Part shown: positions 1 through 64,000 of the stretch, one piece after another
Layout: the number at the start of each line of letters is the position of its first letter
Numbering within the stretch: position 1 is the first letter of the stretch
NCBI GenBank assembly: GCA_043228905.1
Contig: JBHGNT010000002.1
Location: 22,010,001-22,074,000 of the forward strand
Length of the DNA: 64,000 bases
Reading direction: 5' to 3'
Source of the DNA: Azolla caroliniana
Taxonomy: Eukaryota; Plantae; Polypodiophyta
Made by a program: the position numbers and the translations under genes
The notes under the pieces: generated by a model
The model's database searches: none
Told to the model about the DNA's origin: nothing
Seen by the model: only the letters and a program-made list of their open reading frames with translations

Positions 1-3000
1 GAGTGGTGCAGGTGTGTCGACATTCATTGTCTCCCCCTGTTCCTGAAAAACTTCATTTGTTATATGTTGGTAAACATTAGCAACATTATTATCAACGTTT
101 TGTAATTTGTTCTCTCTGTGGTGTTTCAATTCTAAGATGTATCTACCTAATTTCTTTATATCTAGTGTATTTAATAGTTTAGGGAGGGTGGGAGAGGAAC
201 CAAGTATGTCTTGGTATTTTGCCCTTATCTCGGCATAGGTGGGGCATTTGCATGTAAAATGGTACTCATCCTCTATCTCTATGTGGCATAACCTACATAT
301 CCTTTCCTCCCTAGGGACTCCATTAGTACGTCCATTCTCAATCTCAAGTTGGTGAGATGATATTCTAAGGTGACCAATGGCAACCCTTAGTGCATGTGGT
401 AAGAATACATCTAGATATTTTGGGCGCGTGATAAAACCTAACTCAGAGAAGTGCATAAAGTGTTCCTTATAGTACGACATTTTAGATGGGAGTGGCTCTA
501 GTGGGGTGATCCATTTATACCGGGTATAAATTTGCCATATTTCTTGGCGTATTACTTTATTACGGTCCTCATGAGAGAGTAAAGTGTTATCATTCGTGTG
601 GTCGTACTTAAGGGGGGGGAGGTTAGTAATGTCTAGACCGTTGGCAAGAAGCCAACTCACCATCATGCCATACCATGAGCTAGTATAGCCGGACTCATAC
701 AATGCTCGAGAAGCCTTAAAGGCTTGGTGGGATATTCTATCAAGTGGTTGGTTATGTATCCTGTGTATAAAGACTACCATTTGAAAAAGTGCTTCTACTA
801 ACATAGGGGGTAGGGTGAACTCAACCCTAATAATGTCATGTGGGACCGACGATTTGCTTCGGAGTTGGCGTGATAACATCATCACCAATGGTCTCTCTAA
901 TTGCGTCCACATGAAAGATGGTAGTCCTGGGGCCCAAACCGCTGATGCATACATGAGAGAGGGAGTCACTAATGAGTCAAAGAGCCACCCTTTAGTTCGT
1001 GGCTCTTGGAAGTATGCTTGGTGGCATTGTCTCTCGAGGAGTGAGAGGGATGCATGTCCTCTTGTAAGTCTATCCTTCGCTGCTTGTGTCATCGAAAATT
1101 TACCTGAGCGGGCACTGAAAGTGACTCCGAGATAGACATATGATCCAACCACCTCAACTGGGCTATGGGAGATAGTTAGGTGACACTTAGCTCTAACTTG
1201 GGCCGACGTGTGGAAGATAAGGACTTTAGTTTTCCCTAGATTCACTACCAATCCTCGTTGTGTGCAAAAATCATCTAAGGCATTAAGGTGCCTTTGTAGG
1301 TCGTGTTCGGATTCAGAGAGCAAAACTATGTCATCTGCATAGAGCAAGATACGCACCTGCGTATCTCCAAGGACTACTCCATTGCCTCCCTTACGAGCAA
1401 TAAAATCTGTGATCTCATCAATGTAGGTCCCAAAAAGAGTCGGAGATAAGGGGCAACCTTGTTTTACACCAATAGTGCTAGTGAAACTATCGGATATGCC
1501 GCCTGGGCATCGAACACACCCGGACACTTGTTCATATAGTGCGTAGATGGCCCAAACCATGTCATCTGGTATCCTCAAGCTCTTAAGCCTATCAAACAAC
1601 CGCTCTCTAGGGACCGTGTCAAAGGCTTTGCGAAAGTCCACAAAACAACAATATAGTTTCTTCTTGCGAGCCTTAGTCTGGTCAATTAAGCATCTAAGTG
1701 TGAAGATATGGTCAATAGTGGAGAAGGCTCGTCTAAAGCCAGCCTGTTCAGGTGCACGAAGATTTAAGGTCTCCATATACTCGCTAAGCTCTGCCTCCAT
1801 TACTGCACCATATAATTTAGCAAGGGTATGACCTATCATAATGGTCCTATAAGTATTTGGGTCCATGGGGTCCCCCCCCTTATGTATGGGGGCCACTGTG
1901 TTCATGGTCCATTGTGATGGAAAACCCTCTGCAAGGGCACGATTGAAGATTAGAGTTAGTAAGGGAGCTAGGCACTCTCTCGCGTATATGATGTGTTCTG
2001 CTCGCAATCCTGTGTGGTCCATGGACTTCCTATGTTGTAATTTCTTTATGACCTTCGTGACCCTAGAGGTCGTGAAGAGTGTCCCCACAGTAGGTCGGGG
2101 TGTGGAAGGCATTGGAATGGGTGGTTGGTTTGGGATGTGGTAAAGTCTCTCTGTATAAGTGTGCCAAGTTTCGGGATCTTCGATGGGTGTTTGTGGTCTT
2201 GGTTCCCGTAATCTCTTCCATGCAGTGGCACAATCGTTACTCATGAGCATGTGGTAGAGTTCCCAATATTGGGATGCCTCCCATGCTCGTCTCTTACGAC
2301 GTGTCATCTTGCGCATTTCTTTACGAGCTTGTACTGAGGTAATACTACCACTGAGTTGCGATATTGTAAGTTGTCGATGTAAGCACCTACAATCCTCATC
2401 ATACCATCTATTTTGTGGCATAGATCCTACTTTACCTTGATTGGAGTGTTTCGTGTATGGGAAGCTGCTAACCGCTGCAGAATGAAGGATGTGTGTGAGT
2501 TTCGTATTAAGGCTCTCTAAAGGTAGGGAGGGATCAAGGGAGGAGAGATGGGCTTGAACATGTCGAGCATATATGTCAGAGAGCTCATGTGTGAAATGTA
2601 TTGTGATGTCATGGCGTGGTTGACTAGAGTTGGTGACGTTAGAGATATCGCATTTTATCTCGAAGTATAAGAAACTATGGTCCGCGCCAATAGGACATGG
2701 GGCCACTCGGAAGGAGTTAATCATGTGGGTGGCTTCAGGGCGTCCTATTAGATAAACGACTGTGCTTTCCCCTCCTCCATGTGGGAAACATGTGAGCTCT
2801 TCCGAACCTGGCCACTTGGCTAAACCATTATATATGACCATCTGGTGCCGACTACCGAGTTCGAGCAAATGATGGCCAAAGCTCGTGGCGTCTGCACCTT
2901 GATCCTTTGATCTACGTGTGGTGTCTATGTCTGAAGGATCGACGTTTACCATTTCTAGGTTTCTATTCATTTGAAATATTGTGCATTGTCGAGATTGGGT

Positions 3001-3486
3001 TCTCGCATTAAAGTCTCCTACAAGGAATACTTCGCCTTGGGAAGAATATCGGATTATGTCATCCGATAGAGGTTCATATGGGGAAGGCCCATGTGGCACT
3101 CCGTCATCAACTAATCTCGCCTCGCCAGCCAGATTATAACGAGAGCCTTTTGGGGGGAAGTAACAAATGGCGAAAATTACTGCCTTGTCCTTGCTTGTGG
3201 AGACTTTCACCCACATAAAACGAGCTTCTGGGTCTGTGCTCAGTATTTCTATCCTATTATGTAGCTCCCTCCGAAACAATATTGCGACACCTCCAGATCC
3301 CCTGGTAGTGCATCGACGTGAGGTTTGTCTAAAAGCCGACTCCCAACGAAATCCTTCGACTCGTGGGAGTCCCCTATTTGGGCTTTGGTGTGTTTCTACT
3401 AGGTAAACTATATCTGATTCCTTTAATATCCCCTCTAGGCGGCCGGGGTGTGTCCAGAGTGCGCCGTTACAATTCCATAAGGTCAT
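1..3486 (-). CDS. LINE ORF2 (APE endonuclease + reverse transcriptase + zinc finger), runs off the window edge
   Basis: Manual translation of segments: MTLWNCNG.., VYLVETH, FLVGDFNART (APE); GVKQGCPLSPTLF and LLYADD (RT); ICRLCHIEIEDEYHFTCKC (Zn finger). Same frame at ATG 3486 and at base 1. Its absence from the ORF track is consistent with no stop inside the window. Confidence 0.88.
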   Translation of the reverse strand, partial: MTLWNCNGALWTHPGRLEGILKESDIVYLVETHQSPNRGLPRVEGFRWESAFRQTSRRCTTRGSGGVAILFRRELHNRIEILSTDPEARFMWVKVSTSKDKAVIFAICYFPPKGSRYNLAGEARLVDDGVPHGPSPYEPLSDDIIRYSSQGEVFLVGDFNARTQSRQCTIFQMNRNLEMVNVDPSDIDTTRRSKDQGADATSFGHHLLELGSRHQMVIYNGLAKWPGSEELTCFPHGGGESTVVYLIGRPEATHMINSFRVAPCPIGADHSFLYFEIKCDISNVTNSSQPRHDITIHFTHELSDIYARHVQAHLSSLDPSLPLESLNTKLTHILHSAAVSSFPYTKHSNQGKVGSMPQNRWYDEDCRCLHRQLTISQLSGSITSVQARKEMRKMTRRKRRAWEASQYWELYHMLMSNDCATAWKRLREPRPQTPIEDPETWHTYTERLYHIPNQPPIPMPSTPRPTVGTLFTTSRVTKVIKKLQHRKSMDHTGLRAEHIIYARECLAPLLTLIFNRALAEGFPSQWTMNTVAPIHKGGDPMDPNTYRTIMIGHTLAKLYGAVMEAELSEYMETLNLRAPEQAGFRRAFSTIDHIFTLRCLIDQTKARKKKLYCCFVDFRKAFDTVPRERLFDRLKSLRIPDDMVWAIYALYEQVSGCVRCPGGISDSFTSTIGVKQGCPLSPTLFGTYIDEITDFIARKGGNGVVLGDTQVRILLYADDIVLLSESEHDLQRHLNALDDFCTQRGLVVNLGKTKVLIFHTSAQVRAKCHLTISHSPVEVVGSYVYLGVTFSARSGKFSMTQAAKDRLTRGHASLSLLERQCHQAYFQEPRTKGWLFDSLVTPSLMYASAVWAPGLPSFMWTQLERPLVMMLSRQLRSKSSVPHDIIRVEFTLPPMLVEALFQMVVFIHRIHNQPLDRISHQAFKASRALYESGYTSSWYGMMVSWLLANGLDITNLPPLKYDHTNDNTLLSHEDRNKVIRQEIWQIYTRYKWITPLEPLPSKMSYYKEHFMHFSELGFITRPKYLDVFLPHALRVAIGHLRISSHQLEIENGRTNGVPREERICRLCHIEIEDEYHFTCKCPTYAEIRAKYQDILGSSPTLPKLLNTLDIKKLGRYILELKHHRENKLQNVDNNVANVYQHITNEVFQEQGETMNVDTPAPL

Positions 3487-3522
3487 CCTAAGTGTGTTTT
3501 CTGTCACATGGGCCACACGCCG

Positions 3523-4329
3523 TCAATTAGTAGTGCGATCATTTATGATCACTCGCCCATCTCGATAAAAGGCGCGATGCCCGTCTTTGCGAGCTTGCAT
3601 AACCTTTGGCATACAACTTTTGCGATGCTCAATTTGCATCTTGGTGAGGTCTTCATCGAGATAGATAGGGTCCCCACCCAATCCTCGAAGAATTGGTCTC
3701 TTCTTAAAGAAAGTGATTCTAGAGTCTAAGTCTTTAAATTGAAGAACTAAGGCTCTCTTCCTAGTTGTGTCGCGTCCGGCCCTCCAAGCTTTGGTGATAG
3801 GTAGGGTCGTTGTGTACCCTAACATTTTCCCGAGTGTTTGTGCATCCTCGTCCGGGGATGCACCTTCCTTGAGCCTAGTGACACGCACATTTAGGCGTCG
3901 GGCCTGACGCATTTTCTCCTCTTCTATGGTGGTATTAACAATATTTTCATCCTTTATTTCTTTTTTAATGTTTCTTTTAACGACATCTACCCAACCCGTT
4001 TTTGTTAACTCTATGTTATTTTTAACCTCCTCTTTAACTTTTTTGATCTCATCTTTTATATCCTCTATGGAGGATATTTCACCATCCTCTCGGGATACCT
4101 TGATGTCATTAAGTTGTTGTTTGAGGTTTGTGTTTTCCTCTTTAAGTTTTTCTATTTCGGCCTTGAGGGTGTCTTTTTCCTCTCTATCTTTTTTCTTGTG
4201 GGTTTCGGCGTCTTTCACCCATTTTTTCATATCCGTCTCTATTTTCGTTAAACGGTTAAACATATCCAAAAAGTCCTCCTTACTTATAGCCTCGTCTTGT
4301 GTATCCTTGTGTTCCTTTCGTTTAGACAT
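3523..4329 (-). CDS. LINE ORF1 (coiled coil plus basic C-terminal domain), 268 aa
   Basis: ORF track; K/E-rich heptads, then NVRVTRLKE and IYLDEDLT motifs typical of LINE ORF1; directly upstream of ORF2. Confidence 0.85.
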   Translation of the reverse strand: MSKRKEHKDTQDEAISKEDFLDMFNRLTKIETDMKKWVKDAETHKKKDREEKDTLKAEIEKLKEENTNLKQQLNDIKVSREDGEISSIEDIKDEIKKVKEEVKNNIELTKTGWVDVVKRNIKKEIKDENIVNTTIEEEKMRQARRLNVRVTRLKEGASPDEDAQTLGKMLGYTTTLPITKAWRAGRDTTRKRALVLQFKDLDSRITFFKKRPILRGLGGDPIYLDEDLTKMQIEHRKSCMPKVMQARKDGHRAFYRDGRVIINDRTTN

Positions 4330-4794
4330 TGTAGTGTCAATAAGAAAAGAAAAAAAAGGGGATAAAATAAATGGGTTCGAGACTTAGCCGAGTTTGTGTT
4401 ATGTCGTAGTCACATTGGCATTTCGCACACGACGAGCACGCTAAACGAACAAGGATGCGCCGCCAAGAGAAGAAACGCGACACTCGGCAACCTCAAGAAA
4501 CAAGGTGGAGAAGAGCACGGCAACGGCAACGGCGACTACAACGGATGATGATGAACTGCAGCAGGTCGTCCAGCACGCCGACGGCAGCAGACGACGACGG
4601 ACAGTGACGGACGTCAGCAGACGTCAACAGACGGCAGCAAACGGCGACGGACGTCAGAGGCGGCAGCGCGGCAACAGACGACAGCAGCGCACGATGGGGG
4701 GGACTGCAGCTCGGTAGCAGGCGGCGACAGACGTCGCAGACGGCAGCGATGACAGCGTGGCGCACGACCGTTGCTGCTGGCGCACGACCGTTGC

Positions 4795-4828
<34 letters not shown>

Positions 4829-4848
4829 AGAGAGAGAGGGAGGGGTGG

Positions 4849-6207
4849 GAGCTATTGTTTCCGGAGGTCAAATATGACCTATAAGACTAGGAATGTAACG
4901 TTTCACGTAATACATGTGAAAATGAGTAGCAACTCTCAATGTTCAAGAACGTTACCAATGAATATTTCAATCAAGAGTACACATTTTATTGTGAGAGAAA
5001 TTTGTGCAAGGATCGAGTTTGTCGAAGATGTGTGGAAGGCGTTGTTGAATGTAGTCAAAGGTATGAGAGAGAGCTATTATTTCCGCACGTCAGATATGAC
5101 CTATAAGACCAGAAATGTTACGTTGTCGTGAAGAAAACCGTCCCCAGGCGCAAACCGTGTGTTATGTGTGTGAACCAGCCCTTACACGTGGGCACGTCCC
5201 TTGTCGTATGGTAGATAGGTAGGCACAAAGGTTAGATCCTAGGTAGCAATATTCTATAAGGGAAATCGAGGAGTATTTCTGTCCGAAAGGACAGAGAATT
5301 AATGTGATGTAAACAGGTGAAACGACCTCCCTCCTTGAGCTATAAAGGAGAGGGAGACGGGGGGAGAGAGGGGATCGCGCGCTAGAGGGGACGAAGTGCT
5401 GTCGGACTGGGACCGAGCTCTTCTCCTCTGTCGTTCTCCATAAGCTTTCTTTGCGCAGGTTCTCGAGAGGCTGATTCTGCTCCGTGGAACGCCCGTGTGC
5501 TTCCGGCAGAATCTCCATCTTGCTCCCCTGTGTGCGTGGGTGATCAGGCGTCGACACCCGTCTCGCCGACTTGATCGGCTGTAACCGTTCGAGTCATCTG
5601 CATACATATATTTATATATGCGTTCTTATACTCTATCTCCTGCCCAACTTGTGTCTCTTGTGTTGATTGGGCTGCGTTCCCGCGCGCTTCTTTGTCTATC
5701 TGTGTGTGAGCGTGTCTCTCTCTCCCTCTCTCTCTTTTCCCCACCTATTCCTCAGTCCAAGACCCCAGTGGTCCCGCCTTGTTCTCCACGCACGCGCGTA
5801 ACAACGCAACAACGTTTCACGTAATACATGTGAAAATGAGTAGCAATTCTCAATGTTCAATAACGTTACCAATGAATATTTCAATCAAGAGTACACATTG
5901 TTATTGTGAGAGAAATTTGTGCAAGGGTTGAGTTTGTCGAAGATGTGTGGAAGGCATTGTTGAATGTGATCAAAGGTATGAGAGAGAGCTATTGTTTCCG
6001 GAGGTCAGAGATGACCTATAAGACCAGAAATGTTATGTTTCACGTAATACATGTGAAAATGAGTAGCAACTCTCAATGTTCAAGAACGTTACCAATGAAT
6101 ATTTCAATCAAGAGTACACATTGTTATTGTGAGAGAAATTTGTGCAAGGGTCGAGGTTGTCGAAGATGTGTGGAAGGCATTGTTGAATGTGATCAAAGGC
6201 ATGAGAG
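4849..6207. repeat. Three tandem copies of a ~223-bp unit, second copy split by a solo LTR
   Basis: Units start gagctatt at 4849, 5071 and 5986; preceded by a (GA)n tract at about 4795-4838. Confidence 0.9.
5124..5811 (+). mobile_element. Solo LTR of the tRNA-Trp Ty3 group
   Basis: TGTCGTGAAGAAAA...GCAACA termini; 4-bp TSD ACGT (5120-5123 and 5812-5815); ends resemble the LTRs at 35614 and 57467; removing it restores the tandem unit. Confidence 0.9.
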
Positions 6208-6931
6208 CATAACATTGAAGTGTGATACTATTACGGGCATGACCATATAATATCCCGTCGTGAGAATTTATCGTAGTATTCTATACACGTGGATAAGTGT
6301 GAGGGTTAAACGAGAGTGTAAAGAAGGGGAGGATTGCTTTTAATCCTCGGGATTGAGACAACCCATTAGGCCAAGTGTGAACATGGCTGGGGGCCTTGGG
6401 TATCGCTATAAATAGAGGCCTAGCTACCCTCATTTCAAGATCTGGTTGACTACGTTAAGACTCTGTCTTGTGGTGGGTCAACTCTTATAGCGAGCACGCC
6501 AACACCAGGTACGACTCGACGCCACGACGGTGGTATGGGACGACGATCAAGGCTTGAGTCTGTCTCGATCCCTTCGCTCGGGGGTGGTCGGGTGGATCGA
6601 CACCCTTCTTTCTCTCTCTCCTTTCTTTCTATCTACCTAGATCTATCCTTATCTAATGCTTACTTTAGTACATGTCTCTAATATTTGGTATCCGAGCCTT
6701 TGTACTAATGTTTCTTTTGTTGGTCTTATCTTCTCGATGGATGGCGATCGATCGTTGTGCGGTTGGCCTTCATGCAGATGAGGATCAACAAGGAACTTCG
6801 GTAATCTTTCTTGTTATTTTTTGTCTATTTTTTCTTCTCCCATCTAATCATGTGTATGGTTAATATGTAGATTATTTTCATTAATCAAATGATGTTGTAG
6901 TGGTATTTAATTGGTTATCTAAAACGCTTAC

Positions 6932-7190
6932 ATATGTGCACGAGGTCAATACCTCGTTTGACATATAAATAATATGTGATGAGTGTCGTATGCGTACGAG
7001 GTTAATACCTCAATTACGTATTACATTCACGAACATATGTTACGTTTGCGTATGAGGTCAACACCTCGATTTTGTTGTAAATGATATGCGTTTGGTCTCG
7101 TATGCGTAAGAGGTCAATACCTCAATTGCGTATTATGTTGAACCCTTATTTTTGGATGTCTCGTGTGCGTAGAGGTATATGCCTCGATTA
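6932..7190 (+). repeat. Five interspaced hairpin repeats, core tgcgta-gaggtcaatacctc, period about 56-61 bp
   Basis: Cores near 6941, 6997, 7053, 7110 and 7171, separated by dissimilar spacers. Confidence 0.75.
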
Positions 7191-8378
7191 CGTATCTCGA
7201 TTACGTCATTTTTGGCCATTAAATATAACGATTTCTTTAATATAGGCATATGTGATCACGTGTATATGTAGTTGATCATATATATGTGATAATATACATA
7301 TGTGTATATAAGTTATTACATGATTTTAAATCGAATGTTTTCCTTTTTGGGGAAAGGATCTTGGTGGCCATCCTCACATTTTTGTGAGAATAGCGTTGTC
7401 ACCATCCCTTTTTTCAACAATTTTTTATTGTTGAAATCCCCGTTGGTGACTTCGATATTTCATTACGTAAAGAAATGCTATAGCCATAATGATTTTGAGT
7501 ACGTAGGGCTTGACCTACTTCATGTGAGGTTGCTCTTATGACACACGTATCCAACATCCCTCCCTCAATACATGGATACGATGCCACCATGAGATCATTC
7601 TTACGAGAGGCATTTGTAATGACGTGACCATGTGATGGGCCACGTGGGCCTACTACGAAAAGAGGGCTCATTTGGCTTCACCATTAGGTTGCACTTTGGC
7701 GTATGCCATCGTAATTACAAGACTTGAGGTTAGGTAACGTACCCACATAGTTGTAGTAAATGAGGGCGAAATAAGGACTCTTGACATATATGTTTCTCTT
7801 AAAAAAACATATATGGGCAAATGCCTCGCATATCTCTTATATGCATGAAACGTTAAACATTCAAGAAGAGCAACTTACTTGGTTGGCTCAAATGTTTAAT
7901 GCATTTGTTCTCGGGGTCTCGAGTTCAAATATGACCATGACTATACAACATCGTTGATACATATGATTATAACACATGTTTAGACTTGAGGTCTAAGTGC
8001 AGTTCGGGGTCCTCATAATAGGACTTAAAGAGCCGAAACCACATATGTGGGCATCGAAACATAGTTTATTGTTAACATTTTTTTCGTGTATAAACTATTC
8101 ATGACACGAACATACATGGTTGAGCCTCGGGGAGACACCATGAAAAAATCGATATAAAGATCAGGGAAAGACATTTATTTGTCACCCCCATGGTTTTTAA
8201 AACACCTTTGTGTTACCATAGTAACCTGATCTTGAACCTCATCTCATACGTCTAGAGGGGTATTGACGTGAGATAATGATATCGATTAATGCTCGCCCAT
8301 GATAGGTTTACATCACGACATGATGTTATGACTATCTCTCTGACCTTATCCTATTTCTTTTCCAGAAATAATCATTTA

Positions 8379-11300
8379 ATGGCTCAAAATAACGACCCGA
8401 TGTCATCCGTTCAAGCGGAAGGAACTCAAGGGAATCCTCTTGGACAAATGTCCATTGAGATGTATTTTTCGCAAATAACCCAATACCTTAGTTTCACCGC
8501 TCAATAGATGACCAAACTTCGGAAATCTCAAAGTGCTCTCGAGGCACGTGTCATTAGTCTACAACGTGAGACTAATAGACTTGATGAGCGACAGGGTGAA
8601 CCATTGTTTGTCGTTAAGCCGTTTATGGGAGACAAAAAGGAAAGAACCGAAGAAGCAATTTGCACATGGCTGGGCTGATGGGAGTCTCATTTTGAGCTCT
8701 ATCCCACGCCAGATAGTACGAAGATTGCATATGTCGGCCGAGAACTAGGGGGTAAGGCAGCCGCTTGGTGGCGTGGGCTCCGTACTTTGGGGAAATTGCC
8801 CGATACCTGGACAGATTTTGTCACAGTTTGCAAGGGCCAATTTTTGCAACCTCCCTCTCGAACTGAGGCAGCACAAGCTTTAATGAACCTCTCTAGCAGG
8901 AAGTTTCCCTCACTAGAAGACTATGTCCACCATGCTAGAACCCAAATCCAAAAATCGGGTCTAGAAGGGGACAATTGGTTAATAGCTTGTTTTGTCAATG
9001 GTATCCCCAATTCGGATTATCACTGGATAGTGCACGATAAGGATCCAAAATCCTTCGAAGAGGCCGTTGAAATAGTTCTTCGCTATCAACGCACTTCGAA
9101 GAAGGACCACAACAAACCCGACGAAGCGCCCGGGACTAAGCAGTTGCAATTCGCTGGGAAACGCAAGACACCCAACGAATTCATGGATCGCGATTGTAAG
9201 CGACAACATACTTTTTGCGTATTCTGCAAAAAGAAGGGTCATACAAAAGAGCAATGTCGAAAGCTCCAACGGAAAGAGCACGACAACAAAGCTAAAACTG
9301 CAGACCATAAAGGTCAGATTCCTAATGTCCTTTAGGTCTATGCACATCATTTAAGTAATTGTCAATGTTCTTTCCCTCACTATGTATTGGGTCCCAATGA
9401 TTTACTACGTGCAAACGGGTATATCAATGGATCTCCCGTACAATTTTTGTTTGATTCGGGAAGCTCACACAACTTTGTGAATGATCGTTTGGTTCAGATA
9501 TGGGGAATCCAACCCACCATAAGTGATCACACCTATACGGTGCACTTGGCTGATGGAAGAGTACAATACATCAACGGGGTGATTCATTCATTAGGAATTT
9601 CTATTGATACTTATATAGAGGAAGTAGACTTCCATGTAATGAATCTTTCTACCACCGATGTAATACTGGCTTATCCCTGGTTTTATAATAAAAACTCTTC
9701 TTTATCTATTGATTGGGTTCATCATTCAATTACATTTGTACTGAATGATTGTACTCATTTTATTCAATGTGTAAAAAAACAATCCCTCTCGATTGTTTCC
9801 TTGTGTCCATCAATATCCGAGTTGTCTTGTTCTACTCTATTTTATTGTGTACTTGATCCGGACATTCACGTTTACAATATCGATAATGTCTCGGTTCAAT
9901 TAACATATTTTGAACAACAACTTGATGAAATCTTAAATGATTTTCGTGATGTTTTTCCGAGTGAACTACCAGATGGCTTACCTCCTAAACGTAATATAGA
10001 CCATCGTATAGATATTGTACCTGGTGTTGCACCAATAAGTATACCTCCTTATCGCTTAAGTCGATCCGAAGAGGATGAGGTAGCTAAGCAACTCAAGGAC
10101 TATTTACGAATGGGTTATATACGTTATAGCAAATCTCCATGGGGGGCACCAGTTCTCTTGGTTAAAAAGAAAGAGGGCACATGGCGCATGTGTATTAATT
10201 ACCGACGCTTGAATAAAGTGACGATCAAGAATTCATATCCATTGCCCCGGGCTAACGATCTAATTGACCGTCTTTAGGGAGCTCGGTATTTTACAAAACT
10301 TGATCTTCGTACTGGCTACCATCAAATTCGTATAAGTGAGGACGATGTTCCTAAAACGGCATTTCGTATGCACTATGGCCATTATGAGTTTCTGGTTATG
10401 CCTTTTGGATTGACCAATGCTCCGGCTACATTTCAACAAGAAATGAATGACATTTTCCGAGAACAACTTGGAAAATTTGTCGTTATTTTCTTGGATGATA
10501 TTTTAGTTTATAGCCGTACATTACAAGAACATGCTAAACATGTCCGCTTTGTTTTACAAACATTGCGTGACAAACAGTTTTATGTGAAGATCTCAAAATG
10601 TGAGTTCTTCAAGAAATCAATTACTTATCTTGGACATCTCATAACCGAACGAGGAGTTGAAATTGATCCTTCTCGCATCGAGAAAATCAAGCTTTGGCCC
10701 ACTCTTCGGAATATTCGAGAAGTTCGATCATTCCTTGGTTTTGTCGGGTTTTTGCAAAAATCTCTTAGTAATTACTCCCAATTTACGACGCCGTTTACTG
10801 ATCTTCTAAAAGGTCAAACGCGTAAGTCTACAAAACCTATTGTGTGGAATGCTACACTAGACCTCGCCTTTAAGGAACTCAAGGACCTGGTATGCAAGGC
10901 TCCTTCACTTCTTTTACCCGATCCTTCAAAACCTTTTGAGGTTGAAACCGATGCAAGTGATTATGCTATAGGTGTTGTCTTATATCAAGATGGTAAACCA
11001 ATAGCATTCGAGAGGAAGAAACTTGATTTTGCTCAATGTCGGTATACCATTCAAGAAAAGGAATTATTTACAGTTATACATGTGCTCAAAACATGACGCC
11101 ATTATCTTTATGGAAATCGCTTTGTGGTAACTACAGACCATGAGTCCTTGAAATATTTTTGTGACCAACAAGACCTAAAAGGTCGTAAGGCACGATGAGC
11201 TGATCTCATCCAGGACTTTGATTTTTCCATACGATATCGTAAAGGTTCCATGAACACTGTCGCTGATGCACTAAGTCGCATCCGTGAAGTTAACACCCTT

Positions 11301-11812
11301 AGCTTCACTGAAATATCATCAGATCTTTATGATCACCTTCGAGGAAAGTATCCTGATGACAGTTATTTCGCAAAATACTAGGCAAGAGTTGAGTCTGGAA
11401 CAGACACCACCACATCCTCGAAGGAATACTTCCACATTGCTAACGGTCTGCTCTACCGTAATGGGAAGGTTTGTGTTCCAGATTTACCCGAGGTCAAAAA
11501 GAGGATTCTTTTTGAATGCCATGATGCACCCTCAGTAGGGCACCCTGGAATACATCGTACACTCGTTCTCATCTCCACTCAATTTTATTGGCCTAAGATG
11601 TGTCTTGACATACATAGCTATGTGACTAAATGTCACCAATGTCAGGTTAACAAAGCCAAGCGACTTAAAGCCGCATGACTTTTACATCCCTTGGACATTC
11701 CCAATAATAAGTGGGAAAGTATATCCATGGATTTTATTGTTAGCCTTCCTCGCACCCAAAAAGGCCATGATGCCATCTGGGTTGTGGTTGATCGACTAGC
11801 TAAAATGGCCAG
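8379..11812 (+). pseudogene. Degenerate Ty3 gag-pol
   Basis: CVFCKKKGHTKEQC knuckle, [11 protein letters not shown] protease, MPFGLTNAPATF and FLDD (RT), VETDASDYAIG (RNase H), WESISMDF (integrase); several stops and frameshifts. Confidence 0.92.
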
Positions 11813-12525
11813 ATTGAGCTTGTCCGCTCAACATATTTCCATGGCCATGATCTCAATGGGAAGTGATCCTGTCTCAAGAAGTAGGATGGTGTATGACTTT
11901 TGTTTCTTGACTTGGAGAAACTTTGTAAGAAAATGTTTTTGGACATTTTCAAACTCTTACGAAGTGGACTTAGAGAGATGCCACCTCCCCACACTTCCAC
12001 CCATGCATAAAGAAGCATCGAAAGTCACCAAAGTTTTGAAAAGGTATTTCTTGAGGACCCAACACTTAATTCCCCCATGATTGCATGTGTTGTTGCATAC
12101 TATGATATATTTCTTGCCCCTAAGCGGTGGGTAACATATTTGTTCCATCTATGGTTTGAAGGATTTTTAAGGCCACCATAATTGGAGCTTTTCACAATGT
12201 ATAATTATGGTACATAATGCATGGCTTATCTTTTTTTTTTGGACTCTTCATAGGCATAATCTTTGCTTTAGAACTGTTGACACTTAGTATGCATGCAAAT
12301 TCTTCAAATACCCTTAAAAGCTTTAATGCATCTCCAAATGTATTTGCAAAAAGCACCACATCATCCACGTACAACAAAAGCATGATGACCACATTCCCAA
12401 TGGCTCCCTCTTCAACGCCTTCTTCCTTTACAACCTTGGAAAACATTTGATTTAATTCATTAATGCATAAACCAAATAGAGTTAGTGAGAGGTGGGTATC
12501 CTTACTTAACACCAATAGTGCTATT
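11813..12525 (-). pseudogene. Degenerate LINE RT fragment related to the element at 1-4460
   Basis: STIGVK*G..LSLTLFGLCINEL, LLLYVDDVVLF and VEVWGG motifs, broken by frameshifts. Confidence 0.8.
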
Positions 12526-12717
12526 GAAAAAAAGTTGAAGTTTCATTTGCCATTATACACACAACATATAACCTTCTCATAGATTCGGGAAATTGCAAGC
12601 ATATAGAGTTGGAGAGAGAGAGAGAGAGAGGTTGAAATAGAGATAGATTAAGAGATCTCACGTTCTGAGAGATAACAGAGGCTAGGATATAGGTAGAATG
12701 AGAGGGATTGCAAGTTC

Positions 12718-12720
<3 letters not shown>

Positions 12721-12772
<52 letters not shown>
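12721..12772. repeat. (GA)n microsatellite
   Basis: About 26 GA units. Confidence 0.95.
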
Positions 12773-12775
<3 letters not shown>

Positions 12776-13081
12776 ATGTTTAGGAGAGCGTGAGAGGTAG
12801 AATAAAGAAGAAGCCAAAGAAGAAGAAATTACAACAAATTGGTTACATCAACATAACTAGGCAAGTGTTGTACCAACATTCTTTTTCTACAAAAAGTTTG
12901 AATGTCTATCTTGTGTATTCTAGGTTAATAATCTTCCTATTATTATCTTTTTCCTTAAAATTGGGGCATAATATCTATGGAAGGGATGGATGAATGTATA
13001 AATGAGAGACAAATACAACGACAAAGAGGAGAATGAGAAGATGATGCTATTCTGAAGAAGCAAAAGATTGGCATTAATAAT

Positions 13082-13438
13082 ATGCATGAGGTGGATATAG
13101 ATATGATGTCAAAACCATCATACACACATGTTATGGGAGAAGGTGCGGTGGAGAGGAATGATCAATGTTGGGAAGTAATGCATGCAATTGCTAATGAAGC
13201 ACTCCATAAAATTTTACCGAATAATATAGATATGGTGGAGAATGTAGAGGTGGAGATGCCACAAAGGGAAAATTTGAAGGCATTTTCAATGTTTCATGAG
13301 AGAGGCATTATTTGCGTTTTTATAGGCAAAAATCATTTGGCAAATTGGGCAGCGCAATGGCTAAATGCAATGGTAGGTAGGAATAGTGTGGAAGATGTGT
13401 ATAAAGATCCATGCGGGTTTTTGGAAGTCATTTTTTGA
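13082..13438 (+). pseudogene. Possible L1-type ORF1 (DUF4283-like) remnant
   Basis: GIICVFIGK..AQWL..CGFLEVIF pattern resembles plant L1 ORF1 N-termini; no other support. Confidence 0.35.
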
Positions 13439-14969
13439 ACCGAAGAACAGGGTTTTGTCAAGCATCATGAAAAAATTGTTATGTTCAGAACATTGCTGTT
13501 TAGATGTATTAAGTCAAATCTATTTAATCGACAAAAGAGTTTGTTAACTTATGGAAAGGATTACATTATAAATGGTAGTGGTATTATATTCAAGAATGCT
13601 ACATGCAAACACAGAGGAGAAGATTTTATCAATCATCATGAAAAAGTCAGGTTCATAACATTGTTGTTTAGATGTAGGAAGTCATTGGATTCCTGGCACA
13701 TGAACTAGAATACAAGTGCAGATGGTACTAATAATAGCATTCCAACATTGTATCATTTGCCTGTGGATATAAGTGATGCAACACATGCAATATACATTTA
13801 TCTAACATGTAACTGAAACACTCTAACACCATTATCAATAAACGTTTCACATAATCATTCAACGACACATCAGGAGATTTAAATAACAATATAAATTAAT
13901 ATAGGAAGACCCAAAATAAAGATAAGGCCACTCTAGCTTATTGGTTTCACCAATTACGCCAATAGAGACTTACAAGATTATATTTCTAATATATTCTTGC
14001 TACAAAGCTATGACAAATCTAGAGTTATCCAAATATAAGGTCGAAAGAAATTATTATGTATTATTTAGATATGCATGAAACATTTATGCAAGATCACAAT
14101 GAAGAATCATAACCTTCGTATCATAGATCCATCAATTGTTATGTTAAAACACCTCTGTTTGCAATCAATAAAACTAGTCATTATTACAAATGGAAAAGAA
14201 AAATGTTTATGACTAAACTAGCAGTGTTTGGGGCTTTGAAGTGTCATTGAGGATTGATCTCCTCATCATTCGTATAATGTCATCAATTATACCTGGCTTC
14301 ACATTCTGCACTGATTGATCTTGATTCTGTACACAATTAAAAACAAGGTTAAGAAGAAAACCATTCACAAAACAAGGATTCTAGTACTGAGGAATGGTTT
14401 TATGAATTGATTAATACACTTGCAAAGAATTTGAAGTTATTTCCAATCATACCATACTTCAATAAGTTTTAAACCACGACAAAAGAAGTGTGCAATCTCA
14501 GCTCTTTAATATATGTTTAGATTTTTCATGCTCATATCCCATAGGACGAAAGTAAACAATGATTACACCAACTGCCTAATCTACTATACTAGCTAGCTAT
14601 AACTTATCGCACAATCATATTACTGTGTCCAGGAGCAATGTGGGCTCAAACAAGATTAGACTTCTGCCTTCTAATGTCTGCTGGTTTATGACAAATATAC
14701 GAATGCCTCTAAGATTACAATGGCTTATAACACCTGAATTTTTTTATAATTTCTAATGTAAACCTAGTCCCCCTAGTAAAAGAAAATTCTCTCTACTCTA
14801 GCTTCTTAAAACTAAATGGCTTGAAACAGAAAATGAGTAACCAGAAATGCATTTGGTGCCTGATCATTGGAGCATAATGTTTCTGCCTTCTGAAAGTATC
14901 CATCATAGGGTAACTTAAATGGAAATATTGGTGGAGTGTTTCAGATGCTTTGCAACGATGGCTTTGGTC

Positions 14970-17900
14970 TTATGAAGCTGTGCAAAACAGGTTGTGGTTC
15001 AGGCTGGTGTTACCAATGGCAATGCTCACAAGGCGGAATGGATCCAGCTGTCACGACTCCATCACTTCACACAAATGTCCAAATATTTTTTTAAAGAGAT
15101 TAATGTCGTCCCCTGACCTCAAAAGAGACAAACAATGACACATAATTCTCCCTCAAATTTGATAAATGTGGTTCTCTAAAGCTATATGTGCCCATTATTC
15201 AGTATCCATCATCAGCTGATGAGAATGACACTGGTGCCTTATCATTGTGGGAAATGCATGTGACATGTGTCTCCATATATTTGGTTAAATAATGGAACCA
15301 CATGAGACTGCACATAAAAAGAGGATCTTTTAATTGGCCTTCTTTGTACCTAGATAAATCCCAGAATTGGTTAAGTCACAGCTTAAAGTGCCTATGTGAC
15401 CATTGGAAATACTCTGAACATCAGTGCCTATCTGACTAGCTTTTATGGTACTGTGCACTGATGTTTTTGTTCCTTATCATGTGGTCAATCATTGTACGTA
15501 GTGGCCCTTCTATGTTTTTCCAATCTTCATTTATCTGCTCCATACAGGAAAGTAGCTTTGACAAATGTATTGAGCCACCATAGCTTGGTGCCTGGTTTCT
15601 TAGAGCTGTACATAAGCAAGTTGGCTGAGAAAGTTGGCTGTAATGGGTTAAAATTAACTTACTCTACAGATAAAATAGCATCTCAAAAATTAAACTCTAA
15701 ATGATCTTGTATGTCAATTTTTTCTACAAAAATATGCAGTTCATTGGATACTACTCTTCAAAGAACTCAGTGTAGACCAACTAAAGCAGCATATTTAAAC
15801 AAATTAAGGATATTGAAAATCTCAAACGTAATTTCTTAGGTTTATAAGACAGATGATGCAATATGTCAGTGCCTTATTATTGATCTTCAAGAAAGAAATA
15901 TAAAAAAAGTCCATGAGCTTGGCAAACTCTCATATAGAAATATTCCCATGTTGAAGGAAACTGCACGCACAGAGAGAAAGAAGAAAGAATACTATATTAA
16001 CGTCTACTAGAGACCAAAAATGGCCTCTGTGTGTGAGAGAAAGACTAACCAGAAGGACTTTAAGCTTCCTAGTCATTTGGTCATCACATCCATTGAGCCC
16101 TTCCAGAATCTGTTTGAGTGAAAATTTCAAATTTTCAACTTCTGAGGTAAGGGATTTCTTTTGGGTATCTAGAGCCATTTTATCCAGCAGTACCTACAAT
16201 GATAATGAAAGAGAATATAAGCTTTCTGGAAAAGTTTGCTTTACTATTAATACCAGGTGCTAGCGTACCTTATTGAATTTGTTATGAAACCTGGACAGGT
16301 ACTCAAACTCTTCCACTTCCTTTCCTGTCTCATCTGTCACAAGGATAACTTGAGGCTTACCCGCTTCAGGATTTTCATGCTTTAAGCTTTCCTTCATATC
16401 TTCTTCCTTTGAACCTAATATACAAGAAACCTGTTCAGATAGCATACTGCCTTATTTTATAGACCAATATTTTGTTTCCACTTTGAACCTAACATCCAAG
16501 AAACCTGTTTAGATAGCATGCTGACCTATTTGACAGATAAATATTTTCCTCTCTTGAACCTTAAGAAAACTGCTTCAATAGCACACCGACTTATTTAGAG
16601 CCACAAAAGAAAGATAGAAAGAAAGAAATATTATTTACGTCTTTTAAGAAGCCAAAATGGCCTAAACAATTACAAAAGAGAATAACGAAATATTAAGATA
16701 CAGATAGATGCATGCACACAGAAACAAACAAAAAAAAAGCTTGTTCTGGGGTACATGTCCCACATACTCTAGTACAGCCATGGACCTCAACCTGCTTGCT
16801 AGATTGGATTTTGATGAAATCTTACTCTGTTGGATGTTTGATGGGTTAATGAATAATTTGTCTTTAACAGAGCAAAAGGAAACCTATCACCAGAATAACA
16901 TGAGACCTACCCTCTTCAGGACTTTCAGGCTTTGCGCCTTCCTTCATATTTTCCTGCTTTGAACCTATATTCAAGAAACCTGCTTAGATAGCATACTGTA
17001 TTATTTGAAGCAAAAGTGAAAAAAGAAGTCCTCAGAACAGATAATGCATAAGCGTGCACACACACACACACGCACACACACATGCAAACGCAAACACAAA
17101 CACAAACACAAACAAACAAGCAAGGTAATTCTGGGGAACATGCCACACAGCTTGGATGCAGCCATGAAACTTAACCTGCTAGTTCCAACTTTACTGAAAT
17201 CCTACTTTTTTGAATGTTTGAAGGGCTGAAGGAATCATGTGCTTTTAATAGGGAGCATCACAAACTCAAAAAAAAGGATGCTTTTAACACTAGCTTATTT
17301 GTTTGACAGACATTACTAATTCATAACCTCGTCTCCTAGCATGTTGTACAAGTCATTTAATATCTTATTGCAACGTAACAACCCAGATACGTCCACATCC
17401 CAGGCATACCCTCAACATCCAAAATGTCATTAATGTGCATTGATAGCTGACCCCTATCAATGCGATAGGGCAGGTCAGTCATTCATTTTTACTATGTTCC
17501 AAACTTTTTACAAGTTTGTGTGTAAATTGAAGTGATAGTCACTTTCCGTATGATCAGTAAAGGTTATGTTTTATGAGTATTGAAAGTATTGAACATTAAA
17601 TCTATGGTTGCATTTGCACATTTCATTTTCCACCCGTTCATACACTTTCCTTGGAATCCAGAACAAGGTTCTCAGAAGTTCCATCGAAGTTTGAAGGGTT
17701 GTTCACCTTTTTCTCCAAGTGAATCTGGTTTGAAGCTCATTATATTTACCAGGGTTGAAGGTAAAGAGGATAGATGTAATGGATCAAATGGAAATATTTT
17801 TTCTTGCTCCAATTCCAGCTGCAGTGAAAACAAATTACGCTCAGAATTGATAGGTAAAGCTATAGAATCAAATACAAATACTTCAATGCTAAATAAAATT

Positions 17901-20900
17901 TGTCAGCTTAACCTGGTTAGGCTTAGGAACATTTTCACCTTGCTGTTAACATTTCCTAGCTTCAAAATATTTTCAGCTGTATTCAGTTTCTTCCGTAGGT
18001 CAGCTTGAATCTCTTCACTTAGTTTTGAAATAGCCTGTAATTTCAAACATACATAACTCTTCCGTTACCAATGAGGCGCTATATTTGGATTGTGAAAATA
18101 AACAATACTACAATGCATGGTACTCTTTCTACTCTATTCACTCAGGGTAATAATATATTTGCTATCAAAATTAGATATTGCCTTCTGATCTTTAAATGAA
18201 AGATTATGATGACTGGGATGTGAGTCCTCAGACATTTAAAATCAGATTTTAAAAGCTTGAGGGGCAGAAATGTTTCTCAGCTTTCTCTCTACTTCAAGAA
18301 ATATGCCATCATTGGTCAGACCCCAGTAGATCCATGTTCTGGCACATGCGCAGGTATTTATTTGTATTATTAGATCAAATCCGAAAATAAAATATTTACC
18401 AGCTCGTTTAAAAATCATAATGTATGTGTGTACAGACCAACAATTCTTCACAATGAAAACTGCATATGCCATTGAGACCTAATTTTGGGTAACTAATAGC
18501 AATTGCAGAATTTCTGAATAGAGTGCACATAGTGGGACATAACAAGCCAATAATTATCCAATAATTATTTGCGATTGAGTGTGCACATAGTAGGAAATTA
18601 ACAATTACCTAAACTTCTTTACCTCCCCCATTGATATACTGCAAAATGCATCGGTTGCCAGAATCACAGGCGCAAAGCACACAGGAAAAGGAGTAGCAGC
18701 TCATAAATGTCAGAAGCAGAGCAAGAGTGCAAAATCTAGTGCAAGTGCAAACCACTACACCTAACCCATTCACAAATAATAGAAATCCATCATAAGGTAG
18801 ATGATTCGAAAATACCAAGTATGGGGATAGGAACAATTTTTAGTAACATGTATGATACATAAAAAAGAATCATTACCCACCAGTTGATAGGCAAAAGAAA
18901 AATCGGTTGTGAGAGATTTTATAGTCCTAGCAATTGCCTAAGGACATCCACATTTATGTTAACATACATGTTCAAAACTTTACCTTTGAATTGGTGATTA
19001 GCTACAACTTTTTGAAAGACAAATCCTTCAAAAGACCCACGTCGTCTACACGTAGAAATTTGGTGTTCTTTAGAGATGCAAGAAGTATGGCATGAGATGG
19101 AAGACAAATATACATAGAGTAGACCTGCTTTCCCCCTTACTCTGTCAACTTTAAGTCTGATAATCCATGATGACTTCCCAATCTAACATAAACAAACTCT
19201 GTCTCCCAAAGCAGGCAGAAAATCTTTCAGCAAATGACAAGGTACCCCACCTAAATCTTCAACCTCATTAACATGGTTGCGACTTTTTCGTTGTACCATG
19301 GTTTTTGTCCTTTCTTTGCCTATTATTAGTTCCTGTTCTTAGATATAGTCTCTACGAAGAGAGATTAACTGAGATCATGTGTCTGTAGTTCACAAATAAC
19401 AGGCAAGCTTTTTCTTGGGTTACACATCCACTGTCCTTGGAAGTGTTTTAGTATAATATTTCCTCATCCTTCCCTTTTTTATCATCCAAACACATGATCC
19501 CACTAATTTTGTGAGATTCCAAATGTGTTTGAGCAGGAGCATCACACTTGGCTGGAGCTGCGCCATTATCTTATCTATATAATTAGATCACATATTGTGT
19601 TTTGCGAAAACAATGACAGTATTATTGTACCAGTTGGACACAATTACCTTTAGTTCCTGGTGTGCATCAATTCGAAGGTTGGCTATTTTTCTTTTGAGAA
19701 CTTGATAATGTTTATTCATTCCATCTTTCTGTTCTTTCATAGCCTTGTTTCTAGAATCCCATTCACGGCTGAGACATCACCCTTAAGTTGTCAGAGATAG
19801 AAGATGAGAATTTGTTTTTCTATTTTGCTTAATCACATGTGACACAAACATCTAGAAAAATGACATATACTATGGTTTTATTTAAGCAGAAAAAATTTCT
19901 GAAGAATGTGATCAGAAGAAAAGGATAGGATATGTTATGAAATAATGAAAACAAATCCAAACAAGCTTGAATGCTTTTCCCAGAAGTTAGTCTAGCTATA
20001 GAGGGTTATCCTCATTCGTTCAACAGAACTGTGAGTTCATTAGCAAGCTACTATTTGTCACTACCTCCACCATCTTGTTTTCCATGTCGGTTGACTTCCC
20101 AATGGACTTATCCTACAAAACCTCATCCATCGAGACAAAGATTAAGCTCAGTTTACCAGTGTTGTTTGAGCCGATTTGATCAGAGCACACCTCCTTGAAT
20201 TCAAGATATCCTTTCGTGTGACAGGGGGCTCTATTTGTATTTTGGAATAAATTTTCTTATTGGGTACTAGAAGATTTCTTTTTCTTGATATGCATATCAA
20301 CAAGCTAAAACAAGTACCACTTCTTCCTCAAACTTTAAAGATAATGTTTATAGTAGTTAGAATAATTTAATCAGAAACTAAACCCGTTTCATACATTGCA
20401 ATTTGAAAGTTTGCTGCAACCTCAACAAGCAGAACACAAGAGTGCATAAAAACTAGTTAAAAGAGAGGGAGATGTCCAATGTGAGGTCAGTATCTGCCAT
20501 AACAGGAATTTGAAGACTTGATGTACATTCACCAATCAGAAAAACAAGGATACATTACGCTTGTTAAACATCAAGAATAATAAGGGAAAAAATGGTGAAT
20601 CATGGTGACTCATGTGCATACTGTCAACAATGATAAAAATAACAACAAATATATGCATATTTCTTGTCATAAATTTGCTTCAACCATGGATTCAGACCTG
20701 TCAGTGGCTATTTTTGCTCTTCTATACGCAATATTCTCATGCAAATGGAGAAGTTTTCTCATCCTTTGTTCAATTAACCGAGCAGTAATCTTGTCCTTCT
20801 CCATCATCTGCTTGAAGGCTTGCGTCTTGGAGTCCGTACTTTCCAAGTAAGCCTAAAATATATGTTCAATATTGCTCATATCAAGAGAAGTATTTCCGGT

Positions 20901-23900
20901 ATAAGGGAGAATTTTATAGGCATCATTTTGACTGATAACCGTTGTTTGGTTCCGTTACCTGATGTGTTTCCTCAATTTTGTTTTCAAGGCCTTCAATTGA
21001 TCTCTCTAAGGAAATTTTCAACACGTTGTACTCTTCGGTGTTCTTGTTCTAAGTTTGACCAGAAAGTTTTACTTTAAGTTTTGGTCGTAATAAGGATCCT
21101 TGAGGAGTCAGTTAAAATGTAAAACATTTTTACAACCTTAATCTCTTCCCGTGATGCTTCAAATTCTTGACGCAAATCATTTTCTGCCTCCTTGCATTCA
21201 TTTTCCATGGCATGAACCATATCATTCAATTCCTATAAAAATGAGTTGACTTCATTATTCAGTTCCTATTACATGCATCAATGATTTAGATAGGAACAAT
21301 TAAAACGGTCTTCTCATTCATATTAATACAGTGCCAGATTTTTTACAAAGTGGAAACTGTGAACAAACATTTCCTGATGGCAACCATAAATGCATGGGAT
21401 GCTAAGGTTTTGTGGTGCATGAGTTTTAATGTAGAAAAGGAGCTATTATAAATGTATCGTTACAATGCGATAGAACCTAAAAAATCCACATAAAAGTATT
21501 ATACATGAATAATCTATCCATATAACTGTACGTTGTCAGCTGTTGCAATTCTACTCAAGATTTATGTTATCAACTATCCCCAACAGCCTTGGGCTTTAAC
21601 ACAAAATTCCTCCACATTTTCCTCTGCACTAGGCAGCCTGAAGTGCTGCTCAGGTAGGATCAGAGAGCTATAAACAAAAGAGGGAGAATCTTCCAAGGTT
21701 AATAACCGTATAAACTTCAAAGGCTTGTGCTAATGGTGTTATGTAAGAATCCTTGGCTAACCTAGAAACACAAAAAGTGAGAACTTACCTGAAAGAACAC
21801 TAAACATACATGAAAATCTGTGCTATCCAATCCTGCATGAAAAATGTCAGGCATGACAAGATTTCGTGTGTATATAGCAGTACATCCATGTTTTCGCAGT
21901 AACCTAAGCTGAGTATGCATTTTATGATCTCCCCCACCTTAAGGCTCAGTGATATACAGTCACCTTATACCCATTATTTGTTAGAAATGGTTCATCTTTT
22001 GCATCAGATCTAAAACAGGATGTTGTTTTATCCAGACCATTGGTCTTCAGAAGTGAAAATCATACATAGCGATACTGATATAATTTACCTGATTACTTAT
22101 GTTACAGTTCTCTCTAGCTGTAAACCAAGTATATTGTCAGGGTATGGTGAATACCTTTTTCTGCTTCTCATGAGCTACGGCGATCTGTTGTCTTTCCAGC
22201 TCAAAAGAACTCTTCAGTCTTTGTAAATTACCTTGGAATTCTTCTTCCATATCCTGATATTAAGCACTCAAAAATTAAAATACAATTTTTTTATTTCATT
22301 TCCTTGTTATAAATATATACTAATATTCATGCTCAATGGATTGTGACTGGCTTCTAAAAACTACATTTTCTACACATTCGTACTCAAACACACACAATTT
22401 CTTAAAACGAGAGCTAAAATATTAGCATAAATTCTTATTTTATGAACTGAGGTTTTCCCCATTTTACACCTTCATCCTAGTACGATGTGTATTCATCAAC
22501 CCATCAAGAATAGAAAGATGCTTGCTGAAGGCCAGCTCACGCTGCTTTTCTGCTTCGGATAACTGCTCCATCATGTTAGCAATAATTCCATCCTTGCGTT
22601 TTACCTGATTTGAAAAAACTGGAAAACAAAGAATCAAATACAGATCCAGATTGTGACAGCCCATAAAAACATCTCCAACAGCTGCTTCAGAATACCTCAT
22701 GCTCATAACATTCTGAGATCGCCTCTATGTCTTTGTGCAATTCTGCAGTTTTAGCAGCTCGCATAATTTTACGCCATGTGTCATGAATTTTTTGTAAATT
22801 TTCCTTACTATACTTCTCTTCTGTATCCTGAAACACAATATATAAGTGGTGAACATCACAGTATGATATTGACATCAATTTCATTATTCCAGACATAAAA
22901 TGCTGCGATATCAGACCTTGAGTTGTTGGATGCGAGTTCTGTTCGCTGTTTGTTTTTTCTTCCTAGCTTCCTCTGCCTGTGAAAAACAATACAAGAACAT
23001 CAGTAACATAAAGATATCAAAACCAGGCTATGAAAAACAATCCAAAATGCTAATTGTCTATTATATTTCCTACCTTAAGAGCAAGGGCATCAGCTTTAGC
23101 CTTTTTCTCTTCTGGTGTAAGCTCCTTGGCATCTTTCTTCTCCTTTGACTACAATATATAATGTAAATCAATTAATGGAGACATTATGGATGCAACTGTT
23201 CATAACGTCATTAACGTCCTGTAAGTTAATGATATTCTTGATAAGAATAGATAAAAATTGTGTAGAGCACAGATGATTGCCTCAAAATACAGCTAATTAT
23301 ATTGTTGTGCATATTTCCATCAAACATCAAACATCATTCAAAATTAGGGAACATCTAGAAAATGCAAACTTGCCACTACAAGACAAAGACATGTAGGTTT
23401 CTATTGATGCAAACATTCTGCACACTATTTATATCTTCAATGGAATGAATACAAAGGAGGTTTTAGAAAAAATATTCAAACACTATTGAACCAGGGGTTA
23501 GGAAGCAAGTTTTATTATATATCATGAGAGGATCATTCTCAATGGAAAGCTCCACTCTTGGCTAGAATTTATGATCCACTGGGATATAAAAGAATGTGTA
23601 GCTGCTACTCAGAAATGTCAACCTACCAAATTGTTGCCAGAGGAGCTGCCATACATTGTCTTTCAATTGCAAAGGCTTGCAATTGAAACCTACTAAATTC
23701 TCATTTTGCTACCTTGCTTATGTGCTATTAAGGGATATTAAGCCTTAAACTCTTGTAGATTACTTATTAGCTACTTTTCCCCATGCAAAATGCTGGTCAA
23801 CTCAGGACTATTCCCTGCTTTCACATGTACCAGGAGATGGCAGGATGCAATGATAAATTGTTTTGCATAATCAATTCCAAGTTCGCTGATATGTCAAGAT

Positions 23901-24101
23901 TGTTATTGCCCCAAACGTATATTAAATTTTCATGAATTCTGCCCAAAGATAGCTACATCATTTATTTGTTCATCTCTAAATCCTGGTGATTAGTACAGAT
24001 GTTAGATTTTGTATTTTCTTATCATGTATAAATGCTGATGCAAGTACTCAAATCTGCAGATATATTTAAGCTTAGACATTACACACCTTTTTGGAGGCCA
24101 T
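14970..24101 (-). CDS. DRC2: Dynein regulatory complex subunit 2 (CCDC65), multi-exon
   Basis: GT-AG exons in consistent phase: 24101-24087 (MASKK), 23148-23074, 22976-22917, 22827-22696 (KIHDTWRKIMRAAK), 22604-22470 (VKRKDGII), 22253-22155, 21232-21137 (DLRQEFEASREEIK), 21048-20959 (NKNTEEYNVLKISLE), 20852-20698 (AYLESTD), 19768-19648, 18034-17939, 17818-17707 (EQEKIFPF), 16414-16269 (FHNKFNK), 16193-16050 (VLLDKMAL); tentative last exon 15047-14970. Motifs match algal/animal DRC2 as I recall them. Confidence 0.88.
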
Positions 24102-24529
24102 AGCTTCTGTCCAAAAGATTAACTAGAGAACACCCTGAAATCACCAAAAATCAATCAATAAACCAATCTGAATCTCTCTCTTTCTTCATAGGATATGGGA
24201 GCTTCCTCAACATTGATATGCCATGTTGACTCTAGATTCTTAAGATAGCTGGCAAGTAGAAGGATATTTCTTGACCCAACTATTTATTTGTCTCATTCCA
24301 GACACTTTTGGTATGCAGATGATCACATAGAAGATGGTGCATGCATCAAATGATGAATTGCCCAAGATCGAGCACAATTCCCCACGAAAATCACTGACTG
24401 TACTGATGCCATACATCATCATCCTATGAGAGAGGCCATGGGCTGAAAGAATTTACCTCTCCCATATATCTACAAGAATTTACTTTTTATTCATATATTT
24501 TGAGGAGAGAGAGAGAGAGGGAGCGTTAC

Positions 24530-24580
24530 CTGCACGTCGTCTTCTCGGGAGAGAACGCTGTAGCAGAGACAGAGACAGTT
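24530..24580 (-). other. Probable non-coding first exon of DRC2
   Basis: GC-rich segment ending in a CAG|GTAAC donor at 24530; acceptor tttcag at 24135 precedes the ATG exon. Confidence 0.55.
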
Positions 24581-24698
24581 ATTTATATACGTATGTATAT
24601 GTAATGTATGTATATATGTATATATGTATATATACATACATATGTATATATATATACATATGTATATACATACATACATATGTGTGTGTGTGTATATA
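24581..24698. repeat. Compound (TA)n/(TG)n microsatellite, left flank of the DNA transposon
   Basis: Direct sequence; a matching (TA)n tract lies at 48277-48310. Confidence 0.95.
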
Positions 24699-25223
24699 TC
24701 GACGTGTCTAACTACTACCAAATATTAAAGAGGGAACGGACGGTGCAGGTCCCTCGCGTGCGATTTGCATTGTCCGATGTGGATATAAAAAAAAGAGCAC
24801 GCTCAAAATTTCACTTTATGGGGAGCCAGAGGAGCCCAACTCAACTAAAGGCAAGGGCCCTAGGAGCCCAACTCAACTATAGCAGGAGCCCAAGCAGACT
24901 GACCCAACTGAAGCAGGAGCCTGAGGAGCCCGACTCACCTAAGGTAGTAGACCGAGGAGCTCGACTTACCTGAGGTAGGAGCCCGACTCTGACCCATATA
25001 TATATATAGATTGTGGTGTGGGAAGAGAATTTTGAAATTTTATTTCTATGTTGAGCGAGGGCGGGGAAAATAGAGAACATGATTGTGCAAATTGAAACCC
25101 TAACAGTTGGTTTAGGGTTTTAAGGTTTAGGTTGTTGCTAATGATTCTGTCAGTCAGGTATTTCTCTCTTCTTTTGTTTTCCACCCTCTCTTCATTTATT
25201 TATTTTTGGTTCAGGTAGAAGTT

Positions 25224-25422
25224 GTAGTCACTTCTCTCTAGCATCTCTCACTAGAGGCGCCTCTTGGGAAAGAGGTCGAGTCTTAATTACTTAAAGAATA
25301 TGTGTCATAGGATATTAACTTCTATGACACACTAGTTACTATACAAGGAGGTGGGATGGTCACACACCTGAGTATCCTAGAGTGTGTTCCCACACATGGG
25401 AAGTTGAGTTTGATTCTCATCA
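25224..25422 (-). mobile_element. Partial, diverged LTR of the Copia family at 27746
   Basis: Aligns by eye with about 27952-28138 (atatgtgtcatag..ctatgacacactagttactata..gggaagttgagtttgattctca). Confidence 0.8.
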
Positions 25423-26203
25423 TCAACAACATTCTTTGATTATTCACTTCATATAGGCTCAAATGGAACCTTTGTGAATGCAGTTTTTTGGGAAAATTTT
25501 GGCAAGGAATAAAAAACACCAAGTTTTGCAAGCAAGGATCATATAATCATTTGCAAGTTGGACAATGTGGAGATGATGACCTGAATAGTTGCAGGTGTGA
25601 ACAATACACATATAGAAGTTAATCCTATTAGTAACTTGAGCTCACAAAGTTATTGATGCTTCACAAAGGTGGGAACATGATTGAAGATAATGACAAGGCA
25701 ATAATGCTTACTCAAAGAACACGAGGTATAATATAGTGTAATTTAGATTCTATTTCTTTTATTTTAATTCGTATTGTAATAAGTAACCCCAAGTTTTCAC
25801 TTATGAACATTGAGTGTTGTCCTAGGACTCAGGAGGTAGTATTTGGAAGCACCCACATTGCAGTATCATTTGCACTTCAATATTTGGAAAAGCACATGTA
25901 ACTTTTGAAGGGTTTAGGGAACTTCCAAATGTCAAGATGTTTTGGAATAAAACTATAAAGGAACTAATTCTAAGTTATCTTGACAAATTTAGACGATAAT
26001 TTGATAAAATTAGTTATTACTATTATTGAACTCCAATTTATTTTTGCAAAATTGTTTTTTTGGGTAAAAGAAAAACCATTGATACTCAAATTCATGTTAT
26101 ATATATAACATAATTCGATATTAGATATGAAATGTAAGGTACAGGATGTTTTTGTCTTGATAACATGGATTTGTGAATATGGTAGGTTATATTGCATTTT
26201 CAG

Positions 26204-26251
26204 GATGGAAGAATCAACTATGATGAGTTTGCAGCTATGATGAGGAAAGGG
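26204..26251 (+). pseudogene. Captured last-exon fragment of a calcium-dependent protein kinase (fourth EF-hand)
   Basis: Acceptor ttgcattttcag followed by DGRINYDEFAAMMRKG; no other CDPK exons seen. Confidence 0.8.
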
Positions 26252-26834
26252 GTTGGAAAACTTGAAGGGAGGTTGAATGAAGTATTGCGAGATGATGCAG
26301 ATCGATGGTGTGGTGCGGAATATAGAAACCTTCTAATGACACTAGTAGAGGTTGTTGATTCCTTATCAAGGACCTCGTAGTTGAAAGTTATCACAAGCTT
26401 TGCTCCATACAGAGATCACCGGAGTTTCGATCATGGGTTATAGTCTCAGAGACATGGACATGGTAATGAAACTAATACTGGTAGAAGTTCAAGACTATAT
26501 CAACCATATTAGTTGCAATCTTCCATGAAATTGGCATATAATGGGTATATTGAACACAATAGTTTCTTTTACCTTAGATTCATTGTTTCAATCACGTTAG
26601 TATTGCTCTGGTGGTGGAATGAACACAATTCTAGTGTTTCTACTGTGTAGTAATATATTGATACTGGTACTCTAGGGAGATGTATGTATGGAAATTTATT
26701 TTTACACGCTAATATGGAATCTTTCATGTGGAATTGAAATGTTATAGGTGCCAATGTTTTTGGTACTCTTTAGTAGTTGTTTGCTATGTCAATTTAACCT
26801 TGGAAATTCCAAGTGGTGTCCAATGCTTCCTACA

Positions 26835-27162
26835 AGTTTGAAAATGTGAATGTGTTATTGTGTCATTTCTTCTTGTGTTGGTTGATGATCCATAGGTAGT
26901 AGTATTCCATGGTATAAAGTCAAAGAACCAAGAAAATGCGCAAATTATGAAAGCTAATTTTACATGGAACATGAGTGAGTTGCATACTATTGTGACTAGA
27001 GTGAATGAGTGAATTTGAAAATGTGAAAGTGTCATTTCTTCTTGTGTTGGCTCATGATCCATAGGTAGAGTATTCCATGGTATAAAGTGAAAGAATCAAG
27101 AAAAAGCCCAAATTATGAGAGTTAACTTTACTTGGAACTTGTGAGTTGCATATTAAAGTGAC
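26835..27162. repeat. Imperfect tandem duplication of about 170 bp
   Basis: gtcatttcttcttgtgttgg..tgatccataggtag..tattccatggtataaagt occurs at about 26862 and 27031. Confidence 0.8.
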
Positions 27163-27799
27163 AATCAAACATAGCCCAAATGGTAAGAGCTAACTTTACT
27201 TGAACAAAAGTGTTATGAGTTCAATGCAGATTAGAAGGATCATAGGGTAAAAGATATACAATTGCAAAAGACGAGAATTCATCTTGTTGTAACATGTAAA
27301 TGCGAAACTATGATATAATAATTGTGGAAGCTAAGTGACCATCTAGGGAGAAGTGGTGGTGCTTGCCATTCTACTTTTATTTGTCAAATGAGCTCTTGAA
27401 AGTTGTAAAAAGAAGTGAGCTCATTATTAGCTATTAAAAGAAGTGAACAAATCTCAAGGATGCATGGGGCCCCTATGTTGACAACATTGTTAATTCTTTG
27501 GCTACCAGAACATGTCATGAGGAGACCATCCTTTGACTTGTATTTCCACAAATAAACTAGTATTTGCTTCCAATATTGTTTGAGCTACAAAATCATGGAT
27601 ATGTGACATCAAGCTATTTTGAACTAGACAAACATTAAATAAATAACTCTTTTGACTTTCTATAAAGACCTATTTGGTTGTATCATGTTGCCAAAATAGT
27701 TCAAAGGAATTCCACCTCAAATTCTTGCATGCATTCTTGGCTAAGTGTAAAGAATAAGATATGATTCTGTGCAGCGGAAGAGATGTGTGTGTGTGTCGT

Positions 27800-27862
<63 letters not shown>

Positions 27863-29400
27863 ACAATATATATAGAAAACAACCGAAAAACTGTATTCAC
27901 AAGAACAAGAATGAACCAACTATTACAAATAGGAGGAGAGAGGTGCTAATGTAGTCACCTTCTCTCTATACAACCACCACTTACTAAAGAGTGGTGGAGA
28001 CTTAACTACACTAAATATGTGTCATAGAACTTTAAGGTTCTATGACACACTAGTTACTATATTAGGAGGTGGGGCGTTCACACTTGAGTATACTACGGTG
28101 TGTTCCCACACTAGGGAAGTTGAGTTTGATTCTCAACACGCCCCCTCAAACGCAACTTCCACTTGTCGAATAGTTGGTTCCAACTGGTCTTCGGGTTGGC
28201 TTTGTCTTTGGATGGCCGGCTTCGGATTGGTAACTCTGCAACGGTCAACGTCGTGTAGGACAGTTCCATACTCCCCCTCAAGCTCGACTGGTTAGCGGTT
28301 GAGAGACCTAGGTTCGTCGTGAACTGCAACAGCTTGTCGATCCCAATGGGCTTTGTGAATATGTCGACCATTTGCAGATTTGTGCTGATGTGTTGTAGGT
28401 CGATGTCTCCGGCGAAGACACGTTCTCAGATGAAATGATAGTGCACCTCAATGTGCTTAGTCCGAGCGTGGAAAATTGGGTTTCAGGCCAAGTGGATGAT
28501 GCTCATGTTGTTGCAATATAGGAGAATCAAATCCTTAATGGGAACACCCAGATCCTTTAATATTCTCTTAAGCCAAACAACTTCACATGCAGCGACAACC
28601 GCGCCCTTGTATTCGGCTTCTGTGCTCGATAGTGCGACTGTCAGCTGCTTCTTACTGGTCCAAGATATGGCTCCGGTACTGAGGGAGAATATGAATCCTG
28701 ATGTTGATCGTTTGTCGGCTTTGTAACCTGCCCAATTGGCATCGGTGTACCATTGGAGCCGAATCGTTATGGATGTTCTGTAGAGGATGCTGAAATCCAT
28801 GGTCCCACTCACATACCTTAGTACTCGCTCAACACAGTCGAGATGAATGTCACGTGGATTCTACATGAACTGGCTAACGAGGCCAACTGGATAGTTGAGG
28901 TCGGGTCGAGTAATAGTGAGGTAGATTAGGCTTCCGACTAGCTAACGATGGAAAGTTGGCTCACACTCTTCTGTGTCAGAATCGACATCTAGCTTTAGGT
29001 TTCGACTGAGAGGGGTAGCGATGGGCTTACACTCTGTCATCCCAAACTTGTAAAGAAGATTGAGGATATAGTGTCATTGGGAGATCATGATGCCGTCAGG
29101 AGTTCGAATTACTTCTATCCCTAGAAAGTAATGAAGCTCCTTCATGTCTTTCATTTAGAATCGGCCGGCGAGTAGCTTCTTGGTATGCTCGATATTGCCA
29201 ATGCGCTCTCCTCCAATGACCAAGTCGTGCAGATAAATTATGATGAATAGATGTCCTCTCGATTCGCTCCGGATGAATAGTTTCCTCTTCTACCGCATAT
29301 GGTAGATCCTTGCCACCGTCTGAACACTTTGCTCTTCTACCGCATATGGTAGATCCAGGTGTGCATGGAGAAGTCGTTGATGAATATCACATAATACCGG

Positions 29401-32400
29401 TGTCGTAGTGTATTTTGTACACTACGTGAAAAACGTATATAGTATTAGATTCAATAAAAAATGAAGAAATAGAAGAAAATAGCAAAATAAATGGAACATG
29501 CATAGGGCAAGATTCGAACCTTGCACCTCCATGTTAATAATGTAATGTCTTACTATTACACTAGCATTTCATTAGTGTTAAAGCATAGATGTCCCACATA
29601 GAAAGGTAAATTCACGCTAGGATAAACATTAGAAAAACGCATAACAAAAGAAAAAGCTACACATACACATTTAGCGTGCATGATAAAAAACGCACAAGTT
29701 AGAAAAAAGCATGATCACTTTAGATAAAGCATATAGTCTATCTATAGGAAAAGCATGGGGTCTATAGTTAGAGAAAAAGCATGGATTACTAAGACTTCCT
29801 CATCACTACATAAGGATGGGAAGCACAATGTAATTATGTGTGAAATACTTGGAAACTGGATATGTTTCTAAAAAACACCAATTAATAAACTATACTCGTG
29901 GGATTCACGAGAATTCTATATCATTCTCTTTCAACCGAAGTTTATATTCTTATATTCATATTGATTAATCTAATACAATACACTCGTGGGATTCACGAGT
30001 TTGCTATAACTCTTTCTTACAACATATTTATATTCTTATTAGCCTTAAAACTCTCCTCTTCCTAGTCCAAAACCCTTGCGGTTCCCACCTGACTCACGCA
30101 ACGATCTGGCGCCGAAAGGCACGACACAAGTTGGTGAACCCGACGTGAAGGCGGGTGGCAAGGAGATGGAGAATCAACAAGAGGCGATGAACATGATGAT
30201 GATAATGTTTGAGCGGATGCAACAAGAACAACGTGCGATGTCGGAGATGAAGGCGGCAGTAGAGCGGCTCGTACAACGAAACGGGGAATTCAACGGTAAG
30301 GGTGTGTCACGCTACCTACGTGAATATAAGGCGGAGATGATGCAATATCGGATACCGGAAGGATTGCAAGTGATATCCTTTAGTCGGGTGGCCTCGGACG
30401 AACTACAAGAGAGAATCCACAAGATACAACAACAAAACTCGACATGGGAGTCCTTTGAAGAAGCTTTACGGGAGGCATATGACTATGAGAGATGGACGGG
30501 ACGAGATCGATGAGAATTCGACGAATGGGTGGCGTCGGAGAAGACTCACCGAAGTGCAACGCAAGCGTTCCTAGAGTTCGAGCATCGTTTTGCTCGACTC
30601 TCGGAGCGGGAACGAAGATTGGTGGGAGAAGATAAAGTCTTAATGTTCGTAAGATCGATCGATCGAAAAGAAAGGATGGACATCGGGATCGAACTCGAAG
30701 ATGATGACGGTGCGAACGGTCTTACCGAGGATTGGGCCAAAGTCGAAAGGGTATGCCGAAGACATGATGAAAGGAAGCTGAGAATCTCGTCAACAACGAC
30801 ATGGCCCATGAAGGATGGTCGATTGAGGAAAAACGATGAAGCCAATATGAAGGCCGAAATACAACATGATGGTACCACGGGAGAAAGAGTGGAACAAGAC
30901 ACCCACTCGTCTTGTGAAAGAACGATGGCGAAGGATAAGGCCGATAATTCAAGTGTAGAAGGAAATTTCGGGATACAAGTGCCTGAGACATCGGGTCAAA
31001 AAGGGGTAAGCATAATAGATGTTTGCATAATTGATGCAGATAAAGAGTGTGAAGCGGATGTGATTAAGGAGGTAGCCACAAAAGACGAAATCGAATCGGA
31101 GGTGGCTATGGACGAATCAATGGCGGATTGCCATATCGAGACTTCCCCACCACTGATTCCAGAGACTCCGGCGGTTGCGATCGAAAGGCAACGTGAGACC
31201 GAAGAGACGGAAGGTGGCGGAGAGAAAACGAATGTCGAAGCCGACGAATACGATGAAGAGATAGCCGAGAAGAATGCTAAGGGTGAAACTACGAAAGAAG
31301 GTAATACCGAGGATTCATGCCAACAATATCTAGAGACTTCGGCGGTTGTGTCCGAGAACCAACGTGAGACCGGAGAGACGGGAGATGGCGGCGAGGAAGG
31401 TAAAGTCGGAAGTCGGTTCGGATGGAAAATGATCCATCCGAAATTCCAATCTAAAAGAACGTGCGACAATGCGGAGGTCGGGACTACGACGGGAGAAGCG
31501 CGTAATACAGAGCACGCTCTACGGCGAATAAAGAAACGCGTGTTATGGCGAATAAAGAAGCACGCGCTACGGCGAGAAAAGAAGCATGCATTACAACCAC
31601 ACGAGGACCGAACAACGAGCACATATCGGAGGACCTACGTAGCGAACAACGGAAAGAAGTGCCAAACGTCGAACCGGACAAGGCAGGTGAAAACGAAGAA
31701 AAGAAAGCAAATCCGGACGAAAAGAAAAGAAAAGAAACCGACCCGAAAGAGCACTGAATCGGTAAAAACCGATCAACCGAGTCCGGATCGACCGAATACA
31801 AATCGGAAAGGAAGCCGAACTAAACGAAAGACGATCCGACGAGACCGAATCGGAAGTAAGCTAATCCGACTAAACCGAAAATCCGAAAAGAAGTCGAGAT
31901 TGATGAAGAAAAGAAAGAGGGCAAGAAAAGATACTACCGCGGATGACAAGGACCAAGCGGGCCATGCAAAAAGCGAACGAAGACTATGGTGGATCGGATG
32001 TCGACAATGGTTCGGGTGGAAAGAATGGATGTGCTCCAAATGGAGAGACAAAGTCAACATAACAAGAGAAGTCGAGGGTACTACGAGCCGGCAACGAAAC
32101 CAATCGGGTAGAGACCGGACGGAGGAGACTAACAAACACCAACAACTTCGGCACATACCGGAGGATGTGCGGGTTTGGAGGGGGTGAGTGTCGTAGTGTA
32201 TTTTGTACACTACGTGAAAAACGTATATAGTATTAGATTCAATAAAAAATGAAGAAATAGAAGAAAATAGCAAAATAAATGGAACATGCATAGGGCAAGA
32301 TTCGAACCTTGCACCTCCATGTTAATAATGTAATGTCTTACTATTACACTAGCATTTCATTAGTGTTAAAGCATAGATGTCCCACATAGAAAGGTAAATT

Positions 32401-32914
32401 CACGCTAGGATAAACATTAGAAAAACGCATAACAAAAGAAAAAGCTACACATACACATTTAGCGTGCATGATAAAAAACGCACAAGTTAGAAAAAAGCAT
32501 GATCACTTTAGATAAAGCATATAGTCTATCTATAGGAAAAGCATGGGGTCTATAGTTAGAGAAAAAGCATGGATTACTAAGACTTCCTCATCACTACATA
32601 AGGATGGGAAGCACAATGTAATTATGTGTGAAATACTTGGAAACTGGATATGTTTCTAAAAAACACCAATTAATAAACTATACTCGTGGGATTCACGAGA
32701 ATTCTATATCATTCTCTTTCAACCGAAGTTTATATTCTTATATTCATATTGATTAATCTAATACAATACACTCGTGGGATTCACGAGTTTGCTATAACTC
32801 TTTCTTACAACATATTTATATTCTTATTAGCCTTAAAACTCTCCTCTTCCTAGTCCAAAACCCTTGCGGTTCCCACCTGACTCACGCAACGATCTGGCGC
32901 CGAAAGGCACGACA
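29401..32914 (+). mobile_element. Non-autonomous gag-only LTR element (type A), 3514 bp
   Basis: 726-bp LTRs 29401-30126 and 32189-32914, identical by eye; TSD CCGG; PBS tggtgaacccgacgtgaa (tRNA-Trp) at 30132; G-rich PPT; no pol. Confidence 0.95.
30166..32187 (+). pseudogene. Gag N-terminal domain fused to acidic then basic low-complexity tail (about 673 codons, one internal TGA at 30511)
   Basis: Two in-frame ORFs; GEFNGK..YLREYKAEM, VLMFVRSID and LTEDWAKVERVC align with the helper Gag at 36300. Confidence 0.85.
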
Positions 32915-35900
32915 CCGGCAACCACCAAATGTTGCCGTTTGGCCCTATACATTTGAATGTACTACATCTAGGATCCTTTTGCTCACGTTCCTCTCTTTTG
33001 GGAACGGTTGACGATGATGTTTTCCGAAATTGACAGGCTTCACATACACTTACAATCTCCTTTTCGGTAAAAGTCGGGAGTCTGATGACAACTCCTTTCA
33101 ACTGCATTCCTTTGGGCTTTTGGGGATTGATGTGGCCGATTCCTTTGTGCCACAACTCTATGTCGGTGTCCACTTTACAGCCCTTGGCATACATTGCCGA
33201 TTTCATCTCGTGAGAATCGAGGTTGAACATTCAGCCTTCTCTTCGACCATGAGCGATATTTCAGCCTCCGTCATTGAATCAAACTTGCATGCCTTGTTCC
33301 ACGATCTGGCCGACCGAGACCAGATTCTTCATTATAGTTGGAACATGCAAGACGTTACCCACATGCTGAATGGGGTGAATTGTGTCATCCCCAGTTTCCA
33401 CATATCCGGGCTCTCGAAACCAATCTTCATGAGACGTCATGTGATTGGATGCACCCGAATCGACAAAACATACATTAAATTTTTCCGAGTTGGAGGTACT
33501 TGTCGGACATGCTGCCATCATTGAATTCGCTCTGTGTCGCATCATGAACATTCCATCACGATCTTCGTAATTGGAGTTTGAGGTGCAGTTGGTGAGTTGC
33601 CGGCTTGTGAAGGACGACTCACTCTTCTTCTGTCAACACTTTGCCTCATATTGGCCGAATTTGCCACAATATCCACACTGGGCGGAATTGTTTTGTCGGA
33701 TGGGGGCGGCATGATTGCTCCCCCTTCTACCAGATGCTCTGCCTCGCGCGTTCAACACGTCTTATTGGTAGTAGAAATTGTGTTCTCAAGGTTGTTCCTA
33801 GTTGTATTAGCCTTGGCCAAATCAGCCACTTCTTCCCCGACCTTGTCATCTTCCTCCATTGAAATTCGGATAGAGCATGTGTCCTTGCACATTGCTTCTT
33901 GTCCGAACATAATTTTCTTCGACTAGTAGCATCGACTAGAGATCGAAGAAGGTGGGAGGATTCTCCGTCGCGAGGATGACTGACCTTATCACGCCGAACC
34001 GAGGTGCTAAGCCACCGATGCATATTTGCACCGATTCATCGTTGTCGATGTTGACGTTGATTGACCCGAGGGAGTCACACAACTCCTTGATCTTCAAGGT
34101 GTAGCTTCCGATTGATATGTCCCTCTGTTGTATACTATTCAACTCTTGACGAAGTTGAAGCTTTCTTGCGGTCATGTTGGCCGCGAATATCTTTTTGAGA
34201 TTCCCCCATGTCTCCTTTGGTGTTTTGGCCTCTTGGATACCCACCGAGAAGGTATTGGCGCATCTTGTATTCCCAAGATACAAAGTTGTTTGTGTCGAGT
34301 TTCTCGGTGGGAAGAGCGCTTCCCATATGAGTATTGATGTTGATTGATTTGTATTGAGTGGGTTTTCTTCTTCTCTTGATACGAACAGTGCAGGTTGTTG
34401 TTACAATGATCGGTCGGTTCTTCTTGAACGTAGAGTTAGACACAACACACACGGATATGATAGGCTTGGATCAAGCTACCAAGCGCTTTGATACCATGTA
34501 AAGAATCGGATATGATTCTGTGTAGCGGAAGAGATGTGTGTGTGTGTTGTCGAGAGAGAGAGAGAGAGAATACAATGTATATAGAAAACAACCGAAAAAC
34601 TGTATTCACAAGAACAAGAATGAACCAACTATTACAAAGAGGAGGAGAGAGGTGCTTATGTAATCACCTTCTCTCTATACAACCACCACTTACTAAAGAG
34701 TGGTGGAGACTTAACTACACTAAATATGTGTCATAGAACTTTAAGGTTTTATGACACACTAGTTACTATATTAGGAGGTGGGGTGTTCACACTTGAGTAT
34801 ATTAGGTTGTGTTCCCACACTAGGGAAGTTGAGTTTGATTCTCAACACTAAGAAATCAATGATAGAAATTATGATTGCACTATTGTAGCAATCCATGCAT
34901 AGGCCACTTTACAAATTTCCAATACATCAACTTTTCATCTTTTTAAGTTCTCAAGTTGCTTGATCTTTGGCAAGAATATTGCACATTAGAGGATATCTAA
35001 GATGGAGAACAATCTTATTTCGAATGTCATCAGTGAATTATGAAAAGAAGCATCTTACAAAAGTTCAATCCGGCAACTAAAGCATAAGTCCACTTGCATC
35101 AATAAAAGTCCACTAGGGCACAAAGGTACAATCAACAACATATGGTTACGTGTTTGACGATGACAATTTTACACCTTTTAGACTATTACGGCACCATGAA
35201 CACATTTAGTAGTTAAGGTGTTGAATTCAATACCACTATTACGAACCCTTAAATGTAAATGAAATGTAAAGTGACTAGATACCCTAAACCAAATGTTGAA
35301 AGCCTAAAAAAGAAAGAAATTGAAGAAGAAGAAAACCAAAAAGAAAGAATTCAAAGAAGAAAAAGATTCAAACCATAGACCTAACAAATCTTACAAATAA
35401 CTCTAACTACTACCCTATTCATTTTTGCTTTATTATCTTACTATTTTATACTTTATTAGCTTTACTTTTTTGAGAGTCGACCTCCTACCTAGAGTTGGTG
35501 GGGCTCCTGGTGACAGAAACAGTTAGACAACCAGGCTCCTGGTGACAGAGTCGGGCTCCTAGTGATAGAGGCTGTCAACTTTTTATCCACATCGGACGGT
35601 GCAGATTGCATGTTGTCGTGAAGAAAATCGGCCATAGGCGGAATCAGAGAAAAAGGCGCATGAACCGGCTCTTACATGGGTGGACGCGAGAATTGATATT
35701 TTGTACATAATTCATAATTAGGCCGGCTAATGTAAATACTAGGTAGTACACGTTTCCTAGGGGATTTGTGCGTATCTCTGCCGAAAGGGACAGGGAATAA
35801 AGCGATTTGACAAGGGGGGAGGGTGGTCTCCCCTCAGCGAACTATTTAAGGAAGGAGAGAAGGAAGAGGAAGGGGGGGGTGTGAGCAAGGACGAAGTGTT

Positions 35901-36158
35901 GCAGGATCGAGTGACGAGCTCTCTCTCCTCCTCTGATCGTCATTTTCTGTGGGTGTTGGGAGTTTGACGCCTCTGCTTGGTGGGTAGCCCGTGCGCTGCC
36001 AGCAGAGGCTCTCCCTTCTACGTTTTTTTGGGTCCAGTGTGTTCCGTCTGTGTGCGTGAGTAGGGTCCCCGTGTCGGGTCCATCGCTGGCTTGCCGGTTG
36101 TAACCGTCAGAGTTTGTAATCTCTTGATATTGTAATCGACTGTTATTGTAATTAGAGG

Positions 36159-36194
<36 letters not shown>

Positions 36195-36299
36195 TGGTTC
36201 AAGGCCCTCGTGGTCCCGCCTCTTTCTGCACGCGAAGTGCGTGATAACACGACATATTTGGTGAACCCGACGTGAAACAGGCGGCAAAGGAGTCGGAAG

Positions 36300-38426
36300 A
36301 TGAGGGGATCGGAGCTAACAGAGGCAATGGCGGTAGCCGTCGACCAGCTGGTGAGCGCTCGCGAGGGGACGGGTACCCTCGACAGAGCCATTGAATCGAT
36401 CGTCGGTAGCATAGGCCGATTTGGTGGGAAGAATCCCACAAGTTATTTGGAGGCTTACCGGGCCGAAATGATCATGAGGGATATCCCGGTGGACATGCGG
36501 TTGTCCGGATTCCCTCGGGTGGTGACGCCGAGCATCCACGTGGAGGTGCTGGCCGGATGCCAGACTTGGGAGGAGTTCGAGCTGCAGCTCCTCGAGAAGT
36601 ACGAGTTTGATGACTCGCTTCGGCTGTCGAGGCGGGACTTCATGGCGTGGGTGGAAAGCCCCGGAAAGGGGAGGAACACGTCGGCGCTCCTCCAGGAGTT
36701 CGAAAAGCGATTCGCGCGGCTGTCGACGCTGGACCGGACCGTGCTCGAAATGAGTCGAGTACTACTGTTTGTCAAGTCGGTGAACGCACTCGATAGGGAA
36801 AGGGTGGGTCCCCTATTGGAGACGGACGAAGGGCTCACGACAGACTGGGCCGTGGTAAAACGGGTCTGCAGCCGTTTCGACAAACGACGCGAGTGGAGCG
36901 ACGAAAGCTCGTCTGAGTCAGGACCGGTCCCGACGAGGAGGCTCGAGGAGCCGGTATCGGTGCCAGTTGGTAGGAAGGAAGAGACCCGAATTTGGCTGGA
37001 GTCGGGGTCGGCATCGAACGATGTGGTCAGAGGCCCATCCGGAGGAGCGGCTCTAGAGGAGCTGACACAGATGGTGCGCGACCTGCAGATTGCACAGGCC
37101 CGGAGAGACAGCGGCGAACAACCTCGCGACCGGAGGCCGCTGGCTAGGCAATGGTGCATGTGGTGTGATGCGATCGGTCACATTCGGAAGGATTGCGCGG
37201 ATTTTGCTGACGCACTCAGGACCAACGTGGTGTACCTCTGGAACGGGCGGGTGCACGCGAGCGAGACCCGGAGAGCCTTAGAACTGAATACGGGGCGCGA
37301 CGGAATGAAGAAGTTGATGGAAGAGGCCGCGACACGGCATGTAGAAGCCGTTAACTACTCAATGTCGGTGGGAATTCGAGTTGGGGGTGATGAGAACCGG
37401 AAGACGAAGGACTCCGGATTCTGGCCGCTAGTGCAAGAAGGCCTCTCTGGAGTTCGGCTGAAGAAGGAAGAGGTGGACCGCGCGGAACAACGGGTCTAGG
37501 AGGTCACCAGATGGGACAATCCGGTCGAAGAGAAAACGGGCTTCGTAGAAGCCGCTTGCCAGAACTACGAGGTTCTAGTGGAAGACAAACGGGCAGGAAA
37601 GGCAGGAGGGGTCGGTCCCCCGCAGAGGTACGAGACCCGGTTCAGACCGAAACCGACTGGTACCGGCAACCCAGGCGCGCCGAATGGGAAGAAGTAGGCG
37701 GGGTTTCGGTTGAGCACTGAAATCGAGAGAGCAATAGACCTACGGAAGGTCCTTGAAGAGCGAATCCTCGACAATAAAGTGGAGATCTCGTTGCGGGAGG
37801 TGCTGGGAATCGCCAAGAGGGAGTTCCACGACTCCATCGTAGACTTGGTGAAGCCGAAGAGGCTCTCGATGGAGCCGGAACCGGAGAAGCCAATGGAGGT
37901 GCGGCCTACGCACGTAGAAGACACGACCCTAGAAGACGAGTTGGCTGAAAGCCACTACGCGAAGCCGCATTGGGCCAGGGCAACTACAGAAACCCTTGTG
38001 CGGATCGGCGACGTTCCGGAACCGGTGGTGGCGTTGGTAGACCATGGATCCGAAATCAACCTGATGTCCATGGATTTCTACAAGAAGGGCAAATGGCCGA
38101 TCAACACCAGGCATCGGTGGAAGATACGCGTGGCGGCGCGTGCTACGGAGGAGCTGCATGGTGCGTGCCCGAAGGTACGCGTAAAGGTCGGTGATGTCGA
38201 AATAGATCAACATTTCTTCGTGCAGGAAACATCTTCGCACCCGGTGATTCTTGGCGAACCGTACATTACGACAACACACATGGAGACGAAGGTGCTGGAC
38301 AACGGTTCGGCGTACCCGCGCGTCAAGAGCCAAGACGGTCGGCATTCCGTCCAGTTCATGACCGTACGTCCGAACCATGAGAGGAATCGCGAGAACCTCG
38401 ACGGCGACAACCGAGGGGATTTTTAG
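36300..38426 (+). pseudogene. Helper gag-protease ORF (two internal TAG)
   Basis: CMWCDAIGHIRKDC knuckle and VALVDHGSEINLM protease in one frame, stops at 37497 and 37696. Confidence 0.9.
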
Positions 38427-38482
38427 AAAGGGCTATCAAGGCGTGGGGCCGCGGTAGTCCGGACGTATCGGAAGACCCCCAC
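38417..38482 (+). promoter_or_regulatory. Putative -1 programmed ribosomal frameshift signal (G GAT TTT plus H-type pseudoknot)
   Basis: Heptamer 38417-38423 directly before the gag-pro stop; 6-nt spacer; stem 1 gggctatc/ggtagtcc; stem 2 gtgggg/ccccac; the -1 frame is open into RT. Confidence 0.7.
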
Positions 38483-39238
38483 ACATGTACAGTAGGTAGG
38501 AAGTTTTGGTTCTCTGAAAACGGAGGTTGTACTATAGCCGGCGTCAGCGGCCGGGAGAGGAAGCGAGTGGAGGAGCGGCTCAGGGGATGCGGAGTCCTCT
38601 CCATCGACGAAGAAATCAGTGGCACCATGGAGGCGGTCTCTTTTGACGACACCTTGGGCGAGTTGCGAAAGGTGATCAGTGAAGTCCTTAGAGGAGACTG
38701 GACCGTTCCGGTTAGTTCGATGGGAATGTACGAAGTCATTGCGGACTTTTGGGAAAGGATCGGGTCGGATCGGACGGCCCGTGTGGATACAAAGTACAAG
38801 ACTGTGGACCGAAAGGTGAGGCCAGTCACGACACCCTTGCCGGAGGGCAGCGAGGAGCGGATAAAAGGGGTCGCGTCGGACCCAAGTTTACGGAATCCAG
38901 CTGGCATAGGGCACCGGTTCACCGACATAACACTACGGGAGCTCAAGGTCGGTGGGGGTGGCTTTCTACTGTCGGAGGAGATCGGGTGCGTGGACCCAAC
39001 GATCGTTGAACCGATGGTGATCTTCACGATACCGCCTGTACCGTGGAATCTCAAACCGATTCCGGTGCCAAGAGCTCACATCCCGAAGTTGATGGAGCTT
39101 CTGAAGCAAAAGGTGGAGATGGGCATCCTCGAACCGTCGAGTGCCCCATATTCGAATCGGTGGTTTACGGTGCCAAAGAAGAACGACACGTTGCGCTTCA
39201 TTCAGGACTTGCAACCGGTCAATAGGTTGACCATCCGT

Positions 39239-42200
39239 TGTCACGTTGTTACGCGCGTGCGTGTAGAAGGGCGGGACCACGGGGGTCTTGGACTAGGGAG
39301 TGGAGGAGAAAGATTAGCTCAAGAGGAGAAGAGAACGAATATGACAATATGATAGAAGAAGAAGATGCAATCAAGATACTTAACAAGAAGTTCTATTAAG
39401 AAATGAACGATTACAACAAATGGTGGCCGCCATGGCCGCACCAAACGACTATATGAAAAACCCTAAAGGAAAACCCAAGAAGAAAAGCCTAACCGAAACC
39501 CTAACCCTAAAATGAAATTGGAAGAAGTAGAACCCTCGACTAAGTGGTATACCTTACTCACACAAAATAGGCAACCCCCACAATGGTGCCTTCTCTCTCC
39601 TTTTATAGCACAAGGAGGGAAGACCGCTTACAAAAGTGAGACTAAAATATCCCCTTTCATTCAAATGGGATATTTGCCTTGATTTGGGGGAGGGTGAGAT
39701 TGATGGCCCCTTAACTCCCACCTCCTCACAAACAACTAGGTACCTATGTACCGCATAGTACCTCTCTCTCTCTCTCTTTCTCTCGCGTGGATGTGCGTAC
39801 AACCACATCACCTTTATACCTTTATTACTATTACAAATACATTATGTACGTGTGCAACGTTGTACATCGCTCTTTGGCTTTCGTTGCTCGAGTTTCCGCT
39901 TGTGGACGAAAATCTTCACGACATCCGCCCCCACCTAACCGCACATCCTCCGGTATGTGCCAAAACATAGGGGAGAGAACACGAGATTTTCGGCCACGAC
40001 GACCGACCGAGTCCTTAGTGTCCTCGTGGGCCCGCCCGGCTTTGTCTTCCACTTCGAGCAAGACCACCCCATCCTCACGAACCGCCGCCGCCTTCCGGCC
40101 CACCATCCTCGCCGAATGGTCTCGAACCGTCGGCGCCATCCGATCCGCCACACTCGACGATGTTCGCCGAGTCGTTGCCTCGACCCGATCCGCCACGTCC
40201 ACCGTGGGTCCTTGAACCACCAACTACATCCGACCCGCCGTATCCGATGCCCGTGCTTTCCTCCCTGTTCGGTCCTCCCGAACGCCGTCGCCGACCCGGT
40301 TGCTCTTCCTTTGTCCGCCTCGTATATCCTCCGGATGCACTCCCGGTCGCATGCCAGATTCCGCCCTTTGCGTGCCGCACACCTCGGCGTGCCGACTCTC
40401 TCCGCTCCGCGCTTGCCTTCCGTAGGCTTTCCCCGTATGTCGATGTTGCCCTCCAAATGCGTGCTCGTGCTTCGGTCCTTCGATGACCCCATCACGCGTT
40501 TTTCGCTTTCCCCTTTTTCGCCGTGCTCTGTCGTAGTAGAGCGTATCGTCATCCCGACCTCCGTGTCGGTGTCCCTCGAGGCTCTCGTTATCGCCTCGCC
40601 TCGACTTGCGCCCTCTTGGCCCGCTTGGCCTTGTATGCCCTCCGGGAAGCCGCCGCGCTTTCTCTTCCCGGTGTGTACCCCGTTGTTCTCTGCGCATCTC
40701 CTCCGTTTTCCTAGATATGACTCTCCGCTCATGCCGATCGCGCTCGGCCCATGTCGTCGATCTTGGTGTTTCGCCGCGCCGTCCTTTGTCTCGCGCTTGC
40801 CTCTCGAAGGCTTGACCCAACCGTCATCGTCGGTCAATTGTTGTCGCCCATCCGCCGTATGCATGCTTGTGTCTTGGCCCTCCACCGGCCGTATTGCATG
40901 CGTCTCGTGTCGTGCTTCCGCCGTAGACCCGACCTCCGCGTCAGTCTCCAACTCCTCGCCGCCACCCACCGCTTCTTCGTTCTCCTTTCGATCCGCGACC
41001 GCCGATGCCTCACGGGTAGGTGTGGAGGGTTCCTCCCACTCTCGGTTTACCACCGAGTCCTCGCCTCTCAAAGGCTCAATCGGTCCACCGTTTCCGGTCA
41101 CTCGTTGACGCTCTCTCGGATGCATGCTCGTTCTTGGGCCCTTCACCGACCGTAGTGCATGCTTCGTGTTACACCCTTCATCTGCCGTAGACCCAACCTC
41201 CGCGTCGGCCACCAACTCCTCGCCGCCACCCGCCGTCTCTCCGGTCTCACGTTGATCCGCAACCGCCGAAGTCTGTAGAATGGGTGTGGAAGGTCCCTCT
41301 CGCTCTCGGTATTCTAGCAAACCGTGATCACCGTGCCCACTAGGCCTCCTTCTCGCTCTCACCGGCTCCCACCGTAACCGTACCCGGCCGGCTACGAATC
41401 GATCAAACAATCCCGGTCTTGCCGGCTTCCTTCGGTTCGTGCCCGGTTGATCGGCCCCCGCTTCACTCTTCTTCCGCTCCGCCTCCCGGTCGGGTCGGTT
41501 CCCGACTCGCTCCTCGATGCCGCTCCGGACCTCTCCTTCGGTCTTTTCGCACGTGCCCACTCTGGGCCTCTCATCCTCACGGCCACCGCCCATCTCCCCG
41601 GTCTTATGTCCGCGCTCGGGCGCAACCGCCGAAGTCTCCGGCCCCGGTGTCGAGGGATCTCGCCTCCGTCCGCTACAAACCTCCTCTTCGTCATTTCGGT
41701 TGCCCGCCTTGCCGCCGCCACCGTCCGTCTCTCTAGGTCTCACACCGGCTCTCGGGCCGGTTGCCGGAGTCTCTAGGACCGGTGTGTGGAAGGTCGCGGC
41801 ACCGCCGCTCGTCTCCTCTTCTTCCTCGATTTCGCAAGCCTCGAGTATGCTCGCGAAATCCTCGTAGAACGTTTCGGGCAACCGCGTCCCGAAACTTTCG
41901 CCCACTCTCGAAGTGGCATCCATTGCTCCGTAGATATCGGCCTCATCCATGGCCGTCCTCTTTCCACAAGTCGAGAGGGTCGCTCGCTCCACACCCTCTC
42001 CCACATCGTTGCCGTGGTCGTCCGCCTTGTCGCCGCCACCGTTCATTACCCTAAGTCTCACGCGGGCACTCGGGCCAGCCGCCGCGGTCTCTTGAACCGG
42101 TGCGTGTAAGGTAGCAACGCCACCGCTCGTCGATGATATGCCCGTAGCCACCTCCATTCGGACATCGTCGTCCGTGGCTACCCCGCCTCCGTATGTGCAA

Positions 42201-44086
42201 GCATCAATTATGCTTGCCGCCTCCTCTTCCACGGTCTCCATACCGTCGTCTCGGTTGCCCGCCTTGCCGCCGCCACCGCCCGTCGCTCTAGGTCTCACGC
42301 CGGCAATTGGGCCGACCGTTGGTGCCTCTAGGGCCGGTGTGTGTAAGGTTGCGGCACTGCCGCTTGTCTCCTCCTCCCTCGATGTTTCGGGCCGCCATGT
42401 CCCGAATCCGTAGTTACCGGCCTCCATGGCCGTCCATTCGCCGCAAGACGAGAGAGTCACTCTTCCCGCACCCTCTCCCACATCGTCGCCGTCGTGGTCG
42501 CCCGCCTTGCCGCCGCCACCGCCCGTCACTCTAGGTCTCACACCGGCTCTCGGGCTGGTTGCCGGAGTCTCTAGGCCCGGTGTGCGTAAGGTTGCGGCAC
42601 CACCGCCCGTCTTCTCCCCGCTCGATGTTTCGGGCCTCCATGCCCGAACTCCTTCATGTTCGCTCGAATCGGCGATCGCCGCCTCACCGTCCCCGACCTC
42701 GTCCTCGGTCGATCTTTCTCCGCATGTCGAGAGGGTGGCTCGCTCCGCACCCTCTCCCGTGGTACCGATGTACCATTCTCTTTCGGCCTCCTCATCCTCC
42801 GATCGCCTCCGGCCCGACTCCATAATAAGCCCTTCTTCGGCTTCGATTTTCCCCTTCACAAGCTCGCATGCCTCCCGTATTAGTGCTTCTAGGTCTAGCT
42901 CCTCCGAACCGTTTTGCGTTGAGCTCTCTTCCGGCGGTAGTGCGTACTCACTCGCCGCTCTCTCTTCTCCACCGTTCGCGGGCCATGTTGTTGCCGACCG
43001 CTCCCCATCGGGTTGCCCGCATACCCACTCCGGTTTCGCGTATCCATACGCTTCCAATAGAGCTCCCTCGAAAGACTCCCATGACTCGTGAGCTTCTCGT
43101 AGCTCCTTGACGTCCTTGTGCACCGATACGGCCGCCACTCGCGGAAAATACTCTAGTCGCATCGCCTCGTCCACGCCCCCTTTTGCCATCTCGGCCTTGT
43201 AGGCTCCCAAAATTTTTAGGACCTCATTCCCATTGAACCGGCCGACTCGATCGACCACCCTTTCGACAGCTTGTTGAGCCGCATCTCGCTTCGCCATCTT
43301 CCGTCCGGCTTCCATCACGATTTTTGCCATCATCTCCTCGAAGTCGAAGTCTTCTTCCATTTCCATGCTCCCTTGCCGCCCTTCACGTCGGGTTGACCAT
43401 CCGTTGTCGCGTTGTTACGCGCATGCGTGTAGAAGGGCGGCACCACAGGGGTCTTGGACTAGGGAGTGGAGGAGAAGATTATCTCAAGAGGAGAAGAGAA
43501 CGAATATGACATTATGATAGAAGAAGAAGATGCAATCAAGATACTTAACAAGAAGTTCTATTAAGAAATGAACGATTACAACAAATGGTGGCCGCCATGG
43601 CCGCACCAAACGATTATATGAAAAACCCTAAAGGAAAACCCAAGAAGAAAAGCCTAACCGAAACCCTAACCCTAAAACGAAATGGGAAGAAGTAGAACCC
43701 TCGACTAAGTGGTATACCTTACTCACACAAAATAGGCAACCCCCACAATGGTGCCTTCTCTCTCCTTTTATAGCACAAGGAGGGAAGACCGCTTACAAAA
43801 GTGAGACTAAAATATCCCCTTTCATTCAAAGGGGATATTTGCCTTGATTTGGGGGAGGGTGAGATTGATGGCCCCTTAACTCCCACCTCCTCACAAACAA
43901 CTAGGTACCTATGTACCGCATAGTACCTCTCTCTCTCTCTTTCTCTCGCGTGGATGTGCGTACAACCACATCACCTTTATACCTTTATTACTATTACAAA
44001 TACATTATATACGTGTGCAACGTTGCACATCGCTCTTTGGCTCTCGTTGCTCGGGTTTCCGCTTGTGGACGAAAATCTTCACGACA
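39239..44086 (-). mobile_element. Non-autonomous gag-only LTR element (type B), 4848 bp, inserted in the helper RT
   Basis: LTRs 39239-39923 and 43405-44086 with few differences; TSD CCGT; PBS tggtcaacccgacgtgaa; PPT aggtgggggcgga; no pol. Confidence 0.95.
39935..43366 (-). CDS. 1143-aa protein: about 110 aa of Gag N-terminus plus a long repetitive low-complexity tail
   Basis: Uninterrupted ORF filling the internal region; VGRFNG..AYKAEM..WESFEGALLEAY matches helper Gag; ATLHTPxLETPAxGPRAGVRPRxTGGGGGKAG-like repeats occur four times. Confidence 0.8.
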   Translation of the reverse strand: MEMEEDFDFEEMMAKIVMEAGRKMAKRDAAQQAVERVVDRVGRFNGNEVLKILGAYKAEMAKGGVDEAMRLEYFPRVAAVSVHKDVKELREAHESWESFEGALLEAYGYAKPEWVCGQPDGERSATTWPANGGEERAASEYALPPEESSTQNGSEELDLEALIREACELVKGKIEAEEGLIMESGRRRSEDEEAEREWYIGTTGEGAERATLSTCGERSTEDEVGDGEAAIADSSEHEGVRAWRPETSSGEKTGGGAATLRTPGLETPATSPRAGVRPRVTGGGGGKAGDHDGDDVGEGAGRVTLSSCGEWTAMEAGNYGFGTWRPETSREEETSGSAATLHTPALEAPTVGPIAGVRPRATGGGGGKAGNRDDGMETVEEEAASIIDACTYGGGVATDDDVRMEVATGISSTSGGVATLHAPVQETAAAGPSARVRLRVMNGGGDKADDHGNDVGEGVERATLSTCGKRTAMDEADIYGAMDATSRVGESFGTRLPETFYEDFASILEACEIEEEEETSGGAATFHTPVLETPATGPRAGVRPRETDGGGGKAGNRNDEEEVCSGRRRDPSTPGPETSAVAPERGHKTGEMGGGREDERPRVGTCEKTEGEVRSGIEERVGNRPDREAERKKSEAGADQPGTNRRKPARPGLFDRFVAGRVRLRWEPVRARRRPSGHGDHGLLEYREREGPSTPILQTSAVADQRETGETAGGGEELVADAEVGSTADEGCNTKHALRSVKGPRTSMHPRERQRVTGNGGPIEPLRGEDSVVNREWEEPSTPTREASAVADRKENEEAVGGGEELETDAEVGSTAEARHETHAIRPVEGQDTSMHTADGRQQLTDDDGWVKPSRGKRETKDGAAKHQDRRHGPSAIGMSGESYLGKRRRCAENNGVHTGKRKRGGFPEGIQGQAGQEGASRGEAITRASRDTDTEVGMTIRSTTTEHGEKGESEKRVMGSSKDRSTSTHLEGNIDIRGKPTEGKRGAERVGTPRCAARKGRNLACDRECIRRIYEADKGRATGSATAFGRTEQGGKHGHRIRRVGCSWWFKDPRWTWRIGSRQRLGEHRRVWRIGWRRRFETIRRGWWAGRRRRFVRMGWSCSKWKTKPGGPTRTLRTRSVVVAENLVFSPLCFGTYRRMCG

Positions 44087-45307
44087 CCGTAATGCAGGAA
44101 TCGGATCGACCATAGACGAGTTCGCAGAGGCCTTCGCTGCAAGGTCGATCTATTATGTCGATGACTTATACTCGAGGTACGACCCATTCTAGCTAGCCGT
44201 GGAGAGCAAGGATATCATGACGATGCGAACTCCTCTTGGCCTAGTACGGATGTGTACCCTACCACAAGGCGAGACGAATTCGGTGGCGCATATGGTGAAT
44301 GCAATGAACAAAGTGCTGAGGGACTGCATCCTGGCCATCACCATGCCATTCTTGGACGACATCCTGATAAAGGGGTGTCCGGTGGAAGATGCGGACGAGA
44401 CTGTCGGGCTGGACGTATGCAAAGGTTCGTCGTGAACCACATCAACGACTGCGAGAAGGTGTTGCAGAGGCTGGAGAGCGCACGATTCACCTTCTTCGGA
44501 GAAAAATCGGCGTTCAGGCAATCAGAGATCTTGGTGGTTGGACACCTGTGCGGGCCTCACGGTAGGAATCCGTCTCCGGCAAAGGTAGAAGCCATCTCCG
44601 CGATGAAGGACGACTGCGGGTCGGTTACGGAGGTCCGCAGATTCTTGGGGGCGTGTGCGTTCTACCACATTTGGATTCCGCACTACGCGCATGTTGCGGA
44701 GCCGCTCTACGGGCTAATGAAGAAAGGGTGTAGGTTCGAATGGAGGACGGAGCACACGGGTTCGGTCCGGAGACTAAAGGAGGCGCTTACGGTAGCACCA
44801 GCTCTCTGTAAAGCGGCTTACGGCAAGGGAGTCCCCATCTACGTGACGGTGGACACGAGCCCGATCGGGATCGGGTGGGTGATCAATCAGGAGAACAAGC
44901 ACGGCGTACGGTTCCCGATCCGGTTCAGGGCGAAGGTATTGAGCGAGCGGCAACGGGGATACGCCCAAGTTAAGCGCGAGCTTTGGGGTATCGTTTCGGC
45001 AGTCAAGGCCGACGAGGACTATTTGATCGGGACGGAAGTGATCATCGATACGGACTGCCTACCGGTACTCGGCATGGTTTCCTGATGCGCGACGCCGAAC
45101 CTAGCAATGCTCCGGTGGATAGCGTACATTAAGTCCCTGAACCCGGAGATACGGCACATCTCCGGAAAGGATAACACCATGGCCGACATGCTTTCGAGAG
45201 CGAGGTTCAACGACGAAGACGACATGGTTTCGGATGACGAAGAAGTCAGCGAGGACTTCTTCGAGTCGGCTAACGTGACGACGAGGAAAGGGGACACTCC
45301 GATGCTT

Positions 45308-46068
45308 TGTTAGGAAACAGGTCCCTCCGGATGGATAAGGAGTACCCGGCTACGGAGAGCCGGATGGTGCATACCCGGTAGAAACCGGATGAGGAGTACC
45401 CGGCTACGGAGAGCCGGATGATGCAGACCCGGTAGAAACCGGATGAGGAGTACCCGGCTACGGAGAGCCGGATGATGCAGACCCGGTGCAGAACCGGATG
45501 AGGAGTATCCGGCTACGGAGAGCCGGATAGTGTAGGCCCGGTGTGAACCGGATGAGGAGTACCCGGCTACGGAGAGCCGGATGACACAGACCCGGTGCGA
45601 ACCGGAGGAAGAGACATATTCGTAAATATGTTTCTAAGAGCCCATCGAGGCTACATTTGTAAATAGCCGAAAAGTCATATTAGTATAAATATGACTTAGG
45701 GCAAACTTTATATGTAGTTGTCATTCTTGTTGGAAAAAGATAGAGAGAGAGCGCGTAACTGTGTACAGAGAGAGAGAGAGAGAGAGAAAGAGGTCGTTGC
45801 CTTTGTTGTAACCGCCGCCTGTGGCGAAGATCCATGAGCACGAGGTCGGTGCCTCAGTGAACTCACTGTTGTACATACTTACATAGTGACAGTTTGCAGC
45901 CTGTGGGTTGCCGTGGTTTTTCCCCCTAGTTTGGGGTTTTCCACATAAACATCCTGTGTACCATTTCTCTCCTTTGCGTCGCGTGTTTTTCGTTTCCTGT
46001 TTTCTGTGTATGAAAAGAATCTCGGTTGTGGCCGAGCGTCGTGCATAAGGAGCGTTGAGTTCCCGACA
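45308..46068 (+). mobile_element. Solo LTR, probably Copia (Tork-like), 761 bp
   Basis: TG..CA termini; 5-bp TSD TGCTT; cgtggtttttccc..ggggttttccac motif; removal restores helper GDTPML|NEFD. Confidence 0.88.
45328..45605. repeat. Five tandem ~54-bp CCGG-rich units inside the solo LTR
   Basis: ccggatgaggagtacccggctacggagagccggatg..cccggt..aa repeated five times. Confidence 0.95.
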
Positions 46069-48052
46069 TGCTTAACGAATTTGACGAAAGCAGGTACGAC
46101 GGGGAGTGGCTCCAAATCGGGAGGTTCCTACGGGCGATGACGCCGGACGCAGCGTGGACAAGAGAAGAGGCGAGCTGGGTACGGAAAAAGGCGTACCGAT
46201 TCTTCCTACGGGACAGGTGCATATGGAGGCACCCAAAGAAAAGAAACAACATCCTGCTCTGAGTAGTGGCAAAGGAAGAAGAATAGGAGGAATTACTGGC
46301 GGCATTTCACGAGAGTCCCTGGACCGGGCACCGCGGAACGTGGGCCACATTTGAGAAGCTGAAGGAGAAGTACTGTTCGCCGAGGCTGTACCGGGATGTG
46401 CATCGGTTCTTAACGACTTGCGAAAGCTGTCAGATGCACTCCGTAGTCCGTCATCGGGACGAACTACAGCCGACCTACCCGCCTACGGTCCATTTCAAGT
46501 GGATGGTGGACTTGGTGACAATGCCGATGGGAGTAGGACAGATGCGATACCTGGTGCTTGCGTGAGAAGATTTAACGAACCAGGTGGAAGGCCGTGCACT
46601 GCAGAACAAGACAACCGCGGCGGTATGCCGGTTCCTGACCGAACAAGTAGTGTGTCGGTACGGGTGCATCGGGAAGATCGTGGCGGACCGGGGAGAGCTG
46701 GATGCGCGGGAAGTTGAGGAGTTGTTCGACCGGCTAGGGGTCAAACTCTCCCTCACTACGGCGTACAATCCAGAAGCGAACGGGAAGGTAGAACGTGGGC
46801 ATGGGCCGATTGTAAAGGCGTTGGTGCGTGCGTGTGGAGGGCAGGTCAGGAATTGGCCGCGGCTCCTTCCTTACGCACTATGGGCGGACCGAACTATGCA
46901 CAATTCGGTGACAGGGTTTATACCGGCAGAGCTGATGTATGGACAGAAGCCGATCATGCCGGTGGAATGGACGGTTTCTTCATGGGCGGCGGTAGATTGG
47001 AAGGACGAGATGAGCCGGGAGGACTTGCTGGCGGCGCGGATTCGGCAACTCGAGCAGAGGCCGGAGGACATAAAAAGGGCAAAGGAAAAGCTGCGGGCGG
47101 CAAGGGAGCGGAACAAGACCCGGTTCAACCGGACGCACCGGTTGCGAACCAAGAAGATCGAGGAAGGTGACTGGGTCTTGGTGTACGACAACAACCTCGA
47201 CAATCAGCACAAGGCGGTGCGAAAGTTCGCGAGGAGATGGTTTGGGCCCTACACGGTGACGAGCGCGAACGACAACGACACGTACCACCTTGCGGAAGTC
47301 GACGGGACACGGTTAGCGGTACCGGTGGCCGGGAAGCGGGTCAAAGTGTTCAAGAAGCGGTTCGAAGACGAGCCAGAGCCGGCGAGCGAGAGCGACAACG
47401 ACGATCGGTTTGGGCCCGACGAAGAATCGGAGAGCGACGAGTGAAGCCGGTTTTGTTCGGTGTCTACCCGTCTTTGGCGCATGCCGGTGGATGCGCGGTT
47501 TGGTGGGGGTGGATGTCGTGAAGAAAACGGGCCATAGGCGGAATCAGAGAAAAAGGCACATGAACCGGCTCTTACATGGGTGGACACGAGAATTGATATT
47601 TTGTACATAATTCATAATTAGGCCGGGTAATGTAAATACTAGGTAGTACACGTTTCCTAGGGGATTTGTGCGTATCTCTGCCGAAAGGGACAGGGAATAA
47701 AGCGATTTGACAAGGGGGGACGGTCTCCCCTCGACGAACTATTTAAGGAAGGAGAGAAGGAAGAGTAAGGGGGGCGTGTGAGCAAGGACGAAGTGTTGCA
47801 GGATCGAGTGACAAGCTCTCTCTCCTCCTCTGATCTTCATTTTCTGTGGGTGTTGGGAGTTTGACGCCTCTGCTTGGTGGGTAGCCCGTGCGCTGCCAGC
47901 AGAGGCTCTCCCTTCTACGTTTTTTTGGGTCCAGTGTGTTCCGTCTGTGTGCGTGAGTAGGGTCCCCGTGTCGGGTCCATCGCCGGCTTGCTGGTTGTAA
48001 CCGTCAGAGTTTGTAATCTCTTGATATTGTAATCGACTGTTATTGTAATTAG

Positions 48053-48122
<70 letters not shown>

Positions 48123-48941
48123 CCTCGGTTCAAGGCCCCCGTGGTCCCGCCTCTTTCTGCACGCGAAGTGCGTGACAACACAACAACGCGCCCTCAGTTG
48201 AGCAACCTGCACCGTCTGTGCCCACGATTCCCTCACTTGCCCTCTTTAATATTTGGTAGTAGTTAGACACGAGCGATATATATACATATACATATGTATA
48301 TATATATGTGTGGTTGGTGACTATTTCCTACCAAATCGTAATGAGGCCCAATGAAGGACTCACGATTGTTAGAGACGGTGCTAGGGCGTGTTTCAATAAT
48401 CCGATGCGATCGGCATCGTCAAATTATTATCCTCACAAAATAGTGTGCCCTTAACTAACCTAGCTTTGACCAGCCTCTATCACGTATAGGTCAGGTAGTT
48501 CGAATTTCTAGCCCAACTCTATCATGTCTAACCTAGGAGTTTGTCACATCTAACCTAGCTCTCTCCAACCTTTGTCAAGTCGGACCCCCGACTTTGTTCT
48601 TGCTTCTGTCACGTCTAACTTGGCCCAAAGTTGCTAACTCAACTGACTTTTTTTTATAACCCGGACCCCCCCTTTCTAACCGGGCGCAAGTTTCGAACCA
48701 AGTTATTTGTTTCTAACCCTAAACATATTCAAAAGTCAAAACCTCTTGGTTTTCAATATAAAAACTCCACTCACCAAAACCTTGGGCCATCATCGAATGT
48801 AAACAAAAAGTCGGAAATCATTGCAAACACCTAAGCTTCTCATGTTTCATCTATCGCAAAAAATTTAGCCAGTATTTTGAAGAGACTAGAACCTTGAAAG
48901 ATCACAAAATTTTAGTTACGAAAAACTTTGAAGATAACACA

Positions 48942-49278
48942 TGTCATGAAGACATACATTTTGGCTTATCAAGAGTTGAACCCACAACTTCTTGGTCTAT
49001 ATGTTGAACCTTTAACCATTGTAATAATATATATGATATATAATTATAATAATTATATTGTTAGTTATTACAAGATATTATGAAATATTCTAGACATCTA
49101 GAACATTATAGAATAATTTAGATTGTTCTAGAATATTCCAAATATCTTGTAATAACTGAAAATATAATTATTATAATTACACATCATAAATGTTATTACA
49201 ATGGTTAAAGGTTCAACACATAGACCAAGAAGTTGTGGGTTCGACTCGTAATAAGCCAAAATGTATGTCTTCATGACA
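48942..49278. mobile_element. 337-bp palindromic element made of two inverted Ty3 LTR left ends
   Basis: Arms of about 150-165 bp; TGTCATGA..TCATGACA termini; 5-bp TSD ACACA; arms homologous to the LTR start at 51186. Confidence 0.88.
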
Positions 49279-50268
49279 ACACATATTTTACAAAACCAAA
49301 AACTTCAAAGATCATGAGAGCGCAATAATCTAATAATCTAGATCTTCACATTGAAATGATTTTCAGATTTCCACCACCACAAAAATATCCGTCACTAAAA
49401 CCATTACAACCCTAGAAATATCAGCTACCATAAAAAACTTTAATCATGCATGTTCTGAGATTAAAATCTCAAAGTTTTAGATATAAAAACTTTAGTCACC
49501 AAAAACCTAAACAATGCTAGAATGTAAAGAAAATGTTAGAGATCATGGCTCTTGTTTAGAAGATAGCAAAATACACCCAGAATTTTTGCAACAATTACCA
49601 TTAGAGTCCCTTGATGTCAATGTCAAGCTATCACAATGCAAACACCCAACCTTCTTAGTCTTACATATCGGCAACCAACTCTTAGCACAACAAGAACCTC
49701 TTTGTACGTGTGTTTTGGTCTGATAAGTTTTTGCAAAATTTTGAGTGTGGCACCTCTTTTATGACAAATTTGTTGTTTCTGACTTATGAACCTCTTTCTA
49801 GTATGTTGATTGTTGTTGGTGCACCGAAATCGTATAACTACTTTTGCACTTCTAACAATAAGTTCCACTAATACTCAACAACAACATTGTTCATCTATCT
49901 CGATCCTTGCTCGACCCATTGAATTGCTTCTATAGTATGATATGCTTTAGACTTCAATTGTTCCCTTTCTTCAACTTATGCATTCAACTCTAGTTCTACT
50001 TTTGTTGAGGCATCATCCATTCACATTTGGGTTGCATGATTATAAATGGTAATGACCCACATAGGAATGGCCTATAACTTTCTATGATCATCCGGATTCG
50101 GAGTGAATGGTTACATTTACTTACAAGGCCTTGGTAATCATAATAACAACATTGGAGCGAAACATTATACCATAGAGTTGTGGTAATGCTCAATATTCTA
50201 ACGCAATATCTAGCCTCATCCACAAATTGGACTGCGTTGTTATTAGTCACATACCTTTCTAATATCCT

Positions 50269-51185
50269 TGTAACGAATCGCATGCAGAAGCTTGTAGAAA
50301 AACCGGCTCAACCGGATAACACCAATAAACATAAATGAATGTTTAATGAAAGCTTGAGAATACATAGTACACAGGAGAGACAAAGAGAGCAGAACAACAT
50401 AAGCTTCATTCAAAATAATAATACTCTATGTATACAAACGTCCTATTGAACACTTTTTATACAAGTCCTTAAAAGGACTAACAAAAATACTGACAAGTAC
50501 TTCAATGCTCATATGAGCGACTAACACTAACTCCAAGGAATATGCCTACGTACTAGGCTAAGATTGTAGGCCTCTAACGGCCTACCAATTACAATCCGAT
50601 CCGGCTCTGTCTTATTCAATCGATCCGGATCTGGTTGAGCTTTGTCTGCTCAACATTCCCCCTCAAGCTCAACATGAGGTCGGATCACTGTGTTAGTGTC
50701 TGCCGAGCCTTGAAGTCGGTTTCTTCTGGCGTCTTCTCGCCTTGATCGCGCTCCTCGACATGTCTGGTTCCGTTTTCCATGACTCGTCCGATCCTGCACA
50801 CCTCAACCTTCTTGGTCGGCTTGTCTGCTCATAAGGCCCATCTCAACTCCTTCGTTGTTGCGACTCTGGTGCTTCTCGACCCGTCGGTTCCTCCATGTCG
50901 GTGTCAACGTCCGCTGCCTCCTCGTTCGTTTGGCCTTCAGTTAATCTGCCTCCTCCGAATCAAACACTTTTTCTGAATCGGGTGCCTCCGATTCATTCCA
51001 ACTCTTCTCAAAATTGGTTGTCTCCAATTCATCCTTGATCTTCAGGCCCTTCTCAACATCCGACCACGACCAAGTCTTGGCCTTCTCGTTTCGGCCGGCT
51101 TTGTCCTTCTTGACTCTACCACTTGTTCCGACTTCTTCAGTTGACTCGGCTCCCTTTTTCGGTTTCCTTCTCCAGTGCCATTACT
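50269..51185 (-). mobile_element. 3' LTR and 3' tail of a Ty1/copia
   Basis: LTR about 50269-50655; PPT gcttgaggggga; tail similar to 62680-63200; interrupted at 51186. Confidence 0.8.
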
Positions 51186-53325
51186 TGTCATGATGACATA
51201 CATTTTGGCCTTACAAGGATTCGAGCCCAAGACGTCTTGGTCTATATGTTAGACCTTTAACCATTATACTAACATATATGATGTATAGTTATGATAAATG
51301 TATTATTAGTTATTACAAGATATTTAGAGTATTTTAGAAGATTCTAGAGTATTCCAGAACATTCTAGAGTGTTCCAAAACATTCTAGGATATTCCATTAT
51401 TATATTAAATATCATAAATATCTAAAATATTCTAGAACATTCTAGAATACTCCATAAGGACCTATAAATAGGTGTTTATTCATTCATCACAACTCATTCT
51501 CTTTCCATTTCTCTCTCTCTCTCTCTCTCTCTCCCTCTCTCCCTCTACCTTCTATTGTCATCTTATTTTTCTCTCCTATTCTCGAGTCACGACAGTTTGA
51601 ACCGATCCAACTCTTTTCTTCTTCTCCAACTTCTTCTTCTTATCTTAACCTTATTCAGGCAAATCTTGCAATTTTTCTATCGCAACTATGGAGTTCGTCA
51701 GCAAGCAAGAATATATGCGTGTTCTCTCCGAGCTCGAAATGCTAACAACCAAATTCGTGGCACTAGAGCATGAAAATCAAAGATTGTTGGGAGACCTACA
51801 ACAAGTAAGTGCTGAGAAAGTACAAAAATATGAAGAATTATCTCAACGGGTGCATCAATTGGAGACTACTCTATTGCAACGACAAACGGCGGAAGTTCAA
51901 ACCTCGCCAAAGGAGCCCAAGATTAGTTTGCCGGCGAAGTTTGATGGTACAAGGTCTCAATTTCGTGGATTTTTAAATCAGGTATGGCTTGTGATTAAAT
52001 TGCATCCTAGCCGTTACCCAACTGATGTTGCTCATGTGGGTCTAGTTGGTACCTTGTTAACGGGTACTGCATTAGCGTGGTTTGCACAACTCCTAGAGAA
52101 GCACTCACCATTATTAGAAGATTTTGAAGGGTTTATTAATGAGTTCCAAGACAATTTTGGAGACACTGATAGTATGAGGACTACAATAAACAAAATTCGG
52201 CGATTACGACAAGGAGATCGTCCTGCTTCCGCTTATGCTGCAGATTTTCGCCTTCTAGCATGTGATATTCCATGGGACGAGGCATCATTAATGGACCAAT
52301 TTCGTCAAGGTCTGCACAATGATGTAAAGGATTTACTTCTTACCTTCCATGATGATCCAAAATCTCTTACCGAAGCAGTAAGTTGGGCCGTACGACGTGA
52401 CAATCGCTTATTTGAGCGGCGTTCTAAGCGCCAACAAATGTTACACTTCCGACCAATAGAAACATATGCTTCGGTGGTTGCAACTCCACCCGAAGTATGA
52501 AAGTCAAGTGTGGTGGAAGGCCCTACTCCAATGGAAATCGAGACAACACGACGTTGAGGACCATTATCGGATGTTGAAAAGCAACAACGGCGAGCGAATT
52601 GTCTATGCCTCTATTGCGGTGGTCCAGGGCATATTGCTGTGAATTGTCCACATAAACCACGACGACAAGTTAACCAAGTAAGTGCTCATGACAATCCCAT
52701 CTCAATTTCTGCCCCGCCTTCTCGTAAGCCAAGTAGGCCTAGTAGTCCCTGTCATAAAAATACATTTGATGTCTTGAGCCAATTAGATGATGTGTTAAAC
52801 GAGTAAGTTCGGCCAAAATTGGAGCCATTTGGTTGGACAACCCTAGGCATGTAACGTCTGTCCCTAGTTGTGGTTCCATTTCATCCGGTCAAGTTAGTCG
52901 AGTTTTCTCTGCACAAGTTGAACTTAACACATCTAGGTGCCATCGAGTCCCAACTTCTGCCCTCTTAGACTCTGGAGCCAACTCTTGTTTCATGGATCGT
53001 GAGTTTGCTGTAATGCATAATATTCAGTTGCATAAGCTCCTAAGCCCAGTGTCTGTCGGAGTCATTGATGGACGCCCCATAGCATCAGGTGATATAGTCG
53101 AAGAGTCTGAACCAATTCATGTAGTCCTAGGCAATTTGGCTAGTGTCATCTCATTCAACATCATTAGTAGTCCAGAGCACTCCCTAGTTCTTGCTCTTCC
53201 ATGGTTTGAGCTACATAACCCAACCATTGATTGGAGAAAAAGAACCATTGAAGAGGTCACAATACAGTCTGAGCCTCTTAAAACTCCAACAAAGGATATG
53301 ACATTCCAAAAGATTTCGACAATCT
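51186..53325 (+). mobile_element. 5' part of a Tcn1/Tf1-like Ty3 element (LTR 51186-51594, gag, protease)
   Basis: TGTCATGA..CACGACA LTR with tataaata; gag from 51688 (EPKISLPAKFDG, CLYCGGPGHIAVNC, internal stops); protease ALLDSGANSCF; no tRNA-type PBS. Confidence 0.85.
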
Positions 53326-56300
53326 TGTTGAGAGACAAGCTCAACATCGACCGGATCGGCTGAAGAAGCCGAGGACCGGATCGGTTGGGACCGATCGGTT
53401 AGGTCGAGTGCATAAACCGGGAGGTCGTTAGGAAAGATATTCCGTGAGGAATATATTTGGGAGTTAGTGTAGGAGCTCTTGATGAGCATTGAAGTACTGT
53501 CAGTACTTCGGTCAGTCCTTCTAGGACTTGTATAAAAGTGCTCTCTGAGCACGTCTTATGTACACAGATTGAGTATTATTGTTGAATATAGTTTTTGTGT
53601 TTCTCTCTCTGTCTCTCCTGTGTATACCGTGTAAGCCCAAGCTCTCCATTGAACCTGAGTTTCCTTCCTTCTGTTCGGTCTTCATACTTGCTTCCGCACG
53701 TTACTTTCTACATGGTATCAGAGCGCGAGGGTTGAGAACCTCTCTGCAGCCGACACAGCTTGACGAAGAAGAACGAGAAGAACGATGGATAGAGGCATGG
53801 CGAGCTCGCTTCCAACAGAGAAGCTCGACAGAACCAACTACGCGTCTTGGTCCTACAAGATGCACCAGTACCTGCTCGGGCACGGCTACTGGAATTATGT
53901 CGAAGGAGCTAATGGCGCGGCACCCGAATCGATACACAGAGACTTCCCGTCGTGGGAGCAATCGGCGAGCAGGGTATTGTACTGGTGATGCGGCCGATGA
54001 GATCAAGGAAGAAGGCACCGAAGTGATGCCAGCAACTCCGAACCCTTCGGAAACAGGGGGAGTCGAAGCGATGAGAACCGGCAAGGGAAGGCCATCACGG
54101 AGTGCTGGTACTGTGGCAAGAAAGGCCACAAGGAAAGTGAGTGCTGGAAGAAGCGCGCCGATTCGGAGAGAACTGGTTCCGGGAATGGCTCCAGACATAC
54201 CGACAAGGGAAATCGGCAGCGATCACACTACGCCCAAGACTCTGGGAGAGCCGGAGAAGGGACTGCCTTCGTGACGAGACACGAAGCAAACTCAATGAAA
54301 CAGAGCACCCCGAGATCGGACGAGGTGTGGTATGTAGACTCCGGCGCGTCAAACCACATGACGAGCCATAAGGAGTGGTTCTCGTACCTTGAAAAACCGA
54401 TACAACCTGGAGTAGTCGCAACAGGAGACGACACTCCGCATCCAATCGCGAATGTCGGAGAAGTTCCCCTTAGCCATGTCGGGCAGAAAGGGAAACTCAT
54501 GAACGTGTTGCACGTTCCGACAATCACGAAGAACTTGGTCTCGGTCGGACAGATCGTCGACCAAGGGATGGAGGTTCGGTTTACACACCTCGGGTGCTTC
54601 ATTAAGGAAGAAGGCTGTGTGATTGCGCAAGGGCGCAGAGACGGGAGGATGTTCATCCTCGACTCCACTGACGGCGGCACCGCAATGTTCGCGAAGGGAC
54701 AAAAGACCGAGTCGGACATCGACTTGTGGCACAAGCGGATAGGCCACGTCAACTACCAACGGCTTCAAGATCTGCAAACGAAACAGGTAGTGTTCGGATT
54801 GCCCAAATTTAGTGGCCGAAAGGCACAAATTTGTGAAGCCCTGCCAGCTCGGGAAGCAACACCGACTTCCCTTCCCCAACGAGCAAAACCGGAGCTGGAA
54901 CAAGCTCAACCTTATACACTCCGATGTATGGGGACCGACACAAAACGTTAGTCTTGGCGGGAGCCGATATTTCGTCTCCTTCATCGACGACCACACCCGG
55001 CACACGTGGATCTACCTCATTGAGAGGAAGAGCGAAGTCTTCGACTATTTCCGGGACCTCAAAGGGTTCGTGGAAGCCGAAACGGGACGAAAGATCAAGT
55101 GTCTGCGGTCGGATGGCGGAAAAGAGTACTTTTCCGGTCAATTCAACGGTTACCTACAACAAATGGGAATTCGCCGCGAATTCAGTTGTAGATACACGCT
55201 GGAATAGAACGGTGTGGTTGAGAGAAAGAATCGGTCAGTTGTGGAAGCGGCACGGGCAATGCTGGAGGAGAAGAGCTTGCCCAAGTTCTACTGGGCCGAA
55301 GCGGTAAGGACCGCGATATACATCCAGAACCGGATCGGAGACAAAGTGTCAGCGCACGAGCTATATTTCGGAACGAAGCCGAACTTGCGACACTTGAGGG
55401 TGTTCGGTAGCATTGCGTATGTGCATGTACCGAAGGAGAAGAGGAGGAAGCTAGACGCAAAGGCCGAGAAGTGCATCTTGGTCGGTTACTCGGACAAGCA
55501 GAAGGGTTATAAGTGCTATAACCCTCGCACCAAACAAGCGCGTGTCAGCCGCGATGTTGTGTTTGACGAGTGCGCGTCCTGGTACCTGCCCCCCACTCCA
55601 ATACGAGCTCTGACGATGAGGTCAGCGAGGCCGAGATGCCTCCGGATGAGCCCGAAATCAAGACCCGCGAAGAGTGTCCGATTTCACTCCGGTTAAGTGG
55701 ACCGATTGGACGACTGAGTCGGTACGACCAGTCCGATGAAGAGCTGGCGAGTAGTGGAGACTCGGCCGTGCATTCCCCGCGCAGGAAACCGAGGAGACGG
55801 CTTACGCGCAAAGAGAAAGGAAAGAAGAAGGTGTCGGATTCCGGCACGGATAAGAACGAGTCAGACCGACGCGAGTCCGACTCTGAGGGAACCGGTGATG
55901 GGTCTTTAAAGGTGAAGACCGCGTCGACCGAGAAGGCCTCGACATTGGCTAATGTGAGATTACGCCGATCTACCCACCAGAAGAACCCAGTTGTGCGGTT
56001 CGGATACAACGAGTACATGGCGCATCATTATGCGTACATAACCCGTGTAGCGGAAGTGCGTGAGCCGGAGAGCTACGCAGAAGCGGCTAAAGACGCGAAT
56101 TGGCGTGCCACGATGGAGGAAGAGATGCACGCATTGGCGGAGAACGAGACCTGGGACCTGGTTGACGCACCGAAGGGGGTAAAACCGATCGGGTGTAGGT
56201 GGGTGTACAAGATCAAGTACAACACCGATGGCTCGGTCAACCGGTACAAGGCTCGGTTAGTGGCAAAGGGCTACGCGCAGAAACACGGCATCGACTACGA

Positions 56301-57466
56301 TTAGACGTTTGCGCCGGTCGCGAAAATGACGACCGTCCGTGTTTTGCTCGCAGTAGCCGCGGCCAAGGGGTGGCACTTACATCAGATGGATGTAAAGAAT
56401 GCGTTCCTGCAAGGTGACCTTGAGGAACAGGTGTACATGGTGCAGCCCCCCGGATTTCACTCCGGAACGAACTCCTCGGCAGTATGCCGACTGAAGAAGT
56501 CCCTTTACGGACTGAAGCAAGCCCCGCGTGCCTGGAACGCAAAGATCACGCAACAACTGCGTCGGATGGGCTTCGTCACGTCAAAATCGGACTCTTCCCT
56601 GTTCATCCAAAAAGGTCGACTCGGACCGGTTAGTATTTTACTATATGTTGATGACTTGGTCATCACCGGCGCCGACCTAGGTGAAATCGACCGCGTGAAA
56701 CTCCAGCTTGCGGCATCGTTCGACATGAAGGATCTGGGGGACCTTCATTACTTCCTCGGGATCGAAGTGATCCGTACCACCGAAGGCATATTGATCAGCC
56801 AACGTCATTACGTGCTGAGTATGCTCTTCAAACTCGGGATGGCCAACTGTAAGTTCATCTCGACTCCTTTGGATAGAACCGTCAAGCTTCGTCCCGATAC
56901 GGGAAAGGTATGCAACTCGACGAGGTTCCGACAAATTGTCGGAAGCCTCATATACTTGACCATCCGGTCGGGGTGATTAGTCAGTTCATGGCGCGACCTA
57001 CCGAGGAGCACCTTCAGTGTGCACAACGCATACTTCGGTATGTCAACGGCACTAAGGACCGGGGACTGCTATATCGGACCGGTGCAGCCGCGCAGTTAGT
57101 CGGCTACACTGATGTTGATTGGGCTGGCAACGCCGCCGGTCGCCGATCCACGTCTGGATACGCGTTCTCCCTCGGGAGTGCCGCGATCGCGTGGAGCAGT
57201 AAGAAGCAGCTTACAGTTGCACTGTCGAGCACCGAAGCTGAGTACCGAGGAGCGGCTGTTACGACATGCGAAGCCATATGGTTGAAGCGGCTACTTAAGG
57301 ACCTGCAAGAGGAGGTGTCAGATCCAACGACGATCTACTGCGACAACCTCAGCAGCATCCAGCTCGCGAAGAACCCCGTTTTTCACACACGGACCAAGCA
57401 CATTGAGGTGCACTACAATTTCGTCCGTGAGCGTGTCCTTTCCGATGAAGTCAAACTTCAGTACGT
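53326..57466 (+). mobile_element. Ty1/copia, 5' LTR through RNase H, 3' end missing
   Basis: LTR 53326-53712; PBS tggtatcagagc; [58 protein letters not shown]; gag deletion, stops and frameshifts. Confidence 0.95.
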
Positions 57467-60400
57467 TGTCGCGTTGTTACACGCGTGCGTGGGGAAAGGC
57501 GGGACCACGGGGGTCTTGGACTAGGGAGCGACGGAGCGTAGGAAGTCGTGCTTCACTGTTTCCGGGGCATCCCAGAAGCACATCGAAAGCAACCGAAGGG
57601 AGAGAGAGAGAGAGCGTGCTTAACACTGACCCACGCACACACACACACGCACACACACACACCCCAACCCGACTCACGCCTTATGTACGGAAAACGCAGG
57701 AAAGGGTAGGCACCCGACGCCAACAACGACGCGAATATACACAGACAAACGTATATATATATATACATATAAAGGGAAGAATACATTCCCGACGTCGAGC
57801 CGGACTGAGGTAGGTTACAGTAGTCGTCTGCTGTCAAGCCGTCGTCGAGGAGCTCTCAGCTCGTCGCGCCAAGCGGGGTCTTGCACAGGAGGCCGAACCA
57901 AAGCAAACCATAAGCAAAACACGAAGAAGGAGAAGAAGAAGAAGAAGAACCTAACTTTAAACCTAACGGTATACCCTCTAATGCAAAATGGGCAACCCTT
58001 TCACAAAGGGTGTTCCCTTCCTTTTATAGAACAAGGACAGGGATGCGTTATAATGTGGGATAAACCCCAACTTACATGGGACCGTCTATCCCGACTTGAC
58101 TACTCTTCGGCGCCATAAAGGCGCCCTCGTTATTCACACTAAATTTACAAGGGTGAGCACACACGCTGCACCCCGCCGATGTAGCCAATGTTTCCTAGGT
58201 TCCGCCTCTGGCCGAAATTCTTCACGACATCCGCCCCCACTTAACTGCACGTCCACCGGTAAGTGCCAAATCTGGTTGAAGGGTGAGAGATTTCGGCCGG
58301 TGAGAAACCGGTCTCCCGTGATTCGCATCTCAGCTCACTGCCGGTTTGATCCGTCGGCTTCGAGTCTTCCTTCGCGCTCGCCTCCCTGTAGGCTCGTTCG
58401 ACCCGTCAATGGGTCCTCTGCCGCGATCTCCGTAGTATACGTACTTCCGTTGGCCCTTGTTCGGCCGTATGAACGCCCCGCTTCCCGCCGTATGCCCGAT
58501 GTCCTCCGTTTGAGGCATGCCCGTAGTGGCCCGCTTGGCCTTCGTTGTCCAATCGTGATGTCCTGATGGTCGTCCCATGTTGTTTCACGTTGCCTTCGTC
58601 CTTTCGCCACCTTCCTTCTCCATGGTCTTACATCGCCGCGTCGGCTCGAACCGCCATGGTCTCCGAAATACTGTGGAGGATCCCTTTCCGGCCTGATCGT
58701 GCATCTCCGCTCACCCACATACCGGTGTCCTTTGCATCCGAGGAGCACCCAGTAGTAGCCCGCTTGGCCCTTCCCGTCTTCGTGCTGCTGCAACAGGTCC
58801 CGAGTCTTCCGCTTGCCGTCGTCCCCTCGCCCGCCAGCTTGTCACCCCAGGCTTGCCGTGTCAGTCTTCGCTACTTCGACGGAGCTCCCGAGATCTACGA
58901 AGCGAGTGTGGAGGATCCTCCTCCGGCCTCTCTTGCCATCCCCTGACTCCGACCCTGTGCAGTCCACTAGGCACTTGTCACCTCATTCCCGGCACCTCCC
59001 TCGTGTCGTCTTCCGCTTCCTCTGTTCGGCACCGCCCATGCCGAACACTGTCCCGTAGTCACGCTTCGACCCGGCCTGCGATGGCCACTTGCGAGACTCT
59101 TGTTCTGTCCAAGGTGTGCCTTTCCGACCTGACACACCTCCCCGTGTTTGCCGCTACCGACTCCTTCCGAAACCTCGTGTCGTCGGGTCCCGTTCCCTGC
59201 CGCCACCGTCCTTCTCCATCGGTCTTACGTTGCCGCGTTGGCCGATCAGCCGGGGTCTCCGGATCGGTGTGAGGGTCCCATAGGACCGGACTCCATTTCT
59301 ATACTTGCCGAAATTCGGGTGTCTTTGTTTGAGTCCCTCCTGGACTCTCCTCGTGTCTTCCGCGTAGTCGGGTCTCGTTTCCCGCCATCACCTTCCTTCT
59401 CCCTCGGTCTTACGTTGCCACGTTGGCCGAATAGCCGGAGTCTCTGGTTGGTGTGGGGATCCCGTAGGACCGGACTTCCTTACGCCCATAGCCTTCGTCA
59501 CCTCGCCGCCACCGTCAGTATCTTGGTCTTATGTCGACCGCGTTGCCGACTGCCGAAGTCTCTAGATCCGGTGTGAAGGATCCTCCGTAGGCCGCCGATC
59601 CGTAGCCCTTGCCTTTGTCACCTCGCCGCCACCGTCAGTATCTTGGTCTTATGTAGACCACGTTGCCGACTGCCGAAGTCTCTAGAACCGGTGTGGAGGA
59701 TCCTCCGTAGGCCGCCCATTTGTATTCCCGACCTTGTCCCGGGTCGTCCTTTTCCGCATGCCGAGAAGGTGGTTTACTCCGCACCCTCTCCCGTGGTACC
59801 GACGTACCGTGTCCTCGGCCTCTTCGTAGGCCTGCTCTCTTCCTCCCTCCCGGAATGGTCATCCGGGAGTCCGCTCCACCCGGGTCCATTCGTCCTTCTC
59901 CGGATTGCCGAGTCCCGTTCTCCTGTCGCCACCGTCTTCTCTTATAGGACTCACGCCGGCACTCGGGCCTGCAGCCGGATCGGTGTAAGGAATCCCATAG
60001 GACCGGCTTCATTCTCTTTCCAAATCTCGACCTTCGCCCGGTCGGTCTTTCTCCCCATGTAAAAGAGGGTGGCTCGTCCCGCACCCTCTCCCGTATCGGC
60101 ACCTTTATGCCGAGTCCGGCCCCGATCGAACAATCCACGACCGGATTACGCTCCTTCCGTATCGGAATGCCGATCTCATCGTGTCGTGTCCGTCCCTGGC
60201 CTTCTCGCAGGCCGTTTCCCATCCGTCTTCGCTAGGATCGTGCCAGGACTCCTCGGTACCGCCATCCATCTCCTCGGTCTTACATGGGCATACGGGCCCG
60301 AATGCCGAGTTCTCCGGAATCGGGTCCGTGGGATTTCGTCCGCTCCTTCCCCGTATCGTCTCGCCGGTGATTCTTGGCCCTTCGCCGCCGCCTTCCTCCG

Positions 60401-62349
60401 CTTGGGACTCACATGGGCACTCGGGCCCGACTGCCATCGTCTCGGGAGCAAGTGTGGGAAGACACAAGGAATTGCCCGTCCGTTTTACGCCCTTATCCGT
60501 AGCCACCGGCTCTCCGTGGTCGGTGGTCGACTTCTTACCGATCGCGCAAGCCCCATCTGGGCTTGCTTCTTCAATGACCGGGATCTCGGGTTGACACGCC
60601 CGAAACCGTTGGTCCCAACGTTCCAGTTCCGAGATCTGTATCTCAGCCTCGTCCTTGGTCGTTCTCTCTCCGCAAGTCGAGAGGGTGTTTTGTTCCGCAC
60701 CCTCTCCCGTGGTACCGTTGTACCGATCTTCCGCCGTCGCGTGGGGCAAGTTCGTCTCCTCGGTCTCGGCTTCCGGCCTCGATCTTCCTTCTTCCTTGAG
60801 CATCGCTTTGAGAGCTTCGTACGCCTCCGCAATCCTGACCCCAACGCCGACCCTTGCCGACTCTCTTTGCCGTTCGGCCTCTTCCCGCTGTGATGGCACG
60901 CCGTCGCGTCCCTTCCTCTTAGCCCTCTCGGCTCGCTCATCATCTAGCCGTTGGCACACCCTTCCGACCTTCGACCAGTCCTCCGTAAGCCCATTCGCTC
61001 CATCATCGTCTTCGAGCTCAATCCCGATGGCTTCCCGATCCGCTCGGTCGATCGACCTGACGAATAAAAGGACTTTGTCCGCCCCCACCAAACCTTGTTC
61101 CCGCTCCGGGAGCCGAGCAAGCTGTCGCTCAAACTCTTGGAACGCCTTCCTCGCGCCTCGGTGGGTCTTTGCCGATGCTACCCATTGGTCGAAGTCGTGT
61201 CGTCCCCGGCTCTTCCGCCGTCCTCCGTATGCCTTCAGGAGCGCCTCTTCGAAGGCCTCCCACAAACCATGAGGCTCACGAAGCTCCTTTACTTCCGCAT
61301 GCATCCGGACCGCTACGACCCGACAAAAGAACTCCAGCCTCAACGCCTCGTCTACGCCACGCCCCTCCATTTCCGCGTTGAATGCTTCCAAGGAAGATGG
61401 GACTTTGTCCCCGTTGAAACGGCCGACTCTTTCGACCACTCGCTCAACCGCTTGTTGCGCTGCTTCTCGCCTCATCACCACTCATGCCGACTCCAACACC
61501 ACTTCGGCCACCATCTCCGCAAGGTCGTCTTCTTCCGACTCCATGCTCCCTTGCTGCCTTTCACGTCAGGTTCACCAAATATGTCGCGTTGTTACGCACG
61601 TGCGTGGGGAAAGGCGGGACCACGGGGGTCTTGGACTAGGGAGCGACGGAGCGTAGGAAGTCGTGCTTCACTGTTTCCGGGGCATCCCAGAAGCACATCG
61701 AAAGCAACCGAAGGGAGAGAGAGAGAGAGAGCGTGCTTAACACTAACCCACGCACACACACACACGCACCCACACACACCCCAACCCGACTCACGCCTTA
61801 TGTACGGAAAACGCAGGAAAGGGTAGGCACCCGACGCCAACAACGACGTGAATATACATAGACAAACGTATATATATATATACATATAAAGGGAAGAATA
61901 CATTCCCGGCGTCGAGCCGGACTGAGGTAGGTTACAGTAGTCGTCTGCTGTCAAGCCGCCGTCGGGGAGCTCTTAGCTCGTCGCGCCGAGCGGGGTCTTG
62001 CACAGGAGGCCGAACCAAAGCAAACCCTAAGCAAAACACGAAGAAGAAGAAGAAGAAGAAGAAGAAGAACCTAACTCTAAACCTAACGGTATACCCTCTA
62101 ATGCAAAATGGGCAACCCTTACACAAAGGGCGTTCCCTTCCTTTTATAGAACAAGGAAGGGGATGCGTTACAATGTGGGACAATCCCGACTTACATGGGA
62201 TCGTCTGTCCCCGACTTGACTACTCTTCGGCGCCATAAAGGCGCCCTCGATATTCACACTAAATGTACACGGGTGCGTACACACGCAGCATCCCGCCGAT
62301 GTAGCCAATGTTTCCCGGTTTCCGCCTCTGGCCGAAATTCTTCACGACA
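57467..62349 (-). mobile_element. Non-autonomous gag-only LTR element (type C), about 4.9 kb
   Basis: LTRs 57467-58229 and 61582-62349, visibly diverged; PBS tggtgaacctgacgtgaa; PPT aagtgggggcgga; flanks ACGT/ATGT; no pol. Confidence 0.92.
60105..61544 (-). pseudogene. Gag N-terminal domain plus low-complexity tail (TGA at codon 21; tail continues frameshifted towards about 58240)
   Basis: AAQQAVERVVERVGRFNG is shared with type B; KVLLFVRSIDR..GIELEDDDGANGLTEDW is shared with type A. Confidence 0.85.
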
Positions 62350-64000
62350 ATGTAAAGGCTATATTCAAAACGATATAATTACTATGTACATACAACTATG
62401 CTCAGTAGCATTATTTATACAAGTTCTCGTGGGACTGACAGAAGTACCCTGTACTTCAATGCTCACACGAGCATCAGACACTTACTACGAGACTATAATT
62501 GCCTAGTAGTCTACACTAATACTAGGCTTCTGGTTACTGATTGGATTCGGCTAACCGGCTCCCCAGCTCACCGGCTCTGTTGCTTGCCGGCTCGGTTGCT
62601 CACAGCTTACCGATCCGTCTCGCTTGCTGGCTCAGGCTTATTCAACCGATCCGGCTCCAGTTGAGCTTGCCGCTCAACACTCCCCCTCAAGCTCAACTTG
62701 AGGTTGGATCTTAGTGTCAGTCTCTGTGGCAGTCGGTTCTTCCAACCGACTTCTCCTGGCGTCACTTCGCCTTGCTCGCGCTCCGTGTCCGGTCCAGTTC
62801 TGTTTGCCGCGACCCCTCTTGTTCTGCACGCCTCGACCTTCTCGATCGGTATGTCTCCTCAATGGGCCCCTCTCAGCTCCTTTGCTGCTATGACTCCGGT
62901 GCTTATCGATCCATCGGTTTCTCCACGATGGCATCGACTTCCGCTGCATCCGTGTTTGCTTGGCCTTGAATTGATCCGGTTCTTCCGAATCGACTGTCTG
63001 CGATTCATTCTAGCTCTTGTCCGAATCGGTTGCTCCCGATTCTTCTTCTGGTTGCAAGCCCATTACCACATTGGACCATGTCCGGGTCTTGGCCTTCTTC
63101 CTTCGGTCGGCTCTGTCCTTCTTGACTTTGCCGCCTTCTGTTCTTCCCTCACCGGCGCAATCGGCAGTCTCTTTGCCTTTGCCCGTTCCGGTGTGTCTGC
63201 CCATTCTCCCCCTCAAGTGTGGCACATCGAGATGCTGAACACCAAGAATGTCGGTAAAGTGCTGCAACTTGTCTGATCTGAGCGGCTTGGTGAAGATGTC
63301 GGCAACTTGCCGATCCGTGTGAACATACCGTAGTTCAACTTCACCGCTCAGGACCTGCTCACGCACAAAGTGATAATGCACTTCTATGTGCTTTGTGGGA
63401 GCATGGAACACAGGGTTCTTGGCGAGTTGCATGTTGCTTATGTTGTCGCAGTAGACCAGAATCGGGGTCGATACCTCGATCCATAAGTCTTGCAGCAGTC
63501 GCTGAAGCCAAATGGCTTCACAGGTGGCAATGGTAGCGCCCCGATACTCAGCCTCAGTGCTCGATAGAGCAACTGTTGGATGTTTTTTGCTGCTCCACGC
63601 AACAGCCGCGCTACCTAAGGAAAACATATAACCGGAGGTTGATCGGCAATCTGATGCATCGCTGGCCCAGTCGGCATCCGTGTAACCGACGAGCTCTTCG
63701 GTTATACCTCGCCGGTATAACAATCCCCGGTCCTTCGTGCCGCTTACATATCGCAGTATCCGTTGCGTGCACTAAAGGTGCTCCATGGTCGGCTTCTGTA
63801 TGAACTGACTTATCACTCTGACGGGATAACTGATGTGAGGGCGTGTGATAGTCAGGTAAATAAGGCTTTCGACAATTTGTCAGAACCGTTTCTCGTTGCA
63901 GGCCGGTCCGGAGTTGGGACGGAGCTTTTGGTTCCGGTCCAAGGGTGTGGAGACAAGTCGGCATTTTGTCATGCCAAACTTGTACAGCATATTCAAGACG
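62350..64000 (-). mobile_element. 3' part of a Ty1/copia (RT end, RNase H, tail, partial 3' LTR 62350-62679)
   Basis: YTDADWAS, ALSSTEAEY, KHIEVHYHFVRE, QVADIFTKPL; PPT gcttgagggggag. Confidence 0.93.

Follow-up and report, generated by a model that had tools for sequence, protein, structure and literature searches.

Three LTR elements, A, B and C, within a window of 64,000 nt of the Azolla caroliniana genome (contig JBHGNT010000002.1) probably form a single old lineage of Phygy-like, Pol-less LTR elements, in which autonomous relatives likely copy the elements in trans, the N-lobe of an encoded capsid likely docks into the helper particle, and a basic, Trp/Arg-rich end of a long tail likely holds the element's own RNA, replacing the lost zinc knuckle. 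Drawn from sequence comparisons, this joint reading is given a probability of about 0.55. Besides H, the autonomous element of the window, the helpers comprise H1 and a second autonomous family, H2. The window contains the following features.

29401..30126, plus strand: element A, 5' LTR, with termini and U5 of H2 type
30132..30148, plus strand: A, PBS, tRNA-Trp(CCA)
30166..32187, plus strand: A, Gag-tail frame of 673 codons, its N-lobe derived from H2 and the remainder, C-lobe plus tail, from the Pol-less lineage; an in-frame stop lies early in this copy, at 30511-30513
31978..32052, plus strand: A, terminal Trp/Arg-rich motif of the tail
32189..32914, plus strand: A, 3' LTR, with the PPT just before it; target duplication CCGG
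35614..48185, plus strand: element H, Phygy-like autonomous element, broken, with gag including CCHC, DUF4100, protease, RT, RNase H and integrase; B is inserted in its RT region
39239..39923, minus strand: element B, 3' LTR; target duplication CCGT
39935..43366, minus strand: B, ORF of 1143 aa, N-lobe only, then a modular acidic/basic/Trp-Arg-rich tail up to the PPT
43383..43399, minus strand: B, PBS, a variant in the window copy
43405..44086, minus strand: B, 5' LTR
57467..58229, minus strand: element C, 3' LTR
58230..60104, minus strand: C, 3' region, decayed tail modules without an open frame, all three frames neutral
60105..61544, minus strand: C, ORF of 479 codons, both capsid lobes and a tail of 274 aa; the window copy has an early in-frame stop at codon 21
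61561..61577, minus strand: C, PBS
61582..62349, minus strand: C, 5' LTR

The helpers carry the 4-bp NCGN target duplications and the tRNA-Trp PBS of Phygy, a clade described as also lacking a chromodomain and an extra ORF (Neumann et al. 2019, PMC6317226); likewise, Pfam detected RT, RNase H and integrase, and no chromodomain or extra domain, in the two open pol frames searched (L164, L216). Phygy is described in that source as P. patens-specific and 7.7-10 kb long, whereas the present helpers reside in another plant and measure 7.1-7.3 kb (7.08-7.34 kb in four copies, slightly under the moss range of 7.66-9.97 kb). A distant Gag relative is A9U5C3 of Physcomitrium patens. In the part of the Phygy description available to us (PMC6317226), Pol-less Gag-tail satellites are not mentioned.

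LTR pairs were found at the stated ends of all four elements, with identities of 100% in A, 97.4% in B, 94.8% in C and, over its main block, 96.9% in H. The termini TGTCG..CGACA and the pre-PPT/PPT stretch are common to the elements, as is the U5 motif, except that A and H have variants of it. The PBS corresponds in sequence to the 3' end of tRNA-Trp(CCA) genes of the genome; its pattern has 62 matches in the genome, and the loci checked were tRNA-Trp in four of four cases. Target duplications of 4 bp are exact for A and B, but contain one mismatch in C and two in H. Among copies with resolved ends, NCGN was present at the right flank in 15/15 of A, 15/18 of B, 9/9 of C and 3/4 of H, such duplications being common to A, B, C and the Phygy-like Ty3 helpers. 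The expectation that A shares its cis signals with H was not borne out: its termini, spacer, PPT and LTR match H2, while the termini of B and C match H/H1. Insertions of A are young, with a median LTR identity of 99.9% (n=15).

The absence of pol is confirmed, since protease, RT, RNase H and the integrase core were found in none of 68 LTR-bounded interiors, in six of which the match to H2 pol is confined to its final 27-47 codons, adjoining the PPT; the CCHC knuckle and the protease motif, absent in 18/18 Pol-less ORFs, are present in 6/6 autonomous ORFs. Three B copies (L055, L063, L071) and the sample copy L170, each with pieces of pol in the vicinity, have no LTR pair and were read as nested insertions. 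The description of the encoded Gag as a truncated fragment of 110-200 aa has to be revised, as A and C have a complete two-lobed capsid and the C-lobe is missing in B alone (0/40 copies of B retain it). Similarly, the claim that each internal region is essentially one frame applies to A and B, whose frames run to the PPT, and not to C, in which a stop at 479 aa is common to copies and the other 1.9 kb is interrupted by stops in all frames; this stop and the long non-coding 3' part recur in other hosts (L234, L247). One reverse frame poor in stops was rejected as an antisense ORF and is presumably a shadow of the open sense frame. Element sizes are 2.8-3.6 kb for A, 4.1-6.1 kb for B and 4.1-6.5 kb for C. 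No Pfam family, Gag included, was detected in 4/4 Gag-tail proteins, and Foldseek returned nothing at E<=0.001, its top rows being Arc/dArc/Ty3; the similarity to Gag capsids rests on fold and Atlas features. Being invisible to Pfam, Pol-less elements would be missed by domain-based annotation.

The original prediction of a satellite radiation of a non-chromovirus Ty3 named single-copy elements, tails not open in consensus and a pol-bearing version of each family as observations that would speak against it. It is supported: A, B and C are multicopy (40 scored candidates each), the A and B tails stay open, and neither the metagenome loci nor the 68 LTR-bounded interiors contained a version with pol. 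Pol-less elements account for 37 of 90 sampled Trp-primed sites, about two fifths, and C, whose tail is short and which has 1.9 kb of 3' sequence that does not code, for 16-18 of these 90; such successful spread of C counts against the preferred reading. N-lobe-only forms have amplified, their junctions in two subfamilies occurring in at least 116 and at least 89 copies genome-wide, while the one C-lobe-only junction counted was found once, versus 65 of the parent type; two further C-lobe-only copies, L170 and L189, lie outside this junction count.

Regarding their origin, a tree of the C-lobe places A, B and C on one side of a branch (100/99) and rejects A with H2 (p-AU 0.040), whereas in the N-lobe tree A groups with H2 (100/99) and A with B and C is rejected (p-AU 0.014), the tree tool warning in this analysis of long branches meeting. 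The DNA identity of A crosses over near residues 95-115, and the H2-derived piece is contiguous with the LTR and PBS. At the level of sequence, A is thus shown to be a recombinant whose LTR and N-lobe were captured from H2. The C-lobe clade of A, B and C has a long stem and is separate from all pol-bearing families, and pol-type sequence followed this C-lobe in none of 50 metagenome loci. Because they have their own C-lobe clade, and relatives of the lineage are present in other hosts, A, B and C are not the products of fresh deletions. Contigs of three runs compared with A contained only fragments of relatives and are uninformative on transcription.

Within the Pol-less lineage, purifying selection acts on both capsid lobes. 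The dN/dS of the capsid is 0.05-0.45 with kappa 1 and 0.07-0.6 with kappa 4, and A, C and B2 each encode a complete capsid under selection; between the N-lobes of A and H2 the value is 0.13-0.18, the differences being largely synonymous. In the N-lobe of B after loss of the C-lobe, the comparison of shared and private variants was not significant (p=0.13). The ratio of 0-fold to degenerate diversity increases from 0.51 in the capsid to 0.77 in the A tail, 0.84 in the B tail and 0.98 in the C 3' control. In the tails, of 270-1040 aa across elements and predicted to be disordered, the frame is retained and the sequence is weakly constrained except at the conserved Trp/Arg-rich end. Stops in A- and B-type tails number 0 against 23-33 expected from shuffles, in copies chosen as open; in the B tail they are depleted among shared variants (1/368, against 22/715 private ones; p=0.001), as they are in the C tail (p=0.03), whereas the C 3' region shows no such depletion (p=0.5). 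Frameshift depletion in B was significant with one of two references only (p=0.021 and 0.59). Internal repeat offsets are divisible by three in 8/8 cases in the A and B tails and in 0/3 in the C 3' region, and four shortened A copies retain the frame to the Trp motif. Pairwise, the tails evolve near neutrality (dN/dS 0.7-1.05 with kappa 4; one pair 1.36), and their private variants have an N:S no different from that of the shared ones (p=0.09-0.29). A protein from another source, P0128, keeps 20/23 residues of the Trp/Arg motif at an overall identity of 35%. The tail does not appear to descend from helper pol or spacer sequence, a source that was dismissed because 10 autonomous interiors match it only in the last 22-110 nt.

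Under the preferred reading, the protein would be made, co-assemble with helper particles and favour its own RNA; since their cis signals match, B and C would use H/H1 enzymes and A those of H2. The N-lobes of B and C, only 37-49% identical to those of H/H1, may be too distant for co-assembly, which counts against docking. More tentatively, Gag may have been reduced to a docking adaptor, composed of a swappable N-lobe, a disordered linker and an RNA-catching end, with a lobe swap amounting to a helper switch, a design maybe as old as the Phygy-like lineage. In P0179, cited for this possible age, the capsid is 29-33% identical and the acidic tail continues into the pre-PPT motif. Alternatively, the protein could be a by-product of selection on RNA, the frame open to the PPT guarding against nonsense-mediated decay or coupling translation to packaging, and the N-lobe stretch being an LTR-adjacent packaging signal that is kept and swapped. 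Such a scenario, which we regard as rather unlikely, agrees with tails that conserve frame and hardly sequence, with the termination of the A and B frames at the PPT and with the contiguity of the H2 piece with LTR and PBS in A; likewise, as the test on the B N-lobe was not significant, an RNA signal could be what maintains that stretch. It is at odds with the clear purifying selection on both lobes, the mainly synonymous changes between the A and H2 N-lobes, a Trp motif conserved far over background, and the conserved stop and long non-coding 3' part of C, in other hosts too.

An N-lobe-only capsid alone cannot close a shell. The two highly amplified N-lobe-only subfamilies therefore speak against A, B and C being mutualist donors that supply shared particles with capsid, as do the missing zinc knuckle and a tail of 270-1040 aa per subunit, which would be unlikely in a bulk shell; we consider this explanation improbable even with the complete, selected capsids of A, C and B2 and the precedent published as a proposal for wheat RLG_Quinta (PMC11302176). 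A restriction function, in which the fusions poison helper assembly and are kept for copy-number control, is equally unlikely. Half-capsid proteins do exist here, one of the structures matched by fold is a Ty1 CA-CTD restriction factor (9rxy, Z 6.9), and Ty1 p22, Gag's C-terminal half made from the autonomous element itself, is inhibitory and blocks assembly (PMC8458377; PMC4599808). As in p22/p18, a half-Gag with an Arc-like capsid fold could meet full Gag; nevertheless, the present proteins belong to separate mobile elements, helper-dependent and still mobile rather than domesticated single loci, and the half that spreads is the N-lobe, with a single counted C-lobe-only junction. None of the three has a C-terminal capsid domain without the N-terminal one, A and C being complete and B N-lobe only, and the genome also contains young helpers whose frames are open (LTR identity 99-100%). 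Competitive interference with the helper as a side effect is possible. Finally, although the LTR and N-lobe of A derive from H2, the view that each family arose by simple, recent deletion within its own autonomous element, with junk sequence as filler, is already contradicted by the sequences, namely by the long-stemmed C-lobe clade, the tail matches confined to the ends of the autonomous interiors and the metagenome loci.

In comparison with known systems, A, B and C work like TR-GAG elements, outside strict membership. They have LTRs, PBS, PPT and target duplications, one capsid-like ORF without enzymes and at least two copies, and share with TR-GAG, as described by Chaparro et al. (2015, PMC4350172), the single Gag ORF, the lack of pol, the multicopy state and a presumed mobilisation in trans. 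TR-GAG1, whose 433-aa ORF keeps a zinc finger, has a length under 4 kb, as for TR-GAG in general (the HMM search of that paper allows 1-6 kb), and a 5-bp duplication, whereas here a modular tail of 270-1040 aa replaces the zinc knuckle, helpers are identifiable and the duplication is 4-bp NCGN. A is within the size limit; B and C, at 4-6.5 kb, exceed it, and because of this and the 4-bp duplication the three are not filed as strict TR-GAG. RLG_Quinta of wheat, which forms a centromeric chromovirus pair with a single partner, RLG_Cereba (PMC11302176), is likewise an old non-autonomous lineage with Gag and an additional domain (DUF1, compared by description), termini, PBS and PPT common with its partner, and recombination near the Gag region. 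The present elements differ in being non-chromoviral, in having two helper groups with a helper switch at the capsid lobe linker, and in their half-capsid subfamilies and low-complexity tail. No description of this capsid-tail design was found in the literature searched, which did not extend to subscription journals and bioRxiv supplements, and we regard A, B and C as a variant of TR-GAG/RLG_Quinta-type elements not previously described in that literature.

Why non-autonomous LTR elements retain Gag is an open question of both the TR-GAG and the RLG_Quinta papers (PMC4350172, PMC11302176). Forms with a whole capsid, with the N-lobe only and with the C-lobe only, which differ greatly in copy number, offer natural experiments on it, to which the recombinant A, its helper changed at the lobe linker, adds a further one, and the choice between donor, parasite and restrictor becomes testable with small purified domains.

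Self-comparison recovered four LTR pairs within the window, G000:C2:22010001-22074000, whose retroelement content is as follows:

4849-6207, - strand: LTR like that of the autonomous family H1, 88% identical to copy L220, with internal duplications
8679-11096: Ty3 gag-PR-RT fragment
27843-34848: copia-type gag element surrounding A
29401-32914, + strand: A, a Pol-less element with a capsid fused to a long tail
35614-48185: H, a broken autonomous Phygy-like Ty3 element
39239-44086, - strand: B, a Pol-less capsid-tail element inserted in the RT region of H
45333-45613: 54-bp unit repeated five times in tandem, in H, separating RNase H from integrase
51649-57467 and 62349-64000: copia pol, the insertion site of C, possibly with an inverted duplication across C
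57467-62349, - strand: C, a Pol-less capsid-tail element

The elements have common cis signals, among them a PBS complementary to genomic tRNA-Trp(CCA). Where the ends of a copy could be resolved, target duplications were exact in 13/15 A, 12/18 B, 6/9 C and 2/4 H. Both tRNA-Trp priming and 4-bp NCGN duplications are defining features of Phygy in the REXdb table (PMC6317226). In the window copy of B, 14 nt covering spacer and PBS start (43391-43404) are identical to the target beyond the 3' LTR (39225-39238), and the spacer/PBS junction is unlike that usual in other B copies; gene conversion between the two junctions is the likely origin of this identity. Tandem clusters of tRNA-Trp-like 3' ends lie at G000:C8:17796786-17823371 and C16:4989495-5105637 of the source genome, the ARAGORN check of such ends covering four loci, all from outside these clusters. 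In the autonomous elements, at 38417 in the window, in L164, L216 and nine further copies, a gag-protease ORF of 680-708 aa has a conserved GGATTTT heptamer just before its end; next come a predicted hairpin and then pol, in the -1 frame. The heptamer is a candidate ribosomal frameshift site, located after the protease and not before it.

A search of the 523-Mb genome, which has 22 large contigs, returned at least 40 scored candidates for each of A, B, C and H, and the copies examined (20/39, 39/39, 20/39 and 20/39 of the other matches, respectively) were the closest ones, a non-random sample. As for the Pol-less structure, no enzyme domain was found in any of 68 interiors bounded by LTRs, which came from 53 of the 82 copies examined and 15 of the 37 sampled. 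For an unbiased census, 90 of the 3,617 exact LTR-end/Trp-PBS sites of the genome were classified; these were the first 90 on C1, of which 30 were short loci and 60 long ones. Pol-type sequence followed the capsid at 41 of them, assigned to H, H1 or H2 by best match, while 37 were tail-bearing (95% interval 32-51%) and 12 truncated or other; none of the 90 had pol-type sequence behind a Pol-less-type C-lobe. The tail is open: the frame runs unbroken from start codon through the Trp/Arg-rich terminal motif in 16/21 A copies, 11 of which encode 673 aa and end at the PPT. A stop at 479 aa is common to C copies, and the C-type frames of two loci from other hosts, L234 and L247, stop at the same place as C. 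Head-to-tail A-type arrays spaced by ~2.8-2.9 kb, at G000:C3:11235507-11242068 and C16:15409115-15415466, probably share LTRs.

The original prediction had assumed a truncated Gag in all three families. An AlphaFold model covering residues 1-221 in an A copy with an open frame has two helical lobes (pLDDT 87.7, 38-row alignment) and resembles Arc, copia and retroviral capsids. The model matches dArc1 with Z 10.5 (rmsd 7.8, 161 aligned), residues 32-107 the Arc N-lobe with Z 8.4 (rmsd 2.4) and residues 111-206 the Arc C-lobe with Z 8.5 (rmsd 2.9); on this modelling, A and C encode a whole capsid. The C-lobe is missing from 40/40 B copies, and both lobes are present in the sister form B2 (L210, 1249 aa). 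Counts of exact patterns, which are lower bounds, gave 116 and 89 for two independent junctions that leave only an N-lobe. For the junction in L206, which leaves only a C-lobe, the count was one, and for its parent type 65. The A and B tails run from acidic through basic to Trp/Arg-rich and are predicted to be disordered; only at the Trp motif does the prediction, made from a 16-row alignment, show a helix, and this with low confidence.

The capsid is under selection, pairwise dN/dS of the Pol-less lobes being 0.05-0.45 (kappa 1) and that of helper capsids 0.11-0.14; most tails give 0.5-0.8, or 0.7-1.05 at kappa 4. After loss of the C-lobe, the B N-lobe still gives 0.05-0.44, which suggests purifying selection; the shared-versus-private test was not significant (p=0.13). 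With DNA-level ascertainment, 0-fold/degenerate diversity ratios were 0.51 for the capsid, 0.77, 0.84 and 0.91 for the A, B and C tails, and 0.95-0.99 in every frame of the C 3' region; columns are non-independent, which makes the p-values of this comparison rough. Terminal motifs gave 0.49-0.70 (p 0.01-0.23), and 20/23 residues of the motif are kept between L203 and P0128, a protein from another source. Stops are rarer among shared tail variants; the same test found no depletion in H gag (p=0.53), probably owing to recurrent mutation in old copies, and is consequently blunt.

The Pol-less elements have a single origin, and A is a recombinant. In the N-lobe, A has 62-73% identity with H2 and 36-41% with B2/C; in the C-lobe, the values are 35-40% for H2 and 56-73% for B2/C. 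In 23-row trees A groups with H2 for the N-lobe (alternative rejected, p-AU 0.014) and with B and C for the C-lobe (p-AU 0.040); larger lobe trees held 89 and 88 of 105 rows, the second being a quick tree. LTR, spacer and PPT of A are H2-like, and the B/C LTR is common with H/H1 only over the last 55-75 nt. P0128 combines an N-lobe of B/C type with a C-lobe and tail of A type, which fits an exchange in which A would have acquired the 5' part of H2. The Pol-less-type C-lobe was found at 50 metagenome loci in seven assemblies (70-91% DNA identity to genome copies), most with tail matches and all 50 devoid of pol-type sequence. The retroelements mark the host as a plant, and distant Gag relatives bear the names Adiantum, Riccia and Physcomitrium. 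Two distant Gag proteins (~30% identity), P0179 and P0197, have acidic tails and no CCHC zinc knuckle; P0179 ends in an RQWFG stretch and the translated conserved pre-PPT motif, a hint that another lineage may also have Gag-tail elements without pol.

Gag without pol is a known design, described for the gag-only TR-GAG elements (PMC4350172), for RLG_Quinta, with Gag, DUF1 and recombination around gag (PMC11302176), and for families of sugar beet that show reshuffled LTRs and remnants of Gag (PMC13570524). Our literature search found no description of three features of the present elements: the modular tail that lacks a knuckle, the lobe asymmetry and the proposed helper switch at the lobe linker.

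As to mechanism, an explanation at the RNA level appears rather unlikely, and both Gag donation and a p22-like restriction of the helper, the latter entertained in the original prediction, are improbable. We favor mobilisation by helpers, in which B and C would be mobilised by H/H1 and A by H2, with the N-lobe acting as the docking part. In retroviruses, RNA is bound by basic and aromatic residues, and by this precedent the basic/Trp end may capture the element's own RNA. Taken jointly, helper mobilisation, N-lobe docking and own-RNA capture would have a probability of roughly 0.55.

What the first reader, a model, noticed from the sequence alone, without database searches (positions are those of the whole stretch)
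39225..43404. Element B sits at a helper RT site identical to its own spacer plus PBS for 14 bp
ggttgaccatccgt lies immediately outside the 3' LTR (39225-39238, helper RT codons R-L-T-I-R) and also immediately inside the 5' LTR (43391-43404, spacer plus PBS). B's PBS differs from the tRNA-Trp match of the other elements (tggtCaaccc versus tggtGaaccc) exactly as the target does. Its spacer (acgga) differs from theirs (tatt, caagt) and begins with the TSD. Possible explanations (inference): homology-guided targeting of the helper RT, priming on a read-through transcript from the 3' LTR followed by conversion, or local gene conversion.
Basis: partly seen in the sequence, partly recalled or inferred. 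Interest (0 to 1): 0.75.

Follow-up and report, generated by a model that had tools for sequence, protein, structure and literature searches.

The report
Retrotransposon copies its flank inside itself
The 14-base match is real but is not how this jumping gene chose its site: it is the longest of nine cases in this plant genome where DNA just outside one terminal repeat also stands just inside the other, likely copied there by repair between the two repeats after insertion.

Summary
The 14-bp identity is confirmed, but it does not reflect targeting. B is a non-autonomous Phygy-like gypsy element with a 4-bp CG-centred TSD (ACGG) inside the RT region of helper A. Its spacer ACGGA is unique among 1,418 family junctions; 1,399 start with T, mostly TATT/TCTT. 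The RT site is filled in 5 of 356 copies, in both orientations, and two other helper sites are hit as often. Genome-wide, 9 spacers start like a TSD. All 7 checkable ones match their own element's flank for 3-14 bp and end at microhomology. The mirror event, polypurine-tract end replaced by the own TSD, was found twice against 5,319 normal junctions. LTR differences are depleted next to the overwritten junction when pooled (p about 0.009), but not in B. Best reading: gene conversion or templated repair between the two LTRs spilling past the LTR end; B's flank resembles the tRNA-Trp PBS, which likely let the copy run furthest. No reads of this individual were available to exclude an assembly error.

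The parts
39225..39238 (-). 3' flank of B (element sense ACGGATGGTCAACC): TSD plus 10 bases of host RT sequence that resemble the PBS; likely donor of the copied tract
   Evidence: the same site is empty in 351 other helper copies
39227..39227 (+). Rare host allele T (common allele G) that lengthens the match to the PBS; origin unresolved
   Evidence: 2 of 351 empty sites carry it; the nearest relative on the right flank, L054, has G
39235..39238 (-). TSD copy at the 3' LTR (ACGG in element sense)
39239..39923 (-). 3' LTR of B, 685 bp, TG...CA
39924..39939 (-). Polypurine tract of B, of the family's usual form
39938..43366 (-). 1,143-codon ORF of B: gag-like N-terminus, repetitive remainder, no pol domains (non-autonomous, inferred)
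   Evidence: 40% identity over 78 aa to A's first ORF, E 5e-13; no Pfam hit; internal repeats
43382..43399 (-). tRNA-Trp PBS of B, 17 of 18 bases complementary, variant C at 43395
43391..43404 (-). Overwritten tract: spacer ACGGA (43400-43404) plus the first 9 PBS bases, identical to the 3' flank
   Evidence: unique among 1,418 junctions
43405..44086 (-). 5' LTR of B, 682 bp
44087..44090 (-). TSD copy at the 5' LTR
35614..48185 (+). Host (helper-type) gypsy element A, 7,720 bp without B; LTRs 35614-36254 and 47514-48185, spacer TATT, tRNA-Trp PBS at 36259, broken RT/RNase H/integrase ORFs

Best explanation
B inserted at an ordinary CG-centred target in helper A, and afterwards the DNA just outside its 3' LTR was likely copied over the spacer and the start of the PBS just inside its 5' LTR by gene conversion or templated break repair between the two LTRs. 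Shown: the target fits the family's VCGB preference; the spacer is unique; eight other elements carry their own flank at the inner edge of the other LTR, at either LTR end. Inferred: a break or gap at or near the 5' LTR end paired with the 3' LTR, DNA synthesis or heteroduplex ran past the LTR end into the flank, and the strand rejoined the internal region at microhomology (AACC or TGGT in B; TTG, GT or GG in the others). B's tract is the longest because its flank matches the PBS at 8 of 9 bases (inferred). In B the event was old or barely entered the LTR, because differences remain 5-43 bp from the LTR end.
For: Spacer census: 1,399 T-starting and 19 other junctions, B the only ACGGA. TSDs: C in 53 of 57 and G in 54 of 57 at the two central positions. 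Nine spacers begin VCG genome-wide. Seven could be checked and all match their own flank: B 14 bp; C21:11577041 8 bp; C14:10684621 6 bp; C7:9505971 and C14:14336420 4 bp; C5:16751556 4 bp (5' TSD only); C945 3 of 4. Mirror cases at the PPT: C2:17838921 (6 bp) and C14:5660594, against 5,319 normal PPT junctions. First TSD base matching in all nine by chance: about 2e-5. Four of the five family-C cases have canonical-spacer copies as nearest neighbours, so the spacers arose separately. Differences next to the overwritten junction are depleted: pooled p 0.009 over 8 cases against 0.28 for 10 controls; 0 of 15 against 6 of 18 in the last 200 nt, p 0.02. In C14:5660594 the PPT holds CCGT while the donor flank now reads TCGT, so the copy predates a mutation.
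Against: B itself and C14:10684621 show no homogenised LTR end (nearest differences at 5 bp), so a long tract is not seen in the focal case. The family-C cases are as young as controls (0-0.8% LTR divergence), which also fits an event at integration. Two VCG spacers could not be resolved (C18:3688864, C9:17098969). The rare host T at 39227 is not explained by one-way copying. The depletion test rests on few differences, my choice of cases and a uniform null. No reads of this individual.
Confidence: 0.7

Rival explanations
1. Integration-coupled copying: the overwrite happens during repair of the integration intermediate. A strand already joined to the target templates the inner edge of the opposite LTR, possibly with exchange in both directions.
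For: B and C14:10684621 have no homogenised LTR end. Several cases are very young. Aberrant cDNA-end products exist in these families. The host's rare T matches the PBS base.
Against: Pooled depletion of LTR differences beside the junction, clearest in C14:5660594 (none in 278 nt, 16 in 1,027). Exact 4-bp TSDs imply concerted integration of two complete ends (established integrase chemistry).
Confidence: 0.14
2. Assembly or polishing error: reads from one LTR junction were placed on the other.
For: No independent run holds either junction of B. Homogenised LTR ends in the young cases could also come from misplaced reads.
Against: B's two LTR ends differ at 5, 19, 37 and 43 bp from the junction, which misplaced reads would have evened out. 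In C14:5660594 the copied bases differ from the present donor flank.
Confidence: 0.07
3. RNA route: priming or template switching on a read-through transcript from the 3' LTR, then recombination of that cDNA with the parent locus.
For: The flank pairs with tRNA-Trp at 8 of 9 bases.
Against: No daughter with ACGGA among 1,418 junctions. The PBS holds C, not the tRNA's G. The other eight flanks are not PBS-like beyond 1-3 bases, and PPT-side cases cannot arise from tRNA priming.
Confidence: 0.05
4. Homology-guided targeting: spacer plus PBS or tRNA guided B to the helper RT site.
For: Five separate insertions at this exact site, well above the average VCGB site (about 9 insertions within 1,500 bp in 88 copies with about 125 such sites each).
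Against: Three of the five are in the orientation that puts no PBS-like sequence behind U5. Sites at +575 (3 of 88) and about -1131 (2 of 88) are hit as often (p 0.20). Apart from this site, none of 81 flanks reach 6 of 9 PBS matches. Spacers start with T, yet T is the rarest first TSD base (3 of 57, 0 of 24).
Confidence: 0.03

Closest known systems
Intra-element LTR-LTR gene conversion in plants (Jedlicka et al. 2020, PMC7251063, passages read; Cossu et al. 2017, PMC5751070, title and passages read)
   Same: Non-reciprocal transfer between the two LTRs of one element. Jedlicka et al. report possible conversion in 25% of LTR pairs, with tracts mostly 100-1,000 bp.
   Different: In the passages I read, conversion is inferred statistically inside the LTRs (GENECONV). 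I saw no mention of tracts running past the LTR end so that the TSD or flank replaces the spacer, PBS start or PPT end. Supplements of these two papers were not read.
Phygy clade of non-chromovirus Ty3/gypsy (Neumann et al. 2019, PMC6317226; passages and supplementary table row read)
   Same: 4-bp NCGN TSD, tRNA-Trp PBS (81% of Phygy), size range 7,656-9,968 bp (host A 7,720 bp).
   Different: B is a 4.85-kb non-autonomous derivative. No RT tree against reference Phygy sequences was built.
Templated insertions of polymerase-theta-mediated end joining or short-tract SDSA (recalled; search listing only)
   Same: A short copy from a nearby template, closed at 1-4 bp microhomology.
   Different: Here priming would use a 500-1,000 bp repeat 3-7 kb away. 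The repair pathway was not tested.
Nested autoinsertion hotspots of plant LTR retrotransposons (Jedlicka et al. 2019, PMC6911290, passages read)
   Same: [quoted passage not shown]
   Different: Explains the site choice, not the 14-bp copy.

Membership tests
Phygy (Ty3/gypsy) | 4-bp TSD of form NCGN | tested here: met
   B ACGG; C in 53 of 57 and G in 54 of 57 5' flanks, 23 and 24 of 24 3' flanks; definition
Phygy (Ty3/gypsy) | PBS for tRNA-Trp | tested here: met
   7 of 8 loci holding the matching 3' sequence are tRNA-Trp(CCA) genes
Phygy (Ty3/gypsy) | Autonomous size 7.7-10 kb | tested here: met
   Host A is 7,720 bp without B
Phygy (Ty3/gypsy) | Polyprotein spans nearly the whole interior, RT-RH-INT order, no extra ORF | tested here: inconclusive
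   RNase H then integrase in A, but the ORFs are broken and only partly scanned
Phygy (Ty3/gypsy) | RT/RH/INT phylogeny groups with reference Phygy | not tested
   No reference sequences were in hand
Intra-element gene conversion | Non-reciprocal: donor junction kept, recipient overwritten | tested here: met
   Both TSD copies and the 3' flank of B are intact while the spacer is replaced; the rare T at 39227 may be a small exception
Intra-element gene conversion | Donor is the element's own other LTR junction | tested here: met
   7 of 7 checkable spacers and 2 of 2 PPT ends match their own flank; 2 spacers unresolved
Intra-element gene conversion | Homogenised LTR tract next to the overwritten junction | tested here: inconclusive
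   Pooled p 0.009, but absent in B and C14:10684621
Intra-element gene conversion | Occurs after insertion (both states of one insertion seen) | not testable with these tools
   The five runs laid do not hold B's junctions
Homology-guided targeting | Inserts at the site share guide sequence and orientation | tested here: not met
   3 sense and 2 antisense, five LTR types, ACGGA only in B

The most novel reading that the evidence does not exclude
Phygy integration has a side route in which the freshly joined target DNA templates the inner edge of the opposite LTR, so the element writes its own target site into its primer-binding region or polypurine tract. In B the exchange ran both ways, giving the host RT a PBS base. 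Such rewritten spacers would be heritable and a source of the spacer variety seen between subfamilies.
Probability: 0.12. Interest if true: 0.7.

Novelty: new variant of a known kind. Interest (0 to 1): 0.4.

Why it matters
LTR-LTR conversion biases every insertion date taken from LTR divergence, yet it is normally inferred only statistically. A TSD standing in the spacer or at the PPT end marks single events directly and gives their direction. It could be counted in any assembled genome (here roughly 0.04-0.4% of junctions, a lower bound). The overwrite also touches the two priming signals, so it can alter or disable a copy. The more exciting idea, homology-guided targeting of a helper's RT, is not supported.

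Tried and rejected
Public runs: 20 listed, none with half of the stretch's words. Five runs were laid (X1, X4, X5, X6 on the 5' junction; X1, X2, X4, X5 on the 3' junction). No listed contig bridges either junction, so they say nothing on an assembly error. Chimeric U5 in B: rejected, because the excess of differences in the last 25 nt is family-wide (18 of 82 differences in 18 control pairs). Inheritance of the host T from the T-bearing copies L052/L087: not supported, but the trees are star-like. One-base spill-over: 7 of 12 single-base spacer variants match their first TSD base, about 4 expected (hand count), inconclusive. Dropped as not TSD-derived or not matching: C17:7452460 ACAGT (tail-to-tail fusion), CCAGT, CCATAG, CCAATT. 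ACATT and CCATT match two bases only and were not counted. Several other variants had no traceable flank. L085 and L086 were base variants, not insertions, and are left out of the 356. Reverse direction (spacer replacing the 3' TSD): three family-C 3' LTRs end in CAGT, but unprocessed cDNA ends explain them equally. None of 30 examined of 48 B-family hits was a 3' LTR ending in spacer plus flank; 29 still had a PBS. Literature searches for the spill-over listed nothing on it; the library lacks most subscription papers. Earlier scan notes: none near this place; those listed for the genome concern another family.

Full report
Observation. The window holds nested LTR retrotransposons. B is a minus-strand element of 4.85 kb, with its 5' LTR at 43405-44086 and its 3' LTR at 39239-39923 (14 substitutions and 3 gap columns in 685). 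It has one long ORF, gag-like at the start and without Pfam hits. It sits in the RT region of the plus-strand gypsy element A with a 4-bp TSD, ACGG in element sense. The 14 bases after the 3' LTR and the 14 bases after the 5' LTR are identical, and the next base differs. The PBS is complementary to tRNA-Trp(CCA), whose genes I located in the genome, except for C at 43395, which equals the flank.

Family. TSDs are CG-centred: C in 53 of 57 and G in 54 of 57 5' flanks. Neumann et al. 2019 (PMC6317226, passages and one supplementary row) give a 4-bp NCGN TSD, a tRNA-Trp PBS and 7,656-9,968 bp for the Phygy clade. A without B is 7,720 bp. I call the elements Phygy-like; no tree against references was built.

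Is the spacer a family trait? No. With B's LTR end and PBS pattern, 1,399 junctions have a spacer starting with T (mostly TATT or TCTT in the 100 listed) and 19 do not. B is the only ACGGA. All 29 other copies fetched by B's junction have other spacers, 27 of them TCTT or TATT. The PBS C alone occurs in 4 copies with normal spacers.

Is the site targeted? The RT site is empty in 351 copies (349 with G, 2 with B's host allele T) and filled in 5: B, an antisense solo LTR, two sense solo LTRs and a sense element, all with different LTRs. That is well above the average VCGB site. But in 88 sampled helper copies the site at +575 was hit 3 times and one near -1131 twice (junctions read by eye; Fisher p 0.20 against the focal site). 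Apart from this RT site, none of 81 flanks reached 6 of 9 PBS matches, and T, the first base of normal spacers, is the rarest first TSD base. The site is a preferred integrase site, not a homology-guided one.

B is one of a class. Three searches for spacers that begin like a TSD gave nine loci, B included. A second family, C (1,279 junctions, usual spacers CAGT, CAAG, CAAGT), supplies five. All seven that could be checked match their own flank. They are B, 14 bp; C21:11577041, GCGTCTTG, 8 bp; C14:10684621, GCGTTG, 6 bp; C7:9505971, CCGT; C14:14336420, ACGT; C945, ACG of ACGG; and C5:16751556, CCGT, equal to its 5' TSD, its 3' LTR end being lost. Two could not be traced. Four of the five family-C cases have canonical-spacer copies as nearest neighbours; the fifth has no close relative in the sample. 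Each copied tract ends where flank and normal sequence share 1-4 bases (read from the sequences). The mirror event exists too: two PPT ends read CCGT in place of CGGA, against 5,319 normal ones, and in both CCGT is the element's own TSD. The first TSD base matches in all nine cases, chance about 2e-5. The searches only see cases with a CG-type start and an intact PBS or PPT, so the counts are lower bounds.

Timing and route. In six cases no LTR difference lies within 200 nt of the overwritten junction; C14:5660594 has none in 278 nt but 16 in 1,027. Pooled over the eight cases with differences, p is 0.009, against 0.28 for 10 family-C controls. This is what a conversion tract contiguous with the overwrite would leave. 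B and C14:10684621 do not show it (nearest differences at 5 bp). Their excess of terminal differences is family-wide, so it is no sign of chimerism. In these two the event was early, or entered the LTR by only a few bases. The family-C cases are as young as controls, which conversion itself could cause but which also fits an event at integration. Because it happens at both LTR ends and with flanks unlike a PBS, it does not depend on tRNA priming. I infer pairing of the two LTRs during repair, copying past the LTR end, and return at microhomology. B's flank matches the PBS at 8 of 9 bases; about 0.3 such flanks are expected among 1,418 insertions by chance, and more given the recurrent site.

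Open point. The host base T at 39227 is rare, and the nearest relative on the right flank has G (star-like trees). Either a chance mutation lengthened the homology and favoured the event, or one base passed from the PBS to the flank. With the common allele the 5' junction could still be made by copying 11 bases.

Assembly error. No run of this individual was found. Five other runs do not bridge either junction. Internal evidence argues against an error: B's LTR ends keep their differences right up to the junction, and in C14:5660594 the copy preserves CCGT while the donor flank now reads TCGT.

Known work. Conversion between the LTRs of one element is reported as common in plants (PMC7251063, passages; PMC5751070, title and passages). 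Nested insertion with GC-centred 4-bp TSDs is described (PMC6911290, passages). My searches listed no report of the TSD or flank overwriting spacer, PBS or PPT; PMC13570524 (passages) does not mention it. Polymerase-theta templated repair is recalled and was seen only as a search listing.

Verdict. The feature is real and is a new variant of a known process. Targeting is rejected. It is useful as a direct, directional footprint of LTR-LTR exchange. Interest 0.4.

Noticed in passing
L333/L334 (G000:C14:2975954-2975987); also L338 (C17:7446720), L325 (C4:12185864): Family-C LTR ends fused tail to tail with both 4-nt spacers kept (CA-CAGT|ACTG-TG in the clean case). This suggests unprocessed cDNA ends joined to each other and that the linear cDNA extends 4 nt past CA.
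   Followed up: partly
L331/L383 (G000:C11:10476290-10476325): Two LTR ends fused across a 22-nt copy of the tRNA-Trp 3' end, 4 nt longer than the PBS, suggesting reverse transcription beyond the usual stop in the primer.
   Followed up: partly
L332, L336, L339 (C13:4390387, C15:8840889, C17:12705238): 3' LTRs followed by the spacer CAGT in place of the TSD seen at the 5' end: unprocessed ends, flap ligation or reverse-direction conversion.
   Followed up: partly
helper copies L060, L063, L135 (+575 from the RT site) and L122, L132 (about -1131): Recurrent independent insertions at single CG sites of the helper, in both orientations; site preference goes beyond the 4-bp motif.
   Followed up: partly
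window 29400-32914: Element C, LTRs identical over about 728 bp, TSD CCGG, spacer CAAGT, 557-codon ORF without Pfam hit, lying between an older repeat pair at 27746-28139 and 34497-34848.
   Followed up: partly
window 57467-62349: Element D, a B-like minus-strand copy with spacer TATT, inserted just after copia-type pol ORFs (54001-56304); TSD ACGT with one side now ACAT.
   Followed up: no
G000:C8:17.80-17.82 Mb, C16:4.99-5.11 Mb, C5:10.11 Mb: Clusters of the tRNA-Trp 3' sequence, about 1.2 kb apart on C8; the two C5 loci scanned are tRNA-Trp genes.
   Followed up: no
window 45279-45613: Five copies of a 54-bp repeat between the RNase H and integrase regions of A.
   Followed up: no
L304 (G000:C9:17098969): An LTR preceded by a PPT and followed by GCGGTT plus a full PBS; no partner LTR found in about 40 kb fetched.
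   Followed up: partly

What the first reader, a model, noticed from the sequence alone, without database searches (positions are those of the whole stretch)
48942..49278. Palindromic mini-element built from two inverted LTR left ends with an integrase-type TSD
Both arms match the first ~170 bp of the Ty3 LTR at 51186 (tgtcatga.gacatacattttggc..cttggtctatatgtt..acctttaaccatt..ttagttattacaagatatt). They join in the self-complementary tctaga-repeat zone. TG..CA ends and an exact ACACA duplication imply one integration of a molecule with two U3 ends. It may be a snap-back or template-switch cDNA, a two-donor integration followed by deletion, or a MITE-like family born from an LTR. If transcribed it would form a long hairpin able to yield siRNA against the parent family.
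Basis: partly seen in the sequence, partly recalled or inferred. Interest (0 to 1): 0.75.

Follow-up and report, generated by a model that had tools for sequence, protein, structure and literature searches.

The report
Retrotransposon insert with two front ends
This 337-base piece is two back-to-back copies of the front end of a jumping gene's terminal repeat, flanked by a clean 5-base insertion scar; the same plant genome holds at least four more insertions with two front ends, one carrying a spliced copy of a host mRNA, so they were likely made by a copying slip during reverse transcription and likely inserted whole as dead-end products.

Summary
48942-49278 is two inverted U3 (PPT-side) LTR ends with an exact ACACA duplication, and paralogues of the host repeat carry one ACACA. 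It is not a MITE family: no second copy of this junction was found. It belongs to a recurrent class in a self-priming chromovirus family. Seven two-U3-ended insertions were found (0.3-4.3 kb), each with its own junction; 5 have exact 5-bp TSDs and 2 match at 4 of 5. No TSD-flanked U5-U5 counterpart was found (suggestive only, p about 0.06). The arms differ by 10/138, more than from the nearest other copies, so they date from insertion. One sibling holds a spliced host mRNA between its U3 ends; another holds an unprocessed U5-GT/AA-U3 junction. Best reading (0.68): PPT-primed plus-strand DNA switches template at microhomology, here the TCTAGA array, copies back to the U3 start, and the two-U3 cDNA is integrated in one event. 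The parent is subfamily A (94-96%), not the 51186 LTR (about 80%). siRNA production is untested. The scan noted two-front-end copies before in two other genomes.

The parts
48937..48941 (+). Left target-site duplication ACACA
   Evidence: single in empty paralogues
48942..49107 (+). Left arm: U3 end (about nt 1-167) of a subfamily A LTR
   Evidence: nearest other copies 94.2% over 138 nt
49090..49121 (.). Junction zone in the self-complementary TCTAGA array (best break 49107-49119)
   Evidence: two-segment alignment against four reference LTRs
49108..49278 (-). Right arm: inverted U3 end (about nt 1-171) of the same subfamily
   Evidence: nearest other copy 95.7% over 138 nt
49279..49283 (+). 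Right target-site duplication ACACA
48720..49600 (.). Old, unrelated dispersed repeat that received the insertion (interrupted at 48942-49283)
   Evidence: paralogues at 70-82% identity that run from left to right flank without the insert
51186..51594 (+). 5' LTR of a subfamily B relative (not the parent); left TSD TTACT, its 3' LTR lies beyond the window with TTACC
51649..52500 (+). Gag of the subfamily B relative (Retrotrans_gag, Ty3_capsid)

Best explanation
The element is a dead-end insertion made of two inverted U3 ends of a self-priming Ty3/gypsy chromovirus, likely formed during reverse transcription and likely integrated in one step by the family's integrase. Shown: both ends are the PPT-defined U3 end, the TSD is real, the arms are as old as the insertion, and the genome holds other such insertions with different junctions. 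Inferred: a PPT-primed plus strand stalled about 170 nt in, in the self-complementary TCTAGA array. It paired there with a second plus strand (or folded onto its own 5' part) instead of completing the normal second strand transfer, and was copied back to the U3 start. The resulting linear DNA had two integrase-competent U3 ends. Without TATA, R, PBS or PPT it is predicted not to move again.
For: (1) Recurrence with precise ends. Seven two-U3-ended insertions: window ACACA, C2:4.66M CCGGA, C3:10.42M GCCGT, C3:24.23M TCCAA and C8:6.85M AGTGG are exact; C11:5.70M and C19:4.27M match 4 of 5. None carries an inverted copy of its flank. Junctions differ in each. (2) C3:24.23M holds about 580 nt of a host gene (2 of 2 candidates scored; the only other locus is C1:27.016M) with two GT-AG introns (131 and 87 nt) removed. 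The copy is antisense to a strand that starts at the U3 end, the polarity expected if a plus strand jumped onto mRNA and then onto plus-sense U3. (3) C8:6.85M holds a U5-GT/AA-U3 junction that keeps the 2-nt extensions of both cDNA ends (PBS offset 2 nt), so cDNAs were likely joined before integration. (4) Age: arm-to-arm 10/138 against 4.3-5.8% to the nearest other copies; no shared private substitutions in 6 of 6 palindromes; subfamily A same-orientation LTR pairs differ by 2.7-12.7%. (5) On C1-C9, 6 close outward-facing U3 pairs and 0 inward among 145 ends; 0 close outward U5 pairs among 87 ends. The genome-wide U5-U5 scan at 340-580 nt spacing found only one internal fold-back. (6) Both arms of C2:4.66M share a 10-bp deletion seen in no other locus among 109 arms (only its haplotig shares it), pointing to one donor. 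(7) R joined directly to an inverted U5 via the R:PBS complement at 5 distinct loci, a switch that follows from self-priming.
Against: No cDNA intermediate was observed. The strongest mechanistic clues come from sibling insertions, not this one. The U3/U5 asymmetry is weak (Fisher p 0.052 for all pairs, 0.14 for TSD-verified pairs; Poisson 0.06 genome-wide), and the two motifs differ in length and spacing range. Three further U3-inverted structures did not give a TSD: C15 matches 3 of 5; for C9:13.41M and C6:1.29M the left end was not found in about 10 and 20 kb. C8:5.18M is an internal inversion within normal U3/U5 ends, so not every U3-U3 palindrome is an outer-ended insertion. Spliced filler can also be captured at a break during repair (recalled).
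Confidence: 0.68

Rival explanations
1. Two-donor concerted integration: integrase joined the U3 ends of two separate cDNAs to one target, and host repair trimmed and joined the two tails at microhomology (TCTAGA), sometimes capturing filler.
For: Predicts precise ends, a TSD, arms as old as the insertion and varied junctions. The 16-nt U3 tip at C8:6.85M lacks clean microhomology. End-joined cDNAs exist in this family.
Against: In 6 of 6 palindromes compared, both arms come from the same sublineage, and C2:4.66M shares a private deletion. It needs a separate U3 preference to explain the lack of U5-U5 products. The spliced-mRNA filler has the polarity of one continuous reverse transcription.
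Confidence: 0.17
2. Post-insertion template switch in a normal solo LTR: a replicating strand folded back at TCTAGA, copied U3, and returned at the 8-bp terminal inverted repeat, replacing R-U5 and keeping the TSD.
For: The LTR has a near-perfect 8-bp TIR (TGTCATGA / TCACGACA) and palindromic arrays. Many copies show internal inversions inside normal ends (L038, L063, L079, L092).
Against: It predicts arms younger than the insertion with shared private changes; arm distance was at or above nearest-copy distance in 5 of 6, with 0 shared private substitutions. It predicts mirror U5-U5 products and some run-on into the flank; neither was seen. It cannot make a spliced mRNA filler.
Confidence: 0.12
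3. A MITE-like family born from an LTR that spreads as a unit.
For: Short, with long inverted termini and a TSD.
Against: No second copy of this junction: the three other full-length matches are 75-81% alike, from subfamily B, with other junctions. The TSD is 5 bp like the parent's. No PBS, PPT, R or TATA.
Confidence: 0.02

Closest known systems
Template-switch complex LTR insertions (Sabot and Schulman 2007, PMC1950507; whole text read)
   Same: Aberrant cDNA from template switching during reverse transcription, integrated in one event and recognised by flanking 5-bp TSDs and similar outer ends.
   Different: Those have three direct LTRs, two internal regions and normal U3/U5 outer ends, and are rare (1 in rice, 2 in about 400 Triticeae insertions). 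Here the outer ends are both U3, inverted; the smallest products have no internal region; about 4 of 111-117 insertion clusters on C1-C9.
Tcn1 clade / Tf1-sushi self-priming chromoviruses (Neumann et al. 2019, PMC6317226, passages; Novikova et al. 2010, PMC2864245, passages)
   Same: The parent has gag, PR-RT-RH-IN, SH3 and chromodomain, TG..CA LTRs of about 410-470 bp, a 5-bp TSD, and an 11-nt R sequence complementary to the PBS.
   Different: Clade placement by tree was not run. The passages read do not describe two-U3-ended products.
Solo LTRs and TRIMs (TRIM paper PMC4717578 seen as search listing only; definitions recalled)
   Same: Small, non-coding, LTR-derived, with a 5-bp TSD and TG..CA ends.
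   Different: A solo LTR is U3-R-U5; a TRIM has direct LTRs with PBS and PPT. This has inverted U3 only.
MITEs (definition recalled)
   Same: Short, with inverted termini and a strong hairpin.
   Different: Single copy, retrotransposon-derived ends, integrase-type TSD, no sign of remobilisation.
Inverted-duplication silencer loci such as Mu killer (recalled, from no call)
   Same: An inverted duplication of a transposon end that could give hairpin RNA against the parent family.
   Different: No transcription, small RNA or silencing is shown here, and there is no promoter inside.

Membership tests
Ty3/gypsy chromovirus (parent family) | PR-RT-RH-IN order with C-terminal chromodomain | tested here: met
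   on one subfamily B copy: RVT_1, RT_RNaseH, Integrase_H2C2, rve, SH3_Tf2-1, Chromo E 2.5e-13
Tcn1 / Tf1-sushi group (parent family) | Self-priming: transcript start complementary to the PBS, no tRNA PBS | tested here: met
   11-nt complement 29-33 nt after TATA in 7 of 11 5' LTRs; 7 nt in one; none of 7 nt or more in three
Tcn1 / Tf1-sushi group (parent family) | RT-RH-IN phylogenetic placement | not tested
   No reference Tcn1 sequence was fetched; the closest solved structure is Ty3 Gag-Pol
Integrase-made LTR insertion | TG..CA ends and a 5-bp TSD verified by an empty site | tested here: met
Solo LTR | One U3-R-U5 unit | tested here: not met
   No TATA, R or U5; second inverted U3 instead
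TRIM | Two direct terminal repeats | tested here: not met
   The repeats are inverted
TRIM | Internal PBS and PPT | tested here: not met
MITE | Terminal inverted repeats, under about 800 bp, non-coding | tested here: met
MITE | Many copies of one internal structure at different sites | tested here: not met
   (40 of 943 candidates scored)
MITE | Ends recognised by a DNA transposase | not testable with these tools
   The ends are LTR U3 ends; no binding assay possible
Sabot-Schulman template-switch complex | Single-event TSD with matching outer ends | tested here: met
Sabot-Schulman template-switch complex | Three direct LTRs and two internal regions | tested here: not met
Hairpin siRNA locus | Transcribed and yields small RNAs from both arms | not testable with these tools
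   Only the folding potential is shown

The most novel reading that the evidence does not exclude
Self-priming chromoviruses have a regular side pathway in which plus-strand strong-stop DNA transfers to plus-sense templates (itself, a second plus strand, or host mRNA). This yields integration-competent cDNAs with two U3 ends at a few percent of insertions. It is a one-step route from an LTR retrotransposon to inverted-repeat elements, a route for retrocopying host mRNA between inverted ends, and a way for a family to plant hairpins able to silence itself.
Probability: 0.4. Interest if true: 0.72.

Novelty: new variant of a known kind. Interest (0 to 1): 0.52.

Why it matters
LTR insertions are modelled with one U3 and one U5 end, and detection tools look for direct repeats (general knowledge), so two-U3 products would be missed or mislabelled as MITEs. 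A genome with several dated examples, one with a spliced mRNA and one with unprocessed cDNA ends, gives fossil evidence on a rarely seen step: how second strand transfer fails in self-priming elements, and that their integrase accepts U3/U3 substrates. It makes a direct test possible in fission-yeast Tf1. It also offers a source of long hairpins against the parent family, though no RNA is shown.

Tried and rejected
MITE family: rejected. Assembly artefact: rejected, because the arms differ at 10 of 138 sites and the TSD is verified. Contigs of three studies also run from the left flank 29 letters into the element; that is below the tool's 31-letter bridging rule, and one run may be the source, so it is a hint only. 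No RNA holder listed: no evidence either way on expression. An alternative junction (left arm 139, right arm 198) was considered and scored lower than the central break. The 51186 LTR as parent: rejected. Simple inversion between the two LTRs of one element: explains C8:5.18M but puts a PPT, not a TSD, outside the second arm, so it does not fit here. Left ends of C6:1.29M and C9:13.41M were not found; both are left out of the count. C15:5.01M is left out (TSD 3 of 5). C347 is treated as a haplotig of C2:4.66M (98.6% over 3.3 kb) and counted once. One search dropped 5 of 109 arms (3 haplotig rows, one fold-back arm, one old fragment); its script mislabelled L079 as subfamily A, and the same-orientation pairs were not all verified as intact. 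One search merged listings that are complete for C1-C5 and cover only the GGCC and GGCT variants on C6-C9; 3 U5 rows on C12 were dropped. C8:6.85M was found by fetching its locus, not by the pair scan. Literature: 10 searches. Searches returned 0 papers; some searches returned listings, none of which described two-U3-ended insertions by title or abstract start. Two primary Tf1/Ty1 papers were not held, and most older subscription literature is not searchable. PMC2939329 and bioRxiv 2022.12.06.519325 were read as passages only; no supplements were read. A sequence look-up in earlier findings gave nothing.

Full report
Observation. Window 48942-49278 is 337 bp, starts TGTCATGA, ends TCATGACA and is flanked by ACACA on both sides. 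The arms are 143 nt at 92% complementarity with 51 nt between; the RNA fold is -203.7 kcal/mol, z -35. The flank is an old dispersed repeat with 24 matches. Of 8 paralogues examined at the insertion point, two show a single ACACA followed by the right flank, four run on with a variant pentamer, and two are uninformative. The duplication is therefore a true TSD.

What the arms are. In many genomic copies the arm directly follows the purine tract GAGGGGGGATAA, so it is the U3 end. The family has two subfamilies: 378 exact U3-end 13-mers in all, with 10 control hits, of which 247 are B and 49 are A by the next bases. Both arms are A, 94-96% identical to the nearest copies. The 51186 LTR is B and about 80% alike. 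One B copy encodes PR-RT-RH-IN-SH3-chromodomain. In 7 of 11 5' LTRs an 11-nt sequence 29-33 nt after the TATA box is complementary to the PBS, which starts 2 nt after the LTR. This is the self-priming layout that Neumann et al. (PMC6317226, passages) assign to the Tcn1 clade of mosses and club-mosses; I did not test the clade by tree or determine the organism. The best junction is at element position 166-178, in the TCTAGA array. The element has no TATA, R, PBS or PPT motif.

Not a family, but a class. The whole-element search scored 40 of 943 candidates; the only other full-length matches were 75-81% alike. Pattern scans for outward-facing U3 pairs 200-500 nt apart gave 7 hits at 6 distinct loci (overlaps), and the end listings gave two more at 0.7 and 1.0 kb. 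After inspection, seven insertions have two outer U3 ends: the window (ACACA); C2:4661055-408 (CCGGA, also on haplotig C347); C3:10420657-1377 (GCCGT); C3:24225382-6392 (TCCAA); C8:6851486-5807 (AGTGG); C11:5700635-1080 (GTCAA/GTCGA); and C19:4274432-775 (GATTT/AATTT). Five are exact, each at about 1 in 985 by chance. Junctions differ. Four other U3-inverted structures are not counted: C8:5.18M (internal inversion within normal ends), C15 (3 of 5), and C9:13.41M and C6:1.29M (left end not found). On C1-C9 the systematic scan gives 4 TSD-verified pairs among 111-117 clusters of ends, roughly 3-4% (a rough figure).

When it formed. The arms differ at 10 of 138 sites; each is closer to unrelated copies (4.3-5.8%), and they share no private substitution. 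Five subfamily A same-orientation LTR pairs differ by 2.7-12.7%. Arm distance was at or above nearest-copy distance in 5 of 6 palindromes. A later fold-back in an already aged solo LTR predicts the opposite.

Direction. On C1-C9 there are 6 outward and 0 inward U3 pairs within 1.5 kb among 145 ends, and 0 outward U5 pairs among 87 ends. Genome-wide U5-U5 scans at 340-580 nt gave one hit, an internal fold-back in a normally ended element. This asymmetry is only suggestive (p 0.05-0.14).

Mechanistic witnesses. At C3:24.23M, U3-R-part of U5 is followed by about 580 nt that match one other locus in three pieces at 91-97%. The two gaps are GT-AG introns of 131 and 87 nt, and an inverted 81-nt U3 end follows. 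Read from the left, this is one strand that begins at the PPT-defined end, copies an mRNA antisense after a switch at about 4 nt of microhomology, and then copies plus-sense U3 to its start. At C8:6.85M a rearranged element is joined U5-GT/AA-U3 to a further U3 segment capped by a 16-nt inverted U3 tip. GT and AA are the bases beyond each LTR end, so unprocessed cDNA ends were likely ligated before integration. R joined to inverted U5 through the R:PBS complement occurs at 5 distinct loci. Both arms of C2:4.66M share a 10-bp deletion found at no other locus among 109 arms.

Mechanism. Shown: ends, TSD, age, recurrence, spliced filler. Inferred: a PPT-primed plus strand stalls in the TCTAGA array, pairs with a second plus strand or itself, and is copied back to the U3 start, and the integrase inserts the two-U3 duplex (0.68). 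Two-donor integration with repair (0.17) explains the ends and age but fits less well with the single-sublineage arms and the filler polarity. A post-insertion switch (0.12) conflicts with the age and the filler. A MITE family (0.02) has no copies.

Known systems. Ten library searches showed no paper on two-U3-ended insertions by title or abstract start; older subscription papers are not covered, and two primary papers were not held. Two unreviewed notes of this scan report two-front-end copies in other genomes; I did not check them and do not count them as support. Contigs from three studies run 29 letters across the left junction, a hint below the tool's bridging rule. Expression and siRNA are untested.

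Verdict. A real feature and a new variant of a known kind: a recurrent, probably dead-end by-product of retrotransposition with unusually good fossil evidence for its origin. Interest 0.52.

Noticed in passing
L052:1183-2193 (G000:C3:24225382-24226392): Two-U3-ended insertion (TSD TCCAA) carrying a spliced three-exon antisense copy of a host gene at C1:27.016M: an LTR-mediated retrocopy between inverted ends.
   Followed up: yes
L061:1487-5808 (G000:C8:6851486-6855807): Rearranged element joined by an unprocessed U5-GT/AA-U3 junction to an extra U3 segment with a 16-nt inverted U3 tip; TSD AGTGG inside a tandem repeat.
   Followed up: partly
L034:1968-2617, L026:1504-1920, L033:2080-2558, L051, L079: Recurrent junction of R to an inverted U5 through the self-primer/PBS complement, often with loss of the PBS and the start of gag.
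   Followed up: partly
L038:952-4402, L063, L092, L095: Many family copies have internal inversions and deletions yet keep normal outer ends and exact or near-exact TSDs; rearrangement before integration seems frequent in this family.
   Followed up: partly
L053:4981 to L057:1019 (G000:C15:5.013-5.0185M): Near whole-length element whose 3' LTR R-U5 is replaced by an inverted U3; flanks match 3 of 5.
   Followed up: partly
window 51186-53340 and L059: The subfamily B element is interrupted at about 53340 by a copia element and ends about 7 kb beyond the window (TSD TTACT/TTACC); its 5' LTR has lost the self-primer part of R.
   Followed up: partly
window 43402-43474, 47473-48170, 57464-58230, 61579-62349: LTR-like copies of a second, GC-rich family in both orientations; a pair 4.1 kb apart encloses long ORFs without Pfam hits (e.g. 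60105-61481; also 39935-43414).
   Followed up: no
window 56962-57467 and 63322-63827: Inverted 72-75% match, probably two copia elements in opposite orientation.
   Followed up: no
L005:1250-1501, L067:1082-1375, L082:1732-1878: Tandem duplications that copy flank plus the first 30-95 nt of an LTR next to the insertion.
   Followed up: no
L034:1440-1890: Fragment that reads like small-subunit rRNA (recalled resemblance) between family LTR pieces, possibly another captured RNA.
   Followed up: no
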